A stretch of 18,265 nt of DNA from a virus. Its lineage: Duplodnaviria > Heunggongvirae > Uroviricota > Caudoviricetes. Shown here piece after piece: positions 1 through 18,265 of this stretch (the stretch's first letter is position 1; the number at the start of each line of letters is the position of its first letter). The DNA lies in the IMG/VR virus record IMGVR_UViG_2541047922_000008; one strand, given 5' to 3'. The notes beneath the pieces are model-generated. The model did not search any database and was not told where the DNA came from. It was given only the letters and a program-made list of their open reading frames with translations. The translations under genes and the position numbers were made by a program.

Positions 1-425
1 TTACCCAACGCAATTAAGTGCGTCAGAATCGATTACAGCGCGTTCCTGTGGCACGTTGTTGCCGTTCTCAGCAGTGAAAGGAGAGCGTGAAAAACGCATA
101 TCTATTACTGTTGAGGGGGGGGGGTAGCGGCATATATCGCGCATATCCACGCCGTTAATCCCGATACCGTCACGGCGCATTGAGATCCACCAGAAGATTA
201 AGATAGTTTACCTGAAATTATCCAAATAATTGTTTTAACTGATTAATTTTTCGAATATCTATTGTTAGGGAATAAATCATCAGATACACCATAAAACGAC
301 ATCTTTCAGGGTGTAGAAGATGCAAAGCTGGTATTGAAGAAAAGACAAAGAATATGAATGGCTGGCCACACGATGGAAGGATTGTCCATTGAGGGATAAA
401 TCCCCGTGGTACAAGTTTTGGTAAA

Positions 426-445
426 CCCGCGCTGCGGGCTTTTTT
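426..445 (+). terminator. putative rho-independent terminator (plus-strand polarity)
   Basis: Stem CCCGC (426-430), loop GCT, stem GCGGG (434-438), then CTTTTTTG. Stem is short and no plus-strand ORF in the window reads into it. Confidence 0.4.
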
Positions 446-666
446 GTGGACGAAACAAAAGTCAGTGCTACACTCATTGACGCCACATCGAGGTGGCTTA
501 TAGATGGAAATGTCACAATGAAAAAAGCATTTGCTGCACTGTTCTCTGGTGGCTTCAACTCAGGCCTTTGCCGGTCGTTGTCAGCACGACAGCGATACTG
601 CCGCTGACGGCTCCCGCTGCGGTGGGCGTTCTGCTGATTCCCGCCCGGGCGGCGGTGGCATTCGTT

Positions 667-691
667 AAAAACAAGGCCGCGAAAGCGGCCT
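667..691 (-). terminator. intrinsic terminator ending the giant-protein operon
   Basis: AGGCCGC-GAAA-GCGGCCT hairpin (674-691) with a GNRA loop, followed on the minus strand by TGTTTTT (667-673). Sits immediately 3' of the 104-aa gene stop at 700-702. Confidence 0.6.
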
Positions 692-699
692 GTGACATG

Positions 700-1014
700 T
701 CACGATAGTTCCGTTTTGTTGAATTCAATTATATCAAGGTCAGAACTTTCGTAATCCTTACCGAATAAAGCAAAACATATCGCGTCAAGTTCTCTCTTAT
801 GTTTGGACGCCCGATCATAATTACCACCCCAACAGCAAATGAATCCACCAAGTACTGCTGATTCAAAAAGTAATGATGCTGCATCAATATGTCTGAACCA
901 GGAGTCTATAAGTAAAGCAGAGAGTGATATTAATGTTCCCCACCCGCCAATCCTTCTCCATTTCTCAGCTTCATATTTAAGAGAAGCAATATATTCAATT
1001 TTATCTCTCGTCAT
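700..1014 (-). CDS. small membrane protein (104 aa, two predicted hydrophobic helices), last gene of the cargo operon
   Basis: ORF with ATG overlapping the upstream stop (TGATG at 1012-1016). Hydrophobic stretches WGTLISLSALLIDSWF and ASLLFESAVLGGFICCWGG. About 35% GC, versus about 50% for the neighbouring genes. Confidence 0.6.
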   Translation of the reverse strand: MTRDKIEYIASLKYEAEKWRRIGGWGTLISLSALLIDSWFRHIDAASLLFESAVLGGFICCWGGNYDRASKHKRELDAICFALFGKDYESSDLDIIEFNKTELS

Positions 1015-3770
1015 CAGTTCCCCACCGCCTTTCCAAAATCCGGTGCTCTACGTGGCGCAATAGCACCCGGTTCCCACCAACTCGTTATGTCGAACTCCCG
1101 TTGCGAGCGGTCCCTTACTCGATCATTGTAACCAGGGTTTGCCATCTCCTGAAGTTGTTGCAATATCAGGTGATTGGTTATCGCTTTCGCATACCACAGG
1201 TTTGCGAATGGGGTGATCATGCGGGCTGTTTTCAGTGCATCGGCACCGAATGATGTTTCTTCACCCTGTAGAGCCTTCTGTGGGTTAGTAATCAGTAATT
1301 TTGTTAACTGCTCTGCAAAGCTCAACACAGGGCCCCCCATAGTGGCACCGATGCTGGAGCCATATTGCGTATGGTCCTGGAAAATAAAATCACCGTAGAT
1401 ACCGAACGAACCACCTTTCAGTAAAGCCTGAACCCATGTGGTTGGTTTTGTCATATCCAGCGGATCATTACCATTTAACAAACTGTTCATCTGGATCGCA
1501 AACATACCAGCAAGAGTTGTTCCCCCGATATATGAGGCCAGAAATTTAATGGCCGGAACGGTGTCCAAATCCCGTGTTCTGTTAACAAGTTGCCGAAATC
1601 CAGCAAATGGGGTTGTTTTGAAGAGCATGAAGCTCTTCATTAACTCGCCAGCATCATCACGGGCATATGTATCAATACCCGTAGCGGTGGTCACAGCATT
1701 GGTCATCTCACCGTGCGTAATTCCCAGCAATTTCTGGGCTGCTTCAGCGCGTGCATTACGAATCATGCGCGTGATGGTCTGCTCAGCCTCAGCGTCGAAT
1801 GCTTCTTTCATCCGTTTCAGGCGTTCTGGAGGGAGATCTCCAAGGGCTGCCAGTGCCTTTTCACTCCCGGCACGAATCCGGGTAATACGGTCTGCCATAA
1901 TGTCGGCTATTACGTTATCGGGCACAGCGTAAATCGCGTCTGGCGTCATCCCCATATGCCCGGCAGTAGTCATCGGCCTGAGTTCTGCCGCTGCCATGAT
2001 GGCCCAGTCCTCATTGCTCCATCCCTTGTTAGCCAGAATGGTTTTATCGGTTCCTTTCATATCGTCCAGCGTCTTAAATTTTCTGGTCAGCTCGCCAATG
2101 TTTTTGTACATCAGGAGACCAAACGACGCTTTGTTTGCGCGGTCCATAGCGATCAGCCCGGACCACTTCAGTGTCTTCTCTGCGAACCAGCCAGTTATGC
2201 CGCGAGACAAGTCAAACCCGCCCATTTTCGAAACCACAGCAGCATGTGAATCCACCAGCAGACCGAGTTCAGCATTCGCCTTTTTGGCATCTCCACTAAA
2301 CAGGTTTTTGATAGTGTTAACGGAAAGCCGCATTCCACCACGGGTAAAGCCCAGCGCCTGCGCATTTGCCCGCATAATTGCCTGGTCGCTGGTTGCTGTC
2401 AGTACGCTGGTGCCAAGCATGGCGCTGGTCATCAGGTTACGCAGACCACCAACTGCTGAAGAGAACACACTCGATGAAGCGACACCATTTAGGCCAGCCA
2501 TTGAGTTGAACATACGGGCAACTAATTTGGCCTCATCCTCCATTTCTTTTTTGCGTTTCCCGCCTGTTACTGCGCGCTTATAGATGCGATCCAGTACCAG
2601 GGAAAAGTTTCTTTCGGCGTCCGGACCAAAGGCTTTAACGACGCCCAAATCCCTGGATGATGATTGCAGGTGCGACATCATCACCCCCACCAGCGGCTGC
2701 TGAGTGTATCGCTCCATATAGGCGAAGTGTGACTGCGCATCCTTGAACGCCATCACCCTGTGCTGAGAACCACGGCTCTTTATTCCTCCGGCTCCCATAA
2801 ATGTACCAGGCTCAATTTTGTTTGCCCCATCAGTGGCCTTCGTTTCAAAGATCGCTTCCAGTGCCTGACGGTACTCGACGTCATTCATAATGCTGCCGTC
2901 AGGATTAACGTAATTGCTGCGATCCTGCGTGTTGTAAGCGTCATCAACCCATTTCTGGCGGGCAAACTCAATCGGTGGCTGGCGACCTGAAAGACGTGCT
3001 GTAGCTTGCTCTGCCACTGGTAACGATGCCAGCCATTCTTCGCGCCCGGCATTGCGAATAAGGTCAGCATCATCCACATATGGCGTATGCCAGTCTTCTC
3101 GCAGGCCTATGTCAAAGCCATTGTCGTTCATCTCATGACGAACACGGCCTGTTACATCCTTCCAAATCTGTGCAATTTTCTTCGCCAGGGGATTCCCGGT
3201 ATCTTCGCCATATATTTCTTTCAGGATCTGGAGTTGTGCAGACTTTGCCGCCTGCCTGTCGAATACACTCCGAAACCGCTGCTCTCCAAGCGCCCTGCTC
3301 TGCTCGAAGAATTTGCGGACGTCATCACCTGCTTTTAGAAGTTCAGCACTGAGCTGACGGGACCAGTCCTGATATGCCCCAATTGCAAGCTCTTCAGCAG
3401 AAGTAACGGAGATATCAGCTTTGTCTCTCGATCGTCGGCCAGCAAAAATAAACTGCTGCAAATTAACAGGTGTCTGCTGATCAGGCGGGATGTTAGCATC
3501 GAGAGTGTCAGTAATTTTACTGATGGCGATCGCATTCTGGGCAACACGCTGTCTTTTCTTGTACACATCATGAACCACACGCTGGCGAACCAGTTCTGCA
3601 GCATCCATGTATGTTTGAGCATCAGGAATACCACTTTTGCCTTCCATTGCATTCTTTCTGTGCACTTGCCGCACAGCTTCTTTGATACGATCTTCGATAT
3701 TTTTCAGCTCATCAGCCTTTGGCTGGCGACCAAGTGTCTGCGCAATAGCTTCAACACATGCCTGTTTCAT
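1014..3770 (-). CDS. giant protein C (about 918 aa), unknown function, Gly/Ser/Ala-rich hydrophobic central region, no P-loop
   Basis: Long ORF. The ORF track starts at a GTG at 3791; I prefer the ATG at 3770, which overlaps the stop of protein B as TAATG (3768-3772), the same junction as between A and B. No Walker A motif seen. Confidence 0.85.
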   Translation of the reverse strand: MKQACVEAIAQTLGRQPKADELKNIEDRIKEAVRQVHRKNAMEGKSGIPDAQTYMDAAELVRQRVVHDVYKKRQRVAQNAIAISKITDTLDANIPPDQQTPVNLQQFIFAGRRSRDKADISVTSAEELAIGAYQDWSRQLSAELLKAGDDVRKFFEQSRALGEQRFRSVFDRQAAKSAQLQILKEIYGEDTGNPLAKKIAQIWKDVTGRVRHEMNDNGFDIGLREDWHTPYVDDADLIRNAGREEWLASLPVAEQATARLSGRQPPIEFARQKWVDDAYNTQDRSNYVNPDGSIMNDVEYRQALEAIFETKATDGANKIEPGTFMGAGGIKSRGSQHRVMAFKDAQSHFAYMERYTQQPLVGVMMSHLQSSSRDLGVVKAFGPDAERNFSLVLDRIYKRAVTGGKRKKEMEDEAKLVARMFNSMAGLNGVASSSVFSSAVGGLRNLMTSAMLGTSVLTATSDQAIMRANAQALGFTRGGMRLSVNTIKNLFSGDAKKANAELGLLVDSHAAVVSKMGGFDLSRGITGWFAEKTLKWSGLIAMDRANKASFGLLMYKNIGELTRKFKTLDDMKGTDKTILANKGWSNEDWAIMAAAELRPMTTAGHMGMTPDAIYAVPDNVIADIMADRITRIRAGSEKALAALGDLPPERLKRMKEAFDAEAEQTITRMIRNARAEAAQKLLGITHGEMTNAVTTATGIDTYARDDAGELMKSFMLFKTTPFAGFRQLVNRTRDLDTVPAIKFLASYIGGTTLAGMFAIQMNSLLNGNDPLDMTKPTTWVQALLKGGSFGIYGDFIFQDHTQYGSSIGATMGGPVLSFAEQLTKLLITNPQKALQGEETSFGADALKTARMITPFANLWYAKAITNHLILQQLQEMANPGYNDRVRDRSQREFDITSWWEPGAIAPRRAPDFGKAVGN

Positions 3771-5830
3771 TATGGGTTCCTCAAGAAGCACGCTGCCGCT
3801 ACAGAATAAACCTTCGATTCGTTCTGGACTGTCTTAATCTGTTCATCCAACTCAGCCAGGAGATCAGAAAGTTTTGTCGGGTTTCCGGTTTCCGGGTGAG
3901 CTATAGTCAGCTCAGGATTGGCAACAGCCATGTCCCTAGCAGCCATAAGGTCATAGCTGTTGGATGAGAGAACCTGCCCTGTATCTGGATCAACGCTGAC
4001 GTCCCCTCTGTGTTCACCAGCCGATGAGAAAGCACTTTCAGCACGAGGGACAGGCGATTCACTAATTGGCTCTGATGATGTTTCATATCTGACACCATTT
4101 TCTTCAAAAACCTTTTGTATTTCATGGTATTGCTCTTGGTAAGTATCAGATATATCTGATCGCAATGGACCATCAAGCCCTCGCGCCATCCCCCCAACAT
4201 TTACAGGCTGACCATCATTAAGTTGCCTGTATGCTTCATCCATGGCGTCAACATGGCTGTTGATGCTCTCATTGCTGGTGTGAAGCACTGGTGACGATTC
4301 AATATCGTAATGAAGCCCCTCATTCAAAATGTGGGCTGCATCAATATCGCTTGGTTTTATTCTTTCCCTCGCCCGGATACCAAAAACTTTTTCTACTGCG
4401 GCTTCCAGTTTCATATTGCGAAGACGCATACTTACGAGTAACCGTAACTGCTCAGGTGTAACGGTTCCAACCTGAATACCACTGTATCTGAATATATAGG
4501 CTTTAAAACCTGAAATAATTTTTTCCCATGATGAAACGCTTGTCTTTAGAGATGGATTTACTGCATGTGCGGCAACTTCTTCAGCGTACAACCACTCAGG
4601 ATATGTTTCAGGGTACTCACCCCTTTTCTTATATTCATAATATTGTGACATCCCATATGCAAATTCAGGATAGTCAGAATGCTTGTTTGCAGATTTAAGT
4701 ACAGCATTAGCTAGCTTTCTGGCCTTCCAGTCAGGGTAATGGCGCTGCTCAAGATGAAGCGCCTCGTGATGAAGGGTTTCTAACAGTTCTTCATGGTCTT
4801 TTAATCCATTAATATTTATTCTTATTATTGGTTCTTTTCCAGAAGCTACTGTCACATGACCTTTATTCAGAAGTATTTCTCCATCACTATTTTTTATTGC
4901 TGGTTCATTAATAAGTTCTATTACTCCTGAATCAGATAAATCACGAACCATTGACTCAATGTTACCATCAGGAGATTGCTGATAATGTTCACCAAAAGTT
5001 GATTTTATTTCTTCTGCAGAAATGTTCGACTCTGTACCATCATGGTTATTATGGGTAGTCAGGTGATGAACGCCACCAAAGACCCCGCCTAAAACGGCAT
5101 CGACTAACATCGCCTGACCGTCAAATACCCGGTACTGTTTTGCCATCTCCGTGTAGCCTTTTTCCTCCAGTGTTGCGCCGACAGAGTAACGGTTCAGTCC
5201 ACCGAATCCGGTGTTGATTGCCACACCTGAGGCAATGCGCGTTGCCAGTGTGGTGCCGACGGCAGCGGGTAAGGCCATACCCACAGCATTGAAAAGGCTT
5301 TGCTGCGTTGCCAGGTTACGCGCCGTAGCCTCGTCTACTCCCTTCCCTTTAAAATCCTGATAGGACTGCTCATACGTAGAACTGAAAGCTGTAGCAGCGC
5401 CGATGAGGGGACCGCCAAACATAGTTGTTCCGATTGCAGGAACAAATTTACCAAGCTCATTTAATACCTCAGCCGCCATTCCCTGACTGCCTGCATCAGG
5501 CTTCACATAGCTGCGGGCATCCTGTAACTGTTTTCCGATCGTGTCGTATGTATCATTCAGTGTTTTGTCAGCATCAGGGAACATCTCCCGAAAAATATTA
5601 ACAGTCGGTGCCACGTCTGCGGTAAATGCCGGATCGCTAATCAGGCGCTTGCTGAATCCGACGGCAGACTGCGCGAGACCGAGAGTCCCCTCCGCCACGC
5701 CGCTCAAAAGTGCAGTACCTGAACCCTGGAAGGGAGTCGGATCGTAGTCTTCTGGCCTTGCTGGGTTGGCAACTGTTTTGTCGTCAATCCATGCCTGACC
5801 TTCTGGAGCCAAAGAAAAAACATCAGACAT
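3770..5830 (-). CDS. giant protein B (686 aa), N-terminal glycine-rich hydrophobic segments plus a single HExxH zincin-type motif
   Basis: Long ORF whose ATG overlaps the stop of protein A (TAATG at 5828-5832). HHEALHLEQ at residues 354-362 (nt 4745-4771). GxxxG-rich hydrophobic stretches across residues about 120-260. No P-loop. Confidence 0.85.
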   Translation of the reverse strand: MSDVFSLAPEGQAWIDDKTVANPARPEDYDPTPFQGSGTALLSGVAEGTLGLAQSAVGFSKRLISDPAFTADVAPTVNIFREMFPDADKTLNDTYDTIGKQLQDARSYVKPDAGSQGMAAEVLNELGKFVPAIGTTMFGGPLIGAATAFSSTYEQSYQDFKGKGVDEATARNLATQQSLFNAVGMALPAAVGTTLATRIASGVAINTGFGGLNRYSVGATLEEKGYTEMAKQYRVFDGQAMLVDAVLGGVFGGVHHLTTHNNHDGTESNISAEEIKSTFGEHYQQSPDGNIESMVRDLSDSGVIELINEPAIKNSDGEILLNKGHVTVASGKEPIIRININGLKDHEELLETLHHEALHLEQRHYPDWKARKLANAVLKSANKHSDYPEFAYGMSQYYEYKKRGEYPETYPEWLYAEEVAAHAVNPSLKTSVSSWEKIISGFKAYIFRYSGIQVGTVTPEQLRLLVSMRLRNMKLEAAVEKVFGIRARERIKPSDIDAAHILNEGLHYDIESSPVLHTSNESINSHVDAMDEAYRQLNDGQPVNVGGMARGLDGPLRSDISDTYQEQYHEIQKVFEENGVRYETSSEPISESPVPRAESAFSSAGEHRGDVSVDPDTGQVLSSNSYDLMAARDMAVANPELTIAHPETGNPTKLSDLLAELDEQIKTVQNESKVYSVAAACFLRNP

Positions 5831-8361
5831 TATTCAACCCTCACGACAATAGCTTCATTGGTTCTGGGATCTGTTGCCCAGCGTCCGCTACCATTTACCA
5901 GCCGATACCGGTTATTGCCGATATTAACTGGTGTGAAGTTTGACACTGCATTTACGTTAAGTCCGGCTTCTTTCAGTGCTTGTTTCGCAGATGTGGTATA
6001 GCGATCTTTGAAAGTAGATTTATCCATGCCGAAAGGCATTACAACGTCGCCGCCATTAAAATCCTTGTATATACCGCCAGTAGCATACTTCACGGCATCA
6101 GCAACAGTGTCTGTATCAGGCATACTGGTTCTTACCGTAGATGCATCACCTGATTGATAAGCTATTCCTGCGTAAGCGGCTTTGAAAAGGCTATAACTGA
6201 TCTGACGTAACTGCGGGTTACGGGCAAATGCGTTACCTACCTGTTTGTCGAAAGCGTCTTTCATCTTATCTTCGCTCGGCAACTGTACCGGAGTTATGCC
6301 CGCATTCTTCATGGCCTTCGTCGGATTCAGTAGTTGGTCACCGGAAAGAATAACCTTTGCAACGTCGTACTTGTTCATCGTCGGCTTATACCCGATGAAC
6401 TGACTATATGGGATCGACGGTCTGGTGTTATCGTACTGATTATCCGGCGTGCCCAGCAGCAGCGCAGAATAGGCTGTTGCCGCACTGTTCGGAGCAATTA
6501 CAGATGCCACCTGCCGTATTGCTGGCGCAGGCAGCTTCTCCCCCATGCTCTGCAACAGTTTAATTGTCTGGTCAACGTTCTGAGTGCCGCGCACCTGCTG
6601 TGCCAGCGCAGCCGCCTCTTCACTGTTGAGGATTGGGGCATTAATTCCCAACGCGCGTAAGCTTTCCTGCGACGAGAAACGGTTAGCCACCTCGGCAGTG
6701 ATGTCGTCAGGGTTGTTGCTGGTGATCGGCTTATAGGCTCCGATTTCCACCGCTGCACTAAACGGATTATTCTGCCTCTGGGTTATTACCTTCGTGGCTG
6801 CCGCCGATACCCGGTCGAATAACTCCGCACGAGACGCATACCCCTCCCCTGTCTCACCAGTATCCGGGCGTAATTGCTCAACATATGCGGTAATGCTGCT
6901 TGTCGGCATGTTGCGGAAAGAGCCTATATACTGTCCGGCGATCTGCAAATTTCTGAACTCGGTATATCGCAGGTTTCCTTCTCTGACACCATAAGCAGCA
7001 ATGAACTCACCCTCACCAGGCGGGTTAGGAAATTCAACGCCACGCATATACGCAGCCGTTGCATCGCGAACCCGGCTTTCGAGCATCGTTCTATATTCAG
7101 CCTGCTGCTGTCTGGCTAATGCATCCGTCTGTCGCAACACGCTGGCCTGATCTGATTCACTTAAAGCATCGAACCAAGCTACACCGGTATAACGTTTATT
7201 TTTTGTCGGTAGCTGAGAAAGCCCCAGTGCGGCACTAACGCCAGCGGCCAATTGCTGATCACTGTACGGCTGACTGCCTTGCTCATGATGAATAATTGCT
7301 TTGCACAGAGATTTCAGTGTGTCAGGATTTGATGCGTCAAGCGGCTGGTCAGGAGTTACACCGAGCTGAGCACATACTGCCCGTATATAAGCATCAGTTT
7401 TATTATCATCACTGGCCGGTGCCCAGCGATTAATTATTTCGCTGATGGTGTCATAACCCTGACGCTGATACGACAGCAAATTGCGACCAAGCGCGCGAAT
7501 ACCGTGTTCAGGGGTTTCGAATTTGGCAAAGCGACCATCATCACCAGTCTGCCCAACCCACGGATTAGTTTTGCTGTATTCAAGATTGCCGGGGTTATTG
7601 TTGCGTATACCGCGGGTACGATCGGAAGAGCCACTATCTGCTACAGCACGGCGAGATCCAGCAGCAGTATCGCTTAACTCGCCGTTTTGCTGTCTTACCT
7701 GAAGATAGTTTGCTCCAATAGCATTTTGAGCAGTTGCTTTTGCTGTTGCTTCTTTAAACTCGATTTTCTTGGCCTGGATTTGCTCGTCGCTCCAGCCATG
7801 CGCAATACCGTAATCCTCAATTTGCTGGAAAGTTTGCGTATTAGCCAATATGTATGCTGCGTTGTCGCCATATAATGCTGAGGCATTTTTACCATTATTC
7901 AGCAGTGTCGCCTGAAACTGGCCTTCTTCGTAGGCATTTATTTGCCCTATCTCGTACCTCCCGGCCTGCGTAGCGAACTGAATACGCTGCTGCTGCGCCT
8001 GCTGCATGAAAGCATTACGAGCCTGTTCATCCGGCAGCGACATAGCCAGTTGTTCGATCTGAGCATCAAACTGCTGTGTATACTCATGGCCTTTTCCAAT
8101 AGCATTTTTCCCTTTCAGGTTAAGCAATCCTGTTTCAGGATTATTCAGCAGATCACTGCCTGTCTGACTGAGTTTAAGGGATGCCTCCTGAACCAAGGCA
8201 ATATTGGCGCGCTGTTTTGCCTGACCAAGAACATCAATTGCCTCTGTCCCTGCCCGAACAAAAGCATCACCAATACCTGGCTGAGAAAACGTCTGCAAGC
8301 CTGCTGACTGAACTCCACGGCTCTCAACCTGGCGTCCGGATACTGTTGGTACGACTGGCAT
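5830..8361 (-). CDS. giant protein A (843 aa), Q/A/N-rich, unknown function
   Basis: Long ORF with ATG at 8361 preceded by an AGGGGG Shine-Dalgarno. Sharply defined block TRGIRNNNPGNLEYSKTNPWVGQTGDDGRFAKFETPEHGIRALGRNLLSYQ at residues 248-299. No P-loop. Confidence 0.85.
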   Translation of the reverse strand: MPVVPTVSGRQVESRGVQSAGLQTFSQPGIGDAFVRAGTEAIDVLGQAKQRANIALVQEASLKLSQTGSDLLNNPETGLLNLKGKNAIGKGHEYTQQFDAQIEQLAMSLPDEQARNAFMQQAQQQRIQFATQAGRYEIGQINAYEEGQFQATLLNNGKNASALYGDNAAYILANTQTFQQIEDYGIAHGWSDEQIQAKKIEFKEATAKATAQNAIGANYLQVRQQNGELSDTAAGSRRAVADSGSSDRTRGIRNNNPGNLEYSKTNPWVGQTGDDGRFAKFETPEHGIRALGRNLLSYQRQGYDTISEIINRWAPASDDNKTDAYIRAVCAQLGVTPDQPLDASNPDTLKSLCKAIIHHEQGSQPYSDQQLAAGVSAALGLSQLPTKNKRYTGVAWFDALSESDQASVLRQTDALARQQQAEYRTMLESRVRDATAAYMRGVEFPNPPGEGEFIAAYGVREGNLRYTEFRNLQIAGQYIGSFRNMPTSSITAYVEQLRPDTGETGEGYASRAELFDRVSAAATKVITQRQNNPFSAAVEIGAYKPITSNNPDDITAEVANRFSSQESLRALGINAPILNSEEAAALAQQVRGTQNVDQTIKLLQSMGEKLPAPAIRQVASVIAPNSAATAYSALLLGTPDNQYDNTRPSIPYSQFIGYKPTMNKYDVAKVILSGDQLLNPTKAMKNAGITPVQLPSEDKMKDAFDKQVGNAFARNPQLRQISYSLFKAAYAGIAYQSGDASTVRTSMPDTDTVADAVKYATGGIYKDFNGGDVVMPFGMDKSTFKDRYTTSAKQALKEAGLNVNAVSNFTPVNIGNNRYRLVNGSGRWATDPRTNEAIVVRVE

Positions 8362-8457
8362 CAGTAACCCCCTGTTTTGAATCGTGTACCAGAATTCATA
8401 AAACCTGATTTAAATAACATTGGCGTCCCTCCGCTTTGATGCTGTACCAGCGATTCA

Positions 8458-8664
8458 TTACTCACCCCCCGATGCAAAACCATTCTGATTAAGCCAGGCG
8501 TTTACGGCATGTCTGACAATCTGCGCCACGCCTGGTAATGGCTGATCAGGGTGATTGTTCACATGGTCGATTCTGTACTGCTTAAGGCGCATCACGGTCT
8601 GTGCATCCAGATGAACGGAACCACCTCTGACATCGCCTGTGTTCAGGTCGTTAATACAATTCAC
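8458..8664 (-). CDS. small protein (68 aa), likely first gene of the giant-protein operon
   Basis: GTG start at 8664 directly after an in-frame TAA, preceded by AAGAGGAA. Lies downstream of an AT-rich putative promoter region (8665-8763) and 96 nt upstream of protein A. Confidence 0.45.
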   Translation of the reverse strand: MNCINDLNTGDVRGGSVHLDAQTVMRLKQYRIDHVNNHPDQPLPGVAQIVRHAVNAWLNQNGFASGGE

Positions 8665-8766
8665 AGTAATTTCCTCTTACTGACTAAACTATGCACATTA
8701 TTGATCGAAAAAAGTGGTAGATAAATATATTTCTATCATAAAAACAGATTGATTGAGTTCAGATCC

Positions 8767-8789
8767 AAAAAAAGCCGGATTGCTCCGGC
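8767..8789 (-). terminator. intrinsic terminator separating the replication module from the cargo operon
   Basis: GCCGGA-GCAA-TCCGGC hairpin (8774-8789) followed on the minus strand by seven T (8767-8773). Not followed by a T-run on the plus strand. Confidence 0.6.
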
Positions 8790-9030
8790 TCTGTGCTTAC
8801 TTCTGGTAGTTACGCCATACTGATTTCCCGATCCCATCTATCCCCATTTCTTTTTCAGTGCGTTTAAGCGACCGTTTCAGGTCTTCTAAATTATCCGGTT
8901 GCTTTGGTGGCCTCTGTGCCTTGCTGGAACATTCCAGTCGTCGCATTGATATGCAATACCGTTCCTTGTCAGTACCCCAACTGCATTACTTCACCCCATC
9001 GCGCCGCCGCTCTTCGGTACAGGGTTTTAG

Positions 9031-9447
9031 TTAGCCTCCGACTCTTCCGTAGTGCTGTTCTGGTGGATTCACATAGCCCCTTTCTTGCAGGTATTCGCGA
9101 ATATCAGACATCAGGAGACGGTTAACCGTGCTCTTGTCTTTTCTCCGGTAAAGGCGTCTGGTGATCATGAAGTAGTTAGCAATGATCTCCGGTATATCCC
9201 TGACGCTGATACATGCTGTATGCTGGTCAATAGCTTCAATCATCTCTTCACGAGTTACAAAAGTCTGGCGTAAACGAGTGATCACACCATGTACATCTGA
9301 ATGATCATTTATACGCTTATTTTGGCGCTTCGCGCTCTCGACTGTGACACTGACAACAATGTCAACTCTTTGTTTTTCCGCAATTTCATCCACAATGTGA
9401 TCACCTGCACGGCGACCATGTGCGTGATCATTTCTTACTATTTCCAT
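9031..9447 (-). CDS. hypothetical protein (138 aa)
   Basis: ORF overlapping the ProQ/FinO gene stop by 20 nt, consistent with co-transcription. No motif recognised. Confidence 0.5.
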
Positions 9448-9925
9448 TCATCTCCTCCAGTAGTTTTCCTGCGTGCGTCTGTTGTAGTGGTGTTACCTCG
9501 CCGCACGGCTGGCCTTTCAGGTCGTAACGCGCGCCACCAGCTACCAGGGCGCGGTAATAGCGCGGAGTCTGCACATAACGCGCCAGCGTTGCGCGTAGTG
9601 TTCCCTGTCCGAGTGAAATACCTCTCGCGGCAATATCCTGTATCAGGTCGTCAAATATCCCCACCTTAAGCGGCTTAGGTGATTCCGGGCTGAATAATTC
9701 AGGCCATAGCTCAATAAGACGGTTAACGCGTCTGCGGTTTTTACGCTGCTGTTTGGTCATACGCCGCCGCGGTGTTGCTCCTGTGAGCTTCTGCTGTGTG
9801 TTCTGGTTATCTGGCATCACTTTATGCGCCGATGTGGTTTTATTCTGCTGCTGCGCCGCCTGTGCTGTTTTCTGCGGCGTGCCGTAAATGCCCTTCGGTT
9901 TTCTGTTTATGGTCAGCTTTGTCAT
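9428..9925 (-). CDS. ProQ/FinO-domain RNA-binding protein
   Basis: [18 protein letters not shown] ... [49 protein letters not shown] tracks the ProQ N-terminal domain (PLKIGIFQDL ... LRSALRLYTSSWRYLYG ... RVDLDGNPCGEL ... ARKQLEE). Confidence 0.85.
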
Positions 9926-9961
9926 GCCTTCCCCTGTAATTACTCTGTTCGCTGTTGTGAA

Positions 9962-10387
9962 TTAAAACGGTATCCCGTCCCCGTACGGATCATCGTGCTG
10001 GCCTGTCTGTTGCTTTGCCCTGTTCAGTGCATCAGTAGCCTGCCCCTGCTGGCCTTTTTTGCCGCCCGGTCGCGCCGTTCGCGCACTGATTACGCTGTCT
10101 GCGATAACCTGCCATCCCTGCCTCGTTTCGCCGTTCTGGCCCGTCCACCGGCTCACCTGCATGTTACCGGCCACGCTTACCAGTTCGCCTTTGTGGTGTT
10201 TTGCCAGTGCGTCAGCCTGTCTGCCAAACGCCAGGACGGATAACCACATCGTCGCCGTTCCGTCATCTGCCTGATTGCATGGAAGGGGGACCGCCATACT
10301 CGCCATCGCCATTTGTGTGCCCTTGCTGGTGGTCTTTAACTGCGGGTCAGCCACCAGCCGCCCGTAAGCTGATATTTGCGCCGTCAT
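9962..10387 (-). CDS. ssb: single-stranded DNA-binding protein (SSB-like OB fold with acidic C-terminal tip)
   Basis: Residue pattern (GRLVADPQL ... TMWLSVLAFGRQADALA ... GELVSVAGNMQVSRWTGQNG) parallels E. coli SSB. C-terminal DDPYGDGIPF resembles the SSB DDDIPF tail. GGAGAA Shine-Dalgarno upstream. Confidence 0.8.
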   Translation of the reverse strand: MTAQISAYGRLVADPQLKTTSKGTQMAMASMAVPLPCNQADDGTATMWLSVLAFGRQADALAKHHKGELVSVAGNMQVSRWTGQNGETRQGWQVIADSVISARTARPGGKKGQQGQATDALNRAKQQTGQHDDPYGDGIPF

Positions 10388-10446
10388 GCTGTTTGTTCTC
10401 CGGTTTTAACGTGATAGTTACGCTTGTTTACACTCTTACAGTGAAA

Positions 10447-10574
10447 TTTTGCGGGTTACAATCGCACATTTGCGGGTTATAACTGCCGTTTTGCGGGTTA
10501 CGTGCGGGTTATTGATTTCCTTTTTAATCATGCAGTTAATTAACTTATACACAGGATAACCCGCATAACCCGCA
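10447..10574. repeat. iteron cluster, putative origin of replication
   Basis: Four direct copies of TTTGCGGGTTA at 10447, 10468, 10488 and 10502 (spacing about 21, 21, 11 bp). Two inverted copies TAACCCGCA at 10557-10565 and 10566-10574. An AT-rich spacer lies between them. Located between the primase stop and the ssb start. Confidence 0.6.
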
Positions 10575-10597
10575 ACTTTTTACCTCACACAGGGAAG

Positions 10598-12724
10598 TTA
10601 ATCTTCTGCTTCAGGCTGGAACATCAGCACGTAAAAAATATGCTGCTTCCCGCCAATCCTGCCGAGCGCCTTTTTCTTGTAACGGCGGTCGCCTCCCGCT
10701 TCCAGCATTCCGGCAGCACTCAACGCGCGGGCAAAGTGAGACGGATTAAATCCCTGTGCTATCTCACCCTCAAACACATGCGGGAACGTGTAAAAACGGA
10801 ACTCGTCATCTTCGTTTCTGATACTCCCCTTTCTGTATCCGGCAAGGTCTTTAATCGGTAAATCACGCTCGTCGCTGTTTGGATAGGGAAGGTATCGACT
10901 GAACCCGAACGACGACAAAAACGCCTCAGCCTGTTCAACCATCTGTTTAAATTCCCTGTTGCCCGTGCCGAATTCCTTCACCCAGGCATTAAAGTTATGC
11001 TGAACTGCATCACGGCACGCCTGAACATCCCAGCCTGTAACATGACCGGAAAGCACAAGCGCGGCCTCCAGTACGGCGAATCTTTCCCCCACACGGTGAA
11101 CCTGCTCGCCGTAGCTCTCCGGTATCAGGTTGCGCCACCGCTCGCGACATGCCCTTACCGCGTCCTTTGCCTCCTGCTGGTGGCCTGCCAGCCATTTAAC
11201 CCACTCACGACCTGCCGCCCCGTGATTTTCTGTCCAGGCATCTTTTAACGCGTCTGCGTGCGCCTTTCCGGTGCTGTATTCGTGAAACTGCGAGGCCTTT
11301 TCCATCGGTACGTTAAGCAGACGGACAAGCTGCCCCGCTTTAATTTTTATCCCTTCCGTTTTGAGGAATGTTTCAACGTCCATTTCTCCGGTGCTGATTG
11401 CCACCGTGCGCCAGTGTTTTATCTCCCTGTTGCCGCCGTCCTTCGCCCCCTGTAATTTCCCGGAACCGTTAAACAGCGTATAGGCTGACGTGGACACCTC
11501 CCGTGCGTTTCCGGCCTGGCCTATTTCATCCAGGGGTAACAGCCCGTCATTATGTGCTTCGGCCTCGTTGGCGATACCTAACGCCGTTCCGTACCAGGTC
11601 AGCCGTTGCGCGTCCGGCTCTCCCCATAAACTTGATGCAATGTTCTGTGTGGTGGTTTTACCTGCTGATGATTGCTCAAAAAGATGAACCCCGAAGCCGT
11701 CAGCACCCACCAGCCCGATTAATGGTGCAGATAGCGATACCGCCACACCCAGCATCATGGACGGATTACCACCAGCCAGCCGTGCCACGGTATCGCGCCA
11801 GCCCTCCGCTGTTCCCGCCACGGAATAGCCATTAACAGCGGCAGTTTTTCCGGTAAACAGGATGGGTTTCTCTGATTCACCAATGACCGAACCGTCCGGC
11901 ATGATGTACGCACCAAAATGCCACCCCGTTGTTGTGCTTAACTGCCATTCCTCATGGTTTCCGCTTAACTGCATCCAGTCAGCCAGGATAGCCCTGTATT
12001 TGCCGTTGGTCGTCACGTTAAGGCCGTGGTCTTTCAGCAACCGCCAGCCGTCACGGTCACCAATGCCTCCGCACGGGACCGCCATTGTAATGACCTCATG
12101 GTTTGCTGGTTTTTTCCAGCGCATTACGCGGTAATGCTCTTTTCCGATTGTTCCTGTTCCCAGTAGTTCAAGCGGAGAACATAACCACGTCTCAGGCCGG
12201 ATAATTTCGCCTGACTGCTTGTCCACTTTGGGCGTTACCCAGAAAACACCATCGACGCGACTTTCAACACGAGGCTTTAATTCGTCATCATAATTTCCGG
12301 TGAAATTTGTCTTCGCCGGAAGGTTGATCACCAGACTGTTACCGTGTTCCGCATCATCCTTCAGTCCAGCCATGCGCGGTGTCCAGTCCTCCGGCTGCTG
12401 ATCAACAAAGCTGCGGTAGCAACGCGCCTCCTTCACACCCGCCACTGCAAGCAGTGTCGCTATCTGTGTAAGGTGCTGCTCTGATATTTCACCAGCACGA
12501 TAAACGCGCACGTAATAGCGCCCTTTGTCGATGATTTGCGTGTCTGCCAGACTCGCCAGTTGTTCCGGTCCAAGAATAACTGGATGTGTATCATCTGCCG
12601 CAATATGCTTTCCGGCCCATTCGCTCCACTCTTTCGCATGTGCCCAGGCATCACTACCCGCAAAGATAATCACCTCCGTCATTTTGTCTTTCGGCTGGTG
12701 CTTTAAATTCGGTGCGCGTTTCAT
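10598..12724 (-). CDS. replication primase/helicase-type protein (P4 alpha-like or DUF927-like P-loop NTPase)
   Basis: 708-aa ORF. Walker A-like FEQSSAGKTTTQ and Walker B-like LLPLDEIG. Position immediately upstream of the iteron cluster. ATGA overlap with the upstream 100-aa gene. Confidence 0.8.
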   Translation of the reverse strand: MKRAPNLKHQPKDKMTEVIIFAGSDAWAHAKEWSEWAGKHIAADDTHPVILGPEQLASLADTQIIDKGRYYVRVYRAGEISEQHLTQIATLLAVAGVKEARCYRSFVDQQPEDWTPRMAGLKDDAEHGNSLVINLPAKTNFTGNYDDELKPRVESRVDGVFWVTPKVDKQSGEIIRPETWLCSPLELLGTGTIGKEHYRVMRWKKPANHEVITMAVPCGGIGDRDGWRLLKDHGLNVTTNGKYRAILADWMQLSGNHEEWQLSTTTGWHFGAYIMPDGSVIGESEKPILFTGKTAAVNGYSVAGTAEGWRDTVARLAGGNPSMMLGVAVSLSAPLIGLVGADGFGVHLFEQSSAGKTTTQNIASSLWGEPDAQRLTWYGTALGIANEAEAHNDGLLPLDEIGQAGNAREVSTSAYTLFNGSGKLQGAKDGGNREIKHWRTVAISTGEMDVETFLKTEGIKIKAGQLVRLLNVPMEKASQFHEYSTGKAHADALKDAWTENHGAAGREWVKWLAGHQQEAKDAVRACRERWRNLIPESYGEQVHRVGERFAVLEAALVLSGHVTGWDVQACRDAVQHNFNAWVKEFGTGNREFKQMVEQAEAFLSSFGFSRYLPYPNSDERDLPIKDLAGYRKGSIRNEDDEFRFYTFPHVFEGEIAQGFNPSHFARALSAAGMLEAGGDRRYKKKALGRIGGKQHIFYVLMFQPEAED

Positions 12725-13023
12725 TTCTTGCCCCTGAATGCGTTAATCATGTTCTTTATTACCTGAATATTTGCCTGTGCTTTCTCTTTACTGGTGGGCT
12801 TACTGCGTGGTACTGCACATACCAGTGAAAAATCACGCCGGAACTGATGAACGGGCATCACACAGTCATAGTCGTACCCTGCGCGGCGGTATGTAATGTG
12901 CCGTTCATACACGGAATTAATAACCACGCTGTCGCCATATTTATCCCGGAAAATATCCCCGATCCTGATTTTCGGGCGAGTCTGTCCGCTGGCATTTAAG
13001 CCAGTAAATTTAATCTTCTTCAT
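12721..13023 (-). CDS. hypothetical protein (100 aa)
   Basis: ORF translationally coupled to the primase gene (4-nt overlap). No motif recognised. Confidence 0.55.
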   Translation of the reverse strand: MKKIKFTGLNASGQTRPKIRIGDIFRDKYGDSVVINSVYERHITYRRAGYDYDCVMPVHQFRRDFSLVCAVPRSKPTSKEKAQANIQVIKNMINAFRGKK

Positions 13024-13025
13024 GT

Positions 13026-13283
13026 TTATTTCCCGGTATGGGGTTCTTCTTTATATTTATGGGCTAACAAATCTGGTAATTGCCTGTATTTATCCTCGGC
13101 AATATATTCAGAATAATCGACAGCACTGTTCAGTATATCTAACGCCGTTTCATGCTCCAGATTCGAAACTATAAGGAACGTTGCTACTTTTAGCATATTC
13201 GCGATATGCAAAAGAGCATCAATTTCATTTTTTGGCGCTTCACTGAATTTTTGCTCCAGAAGAATAAATCGTTCATCACGCAT
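13026..13283 (-). CDS. hypothetical protein (85 aa), AT-rich
   Basis: ORF 2 nt upstream of the 100-aa gene. Markedly AT-rich relative to neighbours. Confidence 0.5.
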   Translation of the reverse strand: MRDERFILLEQKFSEAPKNEIDALLHIANMLKVATFLIVSNLEHETALDILNSAVDYSEYIAEDKYRQLPDLLAHKYKEEPHTGK

Positions 13284-13479
13284 AGTATTCCCCCTGACGG
13301 ATGCGGGCAGTAAATACCATCACGCAGCCAGTCGGGGATTGCTGACGGGCTTCCTGTTCGCTGGCGGCCTCGATGTGTATTACGCGTGGTTGTGCGGTGC
13401 TCAGGGCGATAAAACGCCAGATGTATTTATTCAGGTTGTGCGAGTCCCGCCCTTGCGGGTGTGTGGTATGATTTAACAT
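13276..13479 (-). CDS. hypothetical small protein (67 aa), first gene of the leftward replication operon
   Basis: ATG at 13479 preceded by GAGGTAG. It is the 3' part of the 396-aa track ORF, whose upstream part runs through the operator palindromes and antisense to two better-supported plus-strand genes. Confidence 0.35.
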   Translation of the reverse strand: MLNHTTHPQGRDSHNLNKYIWRFIALSTAQPRVIHIEAASEQEARQQSPTGCVMVFTARIRQGEYYA

Positions 13480-13576
13480 AGCTACCTCGATACGCTTTCT
13501 ATCGTTGGTGGTTAGACGCCCTGCATGTGTTGCGAGCACTGCGGGGCGTTGCTTAATTTGAGCAATGCAACCCAAA

Positions 13577-13616
13577 CTGTGCGCACAGATTAAAATCATG
13601 TGTGCGCACATGTCAA
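13577..13616 (-). promoter_or_regulatory. leftward promoter with palindromic operators
   Basis: Perfect -35 TTGACA on the minus strand (13611-13616). It overlaps the perfect 16-bp palindrome CATGTGTGCGCACATG (13597-13612). A perfect 12-bp palindrome CTGTGCGCACAG (13577-13588) lies at the expected transcription start. A half-site TTGTGTGCGCC sits near 13645-13657. The -10 hexamer is weak (TTAATC). Confidence 0.5.
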
Positions 13617-13684
13617 TACTTAACTTCTCACTTTTTTTGCTGTATTGTGTGCGCCCATCAAATCCATTTAAGTGAGGTGTACCA

Positions 13685-13882
13685 ATGTCTAGCGGAAACA
13701 CAAACAACAAATCAGCAAAGAAAAATATTCGATTCCCGCACGAGCTTATAGATGGGATTGATGCCAGTGTTGAACAAGAAAAATTAACTAATCCTAGTGC
13801 TAATTTTTCCGCATGGGTCTTAGATGCCTGTGGACGCAAATTAAAATATGAACAGCGCCGGAAGGCCAAAGAGCAGGAGTAA
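13685..13882 (+). CDS. small ribbon-helix-helix-like DNA-binding protein (65 aa), candidate repressor
   Basis: GAGGTG Shine-Dalgarno 6 nt upstream. NIRFPHELIDGIDASVEQE fits the Arc/MetJ beta-strand plus helix pattern (R-F-P-x-E-L). Transcribed divergently from the operator-bearing promoter. Confidence 0.55.
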   Translation: MSSGNTNNKSAKKNIRFPHELIDGIDASVEQEKLTNPSANFSAWVLDACGRKLKYEQRRKAKEQE

Positions 13883-13939
13883 CCATCACCAGCGCCGTGG
13901 TGCGGTGAACTGTGGCGCACAGGGTTACAGGTATCTACG

Positions 13940-14137
13940 ATGACTGACAAATCATTAAAGAAATTATCCTCATCCAGGAAAAAACAACGCAAAAATGCGG
14001 TAAGCGAACAAGAACAGGAAAGATTTGCGCCATGTGCGTTTGTCCTTGAGAAGTTCTTAAAAGAGTACAGGCGCACAAAAATGGAATCGCATACCTGGAA
14101 AACATCGCAGTATGGCGATGCTAAAGAGCAGGAATAG
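13940..14137 (+). CDS. small basic protein (65 aa), hypothetical
   Basis: ORF with a weak Shine-Dalgarno. Its last codons and the about 15 nt after the stop repeat the 3' end of the upstream small gene. Confidence 0.4.
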   Translation: MTDKSLKKLSSSRKKQRKNAVSEQEQERFAPCAFVLEKFLKEYRRTKMESHTWKTSQYGDAKEQE

Positions 14138-14227
14138 CCCACCAGCAAGCCAGCACACTGATCACATTGCCCACCAGCCGCAAATCTGGCATTGTTGGCG
14201 ATGCGTTTGATTTCCTTTGTTCCCACT

Positions 14228-14255
14228 GGCGACCTATCCCGGTCGCCTTTGTTTT
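14228..14255 (+). terminator. intrinsic terminator for the plus-strand small-gene transcript
   Basis: GGCGACC-TATCCC-GGTCGCC hairpin (14228-14247) followed by TTTGTTTT. No T-run on the minus strand. Confidence 0.5.
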
Positions 14256-14305
14256 GCCTGTTATCCAGCAACGGGGCGCTTTTTCTTTCTGTAACGTTCG
14301 GATCG

Positions 14306-14863
14306 TTACACATTGCTTTCACCCTCCAGAAAATCAGGCTGATATTTACGCCATAGCGCCCGCTCTTCTCGTTCCAGTGCATCTTTTGCCTCTTTGCATT
14401 GCTGTAACCTGTAACCGCGTTTGCTGGCTTCCTGTTGATATGCAGCCTGACGTTTACTGAAATCATTCAGCATGGCAAACGGAACACCATAACCCCCCGT
14501 TTTGCGGATTGAAGGAATCACCTCGCGGAATACCCAGTTACTGAAACGGTGCGCAAATGTGCCTGGTGTGGAAGCTTTACGGCTGCGGGCGATCAGTTTG
14601 TAGAAACCTGATTCAGAGACAACATTCCAGCTTCTGGCACCACCACGCTTACCGGAATGACCCTCGGTTAAAGCTAGGGTCATTACCTCATCGTTATCCA
14701 GAACTGAAACGGCATCAGTAACATTGCTGATTTCCAGCGCGGCACACACATCAGCGCCAACAAACCACGGCTCGCCGTTGATACTCACTATGCGCACCTG
14801 AATGTCATCGAATTTAATGACAGAGATTTCAGTGCGACCAGCATAAAAGACAGGTTTACGCAT
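14306..14863 (-). CDS. Bro-N domain protein (phage antirepressor family)
   Basis: VIKFDDIQVRIVSINGEPWFVGADVCAALEI matches the Bro-N signature. 8-nt overlap with the upstream gene. Confidence 0.8.
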   Translation of the reverse strand: MRKPVFYAGRTEISVIKFDDIQVRIVSINGEPWFVGADVCAALEISNVTDAVSVLDNDEVMTLALTEGHSGKRGGARSWNVVSESGFYKLIARSRKASTPGTFAHRFSNWVFREVIPSIRKTGGYGVPFAMLNDFSKRQAAYQQEASKRGYRLQQCKEAKDALEREERALWRKYQPDFLEGESNV

Positions 14864-15656
14864 GGCTGCTCACCTCCATGCGGCGGGCTAACCAGCGTTG
14901 CGAAAGGCGAATTAATTCAGCTTTCCGCTGGTGGTAGTCCAGGCCTAACTCAATCAGCGTGATATTGCTCTGCTCAAGGTAAGAAAGGTGCTCAAGCTGC
15001 AACACGCTCATGTGGTCGCGTGGTTCACCTGTGATGCCGTTCGCCTGCGCCCACTGTTTTGCAGTCATGCCACCCAGCACGATACGCGCCAGCATATTAG
15101 CTTCCGTAGTGTAGTGGTGCTGGAGCGTGTTTTTACCCAGTTCAGCCCGGTACGCCTCCAGCGCGGCACACATTGGCTTAAAGTAGCTGGCTACGGTGAT
15201 ACGGGCTTTCAGTTCCCGGCGTAACGCTGCGGAACGTACAGGCGCTACCTTGTGTAGCTCCTCCTCGCATTTGATGAAGTACTGACGAACGGCGCGGCCC
15301 TGTTCGGTGCGTTCGATCATTGCCAGTTCTTTCGCCATATTCAGGGTGAGTAAGTAATCATGAGCAAGCTGCTGGCGAGATTTTGCGCTCGCCGAATTGG
15401 GTGAGGTCAAATATTTGACGACTTCAAAATCTACTCCCTTTTTAAATCCATACTCCTCAATGCGCCCTTTAATCCAATTGGTGAAATCACGGCCTACCCC
15501 GAGCGCATTATGCAACGTTCTAGCGCTAACAATATTGGTTTCACGCCCGCCAATAACGCCGGAAATAACCGGGATAATTTCGCCAAAATTTTGCAGATTC
15601 TGGTTTTCAGGCCGAACGAAGCCCTGCCCCTGTACGGGCGTTTTTCGCAGTTTCAT
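14856..15656 (-). CDS. AntA/AntB-type phage antirepressor
   Basis: IVSARTLHNALGVGRDFTNWIKGRIEEYGFKKGVDFEV and HDYLLTLNMAKELAMIERTEQGRAVRQYFIKCEEEL match the AntA/AntB antirepressor domain. AGGTG Shine-Dalgarno. Confidence 0.8.
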   Translation of the reverse strand: MKLRKTPVQGQGFVRPENQNLQNFGEIIPVISGVIGGRETNIVSARTLHNALGVGRDFTNWIKGRIEEYGFKKGVDFEVVKYLTSPNSASAKSRQQLAHDYLLTLNMAKELAMIERTEQGRAVRQYFIKCEEELHKVAPVRSAALRRELKARITVASYFKPMCAALEAYRAELGKNTLQHHYTTEANMLARIVLGGMTAKQWAQANGITGEPRDHMSVLQLEHLSYLEQSNITLIELGLDYHQRKAELIRLSQRWLARRMEVSSHA

Positions 15657-15731
15657 AAAAACACCTGCTGTCGAATTAAGTTACTTTTATTTGCTAGTGG
15701 ATAGCTTGGGCAATAACCCGTAGCTATTTAA

Positions 15732-15929
15732 TCAGGCAGCCGTTCCGCGTGATTCGGCAATACGCTGATTGATCCATTCGTCAATTTCACTTTCAACGAA
15801 AGCAATCGCTCGCGAGCCAATTTTAACTGATGCAGGAAATTTACCTTGCCCCATAAGGCGATAAATCCATGCCTTGCTATATCCAGTTCTACGCTGAACT
15901 TCTGTTAAACGAATAAGCGTATTTGACAT
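15732..15929 (-). CDS. alpA: AlpA/Vis-family HTH regulator (excisionase-like)
   Basis: LIRLTEVQRRTGYSKAWIYRLMGQGKFPASVKIGSRAIAFVESEIDEWI is the classic AlpA (Phage_AlpA) pattern. GAGGT Shine-Dalgarno. Confidence 0.85.
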   Translation of the reverse strand: MSNTLIRLTEVQRRTGYSKAWIYRLMGQGKFPASVKIGSRAIAFVESEIDEWINQRIAESRGTAA

Positions 15930-15933
15930 CTAT

Positions 15934-16109
15934 TTACCTCATAACGTCTACTCAATTTGACGAGGTAATCATGGCACAGAAATAACGAATATTTTCATAC
16001 CCTCAGGCCTAATGGTTACCGGAAGGAAATTAACCCTAAGGGTGATGGTAAAATTGACGGGGAAGATAAAAAAAATACCCTCAGGGTAACAGTAAATCAC
16101 CCTCAGGGT
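15934..16109 (-). promoter_or_regulatory. alpA leader: Shine-Dalgarno-sequestering inverted repeat plus phased palindromes
   Basis: Inverted repeat TTACCTC (15934-15940) / GAGGTAA (15962-15968) pairs the alpA Shine-Dalgarno with an upstream anti-SD. Palindrome ACCCTCAGGGT at 16077-16087 and 16099-16109, variant ACCCTAAGGGT at 16033-16043, half-site ACCCTCAGG at 15988-15996. Centre-to-centre spacing 45, 44 and 22 bp. Confidence 0.5.
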
Positions 16110-16124
16110 ATGTGGTATGGTGCG

Positions 16125-16928
16125 TTAATCCGGCTTTGCGTTCTTTTGGCTGTTGTCTCGGTTAATAGGGCAGGCAGTCCTCTCTATGAGCGTTGCAAGA
16201 GCATTACTTGCCCCCCACTGCTTAAGCTCCCTGGTTATCGCTTCTTGATTTCCCCTGGTGGCAAAATCATTTTCTGGATCGTAATTGGCCCACTCTCTGT
16301 TTCTAATCTCAATAGCCTTAGCTAATGGGTCTTTATCCCAGTATTTATATAAGTGTATCGGGCGCTCTTGCTCTAACTGCTCTATCCTTGCCCTTAACTC
16401 TGCGTTTTCTCTTTCCAGCATTGCGATTTGGGATAATAAATCATCCTCTGTACGCAACTCTTTCTTTTCAATATCGCGTCCTTGTGCCTCGTCATTTTCA
16501 GAAGAGTTAGCGCCTTCCAGCTTCGTTAACGCGTCAAGGACATCGGGAAAAATTGCGAAAATTTCACCCCTTATAAATCCAATGTTCTCAAATTCGGGAT
16601 CTTCCCAATAACCGGACACCAGAAAACCATTTTCATCCCTCTCACCAGGTAAACAACCATGTTTCCGAACCGCATCCAGATTTCTATAAAGAACATCATA
16701 ATCAAATTCATCCCGATACGGGTTACAAAAAGATTCCAACAGCTTAAATTCATTTACTGTGTACAGGCGGATATGTTCTCCGCTTATTCTCCTGAGTATC
16801 CAAGTTATGAGATCTGAAACATCATAATCATCACCAGCGACCTTAAGCACGACCTCAAGAAATTCACGTAAAGAAATAAAATCTTTTTTGTATTCGTTTA
16901 ATTCGGCATGAATATCAATCATACGCAC
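16125..16928 (-). CDS. acidic protein (267 aa) with central coiled coil, unknown function
   Basis: ORF with GAGGTG Shine-Dalgarno. About 56 Asp+Glu versus about 36 Lys+Arg. Heptad-like segment LLSQIAMLERENAELRARIEQLEQER. Sits between int and alpA. Confidence 0.6.
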   Translation of the reverse strand: MRMIDIHAELNEYKKDFISLREFLEVVLKVAGDDYDVSDLITWILRRISGEHIRLYTVNEFKLLESFCNPYRDEFDYDVLYRNLDAVRKHGCLPGERDENGFLVSGYWEDPEFENIGFIRGEIFAIFPDVLDALTKLEGANSSENDEAQGRDIEKKELRTEDDLLSQIAMLERENAELRARIEQLEQERPIHLYKYWDKDPLAKAIEIRNREWANYDPENDFATRGNQEAITRELKQWGASNALATLIERTACPINRDNSQKNAKPD

Positions 16929-17050
16929 ACCTCAGCGTCCTCTACTGTAGTGGCTGTGCCAGCCCGTCGAGGTATACGGTTTTTCGGGAGCGACCCTAGA
17001 CACAGCCTTTTCTTTCGTCGCTCAAAGTCTACTACTGTATACTCAACCAG

Positions 17051-18265
17051 TCATCCACATTTTCCGAACTTGCCATGCACCACGTTGCCGCCCTGTTCCA
17101 GTGAGTCCATATAGTCGGCGTACCACTGGAGCATCTCGCGCCGCCCGTCCAGATATTGCGCATGATTGTACGTGCCACGAATTGAGTTCTTATCAACGTG
17201 TGCAAGCTGCGTTTCTATCCACGCGGTGTTATAGCCCTGCTCATGTAAAATCGTGCTCATCGTGTGCCGGAACCCATGACCAGTAACGCGCCCAGAATAG
17301 CCAATACGACGAATAAGCACGTTCATCGCCATTTCACTCATCGGCTTACTGTGCTGGATTCGACCAGGGAAAATAAACTGATACTGCCCCGTCATGTGTT
17401 TTAACTGTTCCAGAATAGCGATCGCCTGTTCTGAAAGCGGCACACAATGAGGACGGCGCATCTTCATTCGTTCTTTAGGCACTTCCCACAAACGATTATC
17501 AAAATCGATCTCCTGCCATTCTGCCTGTCGTAATTCCCCTGGCCGGAGCCCTGTCAGAATCAATAATCGCATACCCAGCTTGACGATCTGGCTTCCGGTG
17601 TACGTATTAAGAACGCGGAAAAATTCCGGCAGTTCGTCGGCCTTCAAATAGGCATAATGCTCTTTTTTGTGTGGAGCAAATGCGCTTGCCAGATCTGGTG
17701 CGGGGTTATATTCAGCGCGTCCGGTGATGATTGCGTACCGGAACACCTCGCCGCATCGCTGGCGAACCTTACGCAATTTTTCGGTCGCCCCACGGTCATT
17801 AAGACGGGAGAGAACCGCAAGCAACTCCATTGGCTTAATTTCTGCGATCGGCCTGCCGCCAATGTACGGAAAAACGTCTTTTTCAAACGTCTCGATCATT
17901 TCCTCGGCGTATGACGATGACCACCTGTCGATCCGCTTTTCATACCATTCGCGAGCGATACCCTCAAAAGTATTGCCAAATTTGCTCGCCTGTTCTCGCT
18001 TTTGAGCTTTTCTGGCCTCACTTGGATTTATACCACCAGCAAGAAGCCTTTTAGCCTCATCCCTTGCCGCTCTGGCATCAGACAGAGACACATCAGGGTA
18101 CACGCCCAACGACAACATTTTGGGCTTTCCTGCAAATCTGTAACGTAGTCGCCACCCTTTCGAGCCGTTCGGCTCAATGAGTAACGAAAGCCCGTTACCG
18201 TCATTGAGTGTATAAGCCTTTTCTTTCGGCTTCGCGCGCCTGATAGCAAGGTCTGAAAGCAGCAT
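17051..18265 (-). CDS. int: tyrosine recombinase, P4-type integrase
   Basis: N-terminal arm-binding pattern LSDLAIRRAKPKEKAYTLNDGNGLSLLIEPNGSKGWRLRYRF. Catalytic-domain residues GLRPGELRQ, HGFRHT and the tyrosine in RGTYNHAQY. The ATG is the last three bases of the window. Confidence 0.9.
   Translation of the reverse strand: MLLSDLAIRRAKPKEKAYTLNDGNGLSLLIEPNGSKGWRLRYRFAGKPKMLSLGVYPDVSLSDARAARDEAKRLLAGGINPSEARKAQKREQASKFGNTFEGIAREWYEKRIDRWSSSYAEEMIETFEKDVFPYIGGRPIAEIKPMELLAVLSRLNDRGATEKLRKVRQRCGEVFRYAIITGRAEYNPAPDLASAFAPHKKEHYAYLKADELPEFFRVLNTYTGSQIVKLGMRLLILTGLRPGELRQAEWQEIDFDNRLWEVPKERMKMRRPHCVPLSEQAIAILEQLKHMTGQYQFIFPGRIQHSKPMSEMAMNVLIRRIGYSGRVTGHGFRHTMSTILHEQGYNTAWIETQLAHVDKNSIRGTYNHAQYLDGRREMLQWYADYMDSLEQGGNVVHGKFGKCG

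Follow-up and report, generated by a model that had tools for sequence, protein, structure and literature searches.

Predicted Uetakevirus-type ejection-protein cassette in the virion-module slot of a PICI-like island of Escherichia coli

Five co-directional genes are carried by the minus strand in the distal part of the window, that is, the whole stretch of 18,265 nucleotides analysed here. A small leader gene, orf68 (8458-8664), is followed by orf843 (5830-8361), orf686 (3770-5830), orf918 (1014-3770; 925 rather than 918 aa with the alternative upstream GTG start at 3791) and orf104 (700-1014). The original prediction had placed these genes between two intrinsic terminators, and terminator-like hairpins are indeed read on the minus strand at both ends. 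The upper one (8771-8792), with a 9-bp stem and a T-run, is located upstream of orf68 and would, as an intrinsic-terminator-like element, end the upstream replication/regulation operon. The lower one (674-691), just 3′ of orf104, closes the cassette and is also the terminator of a convergent small gene of the plus strand. Stop and start codons overlap at the junctions of the last four genes (TAATG at 5828-5832 and 3768-3772, TGATG at 1012-1016). The operon of Salmonella phage epsilon15 has the same overlaps. Thus, those of the cassette are inherited from the phage operon, and the fixed stoichiometry once deduced from them is no more than a presumption. The operon had been placed at the distal end of the island, but about 1.5 kb of island DNA lies beyond it.

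The three large proteins had been proposed to belong to an undescribed system, with a likeness to podovirus ejection (internal virion) proteins. The likeness is borne out, even beyond expectation, but the families are known, since orf843, orf686 and orf918 are homologous from end to end to epsilon15 gp15, gp16 and gp17. In PHROG profile scans, they match phrog_992 (E 1e-289), phrog_1145 (E 5e-137) and phrog_684 (E 2e-295) over their full lengths, and their amino acid identities to the epsilon15 proteins are 79%, ~68% and 89% (the latter over 924 aa), respectively. In epsilon15, gp15 and gp17/16 have been assigned to the packaging/injection device, and internal proteins are ejected upon infection (PMC12391199; PMC8954989). 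The Walker A motif ([AG]xxxxGK[ST]) is found in none of the cassette proteins, as had been noted for the three large ones. Glycine-zipper-like hydrophobic segments had also been described. Since strong TM-like windows are lacking in the large proteins, these segments are to be viewed as Gly/Ala-rich stretches and not as clear membrane helices.

From its sequence, orf843 is predicted to be a virion core/ejection protein homologue with a peptidoglycan-hydrolase domain. This endolysin/transglycosylase-like domain (aa 249-403; 7153-7617) matches the sequences of the PDB entries 9vvp_L ('Gp29', E 4e-39) and 7q47_A ('Endolysin', E 2e-16), and aa 243-364 match the PHROG 'tail injection transglycosylase' and endolysin families. 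The protein is chimeric. Its residues 1-511, of the E. coli phiV10-prophage type, are 96, 89 and 93% identical, by segment, to those of prophage L004, whereas residues 512-843, of the epsilon15 type, are 24% identical to L004 and 84% identical to epsilon15. Such an inter-type gp15 chimera is absent from the prophages sampled. At the DNA level, codons 1-511 (6827-8361) form a 5′ homology arm, 85-92% identical to E. coli Uetakevirus prophages and 99% identical to the phiV10-type allele of the island. It is proposed that this arm encodes the helper-docking part of the protein.

In orf686, the N- and C-terminal parts are conserved (84% identity to epsilon15 for aa 1-277 and 74% for aa 480-686, by tblastn), and the hypervariable centre (~aa 278-479; 4394-4999) has been replaced. 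DNA homology to epsilon15 is not detected across 4362-5059, and the GC content of the central region is low (0.41). This region holds the single HExxH motif already pointed out, HEALH (aa 355-359; 4754-4768), which is also kept in a 690-aa phage-borne form of gp16 (P0003). The gp16 family occurs in size forms of 521, ~630 and 686-690 aa. No homologue of the central region was retrieved among 1.84 billion representatives and its AF2 model has low confidence; it may be regarded as an orphan domain. The next protein, orf918, is a predicted virion structural/core protein homologue. Finally, orf104, translationally coupled to gp17, occupies the variable gp18 slot of Uetakeviruses, and homologues 80-84% identical to it are found directly 3′ of gp17 in Uetakevirus prophages and phage contigs (L009, L022, L023 and others). 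It is probably a small membrane protein, with two hydrophobic stretches, yet only one 19-residue window above KD 1.6.

The cassette is contained in an E. coli integrative element of 19,283 bp, a discrete unit located at tRNA-Gly. The ends of this island lie beyond the window and were fixed with the help of an empty site and of 18/19-bp direct repeats of the 3′ end of the tRNA gene, TTGGAGCGG(G)CGAAGGGAA. The backbone (9031-18265), also on the minus strand, was annotated with Pfam, PHROG, Rfam and RefSeq. It comprises a tyrosine integrase (17051-18265), an int-alpA RNA motif (16939-17006, from Rfam), AlpA (15732-15929), two antirepressor-type genes, AntA/AntB (14856-15656) and Bro-N (14306-14863), DUF4222 (12721-13023), a DUF927 primase (10598-12724), SSB (9962-10387), ProQ/FinO (9428-9925) and orf138 (9031-9447). 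As initially stated, capsid, portal and terminase genes are found neither in the RefSeq annotation nor in the Pfam/PHROG scans; gp13, gp14, tail genes and any other virion gene are likewise absent from the island, and no TerS or Rpp is recognisable in it. No pac/cos-like or promoter sequence common to the island and to Uetakevirus prophages was found.

The AT-rich leader/promoter region of the cassette (8665-8770, minus strand) contains no sigma-70 consensus or promoter-like match and is, therefore, presumably activator-dependent. A counterpart with 89.8% identity precedes the ClpP-protease/major-capsid fusion gene of a capsid-bearing E. coli PICI (L007), the homology spanning 8428 to 8779, and the sequence upstream of orf68 (8665-8800) has no 12-mers in common with Uetakevirus prophages. 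In addition, orf68 matches phrog_4934 (E 2e-31), is 90% identical in amino acids to the 68-aa gene preceding the capsid gene in L007, and has no match in epsilon15 or Uetakevirus prophages. It is an island backbone gene common to capsid-bearing E. coli PICIs and not a phage-derived one. In E. coli islands, this leader precedes either the present cassette or a capsid gene. The homology to phage sets in precisely at the gp15 ATG and stops after a small moron. The latter, which forms a 3′ homology arm (428-704, plus strand) 94-98% identical to E. coli Uetakevirus prophages, contains a small signal-peptide gene (518-668, plus strand; phrog_14503) that is frameshifted in this window by an 11-bp deletion. 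Overall, the operon is an ejection-protein cassette of Uetakevirus (epsilon15/phiV10-type podovirus) origin, set in the virion-module slot of a 19.3-kb PICI-like island. The full-length homology to virion ejection proteins might have betrayed a prophage remnant fused beside the island, as envisaged in the original prediction. Such a remnant is rejected because the island has clean ends with the cassette between them, because the cassette starts exactly at the gp15 ATG and is joined to an operon leader of PICI type, and because it recurs on different backbones, at different att sites and in different genera.

Among 5,426 complete E. coli genomes, 45 contain the cassette, which occupies at least two att sites and is accompanied by different integrases; the same cassette is found, for instance, at yicC/dinD. 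Two allelic types, an epsilon15 type and a phiV10 type, occur on one glyU backbone, and the orf104 allele goes with the type of the cassette, the phiV10-type one encoding a 98-aa version. The phiV10-type island allele is 95-97% identical in DNA to contemporary E. coli prophages over 7.4-7.6 kb. In view of this closeness, it may be imagined that a piece of a Uetakevirus late operon has been captured by recombination and hitch-hikes without function. Being flanked by homology arms, the cassette could repeatedly undergo gene conversion from prophages; an IS is inserted in the cassette of one genome (H130), and the frameshift in the adjacent moron goes in the same direction. A neutral passenger is nevertheless very unlikely. 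The ORFs are intact over 7.6 kb in every inspected copy, with dN/dS values of 0.05-0.27, although part of this signal could stem from selection in phages before the cassette was recently transferred and not from selection in the island. The breakpoint falls precisely at the gp15 start codon, behind an island-specific ribosome-binding region and leader. Between islands whose integrases differ, the epsilon15-type cassette shows 97-100% conservation, and it has no close prophage counterpart (>80% DNA identity) in the 5,426 E. coli genomes. Independent island lineages of Citrobacter, Phytobacter and Enterobacter, with a divergent backbone (primase 61% identical), hold gp15-18 in the same place. 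Lastly, relatives carry other delivery modules in this slot: in an IMG/VR sample that over-represents islands with virion genes, 55 of the 80 related islands have P22-type ejection, further Uetake-like, tape-measure or baseplate-hub genes downstream of the primase, and TerS is also present in some of them.

The cassette could also matter as DNA. With 1.5-7.6 kb of homology, it would permit recombination of the island with replicating helper genomes and packaging as a cointegrate, or serve phages as a reservoir of ejectosome alleles. The two flanking arms common to prophages, the clear swapping of whole cassettes on one backbone, and the lack of a recognisable packaging signal or TerS in the island agree with this idea. 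It is considered very unlikely, however, as it leaves unexplained the exact operon fusion to the PICI leader, the conservation of frames where the homology to the resident prophage is 1.5 kb only, the recurrence of unrelated delivery modules (P22-type, tape-measure) in related islands and the TerS that some of these islands possess.

Island genomes are ~8-fold enriched in Uetakevirus prophages. At least 17 of the 39 island genomes listed hold a second copy of the gp15 5′ part, against a background of ~6.8% (odds ratio ~8, p = 3e-9, a statistic that ignores clonal relatedness), and a complete co-resident Uetakevirus prophage was verified in SCEC020022; over half of the island genomes may be devoid of a resident Uetakevirus. 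Epsilon15-type islands co-reside with phiV10-type prophages, whose gp16 and gp17 are only 28-30% identical to those of the cassette. This mismatch, together with the helper-type N-terminus and heterologous C-terminus of gp15, makes it conceivable that the cassette acts in interference or defence. Ejection proteins docking via the conserved gp15 N-terminus in procapsids of the helper, or of an invading Uetakevirus, would form mixed or mismatched cores with the gp16/gp17 of the phage and give non-infectious phage particles, so that the cassette would be an immunity module poisoning assembly and not a means of transfer, and orf104, a small membrane protein being linked to each cassette type, might block entry of incoming phages. 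Virion-assembly interference functions, the Tai systems, are carried by satellites/PICIs and provide a precedent (PMC11364771). However, there is no evidence for the new defence or counter-defence system earlier suggested and no PADLOC match, and the phiV10-type island proteins, 96-99% identical to the prophage copies, could hardly poison them. Three full-length proteins totalling 2,447 aa and under purifying selection would be a costly poison, known interference proteins being small, and the complete P22-type ejection and tape-measure/hub sets of related islands look more like supply than sabotage. Interference is thus rather unlikely, but it is compatible with the explanation preferred here.

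According to this explanation, to which somewhat better than even credence is given, a PICI-like satellite loads its own Uetakevirus-type ejectosome into helper-built particles. A Uetakevirus helper, resident or incoming, would enter lytic growth, a step that AntA and Bro-N may help to trigger. Judging from its gene content, the island would then excise (Int, AlpA) and replicate (DUF927 primase, SSB). The operon led by orf68 would be switched on from the leader that, in related E. coli PICIs, drives the capsid gene. As suggested by the chimera, the 511 N-terminal, helper-type residues of gp15 would dock on the portal/gp14 core of the helper, and the epsilon15-type C-terminus would recruit the gp16 and gp17 of the island. 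Helper-built particles containing island DNA would thereby be fitted with an ejectosome specified by the satellite, and a 39-40-kb head would be filled by two copies of the island (38.6 kb). Expression, packaging and incorporation of the cassette products are all inferred. In the next cell, the ejectosome would digest peptidoglycan and form a trans-envelope channel, two activities established for podovirus core proteins. The pay-off is likely to be control of the entry step. One may speculate, for example, on entry into cells in which a resident prophage of the helper type bars ejectosomes of its own kind, or on independence from helper alleles. The phiV10-type island alleles being nearly identical to the prophage copies, an 'alternative ejectosome' offers them no obvious advantage. 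The proteins themselves are known and it is their genomic context that is unusual: an ejection-protein cassette in an island devoid of capsid, portal, tail and terminase genes suggests that certain phage satellites supply the machinery for the delivery of their own genome.

Compared with known systems, the cassette is closest to the gp15-gp16-gp17(-gp18) block of epsilon15 and of phiV10-type prophages, with proteins of the same families and sizes in the same order, and with stops overlapping starts in the same way. In these phages, however, the block follows gp13 and gp14 in a full capsid-tail operon, whereas in the island no other virion gene accompanies it, a PICI leader gene precedes it and its gp15 is chimeric. 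The island resembles Gram-negative PICIs and cfPICIs by its integrase, AlpA and primase, by tRNA or site-specific integration, by a size within ~10-20 kb and by a virion-related operon downstream. The modules found in described PICIs either redirect capsid size or packaging or encode a complete capsid. The cargo of the present island, in contrast, consists of ejection proteins only, and a full-text literature search returned no paper describing such an island. With P4-like satellites it has in common a P4-type integrase with an arm-binding domain, AlpA, a large primase, an Icd-like gene and an antirepressor-type gene comparable to P4 epsilon. On another hand, no homologue of psu, sid or delta is found in the island by annotation, Pfam or PHROG, and its cargo, which is not a defence system, lies outside the psu-int defence hotspot. 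The likeness to T7 gp14/gp15/gp16 and P22 gp7/gp20/gp16 is one of presumed function (expelled internal proteins, peptidoglycan cutting, trans-envelope channel). Compared by sequence, gp15-17 have no detectable similarity to the solved T7 or P22 ejection proteins to which the original prediction pointed, and it is Uetakevirus gp14, the upstream neighbour of the block, that belongs to the T7_gp14 family. Finally, SaPIbov5 Ccm and SaPI CpmB are satellite proteins homologous to virion proteins of the helper, with whose parts they co-assemble (PMC8569155). These act on capsid size and shape, whereas the island homologues belong to the genome-delivery apparatus and are, for some of them, nearly identical to those of the helper.

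The three large proteins of the cassette can be identified with near certainty as ejection proteins of the Uetakevirus type, and the cassette proteins thus belong to an already known phage family. The resemblance to ejection proteins on which the original prediction had remarked is borne out by full-length PHROG matches, each with near-complete profile coverage: the 843-aa protein (gp15 homologue, 5830-8361, minus strand) matches phrog_992 'head protein' (E 1e-289), the 686-aa protein (gp16 homologue, 3770-5830, minus strand) phrog_1145 (E 5e-137) and the 918-aa protein (gp17 homologue, 1014-3770, minus strand; 925 aa with an upstream GTG start) phrog_684 'virion structural protein' (E 2e-295). 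When the largest protein was compared with phage genomes by tblastn, Salmonella phage epsilon15 and its close relatives were retrieved, with 89% identity over all 924 residues. Amino acid identity to epsilon15 amounts to 79% for gp15, about 68% for gp16 and 89% for gp17, and the DNA homology starts precisely at the gp15 ATG and extends to the gp17 stop codon. In epsilon15, gp15 and gp17/16 are described as parts of the packaging/injection device, the internal proteins being ejected during infection (PMC12391199, PMC8954989). A PDB search pairs residues 249-403 of the gp15 homologue with the solved endolysin 7q47 and with the N-terminus of the 1,295-residue phage protein Gp29 (9vvp), which fits a predicted cell-wall-cutting domain. 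Such a domain is typical of podovirus ejection proteins. PDB sequence searches gave no match for the gp16 and gp17 homologues, nor did Pfam and NCBIfam for any of the five cassette proteins.

The five reading frames are real and all lie on the minus strand, like the genes of the window, at the coordinates first proposed. Upstream of the gp15 homologue lies orf68 (8458-8664) and downstream of gp17 the 104-aa orf104 (700-1014). The overlapping stops and starts (TAATG at 5828-5832 and 3768-3772, TGATG at 1012-1016) are present as predicted, and so are the terminator-like hairpins that bracket the operon (8792-8771 and 691-674); a motif search found no Walker A sequence in the cassette proteins, in agreement with the original prediction. 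The order gp15-gp16-gp17-small gene, with overlapping stops and starts, is also that of epsilon15, and three prophages (L003, L004, L095) have the same order. Homologues of orf104, 80-84% identical, are found directly 3′ of gp17 in Uetakevirus prophages of other genera, so that orf104 is the variable gene of the gp18 slot. For orf68, no phage counterpart was found.

The single HExxH motif reported earlier proved to be HEALH, at residues 355-359 of the 686-aa protein. This protein is 84% identical to epsilon15 gp16 over its N-terminal 277 aa and 74% over its C-terminal 207 aa, the middle being replaced, and the motif sits within this replaced, low-GC central segment (about aa 278-479). The gp16 family occurs in forms of 521, about 630 and 686-690 residues. 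The only other long form keeps HHEALH and is borne by an ordinary phage, after gp14-gp15; thus, the insert is not specific to the island. Exhaustive HMMER searching of the central 221 aa against 1.84 billion representatives returned only a 74-aa fragment of the same protein, and no Pfam or NCBIfam family matched the HExxH region. A zincin-type metallopeptidase and an injected effector are candidate readings of the insert. The AlphaFold2 model of the 686-aa protein, built with 15 homologues, is unreliable (mean pLDDT 39).

The window is 99.9% identical to a locus of E. coli 82.0311 situated between yqeG and tRNA-Gly/actS. There, the island is a discrete element of 19,283 bp, within the 10-20 kb of PICI-type satellites, with direct repeats TTGGAGCGG(G)CGAAGGGAA, corresponding to the tRNA-Gly 3′ end, at both ends. 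In an E. coli metagenome-assembled contig representing the empty site (L176), the 3′ end of tRNA-Gly is joined straight to the far flank. The window stops about 830 bp short of the distal island end and about 180 bp short of the integrase end. The backbone comprises a P4-type tyrosine integrase, AlpA, AntA/AntB, Bro-N, Icd-like, DUF4222, DUF927 primase, SSB and ProQ/FinO genes, and hence the PICI-type set (Phage_integrase/Arm-DNA-bind_3, Phage_AlpA and DUF927 primase, phrog_1139). The Rfam int-alpA RNA motif RF02996 is found at 16939-17006 (minus strand), flanked by the integrase gene and that of a 267-aa coiled-coil protein; its score of 46.9 bits exceeds the gathering threshold. Among the island genes, RefSeq annotation, Pfam and PHROG reveal no capsid, portal, tail, terminase, holin or endolysin/lysis gene, only the three core-protein genes. 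In every phage copy, gp13 and gp14 precede gp15; both (gp14 being of the T7_gp14 family) are absent from the island, where the upstream neighbour of the cassette is orf68. A satellite status of the island is likely. No packaging-redirection or capsid-remodelling gene of the TerS, Rpp, Ppi or Cpm kind was recognised in it. The product of orf138 (9031-9447, minus strand) is matched weakly in its N-terminal part (aa 5-68, E 2e-10) by a terminase PHROG, and over aa 57-127 (E 2e-26) by an anti-repressor PHROG. It has no Pfam match and does not resemble the TerS found in a related island; judging by the two PHROG matches, it is possibly a packaging or a regulatory protein.

The original prediction had envisaged that clear homology to ejection proteins might betray a prophage remnant fused beside the island. 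The full-length homology was found, and the fused remnant was not. Since the island continues for about 1.5 kb beyond the cassette on the distal side, the cassette is an internal part of it and no neighbour fused onto it. A remnant is thus rejected: the cassette is internal to a discrete element, its frames are intact and it is recurrent. The position of the cassette points in the same direction. The 350 bp made up of orf68 and its leader have a counterpart, 90% identical, 5′ of a ClpP-protease/major-capsid fusion gene that other E. coli int-AlpA-primase islands carry. What comes after this leader in E. coli is either a capsid gene or the ejection cassette, so that the cassette fills a virion-module slot rather than a defence hotspot. 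The idea of a new defence system was also rejected on the basis of PADLOC-DB v2, where none of the five cassette proteins matched a family at E ≤ 0.1.

Among 5,426 complete E. coli genomes, 45 contain the orf68-gp15 junction, and 37 of these carry the epsilon15-type cassette of the window at an identity of at least 96.5%. The same cassette is also found at a second att site, yicC/dinD, where the island has another integrase. A divergent island lineage (Citrobacter youngae, Phytobacter, Enterobacter) carries gp15-gp16-gp17-gp18 at the same position on a backbone comprising an integrase and a Toprim-DUF927 primase (65% and 61% identical, respectively), together with Bro-N, Ash and SSB. A scan of the genome collection with gp17 matched four other species, always in complete prophages; the island context is therefore a minority one, but recurrent. 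Reading frames are intact in all copies inspected, and dN/dS is 0.05-0.27 among island copies and 0.04-0.15 against phage copies. These data bear on the alternative of a neutral passenger; with such values and intact frames, we hold it to be improbable. Separately, one E. coli copy (strain TUM9803, NZ_CP135671.1 125961-135395, hit H130) has an IS4-like ISVsa5 inside the cassette.

In other strains, the same glyU backbone bears a second cassette allele (837/600/824/98 aa), the swap corresponding to window 705-6826. This allele is 95-97% identical to E. coli phiV10-type prophages over 7.4-7.6 kb, as a gp15-to-moron block. Two arms are common to the cassette flanks and to phiV10-type prophages, namely gp15 codons 1-511 (85-92% DNA identity) and a moron segment of about 280 bp (428-704). 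Such a layout is to be expected of cassette exchange via homologous recombination. Here belongs another alternative, in which the cassette is subject to homology-driven hitch-hiking or the island is an allele reservoir. The arms and the prophage-like second allele can be placed on its side. Such an account has little probability in our view. The epsilon15-type cassette matches E. coli prophages at 78% at best and has no close counterpart there; it is therefore maintained in islands.

Several observations link the island to a Uetakevirus helper. The gp15 homologue is chimeric: its residues 1-511 share 89-96% identity with an E. coli phiV10-type prophage but only 65-82% with epsilon15-type proteins, and for residues 512-843 the values are 84% with epsilon15 and 24% with the phiV10 type. 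In T7, it is the gp15 dome that houses the N-terminus of gp14 (PMC8954989). On this analogy, the N-terminal half of gp15, which is conserved, would plausibly be the docking part, and its C-terminal half, together with gp16 and gp17, may plausibly form a co-adapted exchangeable unit. The gp15 5′ segment was found in 412 genomes, in two copies in 27. A second copy is present in at least 17 of 39 island genomes among those listed, versus about 6.8% of island-free genomes (odds ratio about 8, Fisher p = 3e-9, a statistic that ignores clonality). In strain SCEC020022 (NZ_CP032892), whose epsilon15-type island lies at yicC/dinD, the second copy belongs to a complete phiV10-type prophage adjoining guaA, which has only the two arms in common with the island of the same cell. 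A search for pac/cos or promoter motifs common to the island and the prophages gave nothing outside the cassette arms. Two island genomes (38.6 kb) come close to one Uetakevirus genome (39.1-39.7 kb), a proximity whose relevance hinges on the packaging mode of the helper. According to one study, SatelliteFinder PICI calls in E. coli sometimes proved to be intact Uetakevirus prophages (PMC10121019).

Taken together, the best-supported reading, towards which we lean by a modest degree, is that of a PICI-like Uetakevirus satellite giving its own ejectosome proteins to helper-built particles. The island ejection proteins would be incorporated into particles and the cassette would confer a selective benefit. 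Because ejection proteins are the part of the virion that accompanies the DNA into the recipient, control of entry would fall to the satellite, which is a plausible benefit. A satellite often has to enter cells already holding its helper. Prophage superinfection-exclusion proteins are known to act on the entry apparatus, for instance HK97 gp15 against the tape-measure/PtsG route (references cited in PMC11364771). The ejection proteins of the island may instead serve assembly interference, which is compatible with the donation of ejectosome proteins to helper particles and, considered for itself, rather unlikely.

Other islands may be viewed from the same angle. The related-island set comprises 80 IMG/VR loci whose primases are 52-100% identical to that of the divergent lineage, and the ORFs 3′ of the primase were clustered and annotated. 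Uetake-like three-protein modules, including two further types, were found in 7 of these loci, and a P22-type set (phrog_651, phrog_598 'DNA ejection', phrog_917 'released from the phage upon host infection', phrog_770 'DNA transfer protein') in 8. A tape-measure protein is encoded in 17 loci, 15 of which also have a Neck1-like gene; baseplate-hub genes, with or without spike and lytic tail protein genes, in 23; and a small terminase in 4. Delivery-type genes thus occur in 55 of the 80 loci, a fraction inflated by the selection of viral hallmark genes in IMG/VR. The related-island maps inspected contain no capsid or portal gene. For instance, the P22-type ejection set (161/224/492/664-701 aa) occupies the same position in two related int-AlpA-primase islands (L123 15640-20275; L112 13523-18181). 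The cargo of three others consists of tape-measure and Neck1-like genes (L119 12113-16139), hub, spike-like and tail-fibre-like genes (L127 10284-13407), and lytic tail protein, hub and small terminase genes (L134 15065-19890). The qualitative pattern is nonetheless clear: islands of this kind hold the genome-delivery part of differing phage types. It may tentatively be proposed that our island is a member of an unrecognised PICI-like class that brings the genome-delivery device of its helper, instead of remodelling or building capsids. With the same reserve, the cargo of this class could consist of ejectosome cassettes for podovirus helpers and of tape-measure, baseplate-hub and spike genes for long-tailed helpers. 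The podovirus-helper cargo would perhaps be exemplified by Uetakevirus gp15-17 here and by P22-type gp14/7/20/16 in relatives.

The surroundings of the cassette have their own peculiarities. Convergent with it lies a moron gene (518-668, plus strand; 53 aa, WP_000708858, phrog_14503 'membrane associated protein', with a signal peptide), broken in the window by an 11-bp deletion within the signal peptide. Strain 82.0311 and Uetakevirus prophages have the gene intact, and it is missing from several other island copies. Nearer the end, 48 bp (133-180) are 87.5% identical to 10385-10432 of a capsid-bearing E. coli PICI (L007), near the distal end in both elements; the surroundings are unrelated. 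Outside the window, at the distal end, RefSeq has a 139-aa hypothetical gene (L002 11145-11564) that begins in the chromosomal flank, crosses the attR repeat and enters the island; here the junction has probably misled the annotation. Just 5′ of the cassette terminator, every island copy inspected has a PerC-family regulator gene (about 8800-9030, minus strand) that the annotation marks as frameshifted; near the integrase of the co-resident Uetakevirus prophage, a PerC-family gene is intact. The frameshift, being conserved, may be genuine or may stem from mis-annotation. A 396-aa ORF at 13276-14466 (minus strand) is probably spurious, since RefSeq has there only an Icd-like gene at the 3′ end and two small YlcI/YnfO-type genes on the plus strand; this region varies among island copies. 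The antirepressor region (14306-15656, minus strand) is a second variable spot, where two other island copies (L008 27575-29593, L005 21406-23390) have Rha-family and GIY-YIG nuclease genes in place of, or in addition to, AntA/AntB and Bro-N.

If the island does belong to such a delivery-device class, helper-type superinfection exclusion or host entry blocks could be bypassed, and effector domains, such as the orphan HExxH insert of gp16, could be co-injected. A satellite donating its ejectosome would provide a natural system for dissecting core-protein parts, with portal/gp14 docking on one side, an exchangeable distal channel on the other and the joint at gp15 residue ~511. It would also allow one to ask whether entry-blocking immunity is specific to the ejectosome type and whether whole ejectosome cassettes pass between satellites and phages. 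The element can be tested immediately, since the island and a complete Uetakevirus prophage occur together in sequenced E. coli strains. Such islands are probably mis-scored as prophage fragments or plain PICIs.

In full-text literature searches, no satellite equipped with ejection, core or tape-measure genes was found described. As a type of element, the backbone is already known; what we have not found described is the combination, a satellite whose only virion genes are those of ejection proteins. cfPICIs have their own major capsid protein, protease, portal and head-tail connectors, whereas the island is devoid of all of these. P4-like satellites carry the capsid-size genes psu, sid and delta, for which no annotation or family match was obtained in any island ORF. 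Known satellite strategies bear on capsid size, capsid building, packaging specificity and helper gene expression; to these, the present island would add the DNA-entry step as a new point of piracy.

Follow-up and report, generated by a model that had tools for sequence, protein, structure and literature searches.

The stretch of DNA analyzed here (18,265 nt, referred to as "the window") lies wholly inside a 19.3-kb phage satellite of E. coli, a PICI of the EcCIMP1 type. The complete island is 19,281 bp long (L001, positions 7158–26438) and is precisely inserted at the 3′ end of the tRNA-Gly gene glyU, with yqeG on one side and tRNA-Gly/actS on the other. A preliminary description of the window had the element begin at position 667, but the insertion extends beyond both window ends, with attR located 165 bp to the right of the last base and attL, along with a second cluster of iterons, 190–840 bp to the left of position 1. 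The island is bounded by direct repeats, TGGAGCGG(G)CGAAGGGAA, that correspond to the 3′ end of tRNA-Gly (a 17/18-nt repeat), and arm-type repeats are also present. The comparison with empty sites proposed in that description was made by assembling a synthetic empty site from the predicted junctions and matching it against E. coli genomes, 1,205 of which contained it uninterrupted (1119/1120 nt).

Unless otherwise stated, the genes of the window lie on the minus strand. The first is a 404-aa tyrosine integrase of the P4/CP4-57 family (17051–18265), the ATG of which starts at the window's last base. It carries the Pfam domains Arm-DNA-bind_3, Phage_int_M, and Phage_integrase and is 38.7% identical to P4 Int over 406 aa (tblastn, E 1e-89), in keeping with its earlier designation as P4-type. 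An int-alpA RNA motif follows at 16939–17006 on the same strand (Rfam RF02996; cmscan 46.9 bits, E 4e-7, gathering score 35.8). A 267-aa coiled-coil protein (16125–16928) fills the accessory slot that separates int from alpA; it has no significant family match but is 98.5% conserved in a related island, contig L024. Next is a 65-aa AlpA-family regulator/excisionase (15732–15929; Pfam Phage_AlpA, 2e-19), which is 37% identical to P4 ORF88 and is presumed to be the master activator of the island. Downstream are genes for an AntA/AntB antirepressor-like protein (14856–15656; Pfam AntA, 8e-25) and a BRO-N protein (14306–14863; Pfam Bro-N, 5e-18). Two small divergent genes are found on the plus strand, namely a 65-aa ORF (13940–14137) and YlcI/YnfO (DUF3950; 13685–13882, RefSeq annotation), and the pair matches PHROGs 949 and 21027. 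The minus strand then resumes with an Icd-like protein (13276–13611; NCBIfam phage_ICD_like, 1.5e-18), an 85-aa protein (13026–13283), and a DUF4222 protein (12721–13023; Pfam DUF4222), a gene order that recurs in other E. coli PICIs.

The replication module opens with a 708-aa primase/helicase-like DUF927 protein (10598–12724; Pfam DUF927, 2.5e-46; PHROG 1139 "DNA primase", 1.5e-174). Although it had been described as a P4-type primase, it shows no detectable similarity to P4 alpha (tblastn, best E 0.96). Between the stop codon of the primase and the start of an SSB gene is a putative origin (10450–10574, assigned to neither strand), consisting of four TGCGGGTTA iterons at 10450–10511, an AT-rich spacer, and two inverted iterons, TAACCCGCA, at 10557–10574; the presence of iterons noted in the preliminary description is thus borne out. 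Matches to the iteron with ≤1 mismatch number 24 in L001, versus 8 expected, and the second cluster (L001 7658–7811, outside the window) has the same geometry and is conserved in islands L004 and L006. The genes for SSB (9962–10387; Pfam SSB, 2e-16) and a ProQ/FinO-family protein (9428–9925; Pfam ProQ, 7e-24) are followed by a 138-aa protein with no assigned function (9031–9447) and a frameshifted PerC-family pseudogene (~8797–9022; RefSeq, Pfam). In the region of these last two (8797–9447), PHROGs 63 and 1711 gave partial matches only.

Next comes an operon of ~7.7 kb, or 40% of the element, in line with the share previously estimated. It is bracketed by terminators. Its head (8458–8792, minus strand) comprises the terminator of the upstream unit (8771–8792), a promoter region in which no sigma-70 consensus was found, and a 68-aa leader gene, p68 (8458–8664), the product of which looks, from its sequence pattern alone, like a ribbon-helix-helix protein. 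This region is shared with another PICI, L005: positions 8428–8780 are 90% identical at the nucleotide level to L005 14001–14352, and the 91%-identical p68 homologue of that element is directly upstream of a ClpP-protease/major-capsid fusion gene. The genes behind the leader are placed at the point at which capsid-morphogenesis or Rpp genes are found in related PICIs, and they follow the same leader and promoter region.

Three giant genes follow, and by homology they are virion genes, related to gp15, gp16, and gp17 of Salmonella phage epsilon15. The gp15 homologue (843 aa; 5830–8361) shares 79% amino acid identity with its epsilon15 counterpart and matches PHROG 992 (1e-289). A central peptidoglycan-hydrolase domain (residues 249–403; PDB 7q47 endolysin, 1.7e-16; 9vvp Gp29, 4e-39) accounts for additional matches to PHROGs labelled endolysin or tape-measure. 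The gp16 homologue (686 aa; 3770–5830) is 67% identical to epsilon15 gp16 (PHROG 1145, 6e-137). Its ends are ~90% identical to those of the phage protein, and residues 259–490 have been swapped for an orphan segment bearing a HEALH (HExxH) motif. A similar type of insert is present in one phage-context contig (P0003/L008), beyond which no homologues of the segment were found. The gp17 homologue (918 aa; 1014–3770) is the best conserved, at 89% identity (tblastn), and matches PHROG 684, "virion structural protein" (1.6e-295); more distant relatives of it carry the annotation "internal virion protein". None of the giant proteins is annotated in Pfam, NCBIfam, or RefSeq. The preliminary description held that the element lacks every recognisable packaging or capsid-remodelling gene of P4-like elements and capsid-forming PICIs; read as a lack of any capsid-related gene, this does not survive these matches to three virion PHROGs.

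Nucleotide homology to epsilon15 (blastn, 75–79%) begins at position 8361, the gp15 ATG, and ends at 1012, the gp17 stop codon, so that its limits are gene boundaries. For the gp15, gp16, and gp17 homologues, dN/dS relative to epsilon15 is 0.06, 0.14, and 0.04, respectively, at a dS of 1.5–2.4, a sign of purifying selection. The three ORFs, 7.3 kb in total, contain no stop codons despite a dS of 1.4–2.4 to the nearest phages, with a dN/dS of 0.04–0.17. Two 300-nt patches in the gp15 homologue are ~20% divergent between variants of the island, a pattern of patchy recombination.

The position corresponding to gp18 is taken by a predicted membrane protein of 104 aa (p104; 700–1014). An 82%-identical homologue lies directly 3′ of gp17 in L011, a Uetakevirus prophage of Ca. 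Erwinia dacicola, and homologues were found in 12 IMG/VR phage loci, while epsilon15, L008, and M21170 have other small membrane proteins at this position. The cassette closes (674–703, minus strand) with the palindrome TGTGACATGTCACA (692–703) and a strong terminator (691–674 on the minus strand). Of 66 related loci, 58 have this palindrome no more than 700 nt 3′ of the gp17 homologue, and elsewhere it is almost absent (64 matches in 1.2 Mb). The last segment is the distal arm (1–673, strandless), in which conserved non-coding DNA (1–443) is followed by a small signal-peptide ORF. The arm is 97% identical in island L004, the integrase and insertion site of which differ. Relative to L001, the window contains indels here, and the small ORF is frameshifted through an 11-nt deletion. 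Together with the frameshifted PerC gene and a one-base difference between attL and attR, this suggests that the present copy could be decaying.

In podoviruses of the T7-like and VP2-like groups, homologues of the giant proteins belong to the internal core, leave the particle first, and build a trans-envelope conduit (bioRxiv 10.64898/2026.06.25.734500), and the gp15 and gp17 homologues are probably internal core/ejection proteins as well. The genetic work on epsilon15 by Guichard et al. 2013, in the account given in PMC12391199, places gp15 and gp17 in a packaging/injection device with the portal and tailspike; on that view they would be parts of the tail tube and not of the internal core. 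The island has no gene for gp14, the T7-gp14-family core protein, and its cassette is therefore not a complete ejection apparatus by itself. Since the operon is a copy of epsilon15-like DNA-injection genes, it is probably part of how the island travels rather than unrelated cargo.

The usual context of the cassette is that of a phage. T7-gp14-family/tail-tube genes on one side and the tailspike on the other flank it, within 39–42-kb Uetakevirus genomes, at 12 of the 13 genome loci and 59 of the 71 IMG/VR loci. It also occurs on at least three different island backbones, from Escherichia, Pectobacterium, and metagenomes. For example, island L004 has the same cassette and replication module with a different integrase and is located at dinD/yicC, whereas a diverged cassette adjoins a DUF927 primase in Pectobacterium (L018), and a third cassette-bearing lineage is found in IMG/VR (L065, L067, L075). 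Island sizes cluster at 19.2–20.1 kb. Excised (attP) forms of related islands exist. A near-circular IMG/VR contig of 19,241 nt, the last 45 nt of which repeat the first 47 nt at 95.6%, spans attP in the order cassette, att core, int, and metagenome contig L024 contains, without any difference, the attP junction expected for the integrase/att family of the island.

Comparison with P4-like satellites, for which SatelliteFinder recognizes seven core components (int, psu, delta, sid, alpA, epsilon, and alpha; PMC10085698), reveals limited likeness. The integrase family (38.7% identity), the AlpA/Vis-like regulator (37%), and insertion at a tRNA gene are shared, and the two separate iteron clusters recall ori and crr of P4. 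When P4 proteins were searched against the whole island (tblastn), best E values were 2.0 for Sid, 3.9 for Delta, 0.69 for Psu, 0.96 for alpha, and 0.42 for epsilon, and neither cI nor the P4 CI RNA was found in the island. The absence of sid, psu, and delta reported from the window therefore holds for the entire element (all E >0.4), and the P4 framing fits only the integrase and AlpA. The helper of P4 is a P2-like myovirus, whereas that of the island would be a podovirus; no cos site is expected if such a helper packages by headful.

The PICI core recognized by SatelliteFinder consists of an integrase, AlpA or another regulator, a primase-replicase, a capsid morphogenesis gene, and a small terminase, without tail, holin, or portal genes. 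The island has integrase, AlpA, and primase/replicase genes, in that order, with an adjacent origin, and it is inserted precisely at a specific att site between direct repeats. It is devoid of tail, holin, portal, and lysis genes, as tblastx against epsilon15 and marker tblastn detected the cassette and integrase only, and no capsid-morphogenesis gene, small terminase, or Rpp was found with Pfam, PHROGs, or NCBIfam. Under the SatelliteFinder scheme, the lack of these last genes makes it a "Type C" element, like EcCIMP1. Likewise, terminase, portal, capsid-shell, Psu, Ogr_Delta, and DUF1441/Rpp families were missing from the main ORFs (tblastn, Pfam, PHROGs, NCBIfam), and none surfaced among 59 small six-frame ORFs outside the giant genes, which had been suggested as a place where packaging genes might hide. 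The island is, as first described, a satellite-like integrative and replicative element that is neither P4-type nor capsid-forming and has no Sid/Psu, Rpp, or cf-PICI route of mobilization.

Classical Gram-negative PICIs (EcCICFT073 type; Fillol-Salom et al. 2018, 2019), represented by L005 and L006, share the int-alpA-primase-ori layout, and their Icd-like and SSB proteins are 81–88% and 91–94% identical, respectively, to those of the island. In addition, L005 shares the p68 leader (91%) and L006 the distal iteron arm. Where these elements have capsid-morphogenesis and/or DUF1441 and small-terminase genes, the latter read here as Rpp/TerS packaging redirection, the larger island has none; moreover, classical PICIs exploit cos or pac siphoviruses. 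Capsid-forming cf-PICIs resemble the island in joining a PICI backbone to a block of true virion structural genes, with the rest of the particle drawn from a helper. They encode capsid, protease, portal, connectors, and terminase and steal tails (Alqurainy et al., bioRxiv 10.1101/2022.09.08.507074). No major capsid protein, protease, portal, head-tail connectors, or terminase of its own was found in the island (Pfam, PHROGs, marker tblastn), and unlike cf-PICIs, it would contribute only proteins that are carried within the head and ejected along with the DNA. As for epsilon15 and E. coli Uetakevirus prophages (e.g., that of strain ECE218), gp15-gp16-gp17 are 67–89% identical, and the small membrane-protein slot, 3′ palindrome, and terminator are conserved; the other ~45 epsilon15 genes, including those for terminase, portal, capsid, gp11–gp14, tailspike, lysis, and immunity, are absent from the island.

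The closest known system is EcCIMP1, a 19,963-bp PICI of E. coli MP1 with the P22-like podovirus vB_EcoP_Kapi1 as its helper (Pick, Stadel and Raivio, ISME J 2025, PMC11773190). EcCIMP1 has no capsid or terminase genes, is excised only with Kapi1, is transduced at a very low frequency without reducing the titre of the helper, and depends on Int and on AlpA, the latter being needed for both its excision and its transfer (PMC11773190). Amino acid identity to the island is 66% for Int, 78% for AlpA, 60% for AntA, and 62% for the DUF927 protein (C-terminal 560 aa). The two also agree in gene order (int, AlpA, AntA, DUF4222, Icd-like, DUF927, a large virion-internal/ejection block, and a distal arm), in a size of ~20 kb that is about half of the helper genome (island/helper ratios of 0.486 and 0.506), in insertion at a tRNA gene, in possession of a PerC-family gene, and in lacking capsid, terminase, and Rpp genes ("Type C PICI" by the SatelliteFinder scheme). 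They differ in insertion site (glyU versus tRNA-Thr), in number of AlpA genes (one versus two), and in the replication protein, which is TOPRIM+DUF927 in EcCIMP1 and lacks the Zn-ribbon/TOPRIM N-terminus in the island. Induction and mobilization of EcCIMP1 were demonstrated experimentally, whereas those of the island are predicted from sequence.

In both elements, a block of podovirus-type ejection genes is located downstream of the replication module. That of EcCIMP1 is P22-type, encoding DUF2824, a gp7-like protein, a "DNA ejection protein", and a transglycosylase that are 83, 58, 26, and 24% identical to Kapi1_055–058, in contrast to the epsilon15 gp15/16/17 set of the island, and no homology links one cassette to the other at E 1e-3. 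For the island the helper is predicted to be a Uetakevirus, as opposed to a Lederbergvirus for EcCIMP1. The authors of the EcCIMP1 study proposed a role in packaging or head morphogenesis for its large-gene block, not that of an ejection cassette (PMC11773190). The preliminary description had left a choice between an unrecognised mobilization strategy and a replicative island with the operon as its main payload. The former has, by analogy, a published experimental precedent in EcCIMP1, while the operon, as a phage virion module, no longer qualifies as an unrelated payload.

A satellite of epsilon15-like temperate podoviruses (Uetakevirus) that supplies its own ejection proteins is the favoured interpretation, and it is held with moderate confidence. 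In the proposed cycle, entry of an epsilon15-like helper into lytic growth would switch on alpA, and the island would excise at the tRNA repeat and replicate from its iterons, after which the p68-gp15-gp16-gp17-p104 operon would be expressed. The helper terminase, assumed to work in headful mode, would package island DNA into unmodified helper capsids, with approximately two copies per head because 2 × 19.3 kb amounts to 38.6 kb, compared with a 39.7-kb helper genome. Island core proteins and helper gp14 would be loaded into the particles and would later assemble into a trans-envelope channel for delivery of the island DNA, while the variable middle of gp16 would enter as an injected cargo domain. 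We infer the helper's identity, the packaging of dimers, and the incorporation and use of the island core proteins. The island yielded neither a pac site nor a specificity factor of the TerS or Rpp type that would select its DNA for packaging. Places matched number only 451 in 424 genomes, with one in each of the island genomes listed; most island-bearing genomes are without a second Uetakevirus-like locus, which counts against this interpretation. So do the very low transduction frequency of EcCIMP1, the only tested relative, and its lack of effect on helper titre.

The cassette could instead be a weapon or shield that poisons helper virions through mixed, inactive ejection complexes, or blocks entry of epsilon15-like DNA from the envelope, with interference or superinfection exclusion to the benefit of island and host. 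In satellites, modified versions of helper structural proteins, or proteins that bind them, are common (SaPI, PLE, P4); the island proteins have diverged from the phage alleles (67–89%), and the gp15 homologue shows patchy recombination. EcCIMP1 also raises the superinfection immunity of Kapi1 lysogens, but it does not lower the helper titre. Three full-length proteins under strong purifying selection, with the hydrolase domain kept, exceed what a blocker needs, and poisoned cores would harm satellite particles equally because one protein pool serves both. Furthermore, the operon is positioned behind a PICI morphogenesis leader, not a constitutive promoter, and PADLOC-DB defence families gave no match among nine giant and small unknown proteins at E values up to 0.01. 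On balance, such a role is unlikely.

Considerably less probable is that the cassette is inert baggage, left over when a PICI recombined with a Uetakevirus prophage and serving at most as stuffer that makes the island half as long as a helper genome. The boundary palindrome, common to island and phages, could be a recombination site, the clustering of island sizes at 19.2–20.1 kb would suit a stuffer, and the pseudogene and frameshift elsewhere in this copy indicate some decay. Yet decay has spared the 7.3 kb of ORFs, which are stop-free despite high dS and have low dN/dS, and the homology stops exactly at gene boundaries. Baggage is also difficult to reconcile with a cassette on at least three island backbones and an unrelated ejection cassette in the same slot of EcCIMP1. 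Finally, a P4-like or autonomous replicative island with a non-phage payload (toxin, defence, or secretion) mobilized independently of the operon, to which the P4-family integrase and AlpA, the unannotated giant proteins, and the HExxH motif might point, is highly improbable and is contradicted by the homology data, since the giant proteins are unambiguous homologues of a sequenced phage's virion proteins, five of seven P4 core components are missing (alpha included), PADLOC yielded no matches, and the HExxH insert is found among ordinary phage genes as well.

A satellite bringing its own ejection proteins may, more tentatively, exemplify a recurrent strategy aimed at podoviruses, in which PICIs carry a helper-matched core/ejection set, and with it their own injection machinery and cargo, at a length of about half the helper genome. 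If so, the strategy would steal neither capsid size control nor terminase specificity, and a headful would hold two island copies. Two or more origins would then be implied, since the P22-type cassette of EcCIMP1 and the epsilon15-type cassette of the island are unrelated; the transglycosylase-bearing module of contig L024 is a possible third case. Such a strategy could account for some of the >6,000 "Type C" PICI-like elements that are as yet unassigned.

The giant operon of the island (window ~674-8792, minus strand), whose four genes carry only the RefSeq label "hypothetical protein", corresponds to a podovirus virion module. Profile searches place its three large ORFs, nearly over their full length, in PHROG families: the 843-aa ORF in PHROG 992 ("head protein", E 1e-289), the 686-aa ORF in PHROG 1145 (E 6e-137), and the 925-aa ORF in PHROG 684 ("virion structural protein", E 2e-295). 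Pfam and NCBIfam searches with these proteins gave nothing useful, even at E values up to 10. By tblastn, the third giant protein is 89% identical to gp17 of Salmonella phage epsilon15 (dN/dS 0.04), in which gp15 and gp16 precede gp17. The other two genes encode homologues of gp15 (79% amino acid identity, dN/dS 0.06) and gp16 (67%, dN/dS 0.14), and the three are referred to here as gp15h, gp16h and gp17h. Homology at the DNA level runs from window 8361 (the gp15 ATG) to 1012 (the gp17 stop) at 75-79% identity with one gap, at 4361-5061, and the genes show dS values of 1.5-2.4 relative to epsilon15 and zero stop codons. A preliminary description had offered the operon as the possible main payload of a replicative island, a premise overturned by the epsilon15 homologies and the PHROG virion families.

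In full phages, the gp15-17 homologues lie between tail-tube genes plus a core gene of the T7-gp14 family on the upstream side and the tailspike on the downstream side, an order seen at 12 of 13 loci from species-representative genomes and at 59 of the 71 from IMG/VR, mostly on 39-42-kb contigs. Residues 249-403 of gp15h form a peptidoglycan-hydrolase domain (PDB 7q47 endolysin, 1.7e-16), and distant relatives include the "putative internal virion protein" of Pelagibacter phages and proteins of VP2-like vibriophages. Judged by position, hydrolase domain and distant relatives, the gp15, gp16 and gp17 homologues are probably podovirus internal core/ejection proteins. In a VP2-like phage, the corresponding proteins exit the head first and form a trans-envelope conduit (bioRxiv 10.64898/2026.06.25.734500). 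An older genetic model, as cited in PMC12391199, places epsilon15 gp15 and gp17 in the central tail tube; on the core and tail-tube readings alike, gp15 and gp17 are part of the DNA-delivery device. The 104-aa membrane protein encoded after gp17h has an 82%-identical homologue behind gp17 in an Erwinia prophage, as well as homologues in 12 IMG/VR phages, and is thus phage-derived too.

The gap in the DNA homology falls in gp16h, where residues 259-490 (window 4361-5061) are replaced by an orphan segment of ~230 aa with an HExxH motif (HEALHLEQRH). The gp16 family comprises forms of 521, ~630 and ~690 aa that differ only in their middle part. The same insert is found in a phage-context contig (L008), and the 832-aa gp16 homologue of a Pectobacterium island aligns across part of it. 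A word-indexed protein search with the segment gave no match, an exhaustive search of 1.84 billion representatives returned only a 74-aa fragment of gp16h itself, and a PDB sequence search yielded nothing significant. Comparison with phages by tblastn produced only matches at E 2e-3, to Ralstonia phage proteins of which some are annotated "DarB-like antirestriction", and AlphaFold2 modelled the segment with poor confidence (27 sequences, mean pLDDT 43.6).

By megablast, the window matches the chromosome of E. coli 82.0311 (locus L001) at 99.9% identity, between yqeG and tRNA-Gly (glyU)/actS. It differs from L001 by two extra G residues in a G-run near 115 and an 11-nt deletion near 542; window position 1 is L001 8001 and, beyond position 545, the offset from window to L001 coordinates is +8009. 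Of 5,426 complete E. coli genomes, 27 contain 80% or more of the window, and 2,567 some part of it. No tRNA gene lies within the window itself. The 3' end of the tRNA-Gly gene, TGGAGCGGGCGAAGGGAA (L001 26439-26456), is repeated as TGGAGCGGCGAAGGGAA at L001 7158-7174, and a 20-nt arm-type repeat, CTATAC(A/G)CATT(T/A)CTATACAC, is located just inside each island end. A synthetic empty site, made by joining L001 6600-7157 to 26439-27000, is matched in one unbroken piece (1119/1120 nt) in 1,205 E. coli genomes. The island is therefore a precise 19,281-bp insertion, and the window lies wholly inside it. Position 667, previously taken for the left border, belongs to the terminator that ends the giant operon, the real ends being those given by the empty-site comparison.

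All substantial ORFs of the window are on the minus strand. The RefSeq gene order begins with an integrase, a hypothetical protein, an HTH regulator, AntA/AntB, BRO-N, an Icd-like protein, a hypothetical protein and DUF4222. A DUF927 protein, SSB, ProQ/FinO, a hypothetical protein, a PerC pseudogene and a further hypothetical protein come next, and three large hypothetical proteins plus a small one complete the order. The PerC-family regulator gene (~8797-9022, minus strand) carries a frameshift here; EcCIMP1, a PICI of E. coli MP1, encodes a PerC-like protein that is reported as a repressor of LEE expression in Citrobacter rodentium. A small plus-strand ORF with a signal-peptide-like start (~519-680) encodes 53 aa at L001 8516-8677 and is frameshifted in the window by the 11-nt deletion. 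A 396-aa ORF at 13276-14466 (minus strand) appears spurious, as RefSeq has the Icd-like gene (13276-13611) and two small opposite-strand genes there.

The cassette is preceded by p68, a 68-aa gene that, with its upstream region, shares 90% nucleotide identity with a leader found in another E. coli PICI, where it belongs to a gene for a ClpP-protease/major-capsid fusion. With this leader in common, the cassette occupies the slot of the PICI morphogenesis operon. The operon is bracketed by strong terminators at 8771-8792 and 674-691, and a search upstream of it found no sigma-70 consensus promoter. In strain M21170, the same replication module and cassette (97% nucleotide identity) accompany an unrelated 423-aa integrase between dinD and yicC. 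Diverged cassettes adjoin a DUF927 replication gene, without capsid genes, in Pectobacterium zantedeschiae (gp15h 49%, gp17h 73%) and in a third island lineage from IMG/VR (gp15h 74%, gp17h 87%). The cassette is hence an integral part of a mobile island and not a local relic. At L018 4772-7367, between its replication gene and cassette, the P. zantedeschiae island also has a QueC-family gene and a nucleoside 2-deoxyribosyltransferase-domain gene, which might have a role in DNA modification or defence. Two E. coli island variants have near-identical 7.3-kb cassettes apart from two 300-nt patches of gp15h (window 7162-7461 and 5962-6261) that are ~20% divergent, with 60-66 mismatches each, a pattern that looks like recombination tracts with other alleles. 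The 5' part of gp15h shares 84-92% nucleotide identity with several hundred E. coli Uetakevirus prophages.

The 3' boundary of the gp15-gp18 module is marked by a perfect palindrome, (T)GTGACATGTCAC(A), at window 692-703. It also occurs in epsilon15 (L002) at 2142, 19517 and 39612, at L003 37501, in the M21170 island (L004) at 15355, and in the phage-context contig at L008 8610. In 58 of 66 related loci it lies at most 700 nt downstream of the gp17 homologue, and it is found almost nowhere else (64 matches in 1.2 Mb). In epsilon15 it is also present immediately past terL and 107 bp ahead of terS; in the third island lineage the palindrome is instead 44 nt upstream of gp15h. It could be bound by a protein, be a point at which modules are exchanged, or act as a signal for packaging.

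When P4 proteins were compared one by one with the whole island, Int (38.7% identity, E 1e-89) and ORF88/Vis (37%, E 1e-10) found counterparts, and alpha, epsilon, cI, sid, delta and psu all gave E>0.4. A P4-type integrase, as first described, is thereby upheld. The P4-type primase is not borne out: the replication protein belongs to DUF927 / PHROG 1139, not to P4 alpha. The iterons reported earlier are real, with four copies of TGCGGGTTA and two inverted copies around an AT-rich spacer (10450-10574). A second cluster at L001 7658-7811, which is 190-343 bp to the left of the first window position, has two TGCGGGTTA and, across an AT-rich spacer, three TAACCCGCA spaced 21 bp apart. Its geometry is the same as that of the origin beside the replication gene, it is conserved in the M21170 island and another E. 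coli PICI (L006), which have other integrases, and the two-cluster arrangement is reminiscent of P4 ori and crr. An int-alpA RNA motif (Rfam RF02996, 46.9 bits) is located between the integrase and the next gene (16939-17006, minus strand); no C4/CI-type immunity RNA was found near icd.

Searches with Pfam, PHROGs and NCBIfam likewise agree with the reported lack of sid, psu and delta and of terminase and capsid-shell genes. No Psu, Ogr_Delta, DUF1441, small or large terminase, portal or capsid-shell family was detected in any of the main ORFs or, with Pfam, in 59 small six-frame ORFs outside the giant genes. Phage terS regions, compared with the island for a helper pac site, matched only the palindrome (12-17 nt), and no packaging specificity factor was found on the island. 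A defence-system reading was dropped after PADLOC returned 0 matches for 9 proteins.

EcCIMP1 is a 19,963-bp PICI in tRNA-Thr that excises only with the P22-like podovirus Kapi1 present, and to a higher degree on induction; Kapi1 transduces it at low frequency, int and alpA are needed, and the helper comes to no harm (PMC11773190). Neither capsid nor terminase genes can be identified in it, SatelliteFinder would class it as a "Type C" PICI, and the three hypothetical proteins encoded past its primase resemble "DNA transfer proteins" and Kapi1 proteins; for these three, the authors suggest a packaging role (PMC11773190). In the MP1 genome, this block comprises DUF2824, a protein of 225 aa, a "phage DNA ejection protein" and a transglycosylase protein of 906 aa, equivalent in order to Kapi1_055-058 at 83, 58, 26 and 24% identity. 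The backbones of the two islands are clearly related (Int 66%, AlpA 78%, AntA 60%, replication protein 62%), and their cassettes share no similarity. Related backbones thus hold unrelated ejection cassettes in one slot, each like a different podovirus genus. Island-to-helper length ratios are 0.486 (19,281/39,672) for the present island and 0.506 (19,963/39,436) for EcCIMP1. Other cassette-bearing islands are ~19.2 kb and ~20.1 kb long, known or presumed helpers are 39.4-39.7 kb, and the ratios are 0.49-0.51.

Excised forms are suggested for relatives of the present island, from which, rather than from the exact island, the attP-bearing contigs come. The attP junction predicted from attL and attR, GTTTGTT-TGGAGCGGGCGAAGGGAA-CAATACAAC, was searched for exactly; it is absent from IMG/VR and occurs once in JGI metagenome contigs, in L024 (Ga0209547_100127). 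Here the int-side arm is joined via the att core to the distal arm in attP configuration, and the integrase, AlpA and AntA are 97.5, 100 and 89% identical to those of the present island. The distal slot of L024 holds another phage-derived block (PHROGs 6216, 11810, 14324 and 7694), which may be a third kind of cassette. The block encodes a 680-aa protein whose transglycosylase domain resembles the one in gp15h, and a protein of 175 aa that is TerS/Cox-like at its N-terminus. These features of L024 are recorded at 372-4967 and 14395-14428. In the third lineage, the 19,241-nt IMGVR_UViG_3300014936_000057 (L096 + L067) carries alpA, primase, SSB, cassette, att core with arm repeats, then int, and its last 45 nt repeat the first 47 nt at 95.6%. 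This terminal repeat and the mid-contig attP, as expected of a circular or concatemeric 19.2-kb molecule, suggest such a form.

Taken together, the comparisons indicate that the element is an EcCIMP1-like PICI with an epsilon15-type ejection cassette, and the most economical reading we infer is a satellite of epsilon15-like temperate podoviruses. Such a satellite would be induced through AlpA and replicate from the iteron origin, with no capsid remodelling or terminase redirection by any known factor. About two island copies would be packaged per headful, and the island would furnish its own core/ejection proteins to the particles. The island might gain by delivering another injected cargo (the replaced gp16h middle), by escaping barriers against the helper's ejection proteins, or by not being tied to the allele type of the helper; among Uetakeviruses, gp16/gp17 come in two very different types, mutually only 27-30% identical. 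The weak points of this mechanism are the failure to find a pac site or specificity factor, the absence of gp14 from the island, co-resident helpers that seem rare, and the poor transfer of EcCIMP1 without harm to its helper. A role of the cassette in interference or exclusion stays a rival to the satellite reading. An inert stuffer, the other rival, is opposed by strong purifying selection on the cassette and by its recurrence across backbones and genera. The preliminary observation therefore stands for the P4-family integrase, the iterons and the lack of known packaging and capsid-shell genes, and falls for the P4 primase, the border at 667 and the payload premise; its interpretation, a payload or an unrecognised mobilisation strategy, is supported in part.

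Known satellite strategies include the hijacking of capsid size (P4, SaPI, PLE), the hijacking of packaging specificity (Rpp, TerS), and the making of own heads (cf-PICI). The literature searched describes no satellite with its own DNA-ejection apparatus or internal virion proteins, and a PICI group with helper-matched ejection cassettes, sized at half the helper genome, was not found stated in it. For now, such a group is suggested by comparative evidence and one experimentally studied relative. The ejection-cassette reading turns a previously unexplained feature of EcCIMP1 into a testable idea and predicts the helper family of the present island. It also offers a simple sequence-based sorting rule for part of the many uncertain "Type C" elements, namely a PICI backbone plus a core-protein cassette at about half the helper length. 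Prophage predictors can be expected to class islands of this kind as defective prophages, which is what once happened to the EcCIMP1 region. If confirmed, helper-matched ejection cassettes would be of real interest to satellite biologists.

Follow-up and report, generated by a model that had tools for sequence, protein, structure and literature searches.

A FinO-domain gene, a fragment of P1-like phage DNA and a decayed perC gene at the end of the replication operon of an Escherichia coli phage satellite

Introduction

FinO-domain proteins have been well studied on plasmids and on bacterial chromosomes, and the ligands of this family are mostly intrinsic-terminator structures (PMC9977716). What might such a protein do on a phage satellite, and what are the sequences that accompany its gene there? 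Genes of the ProQ/FinO type have been noted by annotation on the PICIs of Enterobacter cloacae (PMC13612085) and on satellite-plasmids of Vibrio (PMC13230959), and in the literature we found no functional study of a FinO-domain protein on a phage satellite.

The question is raised by a stretch of 18,265 nucleotides, the whole of which is here called the window, that is 100% identical to Escherichia coli strain FDAARGOS_1298 (NZ_CP070115). An initial annotation had described within it an operon in which ssb, a ProQ/FinO-domain gene and the gene of a 138-aa unknown protein were followed by an unusually long, untranslated and structured tail containing a palindrome and ending at an intrinsic terminator; it was suggested that the island might in this way encode RNA-level control of itself or of a helper phage. 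Here, we examine the composition of this locus and that of its relatives, and suggest that much of its apparent regulatory apparatus could be the consequence of past recombination with a P1-like phage.

Results

The island and its replication operon

Its gene content identifies the window as a PICI-type phage satellite of E. coli, located at tRNA-Gly. It has int, an alpA regulator, a primase with an adjacent origin and the tRNA-Gly integration site, and a full set of phage morphogenesis and lysis genes is absent from it; the presence of int, alpA, the DUF927 primase and an iteron origin bears out the earlier view of the locus as a phage-satellite-type island. Between the DUF927 primase (10598-12724, a profile match) and ssb, directly upstream of the latter, lies a putative satellite replication origin (10448-10575) with four direct TGCGGGTTA iterons at 21-bp phasing and two inverted copies flanking an AT-rich stretch. 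The ssb gene (9962-10387, minus strand; WP_000126713.1), correctly recognized from the outset, encodes a 141-aa single-stranded DNA-binding protein in which an OB-fold domain (PF00436, E=2.4e-16 and 60.1 bits in the Pfam profile search; TIGR00621, 61 bits for a cutoff of 53.95; phrog_44) is joined to an acidic tail, ...DDPYGDGIPF, whose last residues form the C-terminal tip ...DGIPF. This SSB would support replication of the satellite from the adjacent putative origin.

The late module downstream encodes three internal virion proteins that resemble epsilon15 gp15-gp17 (PHROGs and tblastn); Pfam, NCBIfam and PADLOC gave no match to these three large proteins. Such cargo sequences point to an epsilon15-like podovirus, not to P1. 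The satellite's replication/early operon has its distal end in the region 8771-10387, where one gap of 36 nt, one overlap of 20 nt and the lack of a strong terminator between the genes are consistent with a single operon. The intrinsic terminator that closes this primase-ssb-proQ operon was rightly identified in the initial annotation; it lies at 8771-8792 (minus strand), consists of GCCGGA-GCAA-TCCGGC followed by U7, and is among the three strongest terminator-like sites of the window. In a promoter scan, neither the operon nor an antisense RNA could be assigned a convincing promoter, and the hits were fewer than in shuffled sequence.

A FinO-domain protein

The gene at 9428-9925 (minus strand) encodes a protein of 165 aa whose assignment to the ProQ/FinO family is confirmed by several lines of evidence. 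It matches PF04352 (E=6.8e-24, 84.4 bits for a cutoff of 27, profile positions 5-102 of 109), and among PDB sequences it matches the ProQ NTD (5nb9, 2e-14) and FinO (1dvo, 4e-11) as well as NMB1681 and RocC. An AF2 model has a pLDDT of ~62-89 across residues 58-164, and the top 27 PDB hits found with it by Foldseek are all FinO, RocC, NMB1681, Lpp1663 or ProQ (probability 0.89-1.00), at modest TM-scores of 0.44-0.64. The FinO domain occupies residues 58-164; it is preceded by a disordered, basic/Gln-rich region (residues 1-52) that opens with a conserved LTINRKP motif, and the protein stops at residue 165, immediately after the domain, without the C-terminal domain of ProQ. It does not behave as an orthologue of the chromosomal ProQ: the Pfam and NCBIfam matches are confined to the FinO domain, and NF003434 gives 57.5 bits, below the cutoff of 127, and is covered at positions 9-107 of 205 only.

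In the alignment of homologues K87, R111, R122, Y123, R133 and D135 are conserved, and K87, Y123 and R133 are invariant in 26 homologues. The residues K87, R111, Y123 and R133 are the equivalents of K35, R58, Y70 and R80 of E. coli ProQ, which are needed for RNA binding (PMC7192607). At the position of ProQ K54, which is not conserved, the satellite protein has a Gln. Taken together, the profile and PDB matches, the predicted fold, the conserved residues and a dN/dS of 0.15-0.35 give this FinO domain a functional-looking character. The basic C-terminal tail of the protein is absent in the present lineage.

The 138-aa reading frame

The 138-aa ORF (9031-9447, minus strand), which overlaps the proQ stop by 20 nt, had been taken for an unknown protein. 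It proves to be a chimera of pacA and ant fragments (pacA' and ant'). In tblastn its residues 7-68 align with residues 67-129 of PacA from P1, P7 and SJ46 (63-68%) and its residues 59-127 with the N-terminus of Ant from RCS47/JL22-type P1-like phages (71-72%); PHROGs returns phrog_63 (Ant, 2e-26) and phrog_1711 (terminase, 2e-10). The ant' segment (9067-9261, minus strand) is homologous to the beginning (~69 codons) of ant, the gene of a KilAC antirepressor in P1-like phage-plasmids, and is matched at 77-83% nucleotide identity by the P1-like plasmids/phages RCS47, vB_EcoM-673R5 and JL22. The short 3' stretch that is left (9031-9066) is unmatched and may include an out-of-frame remnant of the 5' end of perC. 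The P1 homology begins at the TGA stop of proQ, itself part of a P1 TGATCA hexamer, and the rest of the island outside this block has no other P1 similarity.

Inside pacA' there is a segment (9275-9430, minus strand) with 83-85% nucleotide identity to positions 90729-90884 of P1 (NC_005856), which bear the annotated pac cleavage sites and IHF site. The P1 pac site is defined by seven TGATCA/G hexamers (4+3) that flank the IHF site and the cleavage core (PMC10028697). The island's segment retains the cleavage core (9346-9355) at 9 of 10 positions and the IHF site (9363-9375) at 12 of 13, and with only four of the seven hexamers kept (2/4 and 2/3) it is, by sequence, no longer a P1 pac site. Its IHF site still fits the IHF consensus, WATCAANNNNTTR. 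The hexamer columns are not better conserved than the rest of the segment in the island (86.5% vs. 82%); the corresponding values among true P1-like phages are 100% and 92.6%.

Could this ORF represent a genuine protein family? We rejected this idea: full-length relatives are confined to E. coli and E. albertii, and they are nothing but near-identical copies, of which several have a broken frame. The unit of ProQ and the 138-aa ORF is lineage-specific and was detected in 45 of the 5426 E. coli genomes. When one query covered both proQ and the 138-aa ORF, ~1,500 of the 5,426 complete E. coli genomes gave a match, a count that includes hits of P1-like plasmids to the 138-aa part.

The tail is a perC pseudogene

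Some 238 nt separate the stop codon of the 138-aa ORF from the terminator, and the length of ~240 nt initially given for the tail was thus accurate; its description as a plain untranslated region of unusual structure was not. The tail contains a perC pseudogene (8797-9028, minus strand), recognized by DNA alignment, tblastn, Pfam and RefSeq, the last of which labels 8797-9022 as a pseudogene, "PerC family transcriptional regulator, frameshifted". A 49-aa ORF (8797-8946) matches the Pfam PerC profile (E=1.3e-13, positions 41-88 of 90), and tblastn places intact PerC proteins on the tail in two frames (9028-8978 and 8973-8803). A true member of the family (PF06069) has an intact ORF of ~90 aa that covers the whole profile, including the N-terminal YRRAAxRW segment. 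Here, the start codon and the first ~12 codons are missing, the frame has been shifted at least once with respect to intact copies by a 2-nt deletion near 8975, and the YRRAAARW segment lies in a different frame from the 49-aa ORF. The perC copy of GPEC1366 has one more 2-nt deletion. We also considered the 49-aa ORF as a functional mini-protein made of the C-terminal part of PerC; this is unlikely because it holds only half of the domain and no Shine-Dalgarno sequence was found upstream of its ATG at 8946. With perC dead, the operon mRNA would end in this stretch, which probably escapes translation.

Of a regulatory 3' UTR or sRNA with real structure one would expect a folding energy beyond that of its composition, conserved structural elements or a match to a known RNA family. 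The minimum free energy of the tail is -67.8 kcal/mol vs. -66.4 +/- 4.5 for shuffled sequences (z = -0.32), and an Rfam search of it yielded no family at E<=1. The palindrome CTGGAACATTCCAG is located at 8924-8937 as reported. Palindromes of this type (6-bp arms, 2-nt spacer) number seven in the window vs. 4.5 expected, which is chance level, and this one spells the codons Leu-Glu-Cys-Ser of the PerC frame. It is broken in the O157 perC copy (CTGGAATGTTGCAG), and the Salmonella and AH01 copies do not have it. The palindrome is thus no more than a by-product of coding sequence.

The module in other islands

Relatives of the locus were gathered by a protein homologue search, followed by retrieval of the contigs encoding those homologues; a related-locus search of genome contigs with the ProQ protein alone had 190 pattern matches and no confirmed relative. 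The order SSB-ProQ-PerC is found in E. coli (L012-L014), Citrobacter (L016) and Salmonella (L021/L022), with an overlap of 4 or 11 nt between perC and the stop of proQ, and the perC genes of the relatives are intact (90-95 aa). The AH01 island (L010) has ProQ-PerC without SSB; two cf-PICI-type islands (L004, L006) have SSB-PerC without ProQ directly upstream of their capsid genes; and in another cf-PICI (L018) ProQ is followed by an 82-aa non-PerC gene. ProQ-like genes also stand alone in unrelated island contexts (L011, L015, L019, L020, L023), so that the link with SSB and PerC is frequent, not obligatory.

The search for an RNA partner

No Rfam hit lies in or near the ssb-proQ module, and no antisense RNA, Rfam family or conserved non-coding element could be connected with the FinO-domain protein. 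For the whole window at E<=1, the sole Rfam hit is the int-alpA RNA, which is far from the module and is present both in the window and in the AH01 island, the two being ProQ-bearing. As a possible ligand of the FinO domain it was set aside: a U-run closes the consensus of this RNA family, but the copy in the window has no U-tail, and no link to ProQ was found. The C4 and isrK RNAs occur only in one E. coli relative (L012) and are absent from the window; hence they cannot be the partners of the present FinO-domain protein.

Discussion

The explanation that we favour, and hold to be reasonably probable, is that this locus is the end of a satellite ssb-proQ-perC operon in which a P1 fragment was inserted and perC decayed, and which encodes a FinO-domain RNA chaperone. 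The ancestral order would have been primase, iteron origin, ssb, a proQ/finO-like gene, perC and terminator, with perC overlapping the proQ stop. A piece of ~360 bp from a P1-like phage, made up of a pacA fragment with most of the pac site fused to the first ~69 codons of ant, would then have landed between proQ and perC. This insertion would have deprived the FinO-domain protein of its basic C-terminal tail and perC of its start, and made a fortuitous 138-aa ORF; the subsequent decay of perC would have left the pseudogene that was mistaken for a long 3' UTR.

By analogy with its family, the FinO-domain protein probably serves the satellite as an RNA chaperone that binds terminator hairpins. 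It would most likely bind the 3'-terminal hairpin and U-tail of one or a few transcripts of the satellite or of the helper phage, and either shield these from decay or favour their pairing with antisense RNA, in the manner of FinO with FinP and FopA with Inc. What is known of the family makes such RNA-level control plausible, and the fixed place of the gene between origin and late module suggests that replication, or the early-to-late transition, could be its target. With its basic tail missing and its partner perC dead, the protein could be functionally impaired here. A more ambitious proposal, which we put forward tentatively and regard as possible though doubtful, is that SSB, the FinO-domain protein and PerC constitute a conserved cassette, in which a satellite-specific RNA chaperone, its translation coupled to that of PerC, would set the timing of replication or of late-operon expression by way of satellite or helper RNA. 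In the PICI and cf-PICI satellites of enterobacteria, such a cassette would stand where the origin gives way to the late operon, the one for capsid or virion proteins.

Other readings of the locus must be weighed against these. The initial annotation saw in the ~240-nt tail a 3' UTR with structure and a regulatory function, or a region giving rise to a 3'-derived sRNA, whose palindrome and terminator would be bound by the FinO-domain protein in order to control island or helper. It is true that 3' UTRs are frequent binding targets of ProQ-type proteins, that the tail probably ends the operon mRNA, and that a terminator hairpin with U7 is the generic type of element bound by FinO domains (PMC9977716). 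Yet the tail is a decaying gene without excess folding energy or an Rfam match, its palindrome is a chance-level, coding-derived and unconserved sequence, and the relatives that have the ancestral module possess no such tail, their perC being intact and translated; we consider this model highly improbable. Rather unlikely, too, in our estimation, is a role of the FinO-domain protein mainly on host or helper RNAs, in which it would rival or mimic the chromosomal ProQ, or sequester helper transcripts, as a means of interference or takeover. In its favour, members of the FinO family are able to take on foreign RNAs, and RNAs of plasmids can make use of chromosomal members (PMC9977716), Rfam detects no cis partner RNA, and the solitary same-clade ProQ-like genes in islands without SSB and PerC argue for a context-independent, trans-acting role; the recurrence of translationally coupled ProQ-PerC beside the origin suggests, on the contrary, a role in the satellite's own programme.

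The P1-derived block might itself be functional, either because its pac-like segment (9275-9430) allows the pacase of a P1-like phage or phage-plasmid to cleave and package the island, which would then be a satellite of the P1 family, or because a PacA'-Ant' protein interferes with P1 packaging or immunity. Satellites are known to bear the cos or pac signals of their helpers; the cleavage core, the IHF site and four hexamers are present; and the ORF is in frame through both fragments, has a dN/dS of 0.26-0.43 vs. the phage genes, and is intact in its commonest variant (a cluster of 112 members). We nevertheless find this improbable. Three of the seven hexamers have been lost and those columns are not selectively conserved; Sternberg and Coulby, in 1987, are said to have found that losing a single hexamer cuts cleavage ~10-fold. 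Moreover, relatives bear frameshifts and deletions within the block, only the 45 genomes mentioned above have it, no further P1 similarity exists elsewhere in the island, and the cargo suggests an epsilon15-like podovirus.

In practical terms, the apparent regulatory 3' UTR is corrected to a dead gene and the "unknown protein" to debris of P1 recombination, and the FinO-domain gene becomes part of a module common to E. coli, Salmonella and Citrobacter islands. The locus also illustrates how satellites acquire and erode fragments of helper phages, such as the P1 pac site and the epsilon15-type ejection proteins of the cargo. If a dedicated RNA partner exists, RNA-level control would be added to the conflict between satellite and helper; and if the conserved-cassette proposal is true, phage satellites would for the first time be shown to have a control layer based on an RNA chaperone.

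Comparison with known systems

The likeness to the P1 pac site, of 83-85% identity, takes in the cleavage core and the IHF site together with a portion of each hexamer cluster; the island differs in its 4/7 hexamers and in having no pacA or pacB genes. The tail is homologous to the PerC/Pch regulators of EPEC/EHEC and of the PICIs EcCIEDL933, EcCICFT073 and EcCIMP1_025, and PerC genes are reported to be common PICI accessory genes (PMC11773190). The PerC of an O157 island has ~67% amino acid identity to the tail over residues 32-88 and 82% over residues 13-29, and perC lies, as in the PICI relatives, downstream of ssb and upstream of the late module; the relatives' genes are intact, whereas the present copy is a frameshifted pseudogene without a start codon. 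The two cf-PICI-type islands with SSB-PerC have the same order of int, alpA, icd-like gene, DUF4222, primase, origin, ssb and perC, but in the present island the place of their capsid/terminase set is taken by the epsilon15 gp15-gp17-like proteins.

The chromosomal ProQ of E. coli and Salmonella provides, with its NTD, the best sequence match (5nb9), and the four equivalents of its RNA-binding residues are kept; however, it has a linker and a C-terminal Tudor-like domain, in place of which the satellite protein has its N-terminal extension. In this respect the closer parallel is with FinO of the F-like plasmids and FopA of the IncI plasmid pCol1B9, which are likewise small FinO-domain proteins of mobile elements with a basic, flexible N-terminal extension. 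FinO is the best structural match (1dvo), but the identity is only ~30%. Those proteins belong to conjugative plasmids and the present one to an integrated phage satellite, in which tra genes are absent and counterparts of FinP/traJ or Inc/repZ were not found. FopA controls replication by means of the antisense RNA Inc (PMC9977716), and the FinO-domain gene of the satellite also sits in a replication module.

Gene Layout of the Island

An island in the chromosome of Escherichia coli FDAARGOS_1298, adjoining tRNA-Gly, matches the window at 100% identity. All of the genes relevant to the SSB–ProQ region lie on the minus strand. Read along that strand, the tyrosine integrase (17051-18265) and the AlpA regulator (15732-15929) come first, then antirepressor-like genes of the AntA and Bro-N types, followed by genes for an Icd-like and a DUF4222 protein and for a DUF927 primase (10598-12724). 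After the iteron-type origin (10448-10575) come ssb, the proQ/finO-like gene, the 138-aa ORF and the terminator. The origin-like array, directly upstream of ssb, comprises TGCGGGTTA as four direct repeats, phased at 21 bp, and two inverted copies that flank an AT-rich core. Judged from its sequence, this is the layout of the enterobacterial phage-inducible chromosomal islands (PICIs); the related capsid-forming islands (cf-PICIs) L004 and L006 have the same gene order, followed by a capsid/portal/terminase set.

An int-alpA RNA motif (RF02996; 46.9 bits vs. a gathering score of 35.8) occurs on the minus strand at 16939-17006, between int and a 267-aa ORF; the U-rich tail seen in the consensus is missing from this copy. 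The island of E. coli AH01 also has this motif (16639-16706). Farther along lies a 396-aa minus-strand frame (13276-14466), of which RefSeq calls just the final 67 codons, as Icd-like. Two annotated genes on the plus strand overlap it, one YlcI/YnfO-like (DUF3950; 13685-13882) and the other a 65-aa ORF (13940-14137), and a strong plus-strand terminator is found at 14228-14247. This convergent arrangement is a probable lysogeny/induction switch. A related ProQ-bearing island, L012, carries on its plus strand, upstream of the replication genes, isrK (1139-1216; 62.9 bits) and C4 antisense RNA (1279-1366; 79.9 bits), a P1/P4-type RNA immunity element; neither RNA is detectable in the window.

A FinO-Domain Protein Encoded Next to ssb

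The gene identities and satellite context proposed in the initial annotation stand; its structured 3′ untranslated region and special palindrome do not. The SSB gene (9962-10387; PF00436, E=2.4e-16; TIGR00621 above cutoff) encodes the usual ...DGIPF C-terminal tip, and the intrinsic terminator is present at 8771-8792. Because the ssb/proQ region has a 36-nt gap, a 20-nt overlap and no strong internal terminator, its sequence is consistent with the co-transcription of ssb, the proQ-like gene and the 138-aa ORF.

The proQ-like gene (9428-9925, minus strand) encodes a 165-aa FinO-domain protein (PF04352, E=6.8e-24) that matches the solved FinO-domain proteins ProQ-NTD, FinO, Lpp1663, NMB1681 and RocC. 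Its AF2 model has a disordered N-terminus (residues 1-52) and a FinO domain (58-164), and the best 27 PDB fold matches are all FinO-family structures, with FinO itself first. Like FinO and unlike ProQ, it is extended at the N-terminus by a basic stretch and has no Tudor-like domain at the C-terminus, and it falls short of the ProQ equivalog cutoff. Equivalents of E. coli ProQ K35, R58, R69, Y70, R80 and D82 are all present; substitutions at K35, R58, Y70 and R80 of ProQ weaken or abolish RNA binding (PMC7192607). Within the family, K87, Y123 and R133 are invariant in 26 homologues, and the dN/dS of the FinO domain against six relatives is 0.15-0.35. A near-invariant motif, M-x-x-L-T-I-N-R-K-P, occupies the region of residues 1-12, with I6 and R8 invariant in 26 sequences. 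The window allele lacks the basic C-terminal tail (KRKRQRKAAKE-like) seen in most relatives in the homologue alignment.

FinO-family ligands are mostly intrinsic-terminator hairpins, and members from mobile elements serve one or a few RNAs, such as FinP and Inc (PMC9977716). By analogy, therefore, the protein would most likely serve as an RNA chaperone dedicated to transcripts of the satellite or its helper. We found no partner RNA for it; the position of its gene suggests that it is connected with replication or with switching on late expression. ProQ/FinO-like genes on PICIs are in print as annotations only (PMC13612085, PMC13230959).

A perC Pseudogene and a P1-Derived Chimera

The tail that had been taken for an untranslated, structured region contains a PerC-family pseudogene. 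A 49-aa ORF (8797-8946) matches Pfam PerC (E=1.3e-13; profile positions 41-88 of 90), and, in every close relative examined, RefSeq lists 8797-9022 as a PerC-family pseudogene with a frameshift. Alignment to intact 90-aa PerC copies reveals that the start and the first ~12 codons are gone and that a 2-nt deletion moves the frame; in tblastn, PerC residues 13-29 (9028-8978) and 32-88 (8973-8803) fall in different frames. An additional 2-nt deletion in strain GPEC1366 indicates that the sequence is still decaying. For the 266-nt RNA, folding is no more stable than that of shuffled sequence (z = -0.32), and no Rfam family matches it. The palindrome is indeed located at 8924-8937, but it corresponds to the PerC codons L-E-C-S, palindromes of this design are at chance level in the window (seven observed vs. 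4.5 expected), and it is disrupted in the O157 copy and missing from those of Salmonella and AH01.

Nor is the 138-aa product an unknown protein: it joins PacA(67-129), in frame, to Ant(1-69). Window 9275-9430 has 83-85% identity to the part of P1 pacA that holds the pac site, the matched segment in NC_005856 overlapping the annotated pac cleavage positions and IHF site, and 9067-9261 has 77-83% identity to the first ~69 codons of ant, a KilAC antirepressor gene, in P1-like phage-plasmids (e.g., RCS47, JL22). Since RCS47/pB1W1-type P1 relatives have pacA, pacB, ash', icd and ant in collinear order on a single strand, the pacA'-ant' fusion could be explained by the capture of a single segment and a subsequent internal deletion. 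The TGA stop of the proQ-like gene, itself part of a P1 TGATCA hexamer, is the exact point where the P1 homology starts; at the other end, the homology gives out just short of what is left of perC. The chimera has full-length relatives only in E. coli and E. albertii, all near-identical copies, and several carry frameshifts or deletions; among 5,426 complete E. coli genomes, 45 have the ProQ+138-aa unit.

A satellite with a P1 packaging signal would be unusual. Residual function of the P1-derived block, whose pac-like sequence keeps 12 of 13 positions of the IHF site and nine of 10 of the cleavage core, seems to us quite unlikely: P1 pac is defined by seven TGATCA/G hexamers (PMC10028697), of which only four are kept, and the hexamer columns are conserved no better than the remainder of the segment, whereas in true P1-like phages they are perfectly conserved. 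These differences argue that the block is probably a relic.

The Ancestral Cassette and Its Phage-Derived Neighbors

A search for homologues of the FinO-domain protein gave 267 hits, most from Escherichia and others from Shigella, Salmonella and Citrobacter; these were sampled together with their contigs. The order primase, origin, SSB, ProQ, PerC recurs in E. coli (L012-14), Citrobacter (L016) and Salmonella (L021/22), and there perC overlaps the stop codon of proQ by 4 or 11 nt. The AH01 island has ProQ-PerC without SSB; cf-PICI L018 has SSB, ProQ and an 82-aa non-PerC gene with capsid genes directly after; and solitary members of the same clade occur in other island types. By these arrangements, SSB-ProQ-PerC is a recurrent cassette that the window carries in disrupted form, and the finding is that of a mobile-element FinO-domain protein within it. 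The conserved cassette and the phage-derived fragments are worth noting, if not surprising to specialists.

Just past the terminator, a 68-aa minus-strand ORF (8458-8664; phrog_4934, E=2e-31; WP_000995640.1), present in all close relatives, is the first of an operon with three large minus-strand ORFs (5830-8361, 3770-5830 and 1014-3791). The products of the latter carry the annotation hypothetical and are homologous to internal virion/ejection proteins of podoviruses, with PHROG matches among them to phrog_992 (1e-289) and phrog_684 (2e-295); the 925-aa protein shares 89% identity with gp17 of Salmonella phage epsilon15, and a lytic transglycosylase domain is present in the 843-aa protein, as in epsilon15 gp15. 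A brief literature search found no published description of epsilon15-like virion proteins in a PICI slot. These ejection proteins fill the slot that holds the capsid genes in cf-PICIs, which suggests that the island has an epsilon15/phiV10-like helper phage.

Follow-up and report, generated by a model that had tools for sequence, protein, structure and literature searches.

We analyzed a window of 18,265 bp (the window being the whole stretch of DNA under study), which matched the chromosome of E. coli FDAARGOS_1298 at 100% identity. It carries an island adjoining a tRNA-Gly gene, with all relevant genes on the minus strand: those for a tyrosine integrase, AlpA, AntA, Bro-N, an Icd-like protein, a DUF4222 protein, and the initiator-helicase Pri-Rep, followed by a cluster of short repeats and then by the genes for SSB, ProQ/FinO, PerC (a frameshifted pseudogene), and four proteins without hits. 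Pfam matches to integrase, AlpA, and DUF927, all on the minus strand, place the island among the phage-inducible chromosomal islands (PICIs), which are recognized by a single gene direction and a size of 10–20 kb. The gene order int-alpA-icd-DUF4222-pri-[repeats]-ssb-PerC is that of the tested satellite EcCICFT073. Genes encoding capsid, terminase, or packaging proteins were not found in the island, and a comparison of its tRNA-Gly end with its far end for an att repeat gave no shared exact match of at least 14 nt.

Four co-directional, overlapping or abutting genes on the minus strand (700–8361), coding for products of 843, 686, 925, and 104 aa, had no match in Pfam, NCBIfam, or PADLOC. They fill the slot of the capsid and terminase genes of related islands and could be uncharacterized cargo or could serve the satellite as an anti-phage system. 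Between the Icd-like operon and the divergent YlcI/YnfO gene, the palindromes CTGTGCGCACAG and ATGTGTGCGCACAT and a further half-site were present (13578–13612, 13646–13658); these probably act as operators in the regulatory switch of the island. Upstream of alpA, ACCCTCAGG or its complement occurs three times within a 210-nt tile (15951–16160), which may be a regulator-binding region.

The repeats are situated where an earlier note on this DNA had placed them, between the stop codon of pri-rep (10598–10600) and the ATG of ssb (10385–10387), both on the minus strand. Pri-Rep (10598–12724, minus strand) is a protein of 708 aa of the DUF927 family. The next gene of the replication module, ssb (9962–10387, minus strand; 141 aa; Pfam SSB, 2.4e-16), encodes a protein 67% identical to the SSB of EcCICFT073, and its leader (10388–10449, minus strand) contains the ribosome-binding site GGAGAA (10396–10401), as read from the sequence. 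On the initiator side, the first iteron begins 23 nt past the stop codon, and the spacer between them (10575–10597, minus strand) contains the motif CCTGTGTGAGGTAAAAAGT (10575–10593, minus strand), which is GTG-rich and then runs into a stretch of A and which recurs in relatives. A promoter and terminator scan revealed neither a terminator nor a minus-strand promoter between pri and ssb; the sole promoter-like site was on the plus strand and irrelevant to ssb. The earlier note correctly described the cluster as lying within the operon and not at the end of it; this position is no peculiarity of the island, being the standard layout of the Gram-negative PICI family.

The repeat cluster

Exact matching located four copies of the iteron TGCGGGTTA on the plus strand (10450–10458, 10471–10479, 10492–10500, and 10503–10511; rep-distal set, 10450–10511) and two abutting copies on the minus strand (10557–10565 and 10566–10574; rep-proximal pair), the distal four being inverted relative to the proximal pair. 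The four direct and two inverted copies reported earlier were thereby recovered in full. Start-to-start distances in the distal set were 21, 21, and 11 bp, that is, two, two, and one helical turns. In the proximal pair, the distance was 9 bp and the copies abut; the helical-turn spacing that had been attributed to all copies is therefore valid for the four-copy set only. The AT-rich segment said to be flanked by the repeats was also present: 45 bp between the two sets (10512–10556) have a G+C content of 27% vs 49% window-wide. This AT-rich core is the putative melting site.

In dinucleotide-preserving shuffles, any 9-mer reached six copies per 210 nt in only 7 cases out of 5000, and the other 210-nt tiles of the window held at most four copies of any 9-mer; thus, the cluster is real. 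One further exact copy of TGCGGGTTA occurs in the 18,265-bp window, at 6212. With at most one mismatch allowed, the whole window contained 12 matches vs 3.9 expected, a number reached by none of 200 shuffles. A one-mismatch copy at 10341–10349 was ruled out as an iteron: it is located within the coding sequence of ssb, occurs in relatives with different iterons as well, and was kept outside the repeat set because this coding sequence is common to all iteron families.

The single perfect DnaA-box consensus of the 18-kb window, TTATNCACA, was found inside the AT-rich core, adjoining the abutting iterons (10545–10553, plus strand). Most origins with TGCGGGTTA or GTGGGTTA iterons have this box unchanged or with one base altered, and it is missing from the other iteron families.

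Domains of the initiator Pri-Rep

Pfam gave DUF927 as the only match in Pri-Rep (2.5e-46, residues 169–436). The protein matched PHROG 1139 'DNA primase' at 1.5e-174, and a phmmer search against PDB gave SaPI Rep (8tch, 1.7e-14, residues 214–603) and SCCmec Cch (5dgk, 9e-4). Cch 5dgk was also the best Foldseek match of the full-length model (3.5e-9), a search that recovered Cch only. NCBIfam Cch1 matched at 9.6e-10, far below its equivalog cut-off. A protein identical to Pri-Rep belongs to a cluster of 290 member sequences. By these matches, the Pri-Rep core is a homologue of two self-loading helicases, SaPI Rep and SCCmec Cch. The gene had been called a primase/helicase; its helicase part is borne out by DUF927, whereas 'primase' comes from PHROG and database names alone, and no primase domain was detected by Pfam.

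The N-terminal domain (residues 1–145; 12290–12724, minus strand) was modelled confidently, with a pLDDT of about 80–88. It is common to the otherwise unrelated initiator of EcCICFT073 (42% identity over the first 160 residues) and varies independently of the core, with 42–60% identity among E. coli alleles; by this comparison, it appears to be a separate exchangeable module.

The C-terminal domain (residues 596–708; 10601–10939, minus strand) is the candidate iteron-recognition domain, its identity tracking the iteron family in 92 loci (see below). AlphaFold modelled it with a pLDDT of 44 when it was submitted alone (19-sequence alignment); for full-length Pri-Rep (45 sequences), the pLDDT was 58, with the ATPase (about residues 340–476) and the C-terminus below 50. 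In both models, residues 649–684 form a helix-helix-strand-strand series, an order compatible with a winged helix, at a pLDDT below 50. Because the models are of low confidence in this region, they do not confirm a winged-helix fold. A PDB profile search with the C-terminal alignment gave chance matches only (E above 1), and a homologue search with the C-terminal domain alone as the query returned fragments only.

Iteron families and the C-terminal domain across 92 loci

Homologues of the initiator were gathered from E. coli genomes, species-representative genomes, and IMG/VR, and 92 loci were compared. Downstream of every DUF927 homologue, the plan was the same: a spacer of ~20–25 nt, 2–3 abutting iterons, ~45 nt of AT-rich DNA, and 3–5 inverted iterons ~11/21 bp apart. 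This layout was kept across the 92 related loci, which fall into six iteron families, and the AT-rich gap between the iteron sets was ~45 bp in all six. The families are defined by TGCGGGTTA (41 loci, including the window), GTGGGTTA (Tenebrionibacter and IMG/VR loci), TTGTCCCA (E. coli MRE162 and E. albertii), TTATCCCA (Serratia oryzae), TTGGTTCA (Serratia and Yersinia), and CGGGTTCA (one IMG/VR locus). The origin DNA of E. coli MRE162 reads CTTGTCCCA vs the TGCGGGTTA of the window. At the same position in E. coli O26, a RepA-type initiator is accompanied by the iteron AAAGTGAGG. Motifs similar to CCTGTGTGAGGTAAAAAGT (e.g., ACGTGAGAGAAAACAT and GCGTGTAGGTTTAAAAACA) occupied the same place between initiator stop codon and first iteron in every DUF927-type origin compared, whatever the iteron family.

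The TGCGGGTTA pair immediately follows the Pri-Rep C-terminus in 40 occurrences in IMG/VR. Of 5426 complete E. coli genomes, 243 contain an origin of the window's type, among them O157:H7 in its capsid-forming island. A literature search with the iteron string gave unrelated primers and similar sequences only. Among 17 distinct origins of the TGCGGGTTA family, 1 of 36 iteron columns was variable vs 30 of 157 elsewhere (Fisher p = 0.012); the 36 columns are those not fixed by the search pattern. Within this family, the iterons are near-invariant while the spacers vary, and on this alignment evidence they are under purifying selection.

The inverted repeats might instead act as an RNA or single-stranded DNA hairpin, such as an attenuator, a processing site, or a stabilizer of the mRNA between pri and ssb. 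The minus-strand transcript indeed pairs the abutting copies with the two nearest inverted copies (−63.9 kcal/mol, z = −3.97, with 0 of 200 shuffles as good), and a joint change of the iteron on both arms would also keep the pairing. However, two copies per arm suffice for such a hairpin, and the two extra copies at 21-bp intervals are partnerless yet conserved; the arms are out of register in every family, with a 9-bp vs an 11-bp spacing, and no T-run terminator was present. An Rfam scan of 10250–10750 gave one sub-threshold match, RyfD, which was treated as a chance match (19.9 bits vs a gathering score of 42). Pairing also leaves unexplained the link of the repeats to a protein domain described next, and we regard a hairpin as quite improbable.

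The iteron family tracks the last ~113 residues of the initiator and not its helicase core or N-terminus. For the 92 loci, C-terminal identity was at least 66.7% (median 92.7%) in pairs with the same iteron and at most 69.7% (median 47.6%) in pairs with different iterons, where the top value belonged to two iterons one base apart. Core identity did not separate the two kinds of pairs in this way: it was 54.7–100% (median 95.6%) with the same iteron and reached 99–100% with different ones. The same was evident when four proteins were aligned. The MRE162 protein, which goes with a different iteron, has 96% identity to Pri-Rep in the core but only 38% over the final 113 residues; the O157-type protein, which goes with the same iteron, has only 42% identity in the N-terminal domain but 87% in the C-terminal domain.

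At the DNA level, the window and E. coli MRE162 (L004) differ over a delimited segment of ~515 bp (about 10402–10916) that comprises the origin and the region of the Pri-Rep C-terminal domain. Identity was 82–97% in the flanks (10242–10401 and 10957–11476), 75% in the transitional tile 10917–10956, and 25–52% inside the segment, a candidate swappable specificity cassette. The spacer motif recurs although the cassette around it has otherwise diverged.

Together, the conservation of the iterons and their covariation with the C-terminal domain predict that the repeats are protein-binding sites and that this domain is their reader; this comparison of sequences supports sites under selection, recognized by the C-terminal domain of the adjacent initiator. 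The earlier note had pointed to the C-terminal domain of the primase as the part to examine for binding to the repeats, and the tracking of the iteron by the C-terminal ~113 residues over 92 loci gives that proposal comparative support. Physical linkage of the domain to the adjacent iterons could partly produce their co-inheritance. A functional unit is favored over linkage alone, since a sharp boundary recurs at the same place on otherwise near-identical cores.

The same covariation bears on the possibility that the cluster is an operator, through which Pri-Rep or another regulator of the island controls the read-through into, or the expression of, ssb and the downstream genes and at which replication does not start. 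The cluster lies within a transcription unit in which no terminator separates pri from ssb, helical-turn spacing is also typical of operators, and other repeat or palindrome clusters of the island are located in regulatory gaps. Nevertheless, a minus-strand promoter was not found at the cluster, opposed sets around an AT-rich core after rep form the layout tested as an origin in EcCICFT073, and the iteron sequence tracks the C-terminal domain of a helicase and no regulator. An operator without origin function is therefore unlikely; a dual role, as both origin and autoregulatory site, may apply.

We suggest only tentatively, from the sequence comparisons, that the origin and the last ~113 residues might form a specificity cassette repeatedly exchanged between near-identical DUF927 cores, with at least six iteron families in Enterobacterales. 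If so, such swaps could sort satellites that share a host into groups of replication compatibility. A second iteron module, present in some relatives, could possibly be a crr-like enhancer or a copy-control (handcuffing) site. Neither cassette exchange nor a second iteron module was found in the searchable literature, in which the 2018 paper on Gram-negative PICIs is represented by its text.

This second origin-like module lies outside the window, in relatives of the island (L003, 2300–2460; L162, about 10780–11150; L037, 474–700). Its order is TATATATACAAAACAG, then TGCGGGTTATGCGGGTTAGCGGGTTA, then ~85 nt of AT-rich DNA, and then three copies of TAACCCGCA 21–22 bp apart. In O157:H7-type islands it is placed back-to-back with the first module at ~300 bp, and in other capsid-forming islands it is ~9 kb away, beyond the terminase genes. 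A similar module at the far end of capsid-forming elements, past the terminase genes, is what might be expected if the cluster were a packaging (cos/pac) or recombination site and not an origin. Yet the island of the window encodes neither terminase nor capsid, the pri-adjacent module is present with or without packaging genes, and the repeat sequence tracks Pri-Rep and not integrase or terminase, which makes a packaging or recombination site hardly credible.

A probable PICI-type origin and its known counterparts

We conclude that the cluster at 10450–10574 very probably serves a Gram-negative PICI of E. coli as its origin of replication. According to the text of Fillol-Salom et al. 2018 (PMC6092414), the origin of Gram-negative PICIs is situated immediately 3' of pri-rep and consists of an AT-rich region with a set of iterons on either side; a plasmid with pri and ori of EcCICFT073 replicates, and deletion of rep or ori impairs its replication. 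The location of the origin downstream of pri is restated in PMC10111431, where Primase (DUF927 included) and SSB are grouped with mapped origins. The cluster in the window has the same position relative to pri-rep and the same build, its AT-rich region being bounded by two iterons on one side and four on the other. The earlier proposal of a satellite-type origin recognized by its own initiator agrees, by comparison, with this layout, the gene order of the island, the helicase homology, and the covariation of iteron and C-terminal domain.

The layout, its conservation, the homologies, and the co-inheritance of iteron and C-terminal domain are observed features; from them and by analogy, we infer a sequence of binding, melting, helicase loading, and dependence on induction as follows. 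After induction by a helper phage, AlpA would switch on the leftward operon and Pri-Rep would be made, acting by analogy with SaPI Rep. Its C-terminal domain of ~113 residues would bind the 9-bp iterons, one assembly forming on the abutting pair next to the gene and the other on the four inverted copies one or two turns apart. The 45-bp AT-rich core between both assemblies would then melt, the DUF927 helicase rings would load themselves, and the excised island would replicate with its own SSB.

The call of an origin at this locus is correct but ordinary, because its layout has already been described for the Gram-negative PICI family; it leaves the knowledge of PICI replication unchanged. It fixes the replication module of an uncharacterized E. 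coli satellite island and defines a candidate minimal replicon, pri together with 10388–10597, for functional work or vector use. The natural swaps of C-terminal domain and origin would supply existing chimeras with which to map origin recognition by this family of helicases.

The tested satellite EcCICFT073 was located in the CFT073 genome; counterparts of seven of its proteins, and of the N-terminal 160 residues of its Pri, follow one another in the window in the same order. Both islands have the origin 3' of pri-rep, two iteron sets, and the backbone int, alpA, icd, DUF4222, pri, ssb, and PerC; the EcCICFT073 origin shows the layout of the window with another iteron, CTGTCTACC. Its initiator differs in having another core, a length of 584 aa, and the annotation 'DNA primase family', and it shares with Pri-Rep only the N-terminal 160 residues. 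Moreover, EcCICFT073 has capsid-related genes where the island of the window has three large genes without hits.

In the O157:H7 genome, an island between roxA and phoQ contains int, alpA, DUF927, ssb, PerC, capsid, protease, portal, HNH, TerS, and TerL genes. By gene content, size, and insertion site, this locus fits EcCIEDL933, a 15.4-kb cf-PICI that replicates after helper induction (Alqurainy et al., bioRxiv 10.1101/2022.09.08.507074). It resembles the window in the iteron TGCGGGTTA, the order pri-ori-ssb, and a DUF927 initiator with 83% identity over its whole length and 87% in the C-terminal domain. It differs in a doubled origin, with a second inverted module ~300 bp away, in an extra small gene before ssb, and in a full capsid and terminase module.

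An iteron origin of the Rep_3/RepA plasmid type (pSC101, R6K, F, P1), with direct iterons of 17–22 bp in one orientation, was rejected: the initiator is a DUF927 helicase, and the iterons are 9 bp long and arranged in opposed sets. As to DnaA boxes next to iterons, another trait of these plasmids, the window has the one perfect box in its AT-rich core, which is not conserved across the other iteron families. P4 is a satellite of enterobacteria whose primase-helicase binds short iterons through its C-terminal domain. Compared with the alpha/ori/crr system of P4, Pri-Rep has DUF927 only, with no Pox_D5 or D5_N domain, and the window has a single iteron cluster and the gene order of PICIs, not that of P4. 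The second, distant iteron module in some relatives of the island recalls the crr of P4.

SaPI Rep is a self-loading helicase whose C-terminal domain, a winged helix, binds iterons located directly behind the rep ORF; two or more of them flank the AT-rich center of the SaPI origin on either side, in opposite directions (PMC9371898). SaPI Rep/ori and Cch are like the system of the window in the helicase core, an origin directly downstream of rep, and opposed iterons, at least two per side, around an AT-rich center. Specificity located in the C-terminal domain would be common to SaPI Rep and Pri-Rep, the latter assigned by covariation only. The system of the window differs in its iterons of 9 bp vs 5–6 bp, its Gram-negative host, the extra N-terminal domain of the initiator, and an asymmetric conserved arrangement with abutting copies on one side and 11/21-bp spacing on the other. 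We regard the repeat cluster as one more representative of the class of PICI origins already known, not as a new kind of element.

Follow-up and report, generated by a model that had tools for sequence, protein, structure and literature searches.

The window analysed here is the whole 18,265-nucleotide stretch of IMG/VR virus record IMGVR_UViG_2541047922_000008. An identical 18-kb island is present in E. coli FDAARGOS_1298, inserted beside tRNA-Gly, with actS on one side and yqeG on the other. Read from the right end, the minus strand carries the integrase gene, an int-alpA RNA motif and the genes for a 267-aa ORF, AlpA, AntA and Bro-N; beyond the switch region described below it continues with genes for an Icd-like protein of 67 aa, an 85-aa ORF, DUF4222, a DUF927 primase-helicase, SSB and ProQ/FinO, and distal to ProQ/FinO with a frameshifted PerC followed by three large genes without known function. 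Two small genes have the opposite orientation, one for a 65-aa DUF3950/YlcI-YnfO protein (13685-13882) and one for a second 65-aa ORF. This gene set fits the AlpA/primase/PerC type of Gram-negative phage-inducible island (PICI), for which EcCIMP1 (PMC11773190) was the comparison. If the core of such an element is defined by int, by alpA and by a primase/replication module, all located at one particular att site, and by the lack of phage lysis and tail genes, the island has int, AlpA and the DUF927 primase-helicase beside tRNA-Gly. Genes for terS, a capsid or rpp were not recognised in it. The int-alpA RNA motif (RF02996, 46.9 bits) lies at 16939-17006 on the minus strand between the integrase gene and the 267-aa ORF, and recurs in 5 of 16 related loci. 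At the distal end, positions 700-8361 (minus strand) hold co-directional ORFs of 843, 686 and 925 aa together with one of 104 aa; the distal genes gave no match in Pfam or PADLOC, and form a cargo operon of a new kind that is possibly a defence system.

In the published view, AlpA switches on the Gram-negative phage-inducible islands, and it is unclear whether a global repressor exists in them (PMC6092414). The sequence-only reading of this DNA had described E. coli PICI-like islands as AlpA-activated and without a defined master repressor, which agrees with that source and with the absence of the word "repressor" from the cf-PICI preprint; in literature searches on repressors of PICIs and cf-PICIs we found no paper that defines one for the Gram-negative PICIs. 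The features of the switch region, between the replication operon and the AlpA-AntA-Bro-N operon, are as follows.

13276-13479, minus strand: Icd-like (P4 Kil-like) gene of 67 aa, the first gene translated from P_L, with Shine-Dalgarno GAGGT at 13484-13488.
13276-14313, minus strand: long read-through ORF of 345 codons from the ATG at 14311-14313; the frame is open to 14466.
13464-13472, plus strand: predicted countertranscript promoter, an extended -10 TGGTATGAT within the first codons of the Icd-like gene.
13480-13559, plus strand: predicted countertranscript of about 80 nt, with an outer helix (13479-13486/13507-13514) and hairpin A (13488-13504).
13517-13559, plus strand: 3' part of the countertranscript, a terminator hairpin (13517-13548) and a T-rich tail (13549-13559).
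13577-13588, unstranded: predicted operator O1, CTGTGCGCACAG, a 12-bp palindrome without mismatch that covers the -10/+1 of P_L.
13587-13616, minus strand: predicted leftward promoter P_L, with -35 TTGACA (13611-13616), an 18-nt spacer, -10 TAATCT (13587-13592) and a start at about 13580.
13600-13611, unstranded: predicted operator O2, GTGTGCGCACAT, with a perfect 10-bp core (13601-13610), in the promoter spacer and abutting the -35.
13620-13648, plus strand: predicted rightward promoter P_R of the repressor gene, with -35-like TTAACT (13620-13625), a 17-nt spacer and -10 TATTGT (13643-13648).
13647-13658, unstranded: predicted operator O3, GTGTGCGCCCAT, over the -10/+1 of the rightward promoter.
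13685-13882, plus strand: ylcI, the 65-aa DUF3950/YlcI-YnfO gene, a predicted Arc-like RHH repressor.
13940-14137, plus strand: second 65-aa ORF (orf65b, phrog_21027), downstream of ylcI and not conserved in related loci.
14228-14257, plus strand: terminator-like hairpin and T run, which would terminate the ylcI-orf65b transcript.
14306-14313, minus strand: translational coupling junction ATGTGTAA, where the long-ORF start overlaps the bro-N stop, with GGAGGG 8 nt upstream.

The three operator sites share one core. The perfect 10-bp palindrome TGTGCGCACA occurs in two copies, at 13578-13587 (inside CTGTGCGCACAG) and at 13601-13610, and these, together with a third copy matching at 9 of 10 positions, are the only occurrences in the whole window at no more than one mismatch, all inside 80 bp. 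The third copy, TGTGCGCCCA at 13648-13657, is the element that had been described as a half-site toward the RHH gene, and is in fact a full site. A perfect 12-bp palindrome had been placed near +1, and CTGTGCGCACAG at 13577-13588 is just that, lying over the -10/+1; the 16-mer CATGTGTGCGCACATG (13597-13612), also put forward as a perfect palindrome, proved to match in 7 of 8 pairs, T and G being opposed at 13603/13606, and it is centred 1 bp away from the centre of the 10-mer at 13601-13610. The claimed perfect TTGACA -35 is present on the minus strand at 13611-13616, and the -10 was rightly called weak, being TAATCT with an 18-nt spacer or, alternatively, TTTAAT with one of 16 nt. The poor -10 and the 18-nt spacer are weaknesses of P_L as a promoter, and a strict sigma-70 scan called neither P_L nor P_R; both were placed by eye and from conservation.

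This conservation was followed in 45 related loci retrieved with a profile of YlcI homologues, so that the constant presence of YlcI among them is partly by construction, and in two more elements from a phage collection. The loci come from Serratia, Klebsiella, Rahnella, Pectobacterium, Xenorhabdus, Proteus, Morganella, Pantoea, Gilliamella, Orbus and others, and span the Enterobacterales, the Orbales and Pasteurella; related cassettes are also present in two capsid-forming elements (L047 and L048), and a search of phage DNA with the switch region gave no match. A common layout is evident: a leftward gene, a conserved leader, O1, O2 abutting GTCAA, a T-rich stretch, TAT(A/T)GT followed by O3, and ylcI. 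Of the 36 loci scored, most have O1 at -23 and O3 at +47 relative to O2, and the best match to the O2 of the same locus has 1.7 mismatches in 12 in the O1 zone and 2.4 in the O3 zone, against 4.3 and 4.1 in 12 for O2 sequences of other classes. The GTCAA core of the P_L -35 stands at the same position in nearly all related loci, with TAnnnT-like hexamers in the same register as its -10, and TAT(A/T)GT is kept immediately before O3, the P_R -35 being poorly conserved. Judged from these sequence comparisons, the control switch is real and widely conserved among related loci.

Between O1 and the Icd-like gene lies the leader, for which 36 sequences were aligned. Pairing holds in 93% of the cells of this alignment, and of the 17 base pairs 15 covary, with changes on both sides, a result reached in 0 of 500 shuffles; a 5-bp hairpin is 100% paired with four of its five pairs covarying, and a long terminator-like hairpin follows, which in 33 of the 36 loci is succeeded by a T-rich tail (at least 5 T in 12 nt). 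The outer helix contains a G.U pair in 32 of the 36 sequences, and over the alignment the plus strand has 52 G.U cells as compared with 5 C.A cells, which would be G.U on the minus strand, indicating that the structure is selected on the plus strand. In agreement with this orientation, the folded RNA of the window has -38 kcal/mol on the plus strand (z -5.7) and -24 kcal/mol on the minus strand (z -2.5), and a TAnnnT hexamer stands at a fixed distance from the inferred RNA 5' end in all 36 loci, while the codons that it overlaps differ. The predicted countertranscript faces the Shine-Dalgarno region of the first leftward gene, the icd-like one, and is complementary to it.

Searches of the leader against Rfam, at the gathering threshold and at E values up to 10, assigned it to no family, the sole family in the window being the int-alpA motif elsewhere. 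The nearest entry is the R1162 antisense RNA (RF00043), which scores 18.3 bits at 13478-13551 (minus strand) against a gathering threshold of 55, below what membership requires. The sub-threshold match and the leader share a CUAACCACCAAC-like linker between two hairpins. The two systems have further in common an RNA of about 75-80 nt that faces a replication gene at its leader and ribosome-binding site; they differ in genetic context and in proteins, and the likeness to RSF1010 repA control may be distant kinship or convergence. A gene of the ProQ/FinO family, at 9428-9925 on the minus strand, lies in the operon targeted by the predicted countertranscript, and by analogy with FinO and FinP its product could be a chaperone of the countertranscript.

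The RNA might instead be the main brake on the operon, with the RHH protein only autoregulating or fine-tuning rather than acting as master repressor. The RNA is conserved at least as well as the operators and survives module swaps: one E. coli locus (L050) keeps the icd gene and the RNA next to another RHH-type (HicB-like) gene and other inverted repeats, the breakpoint of the swap lying between the RNA terminator and O1. In P4, moreover, immunity is by RNA alone, according to PMC10111431 and to an Rfam control on P4. Against this, O1 and O2 sit on P_L and not on P_R, in invariant positions and tracking the repressor class, and would be superfluous if autoregulation were the only task of the protein. 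We consider it unlikely that the RNA is the main brake, and prefer the reading in which the YlcI protein would repress P_L and the RNA would act as a second layer.

The candidate repressor belongs to the DUF3950/YlcI-YnfO family, scoring 28.3 bits with PF13132 (cut-off 25) and 59 bits with NF041551 (cut-off 30), and all but two of its 115 homologues have PF13132. The family has invariant RFP and FSxWV core motifs and variable residues directly before the predicted strand, and an AF2 monomer model has an extended N-arm and two helices. Matches of YlcI to RHH family profiles fell short of assignment (HicB_lk_antitox E 0.036 at best, RHH_1 E 0.24), and a PDB sequence search gave nothing significant with the single sequence (best E 0.45) and no match with the profile. 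An hhalign comparison with P22 Arc places KSAKKNIRFPHELIDGIDA on KMPQFNLRWPREVLDLVRK (E 0.0056, probability 6.5%), aligning KNIRFPHELID of YlcI with FNLRWPREVLD of Arc, with the N-arm in register with the DNA-reading strand of Arc. In this register K12, N14 and R16 of YlcI correspond to Q9, N11 and R13 of Arc, the residues with which Arc contacts bases in the Arc-operator structure. The literature holds no functional study of YlcI, YnfO or DUF3950 that we could find. By tblastn a homologue at the same 43% identity is present in phage Lambda and in 151 other records of lambdoid and Stx-converting phages. In lambdoid phages the DUF3950/YlcI homologue lies beside cos, as at positions 200-394 of the right end of phage O276 (L049). 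No GTG-N6-CAC triplet is visible upstream of the lambda and lambdoid homologues, so that this upstream region is uninformative with respect to operators, and the role of DUF3950 in lambdoid phages may differ from that in the islands.

The second 65-aa ORF was considered as a partner or co-repressor of YlcI and rejected, since it is missing from the other loci. It has only KSxKK and an AKEQE tail in common with YlcI, and upstream of it stands TGTGGCGCACA (13910-13920), an operator copy into which one nucleotide has been inserted. As a fourth operator this copy was discarded because of the insertion and its confinement to this window. The stretch 13883-14137 (plus strand) may be a decayed tandem duplicate of O3-ylcI.

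Among the related loci the operators share the form NGTG-N6-CACN and fall into classes by their central hexamer: TGCGCA (the window and loci of Klebsiella, Rahnella and Erwinia), TTTAAA, CA(C/T)A(A/T)A, TGTAGA and TCCGCA (Gilliamella and Orbus), GTGTTTAAACAC being an example of an operator from a class other than that of the window. Perfect TGTGCGCACA stands at the O3 position in four loci (L007, L008, L009 and L031). Operator distance correlates with distance in the N-arm of YlcI (r 0.615) as compared with 0.22 for the rest of the protein and 0.28 and 0.18 for adjacent DNA, and in a partial Mantel test the operator-arm correlation is 0.60, with none of 5000 permutations as high. The covarying YlcI residues lie just ahead of the predicted beta-strand, and an SAKKN arm pairs with TGTGCGCACA in Escherichia, Klebsiella, Rahnella and Erwinia, where AlpA and the other neighbours are different or absent. 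The mapping has exceptions, a locus with STKKG and a TGCGCA core (L012) and another with SEKKN and a different core (L026), and given that operator and arm are less than 100 bp apart, linkage may play some part in the covariation. The sequence-only reading proposed a dedicated small divergent RHH-type repressor acting on palindromes over the promoter of the replication operon, and our in-silico tests agree with such a repressor, the evidence being DUF3950/YlcI-YnfO membership, the N-arm in the Arc register and the covariation of arm and operator core.

The same comparison bears on the proposal that the operators are read by AlpA, by AntA/Bro-N or by the long Eta-like/Icd-like product, YlcI doing other work. 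Many loci do encode regulators of the AlpA family and Bro-network proteins upstream, and AlpA is the named activator of Gram-negative PICIs (PMC6092414). The loci with operators identical to those of the window (L007, L008 and L009), however, either have an AlpA of 40-48% identity or have no AlpA within 4 kb, and AntA/Bro-N is missing from them, yet they share the YlcI arm; the E. coli locus with the swapped cassette has a near-identical Icd-like gene next to different repeats; and sites over the -10/+1 and in the promoter spacer have the geometry of a repressor, not of an activator. We therefore give this proposal little credence, and retain YlcI as the probable reader of the sites.

A host transcription factor as the protein bound to the palindromes is highly improbable. 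GC-rich palindromes near promoters are typical of host regulators, but the core sequence is not constant between islands of a single species, nor even inside a single genome: Serratia Ag1 (L003 and L006) and X. kozodoii (L028 and L033) each have two cassettes of different class, and TGTGCGCACA is presumably unlike the spacing of CRP, LexA, Fur and FNR sites, as judged from their consensus sequences. An O157 island has a divergent YlcI with three sites of the CTGGATTCCAGT type, and of six E. coli loci picked via the icd-like gene, four have YlcI annotated, one a HicB-like RHH and one the long ORF alone. It is scarcely conceivable that the palindromes are RNA hairpins or terminators, or arose by chance from (TG)n/(CA)n-like sequence: a terminator scan does flag minus-strand 13612-13597, and at least two 10-bp palindromes of any kind arose in 3% of first-order Markov simulations of the 205-bp region, but the same palindrome twice arose in 8 of 20000, and in many loci non-palindromic central hexamers (GTGTAG, CATATA, GGGGTA) are nonetheless repeated three times at the same offsets. 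The recurrence at -23 and +47 across loci is a stronger argument against a chance origin than the simulation, and the fixed offsets, the classes, the spacer DNA that has diverged between identical sites (for example between the window and L008) and the presence of two classes in one genome speak against host factor and chance alike. The preferred reading remains that of sites belonging to the island's own repressor.

A further layer lies on the opposite strand. The long ORF includes the Icd-like ORF in its own frame and, in antisense, crosses orf65b, ylcI, the operators and the leader; in the window, 396 open codons lead up to the icd-like stop in this minus-strand frame. Of 42 loci, 33 have an open stretch of 190 to 723 codons in the same relative frame and about nine have the frame broken, the other two antisense frames of these loci seldom reaching 100 codons, and the HicB-like variant of the L050 type is without the long frame. 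In about 20 related loci an ATGA, GTGA or TAATG junction joins the frame to the preceding antA/bro gene within 5 nt of its stop. A codon-periodicity test for the selected frame was set aside since overlapping frames share wobble positions, and BLOSUM scores were used: within the overlap, substitutions average +0.18 (BLOSUM62) in the YlcI frame and are conservative, as opposed to -0.86, radical, in the antisense frame, indicating that the frame is kept open while its sequence is not kept. The first 120 residues of the long product are not conserved, and a Pfam search of it gave no match. As the antisense frame is stop-free also within the lambda homologue, openness inside the gene may be intrinsic, and the evidence for selection lies in the flanks. 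The Icd-like gene itself scores 68.6 bits with the NCBIfam model phage_ICD_like and has a weak, collinear and marginal similarity to the P4 'cI'/kil ORF (27% identity, E 0.17). PGAP annotates long forms of the ORF in some genomes. In public records of three elements the long antisense frame is annotated as a gene and ylcI is omitted (L047 4435-5109, L048 6997-7971 and L053 1284-2216, all minus strand), under labels such as 'transcriptional repressor', 'hypothetical protein' and, for a 310-aa product, 'Icd-like protein'. The PHROG label 'transcriptional repressor' for Icd-like proteins probably derives from the old 'cI' ORF of P4.

The immI region of phage P22 encodes two RHH repressors, Mnt and Arc, and has the divergent promoters Pant and Pmnt and the sar antisense RNA. 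The island resembles it in having a small RHH-type repressor divergent from the target operon, operators overlapping back-to-back promoters, a short antisense RNA over a ribosome-binding site, and an arm in YlcI that resembles Arc. It differs in the family (DUF3950), in having three sites of 12-14 bp, 23 and 47 bp apart, rather than one operator of 21 bp or 17 bp, in the target, which is the icd-like/primase operon and not ant, and in the placement of the repressor gene antisense inside a translated ORF.

The P4 immunity region has the promoter PLE inside eta, a nested kil, the CI RNA and seqA, and late read-through from PLL, and according to PMC10111431, citing Forti 1999, translation of eta/kil from the late promoter overrides immunity. 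The island has the same nested arrangement, with a short killer/Icd-like ORF in frame within a long ORF that begins upstream of an internal promoter, and as in P4 the long ORF is coupled to an upstream regulator operon; by analogy with P4, its translation is proposed to override immunity. Neither P4-type CI (Rfam C4) nor seqA (isrK) was found in the window at E values up to 10, and at the gathering threshold neither was found in 16 related loci, both being detected in the P4 control; unlike in P4, immunity here would come from a predicted protein repressor and an RNA of the opposite strand. The master repressors Stl and Rpr keep the Gram-positive PICIs (SaPIs) quiet, the described route in Gram-negative elements being activation by AlpA (PMC6092414). 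The island has in common with Stl/Rpr a divergent regulatory pair between int and the replication module, but the Stl repressors are larger and of the helix-turn-helix type, and proteins of the helper phage release them. The switch would thus combine a P22 immI-like repressor logic with a P4-like nested read-through.

We propose that immunity and control of a PICI-like integrative island reside in this region, in a module built from the YlcI repressor, the RNA and the read-through, a reading that we hold to be probable. The sites, their conservation and class structure, the covarying RNA with its strand bias and the open, coupled frame are seen directly in the sequence; on this basis we infer the following scheme. 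Dimers of YlcI, an Arc/Mnt-like RHH protein expressed from P_R, would bind the three pseudo-palindromes of 12-14 bp with the form NGTG-N6-CACN. Binding at O1 (-10/+1) and O2 (in the spacer by the -35) would shut P_L and with it the genes for the Icd-like protein, orf85, DUF4222, the DUF927 primase-helicase, SSB and ProQ, and binding at O3 over the -10/+1 of P_R would provide autoregulation. Positions 9-14 of YlcI, of which 12 and 14 correspond to Q9 and N11 of Arc, would choose the central hexamer and so give rise to many specificity or 'immunity' classes. The 23-bp spacing of O1 and O2, unusual for cooperative RHH dimers, counts against this scheme. The countertranscript, starting at about 13480 and ending just before O1, would pair with the icd-like ribosome-binding region, silencing leaky P_L transcripts and blocking icd-like translation. 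Activation of the alpA-antA-broN operon by AlpA might, on the analogy of eta/kil in P4, lead to transcription and coupled translation of the long ORF past ylcI, the operators and the leader, so that the replication genes would be expressed despite repressor and RNA, and transcription of ylcI would meet with collision. The switch as first described from the sequence alone stands in its repressor layer; it had overlooked the countertranscript, the read-through ORF and the position of ylcI antisense inside this ORF.

The module provides a concrete and directly testable candidate for the repressor of Gram-negative satellite islands, and suggests a function for DUF3950, a domain also found in phage lambda. 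The different operator classes suggest how co-resident islands avoid cross-talk. The locus adds an RNA without a match among Rfam families and a conserved example of a protein gene placed antisense within a translated frame. There are consequences for annotation: automated calls give the long frame or else the small gene, and in phage records the antisense frame goes under the label 'transcriptional repressor'. More tentatively, and as a possibility rather than an expectation, DUF3950/YlcI proteins may be the quiescence repressors of many Gram-negative PICIs and cf-PICIs, forming dozens of operator-specific classes, with genes embedded antisense in a frame whose AlpA-driven read-through would silence the repressor and bypass the RNA. 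If true, this would be a three-layer flip switch, described for no satellite so far.

Follow-up and report, generated by a model that had tools for sequence, protein, structure and literature searches.

Genes and features of the locus

The window, by which we mean the whole stretch of 18,265 nucleotides analysed here, matches E. coli chromosomes, and strain 82.0311 carries the region as an island adjoining a tRNA-Gly gene. Related islands are also present in the IMG/VR viral collection. The minus strand carries, in this order, the integrase, an int-alpA RNA motif, AlpA, AntA and a BRO-N protein. Further left on the same strand lie an Icd-like gene, a small hypothetical gene, DUF4222, a DUF927 primase, SSB, a ProQ/FinO protein and PerC. 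Across the whole window the int-alpA RNA (16939-17006) is the sole Rfam match at the gathering score. The minus strand of the island also holds a large unannotated operon. This large cargo operon is perhaps worth more than the repeat that we describe below.

Two small genes, ORF1 and ORF2, are the only plus-strand genes here (Table 1). They are divergent from the Icd-primase operon and convergent on the BRO-N gene. The terminator that ends their transcript is kept in related islands regardless of what precedes it. The RefSeq annotation extends the Icd-like gene to 13611, its annotated N-termini vary among genomes, and the NCBIfam model phage_ICD_like matches only its last 48 residues. A conserved leader RNA precedes this gene and may itself be a richer subject than the repeat. 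The antisense-RNA immunity families C4 and isrK (P1 c4/P4 CI) were looked for in Rfam near the Icd-like gene, and neither was found at the gathering score in the window or at E values up to 10 in positions 13100-14500.

The gene order resembles the four-zone organisation described for Gram-negative phage-inducible islands (PICIs) (PMC10111431). The zones of the window follow in order: integrase and AlpA, Bro-N/AntA, primase/SSB replication, and a variable late or cargo zone (PMC10111431). Unlike PICIs, the window has no recognisable capsid or packaging genes, and the satellite likeness here comes from gene order. The ylcI/ORF2 unit at the boundary of the Bro and replication zones also differs, as it is absent from the PICI descriptions in PMC10111431 and PMC11773190. 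By its gene order the window thus looks like a phage-satellite-like (PICI-like) island.

Table 1. Genes, control elements and repeat copies of the locus; positions refer to the window.
Feature	Position	Strand	Description
Icd-like gene	13276-13479	-	first gene of the leftward replication operon; probable true start ATG at 13479, GAGG before it
Divergent control region	13577-13657		three allele-specific sites overlapping two promoters placed by eye
Control sites	13578-13587, 13601-13610 (TGTGCGCACA); 13648-13657 (TGTGCGCCCA)		palindromic, GTG-N6-7-CAC type
Leftward promoter (by eye)	complement of 13611-13616 and 13589-13594		TTGACA, TTTAAT
Rightward promoter (by eye)	13620-13625, 13643-13648		TTAACT, TATTGT
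ORF1 (ylcI)	13685-13882	+	65 aa; YlcI/YnfO (DUF3950, NF041551) HMM matches
Repeat copy 1	13865-13893	+	GCCAAAGAGCAGGAGTAACC-AT-CACCAGC; last five ylcI codons (A K E Q E), TAA stop, then CCATCACCAGC
Spacer hairpin ylcI-ORF2	13893-13917	+	CGCCGTGGT...ACTGTGGCG; outside the repeat proper
ORF2	13940-14137	+	65 aa, basic, helical, long form; facultative cassette between the repeats
Repeat copy 2	14120-14146	+	GCTAAAGAGCAGGAATAGCC-CACCAGC; last five ORF2 codons (A K E Q E), TAG stop, then CCCACCAGC
Exact Chi in the flank of copy 2	14139-14146	-	GCTGGTGG
Second exact Chi	14171-14178	-	GCTGGTGG; shared 3' UTR, 32 nt further on
Intrinsic terminator of the ylcI-ORF2 transcript	14228-14256	+	GGCGACCTATCCCGGTCGCC then TTTGTTTTG
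Tyrosine integrase	17051-18265		tRNA-Gly-targeting; only recombinase of the window

The shared gene end

ORF1 and ORF2 end alike. When positions 13865-13884 and 14120-14139 are aligned in codon register, 17 of 20 positions are identical. On the 3' side of this match follows an indel of 2 nt (AT in copy 1) and then CACCAGC, which is identical at all 7 positions. The exact core common to both copies is AAAGAGCAGGA, 11 nt long (13868-13878 and 14123-14133), with an offset of 255 nt. The degenerate 20-mer GCYAAAGAGCAGGARTARCC occurs in the window at just these two sites, even if 2 mismatches are allowed. In the shuffle control 0.00 matches were expected, and 0 of 200 shuffles contained two or more. 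The shared gene end is real and lies above chance.

The first-pass annotation had placed the repeat strings at 13867-13893 and 14121-14146, where we also find them. It had described a shared 3' end of two small plus-strand ORFs, and the shared AKEQE and stop are indeed there, although five codons are repeated and not four. As far as the tools can detect, the ORFs are indeed otherwise unrelated: when the ORF2 family is aligned with the YlcI alleles profile against profile (hhalign), the alignment is limited to the 7-residue tail. A second match connects the 5' ends of the two ORFs, with 15 of 17 nt identical (13707-13723 and 13947-13963). By a rough estimate its chance probability is about 0.01, which leaves it ambiguous.

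ylcI and its control region

ORF1 scores 28.3 bits against the Pfam model (cut-off 25) and 59 bits against the NCBIfam model (cut-off 30). Its structure model is ribbon-helix-helix-like (RHH), and the second helix runs through the tail. A PDB sequence search with ORF1 and ORF2 returned nothing significant, and a literature search on YlcI/YnfO found no functional work.

Each ylcI allele examined comes with three GTG-N6-7-CAC sites of its own, whose positions do not change between alleles. One site lies just after the rightward -10, one in the spacer of the leftward promoter and one at the start of the leftward promoter. Both divergent promoters were inferred by eye from conserved positions, and a consensus sigma-70 promoter scan of 13200-14500 returned no site at its thresholds. 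The allele-specific block covers roughly 13545-13855. YlcI is the sole protein encoded wholly inside this block, which has its own sites, and from this we infer that YlcI represses at these sites. YlcI is probably the island's repressor, a candidate put forward on sequence grounds. As judged from the anatomy of the region, it would control its own promoter as well as the divergent icd-primase promoter. Gram-negative PICIs are generally described as AlpA-activated (PMC10111431, PMC11773190). Independently of the repeat, the allele-specific control sites merit attention and could prove the more valuable observation.

ORF2 and the spacer

ORF2 is a gene of Escherichia in the 90% cluster database, where 37 of its 38 clusters are from E. 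coli and one is from E. albertii. It matches PHROG 21027 (function unknown), and searches of Pfam, NCBIfam and PADLOC gave no match. A profile search of 1.84 billion representatives recovered 14 relatives, all of them small and uncharacterised. The central part of the protein (ERFAPCAF.LEKFLKEY) is conserved, dN/dS is about 0.23-0.46, and ORF2 fits a real protein under purifying selection. The AF2 model contains two long helices without the RHH strand motif, at low confidence (pLDDT 66.6, too weak for a fold search).

ORF2-like DNA is present in 1284 of 5426 complete E. coli genomes. The match covers at least 80% of the ORF2 query in 175 of the 5426, a proxy for a long ORF2 with the second repeat. 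About two thirds of the sampled ORF2 genes belong to a short form without the tail, which ends on ..EPD or ..KSD. Tails that are present tolerate changes from A to V, I or T and from EQE to EQK. A core of the protein, F.LE.FLK..RRTK.G..TWK, occurs with at least four unrelated N-termini and also in loci without ylcI. The PGAP annotation omits the short form in 4 of 7 inspected genomes that have it, or places the region under a stretched 'Icd-like' pseudogene.

The spacer between the genes contains a hairpin that is conserved before different cassettes and absent after copy 2. The RNAalifold consensus of 16 spacer variants has 9 pairs at -11.8 kcal/mol, and the changes among the variants are one-sided, with no compensatory ones. 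The start codon of ORF2 comes 57 nt after copy 1, and copy 2 has no ORF behind it; this layout does not suit the shared translational element that had been suggested for the repeat.

Related islands fill the same slot differently

To compare slot states, we use about 99 island loci with 31 different ylcI bodies, a sample that is biased by the search patterns and includes near-duplicates. Six of the 31 bodies occur in more than one slot state, a count that does not take phylogeny into account. A scan of genome contigs covers 17 loci and represents E. coli by a single genome; the diversity within the species comes from E. coli genomes and IMG/VR.

One YlcI protein, WP_000201462.1, occurs with three different slot states. 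Strain AVS0542 (L002) has no ORF2, and ylcI is joined straight to the shared 3' UTR. In strain C5 (L004) a long ORF2 lies between two repeats, as in the window. In strain 2A (L028) a short ORF2 stops just before the tail, and there is one repeat. L002 and a further island, L003, are empty, and L004 and the window are filled. The empty junction reads GCC AAA GAG CAG GAA TAG CCCACCAGCAAGCC; its left part is that of copy 1 and its right part that of copy 2. When the DNA between the two cores of L004 is deleted in silico, the product is L002 apart from 4 mismatches in the 180 nt before the junction and 4 in the first 55 nt after it. This comparison shows that recombination within the 11-nt core AAAGAGCAGGA would account exactly for the islands without ORF2.

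Markers on either side of the core separate the two copies. A ylcI tail is followed by the hairpin spacer, by CCCACCAGCAAGCC or by CCCCACCGGAA, and ORF2 tails have the same three flanks. Stop codon and flank are coupled: before the spacer the stop is TAA, and before the CCCACCAGC flank it is, with one exception, TAG. The alanine codon position distinguishes the genes as well, being GCC in ylcI and GCT or GTT in ORF2. Hence, the crossovers fall inside the identical core.

The slot can hold more than ORF2. In L058, ylcI, ORF2 and ORF3 stand in a row, and each of the first two is followed by the tail, the stop and the spacer. In L036 an unrelated ORF of 50 aa, lipoprotein-like, stands behind the same spacer. 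In O157 islands ylcI is replaced by an Arc-like gene that has its own palindromes and no AKEQE tail, and the same spacer and ORF2 come next.

The locus therefore displays the features of a mosaic boundary. A short sequence is shared by the ends of adjacent, otherwise unrelated units. Relatives exist with and without ORF2, and where it is missing the junction is a single hybrid of the two copies. What lies to the left of the boundary reassorts independently of what lies to its right, as seen in slot states, flanks and identity steps. The first-pass annotation had proposed to look in homologous islands for the repeat as a cassette boundary, and in related E. coli islands the outcome is positive.

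The tail as a module boundary

The identity between islands changes abruptly near the end of ylcI. Between the window and L004 it is about 40% across 13545-13855, which includes the control sites and the body of ylcI, and 96-100% from 13860 onwards. Between the window and L005 both flanks are 100% identical, and the control sites, ylcI and ORF2 are replaced between them. Query position 234, or 13853 of the window, is where many E. coli matches begin.

All sampled Escherichia ylcI alleles end in QRRKAKEQE, including alleles that are less than 40% identical, and their third codon positions vary synonymously. In other genera the same family of alleles ends differently (..KAKEEPKG, ..KKPKE or ..KEQPK), and ORF2 is absent. 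The tail shared across diverged alleles, the step in identity and the different tails elsewhere argue that the tail travels with the downstream block. In Escherichia the tail (codons RRKAKEQE, the stop and a few bases) is best assigned to this block and not to the body of the allele.

The pattern is that of an immunity-type module which would be swapped between conserved flanks. In lambdoid phages, immunity regions are replaced as allelic repressor-operator modules between conserved flanks, as in the modular theory of phage evolution. The likeness is that a small DNA-binding protein and its cognate repeated sites appear to be exchanged together, with conserved DNA on either side; on the right of the island's block this conserved DNA begins at the last codons of ylcI. 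The difference lies in the protein: YlcI, the putative repressor, is an RHH-like protein of 59-101 aa, whereas the lambdoid repressor is of the cI-type HTH kind.

Chi sites

The octamer GCTGGTGG is Chi, the RecBCD hotspot, and the post-stop part of the repeat, CCACCAGC, is its complement. The last 8 nt of copy 1, TCACCAGC, are the complement of Chi with one mismatch. Of 42 distinct segments that reach from the stop of ylcI to the terminator, 41 keep at least one CCACCAGC, and none has the opposite orientation. In some pairs of islands the homology breaks right after the second Chi.

From the polarity of RecBCD, Chi in this orientation should stimulate exchange to the right of 14146 and not inside ORF2. 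We considered Chi as the direct cause of the ORF2 indel and rejected this as unproven, the polarity pointing away from ORF2. Chi may act as a stimulator of recombination or as a shield of the island against RecBCD. The window as a whole contains 12 Chi sites, compared to 0.66 expected from its composition. This enrichment is a separate observation and perhaps outweighs the repeat in interest.

A recombination joint as the best explanation

We think it likely that two modules of a mosaic, phage-satellite-like island meet at the repeat and that it is their recombination joint. Copy 1 is the 3' end of ylcI, and copy 2 is the same tail with an exact Chi, ending the optional ORF2. A variable slot lies between ylcI and the shared Chi-bearing 3' UTR with its terminator. 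Co-resident or incoming related islands would exchange DNA through the homology of tail, spacer and 3' UTR. In this way ylcI alleles would reassort with the contents of the slot, which is either empty or filled by a short or long ORF2, by ORF2 together with ORF3, or by a small ORF of another kind. While the island is at rest, ylcI and ORF2 would be co-transcribed from the ylcI promoter, and ORF2 would ride along as an accessory, moron-like gene. Among the proposals of the first-pass annotation, a recombination scar from modular exchange of small genes is the one that gains support from the comparison with related islands.

In the simplest history, ylcI would at first be followed by a long ORF2 that carries a tail of its own and the CCCACCAGC flank. 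The two tails would next recombine, which would remove ORF2 and leave the empty sites. The short form would result from a deletion of 39 nt that takes away the second tail and its flank. The founding event may have been a deletion at a pre-existing repeat or an insertion, and both directions are possible.

The size of the repeat counts against a joint. An exact core of 11 nt and an imperfect match of about 27 nt are at or below the usual minimum for efficient RecA-dependent exchange. The deletion step may therefore be slippage and not homologous recombination. A distant relative of ORF2 in another context (L029) ends in GAT GCT AAA AAG CAG AAA TAG. Given such tails, and the KAKE-type tails of ylcI in other genera, the tails may predate the adjacency of the two genes. 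Part of the tail similarity may be old or driven by the protein, and not a recent scar.

Alternative explanations

Selection on the protein would explain a common AKEQE end differently. Both proteins would need the tail, for example to bind a common partner, as a turnover signal or as a contact to DNA or RNA, and the identity of the DNA would be a by-product. The protein sequence of the ylcI tail is indeed invariant even though third codon positions vary, and in the YlcI model the second helix extends through it. Relatives of ORF2 that are at most 50% identical and sit in unrelated contexts also have ends rich in K, E and Q (DAKKQK, DDKQWE, PKKQEQ). However, the similarity does not stop at the stop codon but extends past it (CC..CACCAGC), each empty site is an exact hybrid of copy 1 and copy 2, most sampled ORF2 genes (about two thirds) have no tail, and the ORF2 tails that do exist tolerate substitutions. 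Protein-level selection is thus an unlikely account of the repeat, and it could be compatible with recombination at the same place. A tandem duplication of ylcI is less probable still. ORF2 would be a copy from a 255-nt unit that has diverged beyond recognition except at its two ends. Both ORFs have exactly 65 codons and the period of 255 nt equals 85 codons, which fits a duplication, as does the 15/17-nt match at the 5' ends (NKSAKK and DKSLKK). In the spacer that precedes ORF2 there is AACTGTGGCGCACAG, which is nearly identical to control site 1 (AACTGTGCGCACAG). Furthermore, long YlcI alleles repeat helix 2 and the tail internally, so that duplication does occur at this end of the gene. Yet the profiles of ORF2 and YlcI align over just 7 residues, and the two long helices of the ORF2 model come without the RHH strand motif. 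The core of ORF2 is combined with at least four unrelated N-termini and is found in loci that lack ylcI, the 5' similarity is confined to one of the N-terminal variants, and in O157 islands the same spacer and ORF2 stand behind a gene that is not ylcI. A duplication is the weaker alternative to a history in which ORF2 came to lie behind ylcI, and we give it a low probability.

Explanations that assign a function to the repeat or to the gene pair fare worse, and both that we weighed are very improbable. As a signal in the RNA at the ends of the cistrons, the repeat would be a processing site, a protein-binding site (through the GGA motifs in CAGGAG and CAGGAA) or the target of an sRNA. Both copies are placed identically with respect to their stop codons, copy 1 has a conserved hairpin behind it in many islands, and the island encodes an RNA-binding protein of the ProQ/FinO family. 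But Rfam gave no match for the repeat at the gathering score in the window, nor one beyond chance level at E up to 10 in 13100-14500, and folding is like that of shuffles (z of -0.23 for copy 1 with the spacer and -1.5 for copy 2 with the 3' UTR). The hairpin is no part of the repeat, copy 2 is not followed by one, and compensatory changes are absent from it; islands with the short-form ORF2 and O157 islands manage without the repeat. The processing or binding site suggested earlier finds no backing in these results. The other functional proposal concerns the gene pair: ylcI would encode an RHH antitoxin and ORF2 a small toxin, or the two would make up a repressor/anti-repressor unit. Type II toxin-antitoxin systems consist of co-conserved, tightly linked genes, one of which belongs to a toxin family. 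Here ORF2 is absent beside identical ylcI alleles and in other genera that keep ylcI, and ORF2-like genes elsewhere stand alone with no ylcI nearby. The genes do not overlap or abut but are separated by a 57-nt spacer bearing a hairpin, and neither matches Pfam toxin families or PADLOC. The control sites would place YlcI over the icd-primase promoter, which fits the repressor of an element and not an autoregulated toxin-antitoxin operon. The toxin-antitoxin unit of the first-pass annotation gains no support from these observations. Of the repressor/anti-repressor unit one half is plausible, as ORF1 looks like a repressor; an action of ORF2 on ORF1 is likewise unsupported.

Discussion

A recombination joint between modules, which we favour for the repeat, is a known kind of feature and does not reveal a new mechanism. 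The mycobacteriophage Island3 offers a close parallel. The last 18 codons, about 50 bp, are common to its genes 67 and 68, and Brujita lacks gene 68 (PMC3029335). The authors of that study explain this by recombination at boundary sequences, either as a deletion within a genome or as an exchange between genomes (PMC3029335). In both cases adjacent and otherwise unrelated genes have their last codons and the DNA of these codons in common, and a relative lacks the second gene. The repeat described here is shorter, with an exact core of 11 nt and about 27 nt of imperfect match compared to about 50 bp. It also differs in extending past the stop into a Chi site, in being seen across many islands with several slot occupants, and in its host, which is a satellite-like island and not a phage.

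The arrangement also recalls integron cassettes. Small promoterless genes of varying identity and number stand behind a fixed promoter, and a linker with a hairpin recurs between them. Yet there is no IntI-type integrase, and by inspection the attC motif GTTRRRY is absent from 16 of 16 linker variants. The junctions of the islands lie inside coding tails, unlike those of integron cassettes, and there is no sign of site-specific recombination. We rejected an identity with integron cassettes and attC: the only recombinase is the tRNA-Gly tyrosine integrase, and no attC core sites are present.

A bolder idea, which we hold to be improbable, is that the linker of tail, stop, Chi or Chi-like site and hairpin is itself under selection as a portable docking sequence. 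The locus would then be a cassette array without an integrase behind a repressor gene. If this were true, ORF2, ORF3 and the lipoprotein-like ORF would be added, removed and stacked by the host's RecBCD and RecA between co-resident satellites. The unusually high density of Chi in the islands would be part of the same strategy.

For annotation, the locus can be marked as a variable slot which holds small, mostly unannotated genes behind a probable repressor, and the tail of ylcI can be shown as part of the downstream module. Recombination at such a joint would be an ordinary route by which mobile elements shuffle genes. The locus would provide a clean example, backed by a population of islands, of how short shared gene ends let small genes enter and leave mobile elements, in a satellite family that concerns about a quarter of complete E. 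coli genomes.

Control sites and variants of ylcI

Each allele of ylcI, the gene for the probable repressor of the island, comes with three GTG-N6-7-CAC sites of its own. The sites differ between alleles, yet they occupy equivalent promoter-related positions in the window and in the related island loci (L002-L028, L006-L016). Examples are TGTGCGCACA in the window and GGTGTTGAACACC, GGTGTATTTCACC and GTGTCAGCCAC in other loci. The same allele-specific pattern of three sites is found in Escherichia, Serratia, Klebsiella, Gilliamella and Xenorhabdus. Judged from these sequences, the ylcI alleles and their sites look like a family of putative repressor-operator specificities.

The gene itself varies in length. 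Some alleles (loci L024 and L027 and many IMG/VR loci) encode a YlcI protein of 101 amino acids, in which an in-frame insertion repeats helix 2 and the tail (..GFIVTAMRGEIARRQ.. followed by ..GQLVTVAREELQRRKAKEQE). At least one more duplication or extension has thus occurred at the ylcI 3' end.

ylcI can also be replaced. In E. coli O157:H7 TX 265-1 (locus L183) its position is taken by a 57-amino-acid Arc-like protein with a weak match to the Pfam Arc model. GGTAATTACC palindromes lie upstream of the Arc-like gene, and downstream of it follow the same spacer as after ylcI and then a short ORF2. Neither gene is annotated; the region is labelled an Icd-like pseudogene.

The spacer between ylcI and ORF2 in the window holds AACTGTGGCGCACAG, which is control site 1 (AACTGTGCGCACAG) plus one inserted G. 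This spacer variant also accompanies other ylcI alleles (loci L004 and L028).

Behind ylcI, the slot before the shared 3' UTR accepts further contents. One locus (L058) has three small genes in tandem, ylcI, ORF2 and ORF3. Here ORF2 ends in VEEQK, and the 60-amino-acid ORF3 contains a motif, ECFLLEDFIKK, that recalls the ORF2 core. In another locus (L036) the same slot is occupied by a lipoprotein-like ORF of 50 amino acids (MPKLKNCALCAIVLIVAAFILKSC..).

Positions of the features discussed in this part
Feature	Locus	Position	Strand	Remark
Four-gene operon	window	700-8361	minus	overlapping genes of 843, 686, 925 and 104 aa
396-codon open frame	window	13276-14466	minus	antisense to ORF2 and ylcI; extends into the icd-like gene
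Leader RNA of the icd-like gene	window	~13480-13550	minus	conserved, two hairpins; directly upstream of the icd-like ribosome-binding site
ylcI control sites	window	13577-13657		three sites
Control site 1	window	13575-13588
ylcI-ORF2 spacer segment	window	13910-13928
int-alpA RNA motif (RF02996)	window	16939-17006	minus	46.9 bits vs gathering score 35.8
Arc-like gene region	L183	1320-1724
Tandem small genes	L058	14051-14725	reverse	coordinates of the stored locus
Lipoprotein-like ORF	L036	~9148-9360

The icd-like gene and its leader RNA

The long open frame antisense to ORF2 and ylcI matches the Icd-like model over its last ~48 residues only and is probably a shadow frame; the icd-like gene itself likely starts at the ATG at 13479. 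RefSeq proteins named Icd-like have N-terminal extensions that vary widely from genome to genome, or are pseudogenes laid over ORF2. ORF2 is left uncalled in four of the seven short-form genomes inspected.

In the leader RNA of the icd-like gene, an invariant CUAACCA(C)CAACG separates the two hairpins, and six base pairs show compensatory changes across 11 loci from five genera. No Rfam family matched this RNA. P1 and P4 have an immunity or attenuator RNA at this position, and the leader could be a counterpart of theirs. The int-alpA RNA motif sits between the integrase and the next gene.

Chi density and cargo

Chi (GCTGGTGG) is strongly enriched in the window, with 12 sites in 18.3 kb vs 0.66 expected from shuffles; nine of the 12 are on the minus strand. 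The mean over ~1.08 Mb of related island loci (L032-L182) is ~0.9 per kb, the E. coli average being ~0.2 per kb. Within a single locus (L001), the island part has 0.74 sites per kb, whereas the adjoining 9.9 kb of chromosome has 0.10 per kb. Some of this enrichment may reflect the codon usage of the minus-strand genes.

All four genes of the large minus-strand operon are labelled hypothetical in RefSeq, and none has a match in Pfam or PADLOC. The operon lies at the cargo end of the satellite-like island and is therefore a candidate for an unknown defence or accessory system.

Follow-up and report, generated by a model that had tools for sequence, protein, structure and literature searches.

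A candidate operator array, a lineage-specific terminator-like element and a Shine-Dalgarno hairpin in front of alpA in an EcCIMP1-like phage satellite

Introduction

AlpA is the master activator of the Gram-negative islands of the PICI type, and it also activates its own promoter (PMC6092414; PMC11773190). Transcription of alpA is switched on by helper phages through a factor that the published work leaves unidentified (PMC6092414; PMC11773190), and no repressor is known for Gram-negative PICIs (PMC6092414). Silencing of alpA by H-NS has been described in a case from Shewanella. What, then, might such an island have placed in front of its master gene? We have examined one interval of this kind, the 195 bp (15930-16124) that separate alpA from the gene just upstream of it (orf267, whose family we call OrfU), and several described systems offer themselves for comparison.

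In the Stl system of Gram-positive SaPIs and PICIs, the regulator gene adjoins int, and the sites lie between the regulator and the gene that sets off excision and replication; the arrangement at our locus is alike, the diversified sensor part of orf267 would suit the sensing of helper-phage proteins, and in both cases, the element would control satellite induction. Unlike Stl, orf267 is co-oriented with alpA and not divergent from it, there is no sequence similarity or detectable fold similarity between the two proteins, and OrfU is absent from the islands EcCICFT073 and EcCIMP1; repression by orf267 is a conjecture.

The operators of lambdoid cI at OR and OL provide another model, in that short palindromic operators, helical phasing and a weakest site at the promoter are all found here as well. 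If transcription starts at ~15961, a site centre would fall near -43, which we take to be comparable to the position of cI at OR2 relative to PRM. Unlike the lambdoid operators, which are 17 bp long, the sites here have 11 bp in an array of ~110-175 bp, there is no divergent promoter pair, and the protein that we propose for them has a coiled coil and an unclassified C-terminal domain.

At the level of RNA, PMC13181058 cites the fold-back inhibition of IS10/Tn10 (Davis, Simons & Kleckner 1985), by which an upstream segment pairs with the ribosome-binding site and leaves read-through from outside untranslated. A candidate -10 element adjoins the 5' arm of the hairpin at our locus, as the fold-back model needs; unlike IS10, distant relatives have their promoter upstream of the arm, and the gene is a regulator/excisionase and not a transposase. 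A single hairpin of modest stability (~-8 kcal/mol) that occludes the Shine-Dalgarno (SD) sequence is also what ROSE and fourU thermometers have, and our leader differs from them in having no Rfam match and no ROSE or fourU signature.

Finally, there is the Pseudomonas aeruginosa protein of the same family name, a Q-like antiterminator that contacts DNA through residues 128-142, places an N-terminal ring in the RNA exit channel and binds an element (ABE) that reads GGGACG between -35 and -10 (PMC7969949, PMC9371919). An element at the promoter and a terminator nearby are common to that system and ours, whereas the P. aeruginosa protein is more than twice as long as the 65-aa product of our alpA, and the repeats at our locus do not track AlpA. 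We considered antitermination of the P. aeruginosa type and rejected it, the protein there being much larger and its binding element different.

The Island and the Features of the Leader

The window, by which we mean the whole stretch of 18,265 nucleotides that was analyzed, is 100% identical to Escherichia coli FDAARGOS_1298 over positions 15700-17050 (1351 bases queried). The island is ~19 kb long, has tRNA-Gly as its insertion site, is flanked by actS and yqeG and carries every gene on the minus strand. Downstream of alpA lie antA, Bro-N, DUF4222, the DUF927 primase, SSB, ProQ/FinO and PerC, a gene set equal to that of EcCIMP1, a PICI proven by experiment. The features by which a PICI is recognized (int, alpA, a primase with an adjacent iteron origin, a size of about 15-20 kb and site-specific integration) are seen, although virion genes are missing only in part, three island ORFs matching PHROG virion-protein families. 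From this gene content, we infer that the island is an EcCIMP1-like (PICI-type) phage satellite at tRNA-Gly.

The naming of alpA in a sequence-only reading of this DNA was confirmed by a match to Pfam Phage_AlpA / HTH_17 at 2.4e-19 (69.4 bits, above the gathering score of 21). What lies between int and alpA varies, and many unrelated genes occupy this slot. We regard the interval 15930-16124 as the cis-regulatory region of alpA, built jointly from an operator array, a terminator and a hairpin over the SD (Table 1), and we give this explanation as a whole somewhat better than even chances of being right.

Table 1. Positions in the window of the genes, the palindromic sites and the RNA and promoter elements discussed in the text
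Feature	Coordinates	Strand	Remarks
int	17051-18265	-	
orf267/OrfU	16125-16922	-	265 aa counted from annotated ATG; immediately upstream of alpA
orf267 conserved C-terminal domain, residues 186-256	16155-16367	-	From alignments; model pLDDT 80
Site 1	16099-16109		Exact ACCCTSAGGGT
Site 2	16077-16087		Exact ACCCTSAGGGT
Site 3, ACCCTAAGGGT (+ strand)	16033-16043		ACCCTSAGGGT except central base
Site 4, GGCCTGAGGGT	15999-16009		Two mismatches; degenerate, one good half-site; promoter-proximal
33-bp unit, TTACCATCACCCTTAGGGTTAATTTCCTTCCGG	16019-16051	-	One to three copies depending on E. coli strain
Terminator-like element	16068-16111	-	15-bp hairpin of sites 1 and 2, then U8 (16075-16068)
P1, alternative candidate -10 TATGAA	15994-15999	-	Directly after proximal half-site; putative
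P2, candidate extended -10 TGcCATGAT	15968-15976	-	Adjoins anti-SD arm; predicted start ~15961; putative
Hairpin 5' anti-SD arm, UUACCUCGU	15960-15968	-	Different-sequence equivalents in other alpA leaders
Hairpin loop	15943-15959	-	17 nt; bears conserved TAGACGTTA motif
Hairpin 3' arm, AUGAGGUAA	15934-15942	-	Includes Shine-Dalgarno GAGGUAA
alpA	15732-15929	-	65 aa; AlpA-family master regulator; Pfam PF05930, PHROG "excisionase and transcriptional regulator"

Four Palindromes on a Helical Grid

The palindrome ACCCTNAGGGT occurs four times in the interval, with centres at 16104, 16082, 16038 and 16004 and start-to-start spacings of 22, 44 and 34 bp. The sequence-only reading had counted three to four copies at 45, 44 and 22 bp; four copies are indeed there, and the spacing had been misread (34 bp, not 45). 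The third site is preceded, on the mRNA strand, by an additional direct half-site, TACCAT. Within a 37-kb record that takes in the whole island and both flanks, matches to the motif with at most one mismatch number four vs. 0.48 expected, a count that none of 100 shuffles reached, and three of these four are the array sites described here. The rest of the island has no copy of the motif, and no exact copy was found outside alpA-upstream regions in 497 kb of related loci.

Position is kept as well as sequence. Measured from the ATG of alpA, the site centres lie at -75, -109, -153 and -175 in the window and at -74, -108, -151, -174 and -206 in Kluyvera (L036); Pantoea (L016) and Symbiopectobacterium (L033) share the distal four of the Kluyvera positions, and loci from Klebsiella and from metagenomes have related grids. 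The spacers between the sites are unalignable across genera while the positions hold, and 18 of 21 spacings are no more than 1 bp off a multiple of 11. Among E. coli strains, the number of sites ranges from three to six, with alleles that differ by whole 33-bp or 22-bp units. In all cases, the proximal site is the weakest, and it adjoins a conserved promoter block.

Phased sites for the cooperative binding of a dimeric regulator, as had been proposed from the window's letters, are thus borne out in comparison, insofar as a grid of ~11 bp that is kept across genera while spacers diverge can speak for binding. Dyad symmetry, clustering at a promoter, retention of both sequence and position and divergence of the flanks, by which operator arrays are known, are all present, and the pattern is what selection on a cooperative, promoter-positioned protein-DNA assembly would be expected to produce. 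We propose that the palindromes are candidate operators on which a dimeric DNA-binding protein would assemble cooperatively along one face of the helix, and that the protein so bound would control the alpA promoter by way of the weak promoter-proximal site. The geometry, with perfect distal sites and a weak site beside or over the -35 region, would suit a cooperative activator as well as a repressor.

Which Protein Would Read the Array?

The most likely binder, we suggest, is the product of the gene next door. In the orf267 protein, an N-terminal domain that varies is followed by a coiled coil (residues ~159-186) and then by a conserved helical domain at the C-terminus, which is confidently predicted to have five helices and for which the consensus is "...DPL..AIEIRN.EW..YDP.ND..TRGNQ..I..EL...G.....A..IE..ACPI.R." The N-terminal part would be a putative sensor, the coiled coil would serve dimerization, and the C-terminal domain is the part that travels with the motif.

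This last point carries most of the argument. Across the related loci, the class of repeat goes with the last 75-95 residues encoded by the gene next to alpA on its upstream side: the palindrome array is confined to loci where the preceding OrfU protein has a C-terminal domain of the "...ACPI(K/N)R" type, GGTGGG/CCCACC repeats are paired with a diverged homologous C-terminus ("AVNLVLRP"), and ACTTCCA direct repeats are paired with an unrelated one. The N-terminal domains are shuffled independently of the C-termini; one locus (L014) has an N-terminus like those of L018 and L035 and a C-terminus and repeats unlike theirs. Over a range of 37-100% protein identity, and from genus to genus, the motif class keeps to the C-terminal domain; where that domain is most diverged (L209/L219 and L155), the repeat sequence has changed as well. 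IMG/VR holds 47 distinct loci with the OrfU C-terminus. Two or more sites follow within 330 nt downstream in 39 of them, and alpA is no farther than 400 nt away in 44; the same order recurs in four further contexts (metagenomes and Mannheimia). OrfU is linked to the motif class (p = 4e-5), as is no other protein family within 3 kb to either side. The C-terminus and the array are neighbours, however, and their co-occurrence may be a matter of physical linkage.

Searches for a relative of the C-terminal domain gave no significant fold or family match. A profile search drew just coiled-coil noise from the PDB sequences, Pfam and PHROGs returned for the OrfU classes DUF6387 only (which belongs to a different class), and tblastn with the C-terminal domain as query had no match in 50,697 phage genomes. 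Because these searches produced no significant match, it is from the co-variation that we infer DNA binding by orf267.

The chief competing account holds that the palindromes are landing sites for an inducer of alpA that is encoded by the helper phage (or by the host) and that Orf267 is an unrelated adjacent cargo or defence gene. There is something to be said for it. The alpA promoter (PalpA) is induced by helper phages even in a delta-alpA background and in islands that have no OrfU (PMC6092414; PMC11773190), and the int-alpA slot has many unrelated occupants. Moreover, TACCCTSAGGGTA is repeated at least 27 times within 8 kb of a metagenomic phage contig of 127 kb (L153), mostly ~10 nt upstream of TTGACA on the gene strand, so that there is a phage regulon built on this very palindrome. 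Against this, no relative of L153 turned up in the phage collection, and agreement over 10 bases could arise by coincidence when the viral contigs number in the millions; the motif class, moreover, not only tracks the OrfU C-terminal domain but changes when that domain changes. We consider the helper-inducer account unlikely, though it is the competitor to be taken most seriously. Efforts to place L153 found no DNA relative in the phage collection, and a tree of its CCA-transferase was uninformative. The motif also occurs in pairs in some 25 other viral contigs, where the copies are ordinary terminators or unrelated tandem repeats.

Returning to orf267 as the proposed binder, its role must be an added layer at most, because EcCIMP1 and EcCICFT073, both proven PICIs, are without OrfU and still respond to helper phage.

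A Hairpin over the Shine-Dalgarno Sequence

The second element lies closer to the gene. The two arms that the sequence-only reading had picked out, 15934-15940 and 15962-15968, are 7 nt long and 100% complementary, with 21 nt between them, exactly as it had said; one G-U pair lengthens the stem to 9 bp (15960-15968 with 15934-15942) and reduces the loop to 17 nt. The same reading had named folding of the leader as the check and a thermodynamically negligible hairpin as the result that would count against SD occlusion. For the single sequence, that result is nearly what was found: the 76-nt leader folds at -9.5 kcal/mol, of which the hairpin contributes -8.2 (z = +0.72), and folding at least equally good was seen in 152 of 200 shuffles. 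Stability in one sequence is therefore no better than that of shuffles, and it is in the comparative tests that occlusion of the SD appears as something conserved.

For these tests, leaders from 80 alpA loci of other Enterobacterales (AlpA 68-83% identical) and from E. coli alleles were reduced to 49 representatives of <80% identity. Pairing of the SD with upstream sequence averaged 0.73 in the 49 leaders vs. 0.53 when the upstream part was dinucleotide shuffled; it exceeded 0.8 in 25 of them vs. 8.6% of shuffles, and a stem that overlaps the SD with a score of at least 7 was present in 61% vs. 10%. The arms differ from lineage to lineage, being UUACCUCGU/AUGAGGUAA, AUAUACCUC/GAGGUAUAU, CUCCUGUAG/CUACAGGAG and CUCCUAUAG/CUAUAGGAG in some and CCUCG/CGAGG, CCCUGUU/AACAGGG and GCACCUCA/UGAGGUGC in others. 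When SD segments were swapped between leaders, they paired better with their own upstream region than with foreign ones (7.53 vs. 6.10), and none of 5000 permutations reached the observed mean. On this comparative evidence, an SD-sequestering stem is a conserved feature of alpA leaders, apparently maintained beyond what chance would provide.

Could the repeat of SD and anti-SD instead be a DNA-level operator, or an accident of a purine-rich SD beside pyrimidine-rich DNA, and not a functional RNA at all? The z-score in the window, the pairing of 0.53 already reached by shuffled leaders and the fair pairing of foreign upstream regions (6.10) all speak for this, as does the GTAGAC/GTCTAC motif, which the loop carries in one orientation or the other. 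The arms, however, vary widely in sequence although the AlpA proteins are 70-100% identical, so that no common protein site can be read in them, and the 3' arm overlaps the SD in every case. The stems also contain 29 G-U pairs vs. 16 A-C mismatches, and in one leader (L012), the stem is held by three G-U pairs, each a mismatch if read as DNA; because of this excess, we prefer a structure in RNA to a palindrome in DNA and judge the operator-or-chance account improbable.

Some searches for a shared structure came back empty. RNAalifold found no consensus structure in 22 MAFFT-aligned leaders, because the alignment fails to bring the arms of the various leader groups into register. In the closest group, the stem is conserved and not covarying, with a double change in only one pair, and a covariance model built on that group retrieved near-identical leaders only. 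The sole match in a scan of 15700-16300 with Rfam 15 was at chance level (E = 0.29, 16 bits vs. a gathering score of 49).

What would the hairpin do? In transcripts whose 5' end is 15968 or lies farther upstream, the SD of the window has a computed probability of being paired of 0.83-0.92 (0.91 for long transcripts), which drops to 0.11-0.29 when the 5' end is placed at 15959-15963. In transcripts from farther upstream, then, the anti-SD arm would fold onto the SD and keep translation of the self-activating AlpA low. Read-through transcripts from int and orf267 are predicted by this folding to be translationally masked, whichever promoter is the real one.

Where Might alpA Transcription Begin?

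Two candidate promoters are proposed. For P2, the pattern TGnNAnnnT is found at -46/-47 from the ATG in 10 of 11 class-1 rows, or 8 of 9 distinct class-1 loci (the exception is L030), and the best -10-like hexamer adjoins the anti-SD arm in 16 of 38 leaders vs. about 4-5 expected. For P1, the block GAGGGTATGAAAAT is conserved, and in the distant loci L209/L219, the equivalent position has a perfect TTGCTATAAT, a promoter upstream of the anti-SD arm. A simple sigma-70 promoter scan of the region gave zero matches, so it is conservation that recommends both proposals.

If P2 is the real promoter, the alpA transcript proper would begin in or after the anti-SD arm with its SD free, and the gene would be insulated from outside transcripts by a fold-back of the IS10 type. 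Escape of alpA's own transcript could not be a general rule, because L209/L219 have their perfect promoter upstream of the arm.

The Palindromes in RNA and Other Readings of the Array

Two of the palindromes may also act in RNA. Sites 1 and 2 form an RNA hairpin of -23.9 kcal/mol that starts 14 nt past the orf267 stop, and a stable hairpin, a U-tract and a place downstream of a stop codon are the marks of an intrinsic terminator. In this E. coli lineage, the hairpin would terminate read-through from int and orf267, and the folding makes it a credible terminator there. The sequence-only reading had overlooked both this element and the co-variation of the array with the upstream gene.

One might go further and suppose that the palindromes act in RNA only, as hairpins for termination or attenuation where the int-orf267 transcript ends, with no protein bound to the DNA. 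The strong hairpin and its U8 invite this idea, and so does the folding of the whole leader (z = -3.4), in which site 1 pairs with site 2 and site 3 with site 4. Yet Pantoea, Kluyvera, Symbiopectobacterium and Klebsiella keep the sites in their positions and have no U-run; because of that, termination looks like an add-on and not the reason for the sites. Selection, moreover, has apparently kept an exact 5-1-5 DNA palindrome and an 11-bp phasing, not mere complementarity of arms, and the proximal half-site is conserved beside promoter elements. An RNA-only role strikes us as improbable.

That the palindromes are AlpA's own autoregulatory sites is a natural thought, AlpA being a winged-helix protein that activates PalpA in EcCICFT073 and EcCIMP1, and specific binding by AlpA had been among the proposals. 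It fails on identical AlpA proteins, which stand behind palindromes in L036, ACTTCCA repeats in L038 and GGTGGG repeats in L034, and on the HTH segment TGYSKAW(I/L)YRL, which is invariant across the repeat classes. Because the same AlpA serves three classes of repeat, the palindromes are not AlpA specific, and we hold the autoregulatory explanation to be very improbable.

Least probable of all is that they are integrase arm-type sites (another suggestion made from the letters alone) or replication iterons: the sites are repeated and phased, the integrase has an arm-binding domain and class-2 relatives have iteron-like direct repeats, but the motif is absent near both att ends in the 37-kb record, the array lies ~2.3 kb from the tRNA-Gly att site (attL), the integrase, unlike OrfU, is not specifically associated with class-1 loci, and a classic iteron origin with a different repeat (two TTGCGGGTTA iterons, an AT-rich core and five inverted copies) sits elsewhere, at 10441-10583, directly 3' of the DUF927 primase gene.

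Discussion

Taken at the strength that sequence comparison allows, the interval upstream of alpA appears to be a layered control region: an operator array, for which the likeliest reader is the product of the upstream gene; a lineage-specific terminator; and a conserved lock on the SD. Elements of each kind are already known. In the literature searched, the regulator family, the arrays matched to it and the alpA leader hairpin are undescribed.

We are tempted to go one step beyond this and offer, tentatively and expecting that it could well prove wrong, the following conjecture. Together, orf267 and the related genes found between int and alpA may be an unrecognized, modular family of sensor-regulators, each with a swappable helper-sensing N-terminus, a coiled coil and a new C-terminal DNA-binding domain matched to the array. 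Whether as repressor or as gated activator, such a protein would supply what is missing between infection by the helper phage and the induction of Gram-negative PICI-type satellites, and the hairpin would be a second, translational lock.

How the satellites of Gram-negative bacteria sense their helper is an open question, and this region provides cis elements that can be mutated (the palindromes, the candidate promoter and the SD lock) together with a candidate trans factor, orf267, that has a plausible sensor domain; together, they may give a handle on how an island stays silent until its helper arrives. The copy-number polymorphism of the 33-bp unit in E. coli supplies natural alleles that bear on cooperativity, and the arrays that switch class together with OrfU C-termini bear on specificity. 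Should Orf267 prove to be a binder, its C-terminal domain would add a DNA-binding fold that is at present unclassified.

The alpA leader hairpin

The loop of the leader hairpin, which joins two arms that pair the alpA Shine-Dalgarno sequence with an upstream anti-Shine-Dalgarno, carries a motif, TAGACGTTA in the window and GTAAACCGCAATAGACGTTA or GTAGACC in many genera (leaders L011-L090 of the loci that we compared). In the leaders of Xenorhabdus and Photorhabdus, the motif is present as its reverse complement (ACGTCTAC/ACGTCCAC), adjoining the 5' arm. The loop motif is conserved more than the formation of a stem requires. What might it be doing there? It may be a site for AlpA, the context of a transcription start or one side of an alternative pairing; GACGUU is predicted to be able to pair with the start-codon region, GAUGUC, in a short alpA transcript.

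Arrays upstream of alpA

The putative palindromic operator array of the window (class 1) is one of several kinds. Class 2 consists of five to seven direct ACTTCCA repeats (loci L014, L005, L027, L039, L047 and L076) and class 3 of GGTGGGYRC/GCCCACC inverted repeats (L011, L019 and L034); each of these two classes has its own C-terminal domain in OrfU, the product of the gene between int and alpA, and the alpA leader and protein are unchanged.

Within E. coli, the class 1 array is polymorphic in copy number, a 33-bp unit occurring one, two or three times, and one variant is without a 22-bp unit. Among the best-matching genomes listed, the majority carry an allele 33 bp longer than that of the window, whose one-unit allele is found in only the three best matches.

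The palindrome also occurs away from alpA. The metagenomic phage contig L153 has at least 27 copies of TACCCTSAGGGTA within 8 kb, most of which stand about 10 nt before a TTGACA, read on the gene strand, with GACCCCGAAGGGGCC-type hairpins following; a search of the phage collection for a relative of this contig found none. In the prophage-like contig L137, a gene for an OrfU-like protein (258 aa, with a MerR/excisionase-like N terminus and a C terminus ending in ERVACPINRGR) is followed by class 1 palindromes and by what is left of the promoter block of alpA; alpA itself is absent from this segment, and a gene for an XRE-type regulator comes next, in convergent orientation.

In the proven PICI EcCIMP1, CGCTGACAAAGCG-AATGTTCTTTAA occurs twice, as a direct repeat, in the int-alpA spacer of 428 bp; the two copies are candidates for cis elements of the alpA promoter of that island, which a helper can induce.

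Other features of the island

Features and loci (window coordinates unless a contig is named)
Feature	Location	Remark
Hairpin loop motif	15943-15959	
Array copy-number unit	16019-16051	also L002, L003, L004, L163, L169
TACCCTSAGGGTA cluster	L153, 1-8100	IMGVR_UViG_3300037313_000197; 126,890 bp
OrfU-like gene and palindromes	L137, 5476-6350	
EcCIMP1-type loci	L009 / L091	without OrfU
Candidate replication origin	10441-10583	directly 3' of DUF927 primase stop (10598)
396-aa ORF	13276-14466	
Three large ORFs	1014-8361	same orientation

Next to the primase gene, two TTGCGGGTTA iterons, followed by an AT-rich core (about 40 bp) and then by five inverted copies of TAACCCGCA spaced 10-21 bp, are likely to form a replication origin. 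The 396-aa ORF is unlikely to be a real gene: RefSeq has there only a short Icd-like gene, at the 3' end of the ORF, and opposite-strand genes of the YlcI/YnfO family, and the PHROG "transcriptional repressor" match is confined to residues 305-392. The three large ORFs (925, 686 and 843 aa), annotated as hypothetical, match the PHROGs phrog_684, "virion structural protein" (1.6e-295), phrog_1145, and phrog_992, "head protein / tail injection transglycosylase" (1e-289); to judge by these matches, this satellite-type island seems to encode internal virion proteins or proteins for ejection.

What the first reader, a model, noticed from the sequence alone, without database searches (positions are those of the whole stretch)
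16125..16928. Strongly acidic coiled-coil protein wedged between int and alpA
Integrase-proximal slots in P4-like and PICI-like elements are known variable cargo positions. This 267-aa protein has a net charge of about -20 and a central coiled coil, with no recognisable enzymatic motif. Highly acidic proteins at such positions are often DNA mimics (anti-restriction or anti-defence, as with Ocr and ArdA) or regulators. Its coding region is also more AT-rich than int.
Basis: inference. Interest (0 to 1): 0.55.

Follow-up and report, generated by a model that had tools for sequence, protein, structure and literature searches.

The report
Modular regulator gene guarding alpA
The acidic protein between the integrase and alpA is most likely not a DNA mimic but a previously undescribed two-part regulator that pairs up through a leucine zipper and recognises a set of repeated DNA sites in front of alpA, the master switch of this phage-satellite island.

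Summary
The ORF is real (16125-16928, minus strand; true start probably the ATG at 16922, 265 aa), acidic (net -20, pI 4.7), AT-rich and has a central leucine zipper. The DNA-mimic reading is not supported. There is no fold or sequence match to Ocr, ArdA or anything else. The acidity lies in the variable part and is not conserved in the family. No relative occurs in 50,697 phages or 72,556 plasmids. The protein is modular: an exchangeable N-terminal domain, a GCN4-like zipper and a nearly invariant ~70-aa C-terminal module that is in no database. In 80 loci chosen only by AlpA, the int-alpA slot is filled in 74 of 75 cases by a co-oriented gene. The class of that gene's C-terminus perfectly predicts which repeated motif lies between its stop codon and alpA (here ACCCT-N-AGGGT). 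The N-domain, integrase and AlpA do not predict it; identical AlpA proteins occur with three motif classes. Pasteurellaceae islands show the same gene-repeat-alpA arrangement. The gene is also always preceded by the orphan Rfam 'int-alpA' RNA motif. Best reading: a dimeric, sequence-specific regulator (probably a repressor) of alpA with a swappable sensor domain. All of this is inferred from sequence; none is experimentally shown.

The parts
16125..16922 (-). Slot gene (265 aa from the ATG at 16922; the mechanical ORF extends to the GTG at 16928). Modular regulator candidate.
16503..16922 (-). N-terminal domain (residues 1-140): confidently folded alpha/beta domain, acidic, highly variable between alleles and exchangeable between C-terminal classes. 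Proposed sensor or partner-binding part.
   Evidence: pLDDT 77-90 for residues 11-130; variability; independent occurrence; domain-swap table
16455..16502 (-). Acidic, disordered linker (residues 141-156, SSENDEAQGRDIEKKE).
   Evidence: pLDDT <50; sequence
16365..16448 (-). Leucine zipper (residues 159-186): Leu at d positions 162/169/176/183, Asn173 at an a position as in GCN4. Predicted parallel dimerisation.
   Evidence: only zipper-type matches in PDB sequences
16158..16364 (-). Conserved C-terminal module (residues 187-255: RP.LL..DDPL..AI..RN..W..Y...A.AIE.VACPI.R). Proposed DNA-recognition module; undescribed family.
   Evidence: near-invariant in A1; invariant W/P/R in A3/A4; no Pfam or PDB match; covaries with downstream repeats
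16939..17006 (-). int-alpA RNA motif (Rfam RF02996), ending 17 nt before the slot gene's ATG. Conserved 5' leader of slot genes of all classes.
   Evidence: 46.9 bits vs gathering 35.8; found upstream of slot genes in 9 of 17 other loci scanned and in L110/L111, also where no integrase is upstream; absent from slot-less islands
16099..16109 (.). Operator-like palindrome 1, ACCCTCAGGGT.
16077..16087 (.). Operator-like palindrome 2, ACCCTCAGGGT, followed by a T8 run; 22 bp from site 1.
16033..16043 (.). Operator-like palindrome 3, ACCCTAAGGGT; 44 bp from site 2.
15997..16007 (.). Degenerate fourth site (ACCCTCAGGCC, 2 mismatches), the closest to the alpA promoter region.
15937..15965 (-). Inverted repeat in the alpA leader (CCTCGTCAA...TTATGAGG) that includes the alpA Shine-Dalgarno. 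Its counterpart CTCGTAAACCGCAATAGACGTTACGAGG is shared by nearly all slot classes.
15732..15929 (-). alpA (Phage_AlpA family), the proposed regulated target.
   Evidence: Pfam 2.4e-19; published role of AlpA as PICI activator (PMC6092414)
17051..18265 (-). Tyrosine integrase (context; not a fixed partner of the slot gene).
   Evidence: integrase identity 54-97% among loci with the same slot class

Best explanation
The gene encodes a modular transcription regulator that belongs to the alpA control region of this PICI/P4-like satellite island. Two chains pair through the parallel leucine zipper (residues 159-186). This brings two copies of the conserved C-terminal module (187-255) together, so that they read the two-fold-symmetric sites ACCCT-N-AGGGT. 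Three full sites plus one degenerate site lie in the 195 bp between the gene's stop codon and alpA, spaced by whole helical turns, so bound dimers would line up on one face of the DNA next to or over the alpA promoter. The most likely effect is repression of alpA, the activator that starts excision and replication of such islands. The variable, acidic N-terminal domain would be the exchangeable input part: it receives a signal (most plausibly a helper-phage protein) that releases the DNA. The gene's own expression is probably set by the int-alpA RNA structure in its 5' leader. Shown by sequence analysis: the modular anatomy, the zipper register, the strict covariation of C-terminal class with repeat motif, the helical phasing, and the conserved frame. 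Inferred: DNA binding by the C-module, the sign of regulation, and the sensor role of the N-domain.
For: (1) Anatomy: variable N-domain, zipper and near-invariant C-module; the two halves occur independently in 93 representative clusters. (2) In 80 loci fetched by AlpA alone, 75 have int upstream and the 1.0-2.1 kb slot holds a co-oriented gene in 74. (3) Clustering the slot proteins by their last 100 aa predicts the repeat in the spacer before alpA. C0 (this module; 38 loci, 27 distinct spacers): 2-5 ACCCTNAGGGT. C1 (divergent module): GGTGGGYRC inverted repeats. C2 (unrelated C-terminus): (A/T)YTTCYAAA direct repeats. Singletons have their own palindromes. (4) Natural domain swaps: C0 with four N-domain types always has ACCCTNAGGGT; N1 and N3 take the motif of whichever C-terminus they carry. 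(5) An identical AlpA protein occurs with C0, C1 and C2 (L100, L096, L098), and integrase identity is 54-97% within C0, so neither specifies the repeats. (6) 41 sites in 13 diverged C0 spacers against 0.06 expected; spacings 22-24/32-33/42-44 bp; the rest of the spacer is at 57-68% identity against a 55% shuffled baseline. (7) In the window the motif occurs only in this spacer. (8) Independent lineage: in Aggregatibacter, Bisgaard taxon 46 and Gallibacterium the C-module gene is again followed ~160 bp later by an AlpA gene. The spacer has an inverted repeat with the same ACCCT/AGGGT core, and its right arm overlaps a predicted extended -10, TGCTATAAT. (9) A palindromic site fits a parallel dimer (Asn at an a position). 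(10) The literature leaves room for it: a global repressor of Gram-negative PICIs is 'unclear' and the helper signal that turns on alpA is unidentified (PMC6092414).
Against: No experiment exists. The C-module has no detectable similarity to any known DNA-binding domain (only sub-threshold RecX_HTH1/SAMD1_WH hints). It is about charge-neutral rather than basic, and is modelled at only moderate confidence (pLDDT 61-80). The C-terminal coding DNA and the repeats are physically adjacent, so co-inheritance as one recombination block would by itself give covariation. The promoter of alpA is not mapped; the simple promoter scan found none in the window. In E. coli most sites lie upstream of the likely -35, which would also suit an activator. 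The best-studied PICI, EcCICFT073, has no gene in this slot and is still helper-inducible, so such a regulator is not required in all AlpA islands. Gene and target are co-directional, unlike classical divergent repressor/operator layouts.
Confidence: 0.58

Rival explanations
1. Same DNA-binding regulator, but an activator: it sits upstream of the alpA promoter and switches alpA on when its N-domain receives the helper-phage signal.
For: In E. coli C0 spacers the full sites are centred 107-162 nt upstream of the alpA ATG, mostly upstream of the likely core promoter. alpA promoters look weak: no consensus promoter was found. Helper phages are known to raise alpA transcription (PMC6092414, PMC11773190).
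Against: In the Pasteurellaceae loci one arm of the repeat overlaps the predicted extended -10, the position of a repressor. Multiple specificity classes paired with the same target gene resemble immunity repressors. Slot-less islands are still inducible, so no dedicated activator is needed.
Confidence: 0.17
2. Accessory cargo in a variable hotspot (an anti-phage defence or interference protein with sensor and effector halves). The repeats are regulatory sites for something else or are simply co-inherited.
For: Hypervariable content at a fixed position, domain shuffling and low GC are typical of defence hotspots in satellites. The island carries other unknown large cargo.
Against: No PADLOC, Pfam or enzymatic domain. 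Every allele class comes with its own phased repeats at the alpA promoter. The gene has a conserved RNA leader shared by all classes. The gene-repeat-alpA unit is kept across bacterial families. The conserved half is a small helical module, not an effector-like domain.
Confidence: 0.1
3. Protein-protein regulator: the conserved C-module binds a conserved partner (AlpA, integrase or a host protein) rather than DNA, for example as an anti-activator, and another factor binds the repeats.
For: The C-module is not basic and matches no DNA-binding family. AlpA is 98-100% identical in all close E. coli loci. The protein is acidic overall.
Against: The repeat class tracks the C-terminus and not AlpA (identical AlpA with three classes) or Int. 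A host factor cannot explain class-specific repeats. A dimeric zipper matched to palindromic, helically phased sites is most simply explained by direct binding.
Confidence: 0.08
4. DNA mimic / anti-restriction or anti-defence protein.
For: Net charge -20, pI 4.7, dimerisation element, integrase-proximal position, low GC.
Confidence: 0.03
5. Replication or partition function: the repeats are iterons or a centromere and the protein is their initiator or ParB-like binder.
For: Arrays of 3-6 phased repeats next to the gene for their presumed binder resemble Rep/iteron or ParB/parS layouts.
Against: The island has a separate iteron block (three 21-bp TTTGCGGGTTA repeats at 10448-10510) in the canonical PICI ori position just downstream of the primase (ori position from PMC10111431). 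The slot repeats always abut alpA. There is no ATPase partner gene.
Confidence: 0.04

Closest known systems
Stl master repressors of staphylococcal pathogenicity islands (SaPIs) and, more generally, immunity repressors of lambdoid phages
   Same: A regulator encoded next to the integrase; a conserved DNA-binding part joined to a variable part; cognate operators in front of the genes that start the element's cycle; several specificity classes exchangeable between otherwise similar elements. The role of Stl is taken from the literature (PMC6092414) and my own knowledge.
   Different: No HTH of a known family; DNA-reading module at the C-terminus behind a leucine zipper; co-directional with its target instead of divergent; target is the activator gene alpA; binding of a phage protein is untested.
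Eukaryote-type bZIP factors (GCN4, C/EBP); one RefSeq homolog is even annotated 'bZIP transcription factor'
   Same: Four-heptad leucine zipper with Asn at an a position; palindromic target sites.
   Different: No basic region: the segment before the zipper is acidic and disordered. The conserved module follows the zipper. The PDB matches are zipper-only and not significant (E >= 0.066).
Ocr (T7 gp0.3) and ArdA DNA mimics
   Same: Acidic, dimeric, encoded on a mobile element.
   Different: No fold or sequence similarity; lower and non-conserved charge; absent from phages and plasmids; tied to a specific DNA repeat set and to alpA.
int-alpA RNA motif (Rfam RF02996)
   Same: The window carries a bona fide copy at 16939-17006.
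   Different: The motif is named for lying between int and alpA and, to my knowledge, has no assigned function. Here it proves to be the 5' leader of the slot gene. It is present even where terminase genes replace int and absent where no slot gene exists.
Gram-negative PICIs such as EcCICFT073
   Same: Same backbone: int, alpA, YlcI/YnfO, Icd-like, DUF4222, primase, SSB, PerC, mostly unidirectional.
   Different: EcCICFT073 has alpA directly after int (365-bp gap), an AlpA only 36% identical, no int-alpA RNA, and capsid genes where this island has three giant unknown genes.

Membership tests
Ocr/ArdA-type DNA mimics | Fold resembling Ocr or ArdA (elongated, DNA-shaped acidic surface) | tested here: not met
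Ocr/ArdA-type DNA mimics | Sequence membership (Pfam ArdA / Ocr families) | tested here: not met
   No Pfam family at E <= 0.01; none in 68 relatives.
Ocr/ArdA-type DNA mimics | Very high, conserved negative charge | tested here: not met
   -0.075 charge per residue; family range -23 to +5, median -11; conserved module about neutral.
Ocr/ArdA-type DNA mimics | Inhibition of restriction or defence enzymes | not testable with these tools
   Needs restriction-alleviation assays.
Satellite or phage master/immunity repressor (functional class, e.g. SaPI Stl, lambda CI) | Cognate repeated operators at the promoter of the gene(s) that start the lytic or excision cycle | tested here: met
   Class-specific, phased repeats between the gene and alpA; covariation with the C-terminal class. 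Binding itself is inferred.
Satellite or phage master/immunity repressor (functional class, e.g. SaPI Stl, lambda CI) | Recognisable DNA-binding domain (HTH of a known family) | tested here: not met
   No Pfam or PDB match for the C-module or the whole protein.
Satellite or phage master/immunity repressor (functional class, e.g. SaPI Stl, lambda CI) | Represses its target; relieved by a helper-phage protein or SOS | not testable with these tools
   Needs reporter, deletion and interaction experiments.
bZIP transcription factors | Leucine zipper with heptad Leu | tested here: met
   Leu162/169/176/183, Asn173 at an a position; single helix 159-186.
bZIP transcription factors | Basic DNA-contact region immediately N-terminal to the zipper | tested here: not met
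   Residues 141-158 are acidic (SSENDEAQGRDIEKKELR) and disordered.
int-alpA RNA (RF02996) | Covariance-model score at or above the curated gathering score | tested here: met
   46.9 bits vs 35.8, full-length match 1-71.
DUF6387 (PF19924; occupies the same slot in other islands) | Pfam match above gathering score | tested here: not met
   The window protein has no Pfam hit; DUF6387 matches only slot class C3.
Gram-negative PICI (island level) | int, alpA and primase, mostly unidirectional, integrated at a specific site | tested here: met
   (tRNA-Gly between actS and yqeG).
Gram-negative PICI (island level) | Helper-phage-dependent induction and packaging; packaging or capsid-related late genes | tested here: inconclusive
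   No capsid or packaging gene recognised in the window; induction is not testable here.

The most novel reading that the evidence does not exclude
The unit 'int-alpA RNA leader + modular slot protein + its operators' is the missing helper-sensing switch of a large lineage of AlpA-type satellites in Enterobacteriaceae and Pasteurellaceae. It would be an immunity-like cassette, flanked by conserved DNA and therefore freely exchangeable. Its C-module is a new DNA-binding fold holding alpA off, and its interchangeable N-domains each capture a different helper-phage protein to release it. This would be the Gram-negative functional counterpart of SaPI Stl, and would give the orphan Rfam motif RF02996 a function.
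Probability: 0.3. Interest if true: 0.8.

Novelty: new variant of a known kind. Interest (0 to 1): 0.62.

Why it matters
How Gram-negative phage satellites stay silent and how a helper phage switches on their activator AlpA is an open question. The founding paper states that a global repressor is 'unclear' and the inducer unidentified (PMC6092414). Later surveys list only Int and AlpA in the 'integration zone' (PMC10111431). For one widespread AlpA lineage, this analysis points to a concrete candidate: a protein family in no database, its operator sequences, and natural domain-swap alleles. All three can be tested directly by gel shift, reporter and deletion experiments. It also relocates an orphan structured RNA (int-alpA, RF02996) to the 5' leader of this gene, and suggests a new small DNA-recognition module. 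If the N-domains are helper sensors, their diversity would map satellite-helper specificity.

Tried and rejected
- **Family libraries:** Pfam, NCBIfam, PADLOC and PHROGs gave nothing; the only PHROG/NCBIfam matches are coiled-coil noise.
- **YfjH:** YfjH of K-12 CP4-57, which also lies between intA and alpA, is unrelated and on the opposite strand.
- **Deep searches:** the searches with the 80-aa C-terminus alone and with the C-module alignment returned almost nothing because of the tool's word index.
- **Genome scans:** the C-module alignment was too diverse for the search for related loci, and the first genome scan found no relative.
- **C-module-only profile:** no hit against PDB sequences or Pfam; the MHC class I hits are chance.
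- **Promoter scan:** no sigma-70-like site, so the sign of regulation could not be settled.
- **Terminator idea:** two palindromes score as weak terminators, but stems of 4-5 bp and four copies argue for protein sites.
- **AlpA as binder of the repeats:** rejected, because an identical AlpA occurs with three motif classes.
- **Repeats as ori:** made unlikely by separate iterons next to the primase.
- **EcCIMP1 as an experimental example:** its 'gene 002' is a tiny, unrelated ORF, and its record is not in the collections.
- **Clustering artefact:** a first N-domain clustering was spoiled by a spurious shared leader, which is the translated int-alpA RNA; it was redone after trimming.
- **Correction:** an earlier notebook count of C-module loci (44/75) was wrong. 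The right figure is 51/75 (39 close + 12 divergent).

Full report
**1. The observation**

The ORF exists as described. It runs from 16928 down to 16125 on the minus strand and is 267 aa from a GTG. RefSeq and all full-length homologs begin two codons later, at the ATG at 16922 (265 aa, WP_021567027.1), which has a GAGG 7 nt upstream.
- Net charge is -20 and pI is 4.7. GC is 41.8% against 50.7% for int.
- The acidity lies in residues 1-180; the last ~85 residues are about neutral.
- The gene sits between a tyrosine integrase (17051-18265) and an AlpA-family gene (15732-15929), all co-directional.
- No Pfam, NCBIfam or PADLOC family matches. The only PHROG hits are to the coiled-coil stretch.

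The window is an ~18 kb island at a tRNA-Gly gene between actS and yqeG in E. coli FDAARGOS_1298. Its gene order is int, this gene, alpA, antA, bro, two YlcI/YnfO genes, icd-like, DUF4222, a DUF927 primase, SSB, ProQ, PerC, and three giant unknown genes. That is the backbone of Gram-negative PICIs such as EcCICFT073.

**2. Anatomy of the protein**

Homologs are few and all unannotated: 31 clusters at 90% identity, from E. coli, Salmonella and Citrobacter. Their alignment shows three parts:
- **N-terminal ~150 residues:** diverge to near-unrecognisable.
- **Heptad-repeat segment:** Leu162/169/176/183 at d positions and Ile166/Asn173/Ile180 at a positions. This is the GCN4 pattern that favours parallel dimers.
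- **Last ~70 residues (ERPILL..DDPL..AIEIRNREWANYDPEND.ATRGNQ.AI..EL...G....A..IE..ACPI.R):** almost invariant.

An exhaustive profile search found 93 clusters at 50% identity. In these, the N-domain and the zipper + C-module occur independently of each other. None of 68 diverse members hits Pfam. Every C-module is directly preceded by a coiled coil.

AlphaFold2 on the 16-sequence alignment gave pLDDT 72.6:
- a confident alpha/beta N-domain (10-residue block means 77-90 for residues 11-130);
- a disordered acidic linker (140-156);
- one long helix (159-186);
- a small helical C-module (pLDDT 61-80).

**3. The DNA-mimic idea**

The evidence is against it.
- Family net charge ranges from -23 to +5 (median -11), and the conserved part is neutral.
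- tblastn finds no relative in 50,697 phage records or 72,556 plasmids. From my own knowledge, those are where Ocr/ArdA-type genes are normally found.

**4. What occupies the slot**

In 23 viral-collection loci that carry a relative, the gene always lies between int and alpA. AlpA is 98-100% identical in all of them. The integrase is either ~97% or ~66% identical, and the primase only 42-52%. The gene therefore travels with alpA/antA, not with int.

An unbiased set of 80 loci was fetched by AlpA alone (75-100% identity).
- 75 have an integrase upstream.
- The 1.0-2.1 kb slot holds a co-oriented gene of ~230-380 aa, or a two-ORF version, in 74 of them. One (L086) is degraded.
- 39 carry the close C-module, 12 a divergent version, 9 an unrelated C-terminus (..RGGK.NKSA..), and 6 DUF6387. 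The rest fall in small classes.

The slot is not universal.
- EcCICFT073 has alpA directly after int, and its AlpA is only 36% identical.
- A tRNA-Thr island of the EcCIMP1 type also lacks the gene.

**5. The key result: repeats that follow the C-terminus**

Between the stop codon and alpA the window has ACCCT(N)AGGGT at 16099, 16077 and 16033, plus a degenerate copy at 15997. The motif occurs nowhere else in 18 kb (7 strand-matches against 0.32 expected; 3 against 0.24 at <=1 mismatch).

Across the AlpA-anchored loci, the class of the slot protein's last 100 residues predicts the repeat in this spacer without exception:

| C-terminal class | Repeat in the spacer before alpA |
|---|---|
| C0 (this module; 27 distinct spacers) | 2-5 ACCCTNAGGGT |
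| C1 (divergent module) | GGTGGGYRC-type inverted repeats |
| C2 (unrelated C-terminus) | (A/T)YTTCYAAA direct repeats |
| L056 | CCGCAATTGCGG x2 |
| L103 | TGGAATATTCCA x2 |

Three controls show that the motif follows the C-terminus and nothing else.
- **N-domain.** Natural domain swaps separate the two halves. C0 occurs with four N-domain types and always has ACCCTNAGGGT. N-domain types N1 and N3 take the motif of whichever C-terminus they are fused to.
- **AlpA.** One identical AlpA protein occurs with C0, C1 and C2 (L100, L096, L098).
- **Integrase.** Its identity ranges from 54 to 97% within C0.

The repeats themselves are under selection.
- In 13 diverged C0 spacers there are 41 sites against 0.06 expected.
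- Spacings are nearly all 22-24, 32-33 or 42-44 bp, close to whole helical turns.
- The last full site is centred 107-109 nt before the alpA ATG in 9 of the 13.
- The remaining spacer is at 57-68% identity, against a 55% shuffled baseline.

**6. An independent lineage**

The C-module also occurs in Aggregatibacter, Chromobacterium violaceum and a Caudoviricetes MAG. Three Pasteurellaceae genomes were examined.
- The gene is followed ~160 bp later by a Pfam-confirmed AlpA gene, then an Ash gene and a D5/DUF5906 primase.
- The upstream neighbours are terminase genes, not an integrase.
- The spacer contains an inverted repeat (ATAGCAA[A/T]AGGGTGATAG / CTATCACCCTATTGCTAT) with the same ACCCT/AGGGT core.
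- Its right arm overlaps a predicted extended -10, TGCTATAAT. That placement favours repression.

**7. A conserved RNA leader**

Rfam places the curated int-alpA RNA motif (RF02996) at 16939-17006, with 46.9 bits against a gathering score of 35.8. It ends 17 nt before the slot gene's ATG.
- The motif precedes slot genes of classes C0, C1, C2, C3 and others.
- It also precedes the Pasteurellaceae genes that have no integrase upstream.
- It is absent from the slot-less islands L107 and L109.

It is therefore the 5' leader of the slot gene. Its translation also explains spurious N-terminal extensions ('RLIPENPYTS...') in some ORF calls.

**8. Interpretation**

The simplest account is a dimeric, sequence-specific regulator. 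Its C-module reads the palindromes in front of alpA, and its N-domain is an exchangeable input domain. The frame is conserved: RNA leader, gene, operators, a universal alpA leader with an inverted repeat over the Shine-Dalgarno, then alpA. That frame would let whole alleles be swapped by recombination, like immunity regions of lambdoid phages.

I favour repression for two reasons: the Pasteurellaceae operator overlaps the predicted -10, and the several specificity classes resemble immunity regions. An activator is not excluded.

Rivals:
- **Replication origin.** Made unlikely by a separate block of 21-bp iterons at 10448-10510, in the canonical position after the primase.
- **Defence cargo.** Hard to reconcile with the cognate repeats and the shared RNA leader.
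- **A purely protein-binding C-module.** Hard to reconcile with class-specific repeats that ignore AlpA and Int.

The main weakness is that the C-terminal coding DNA and the repeats are adjacent, so linkage contributes to the covariation. In addition, the C-module resembles no known DNA-binding domain, and nothing has been tested experimentally.

**9. Novelty**

The papers I could search do not describe this gene.
- PMC6092414 calls a Gram-negative PICI repressor 'unclear' and the inducer unidentified.
- PMC10111431 lists only Int and AlpA in the integration zone.
- The only paper mentioning 'int-alpA' just lists the motif.
- DUF6387 has no functional literature.

I rate it a new variant of a known kind: a mobile-element master or immunity regulator built from an undescribed protein family, with an unusual layout.

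Noticed in passing
window 16939-17006 (-); L110 4415-4480; L111 3822-3887; nine further loci: The orphan Rfam motif int-alpA RNA (RF02996) lies immediately 5' of the slot gene in every class. It is also there where terminase genes replace the integrase upstream, and it is missing from islands without a slot gene. It looks like that gene's 5' leader rather than a free-standing sRNA.
   Followed up: partly
window 15937-15965 (-); equivalent 'CTCGTAAACCGCAATAGACGTTACGAGG' in most loci L048-L105: An inverted repeat just before the alpA start codon, whose 3' arm contains the Shine-Dalgarno GAGG, is shared by nearly all slot classes. It could be an RBS-sequestering hairpin or the AlpA autoregulation site.
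   Followed up: no
window 700-8361 (-): Four co-directional, tightly packed genes (843, 686, 925 and 104 aa) fill the 'late zone', where EcCICFT073 has capsid genes. None has any Pfam or PADLOC match. This may be an undescribed cargo or defence system.
   Followed up: partly
window 10448-10510: Three tandem 21-bp repeats (TTTGCGGGTTA...) between the primase stop and the SSB gene, the usual place of a PICI replication origin.
   Followed up: partly
L062, L064, L066, L067, L074, L089, L100, L105 (slot regions): In a whole sub-lineage the slot gene is split into two ORFs: an N-domain ORF of ~100-120 aa, and a 151-155-aa ORF with the end of the N-domain, the zipper and the C-module. The split is kept across diverged loci, so it seems functional rather than decay.
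   Followed up: partly
L027, L031, L038, L043 vs window 15997-16111: Near-identical E. coli islands differ in the number of palindromes (3 to 5 full sites) through gain or loss of 22-bp and 33-bp units. This is operator copy-number variation.
   Followed up: no
L048-L053, L057, L076, L077, L081, L083, L096: A divergent version of the C-module (..WSTYD..P.TAPT...YL...GAG.N.A.AVNL.LRP...IGRR.KK, with a basic tail) is paired with GGTGGG/CCCACC-type inverted repeats. This is a second specificity class of what seems to be the same fold.
   Followed up: partly
L065, L069, L075, L084, L088, L093, L095, L098; proteins P0060, P0061, P0076, P0080, P0100: A third, unrelated C-terminal module (..GKDTALMLIAGLA.ALEK....RGGK.NKSA..) joins the same N-domain types and is paired with 3-6 direct repeats of (A/T)YTTCYAAA. 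It is also undescribed.
   Followed up: partly
L108 3529-4380 (E. coli O157:H7 F7349); L061, L082, L087, L097, L099, L101: DUF6387 (PF19924) proteins occupy the same position upstream of related alpA genes. In O157:H7 the pair lies next to ypjA, with two integrase genes downstream rather than upstream.
   Followed up: no
L110 20-3943; L111 222-2938: In Pasteurellaceae the RNA leader/slot gene/alpA/Ash/primase unit lies directly after HNH, small-terminase and large-terminase genes. These elements seem to carry their own packaging genes, and they also carry C4/isrK-type immunity RNAs.
   Followed up: partly
L107 9161-9525 (EcCICFT073 int-alpA spacer): The slot-less model PICI has its own short direct repeats right after int (GAAACAACG / GACACAACG / GAACAACAAG ...) and a second set (GACACAA) before alpA. 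Their binder is unknown.
   Followed up: no
window 8797-9022 region (L001 12148-12373): The PerC-family regulator gene of this island is annotated as frameshifted in RefSeq.
   Followed up: no
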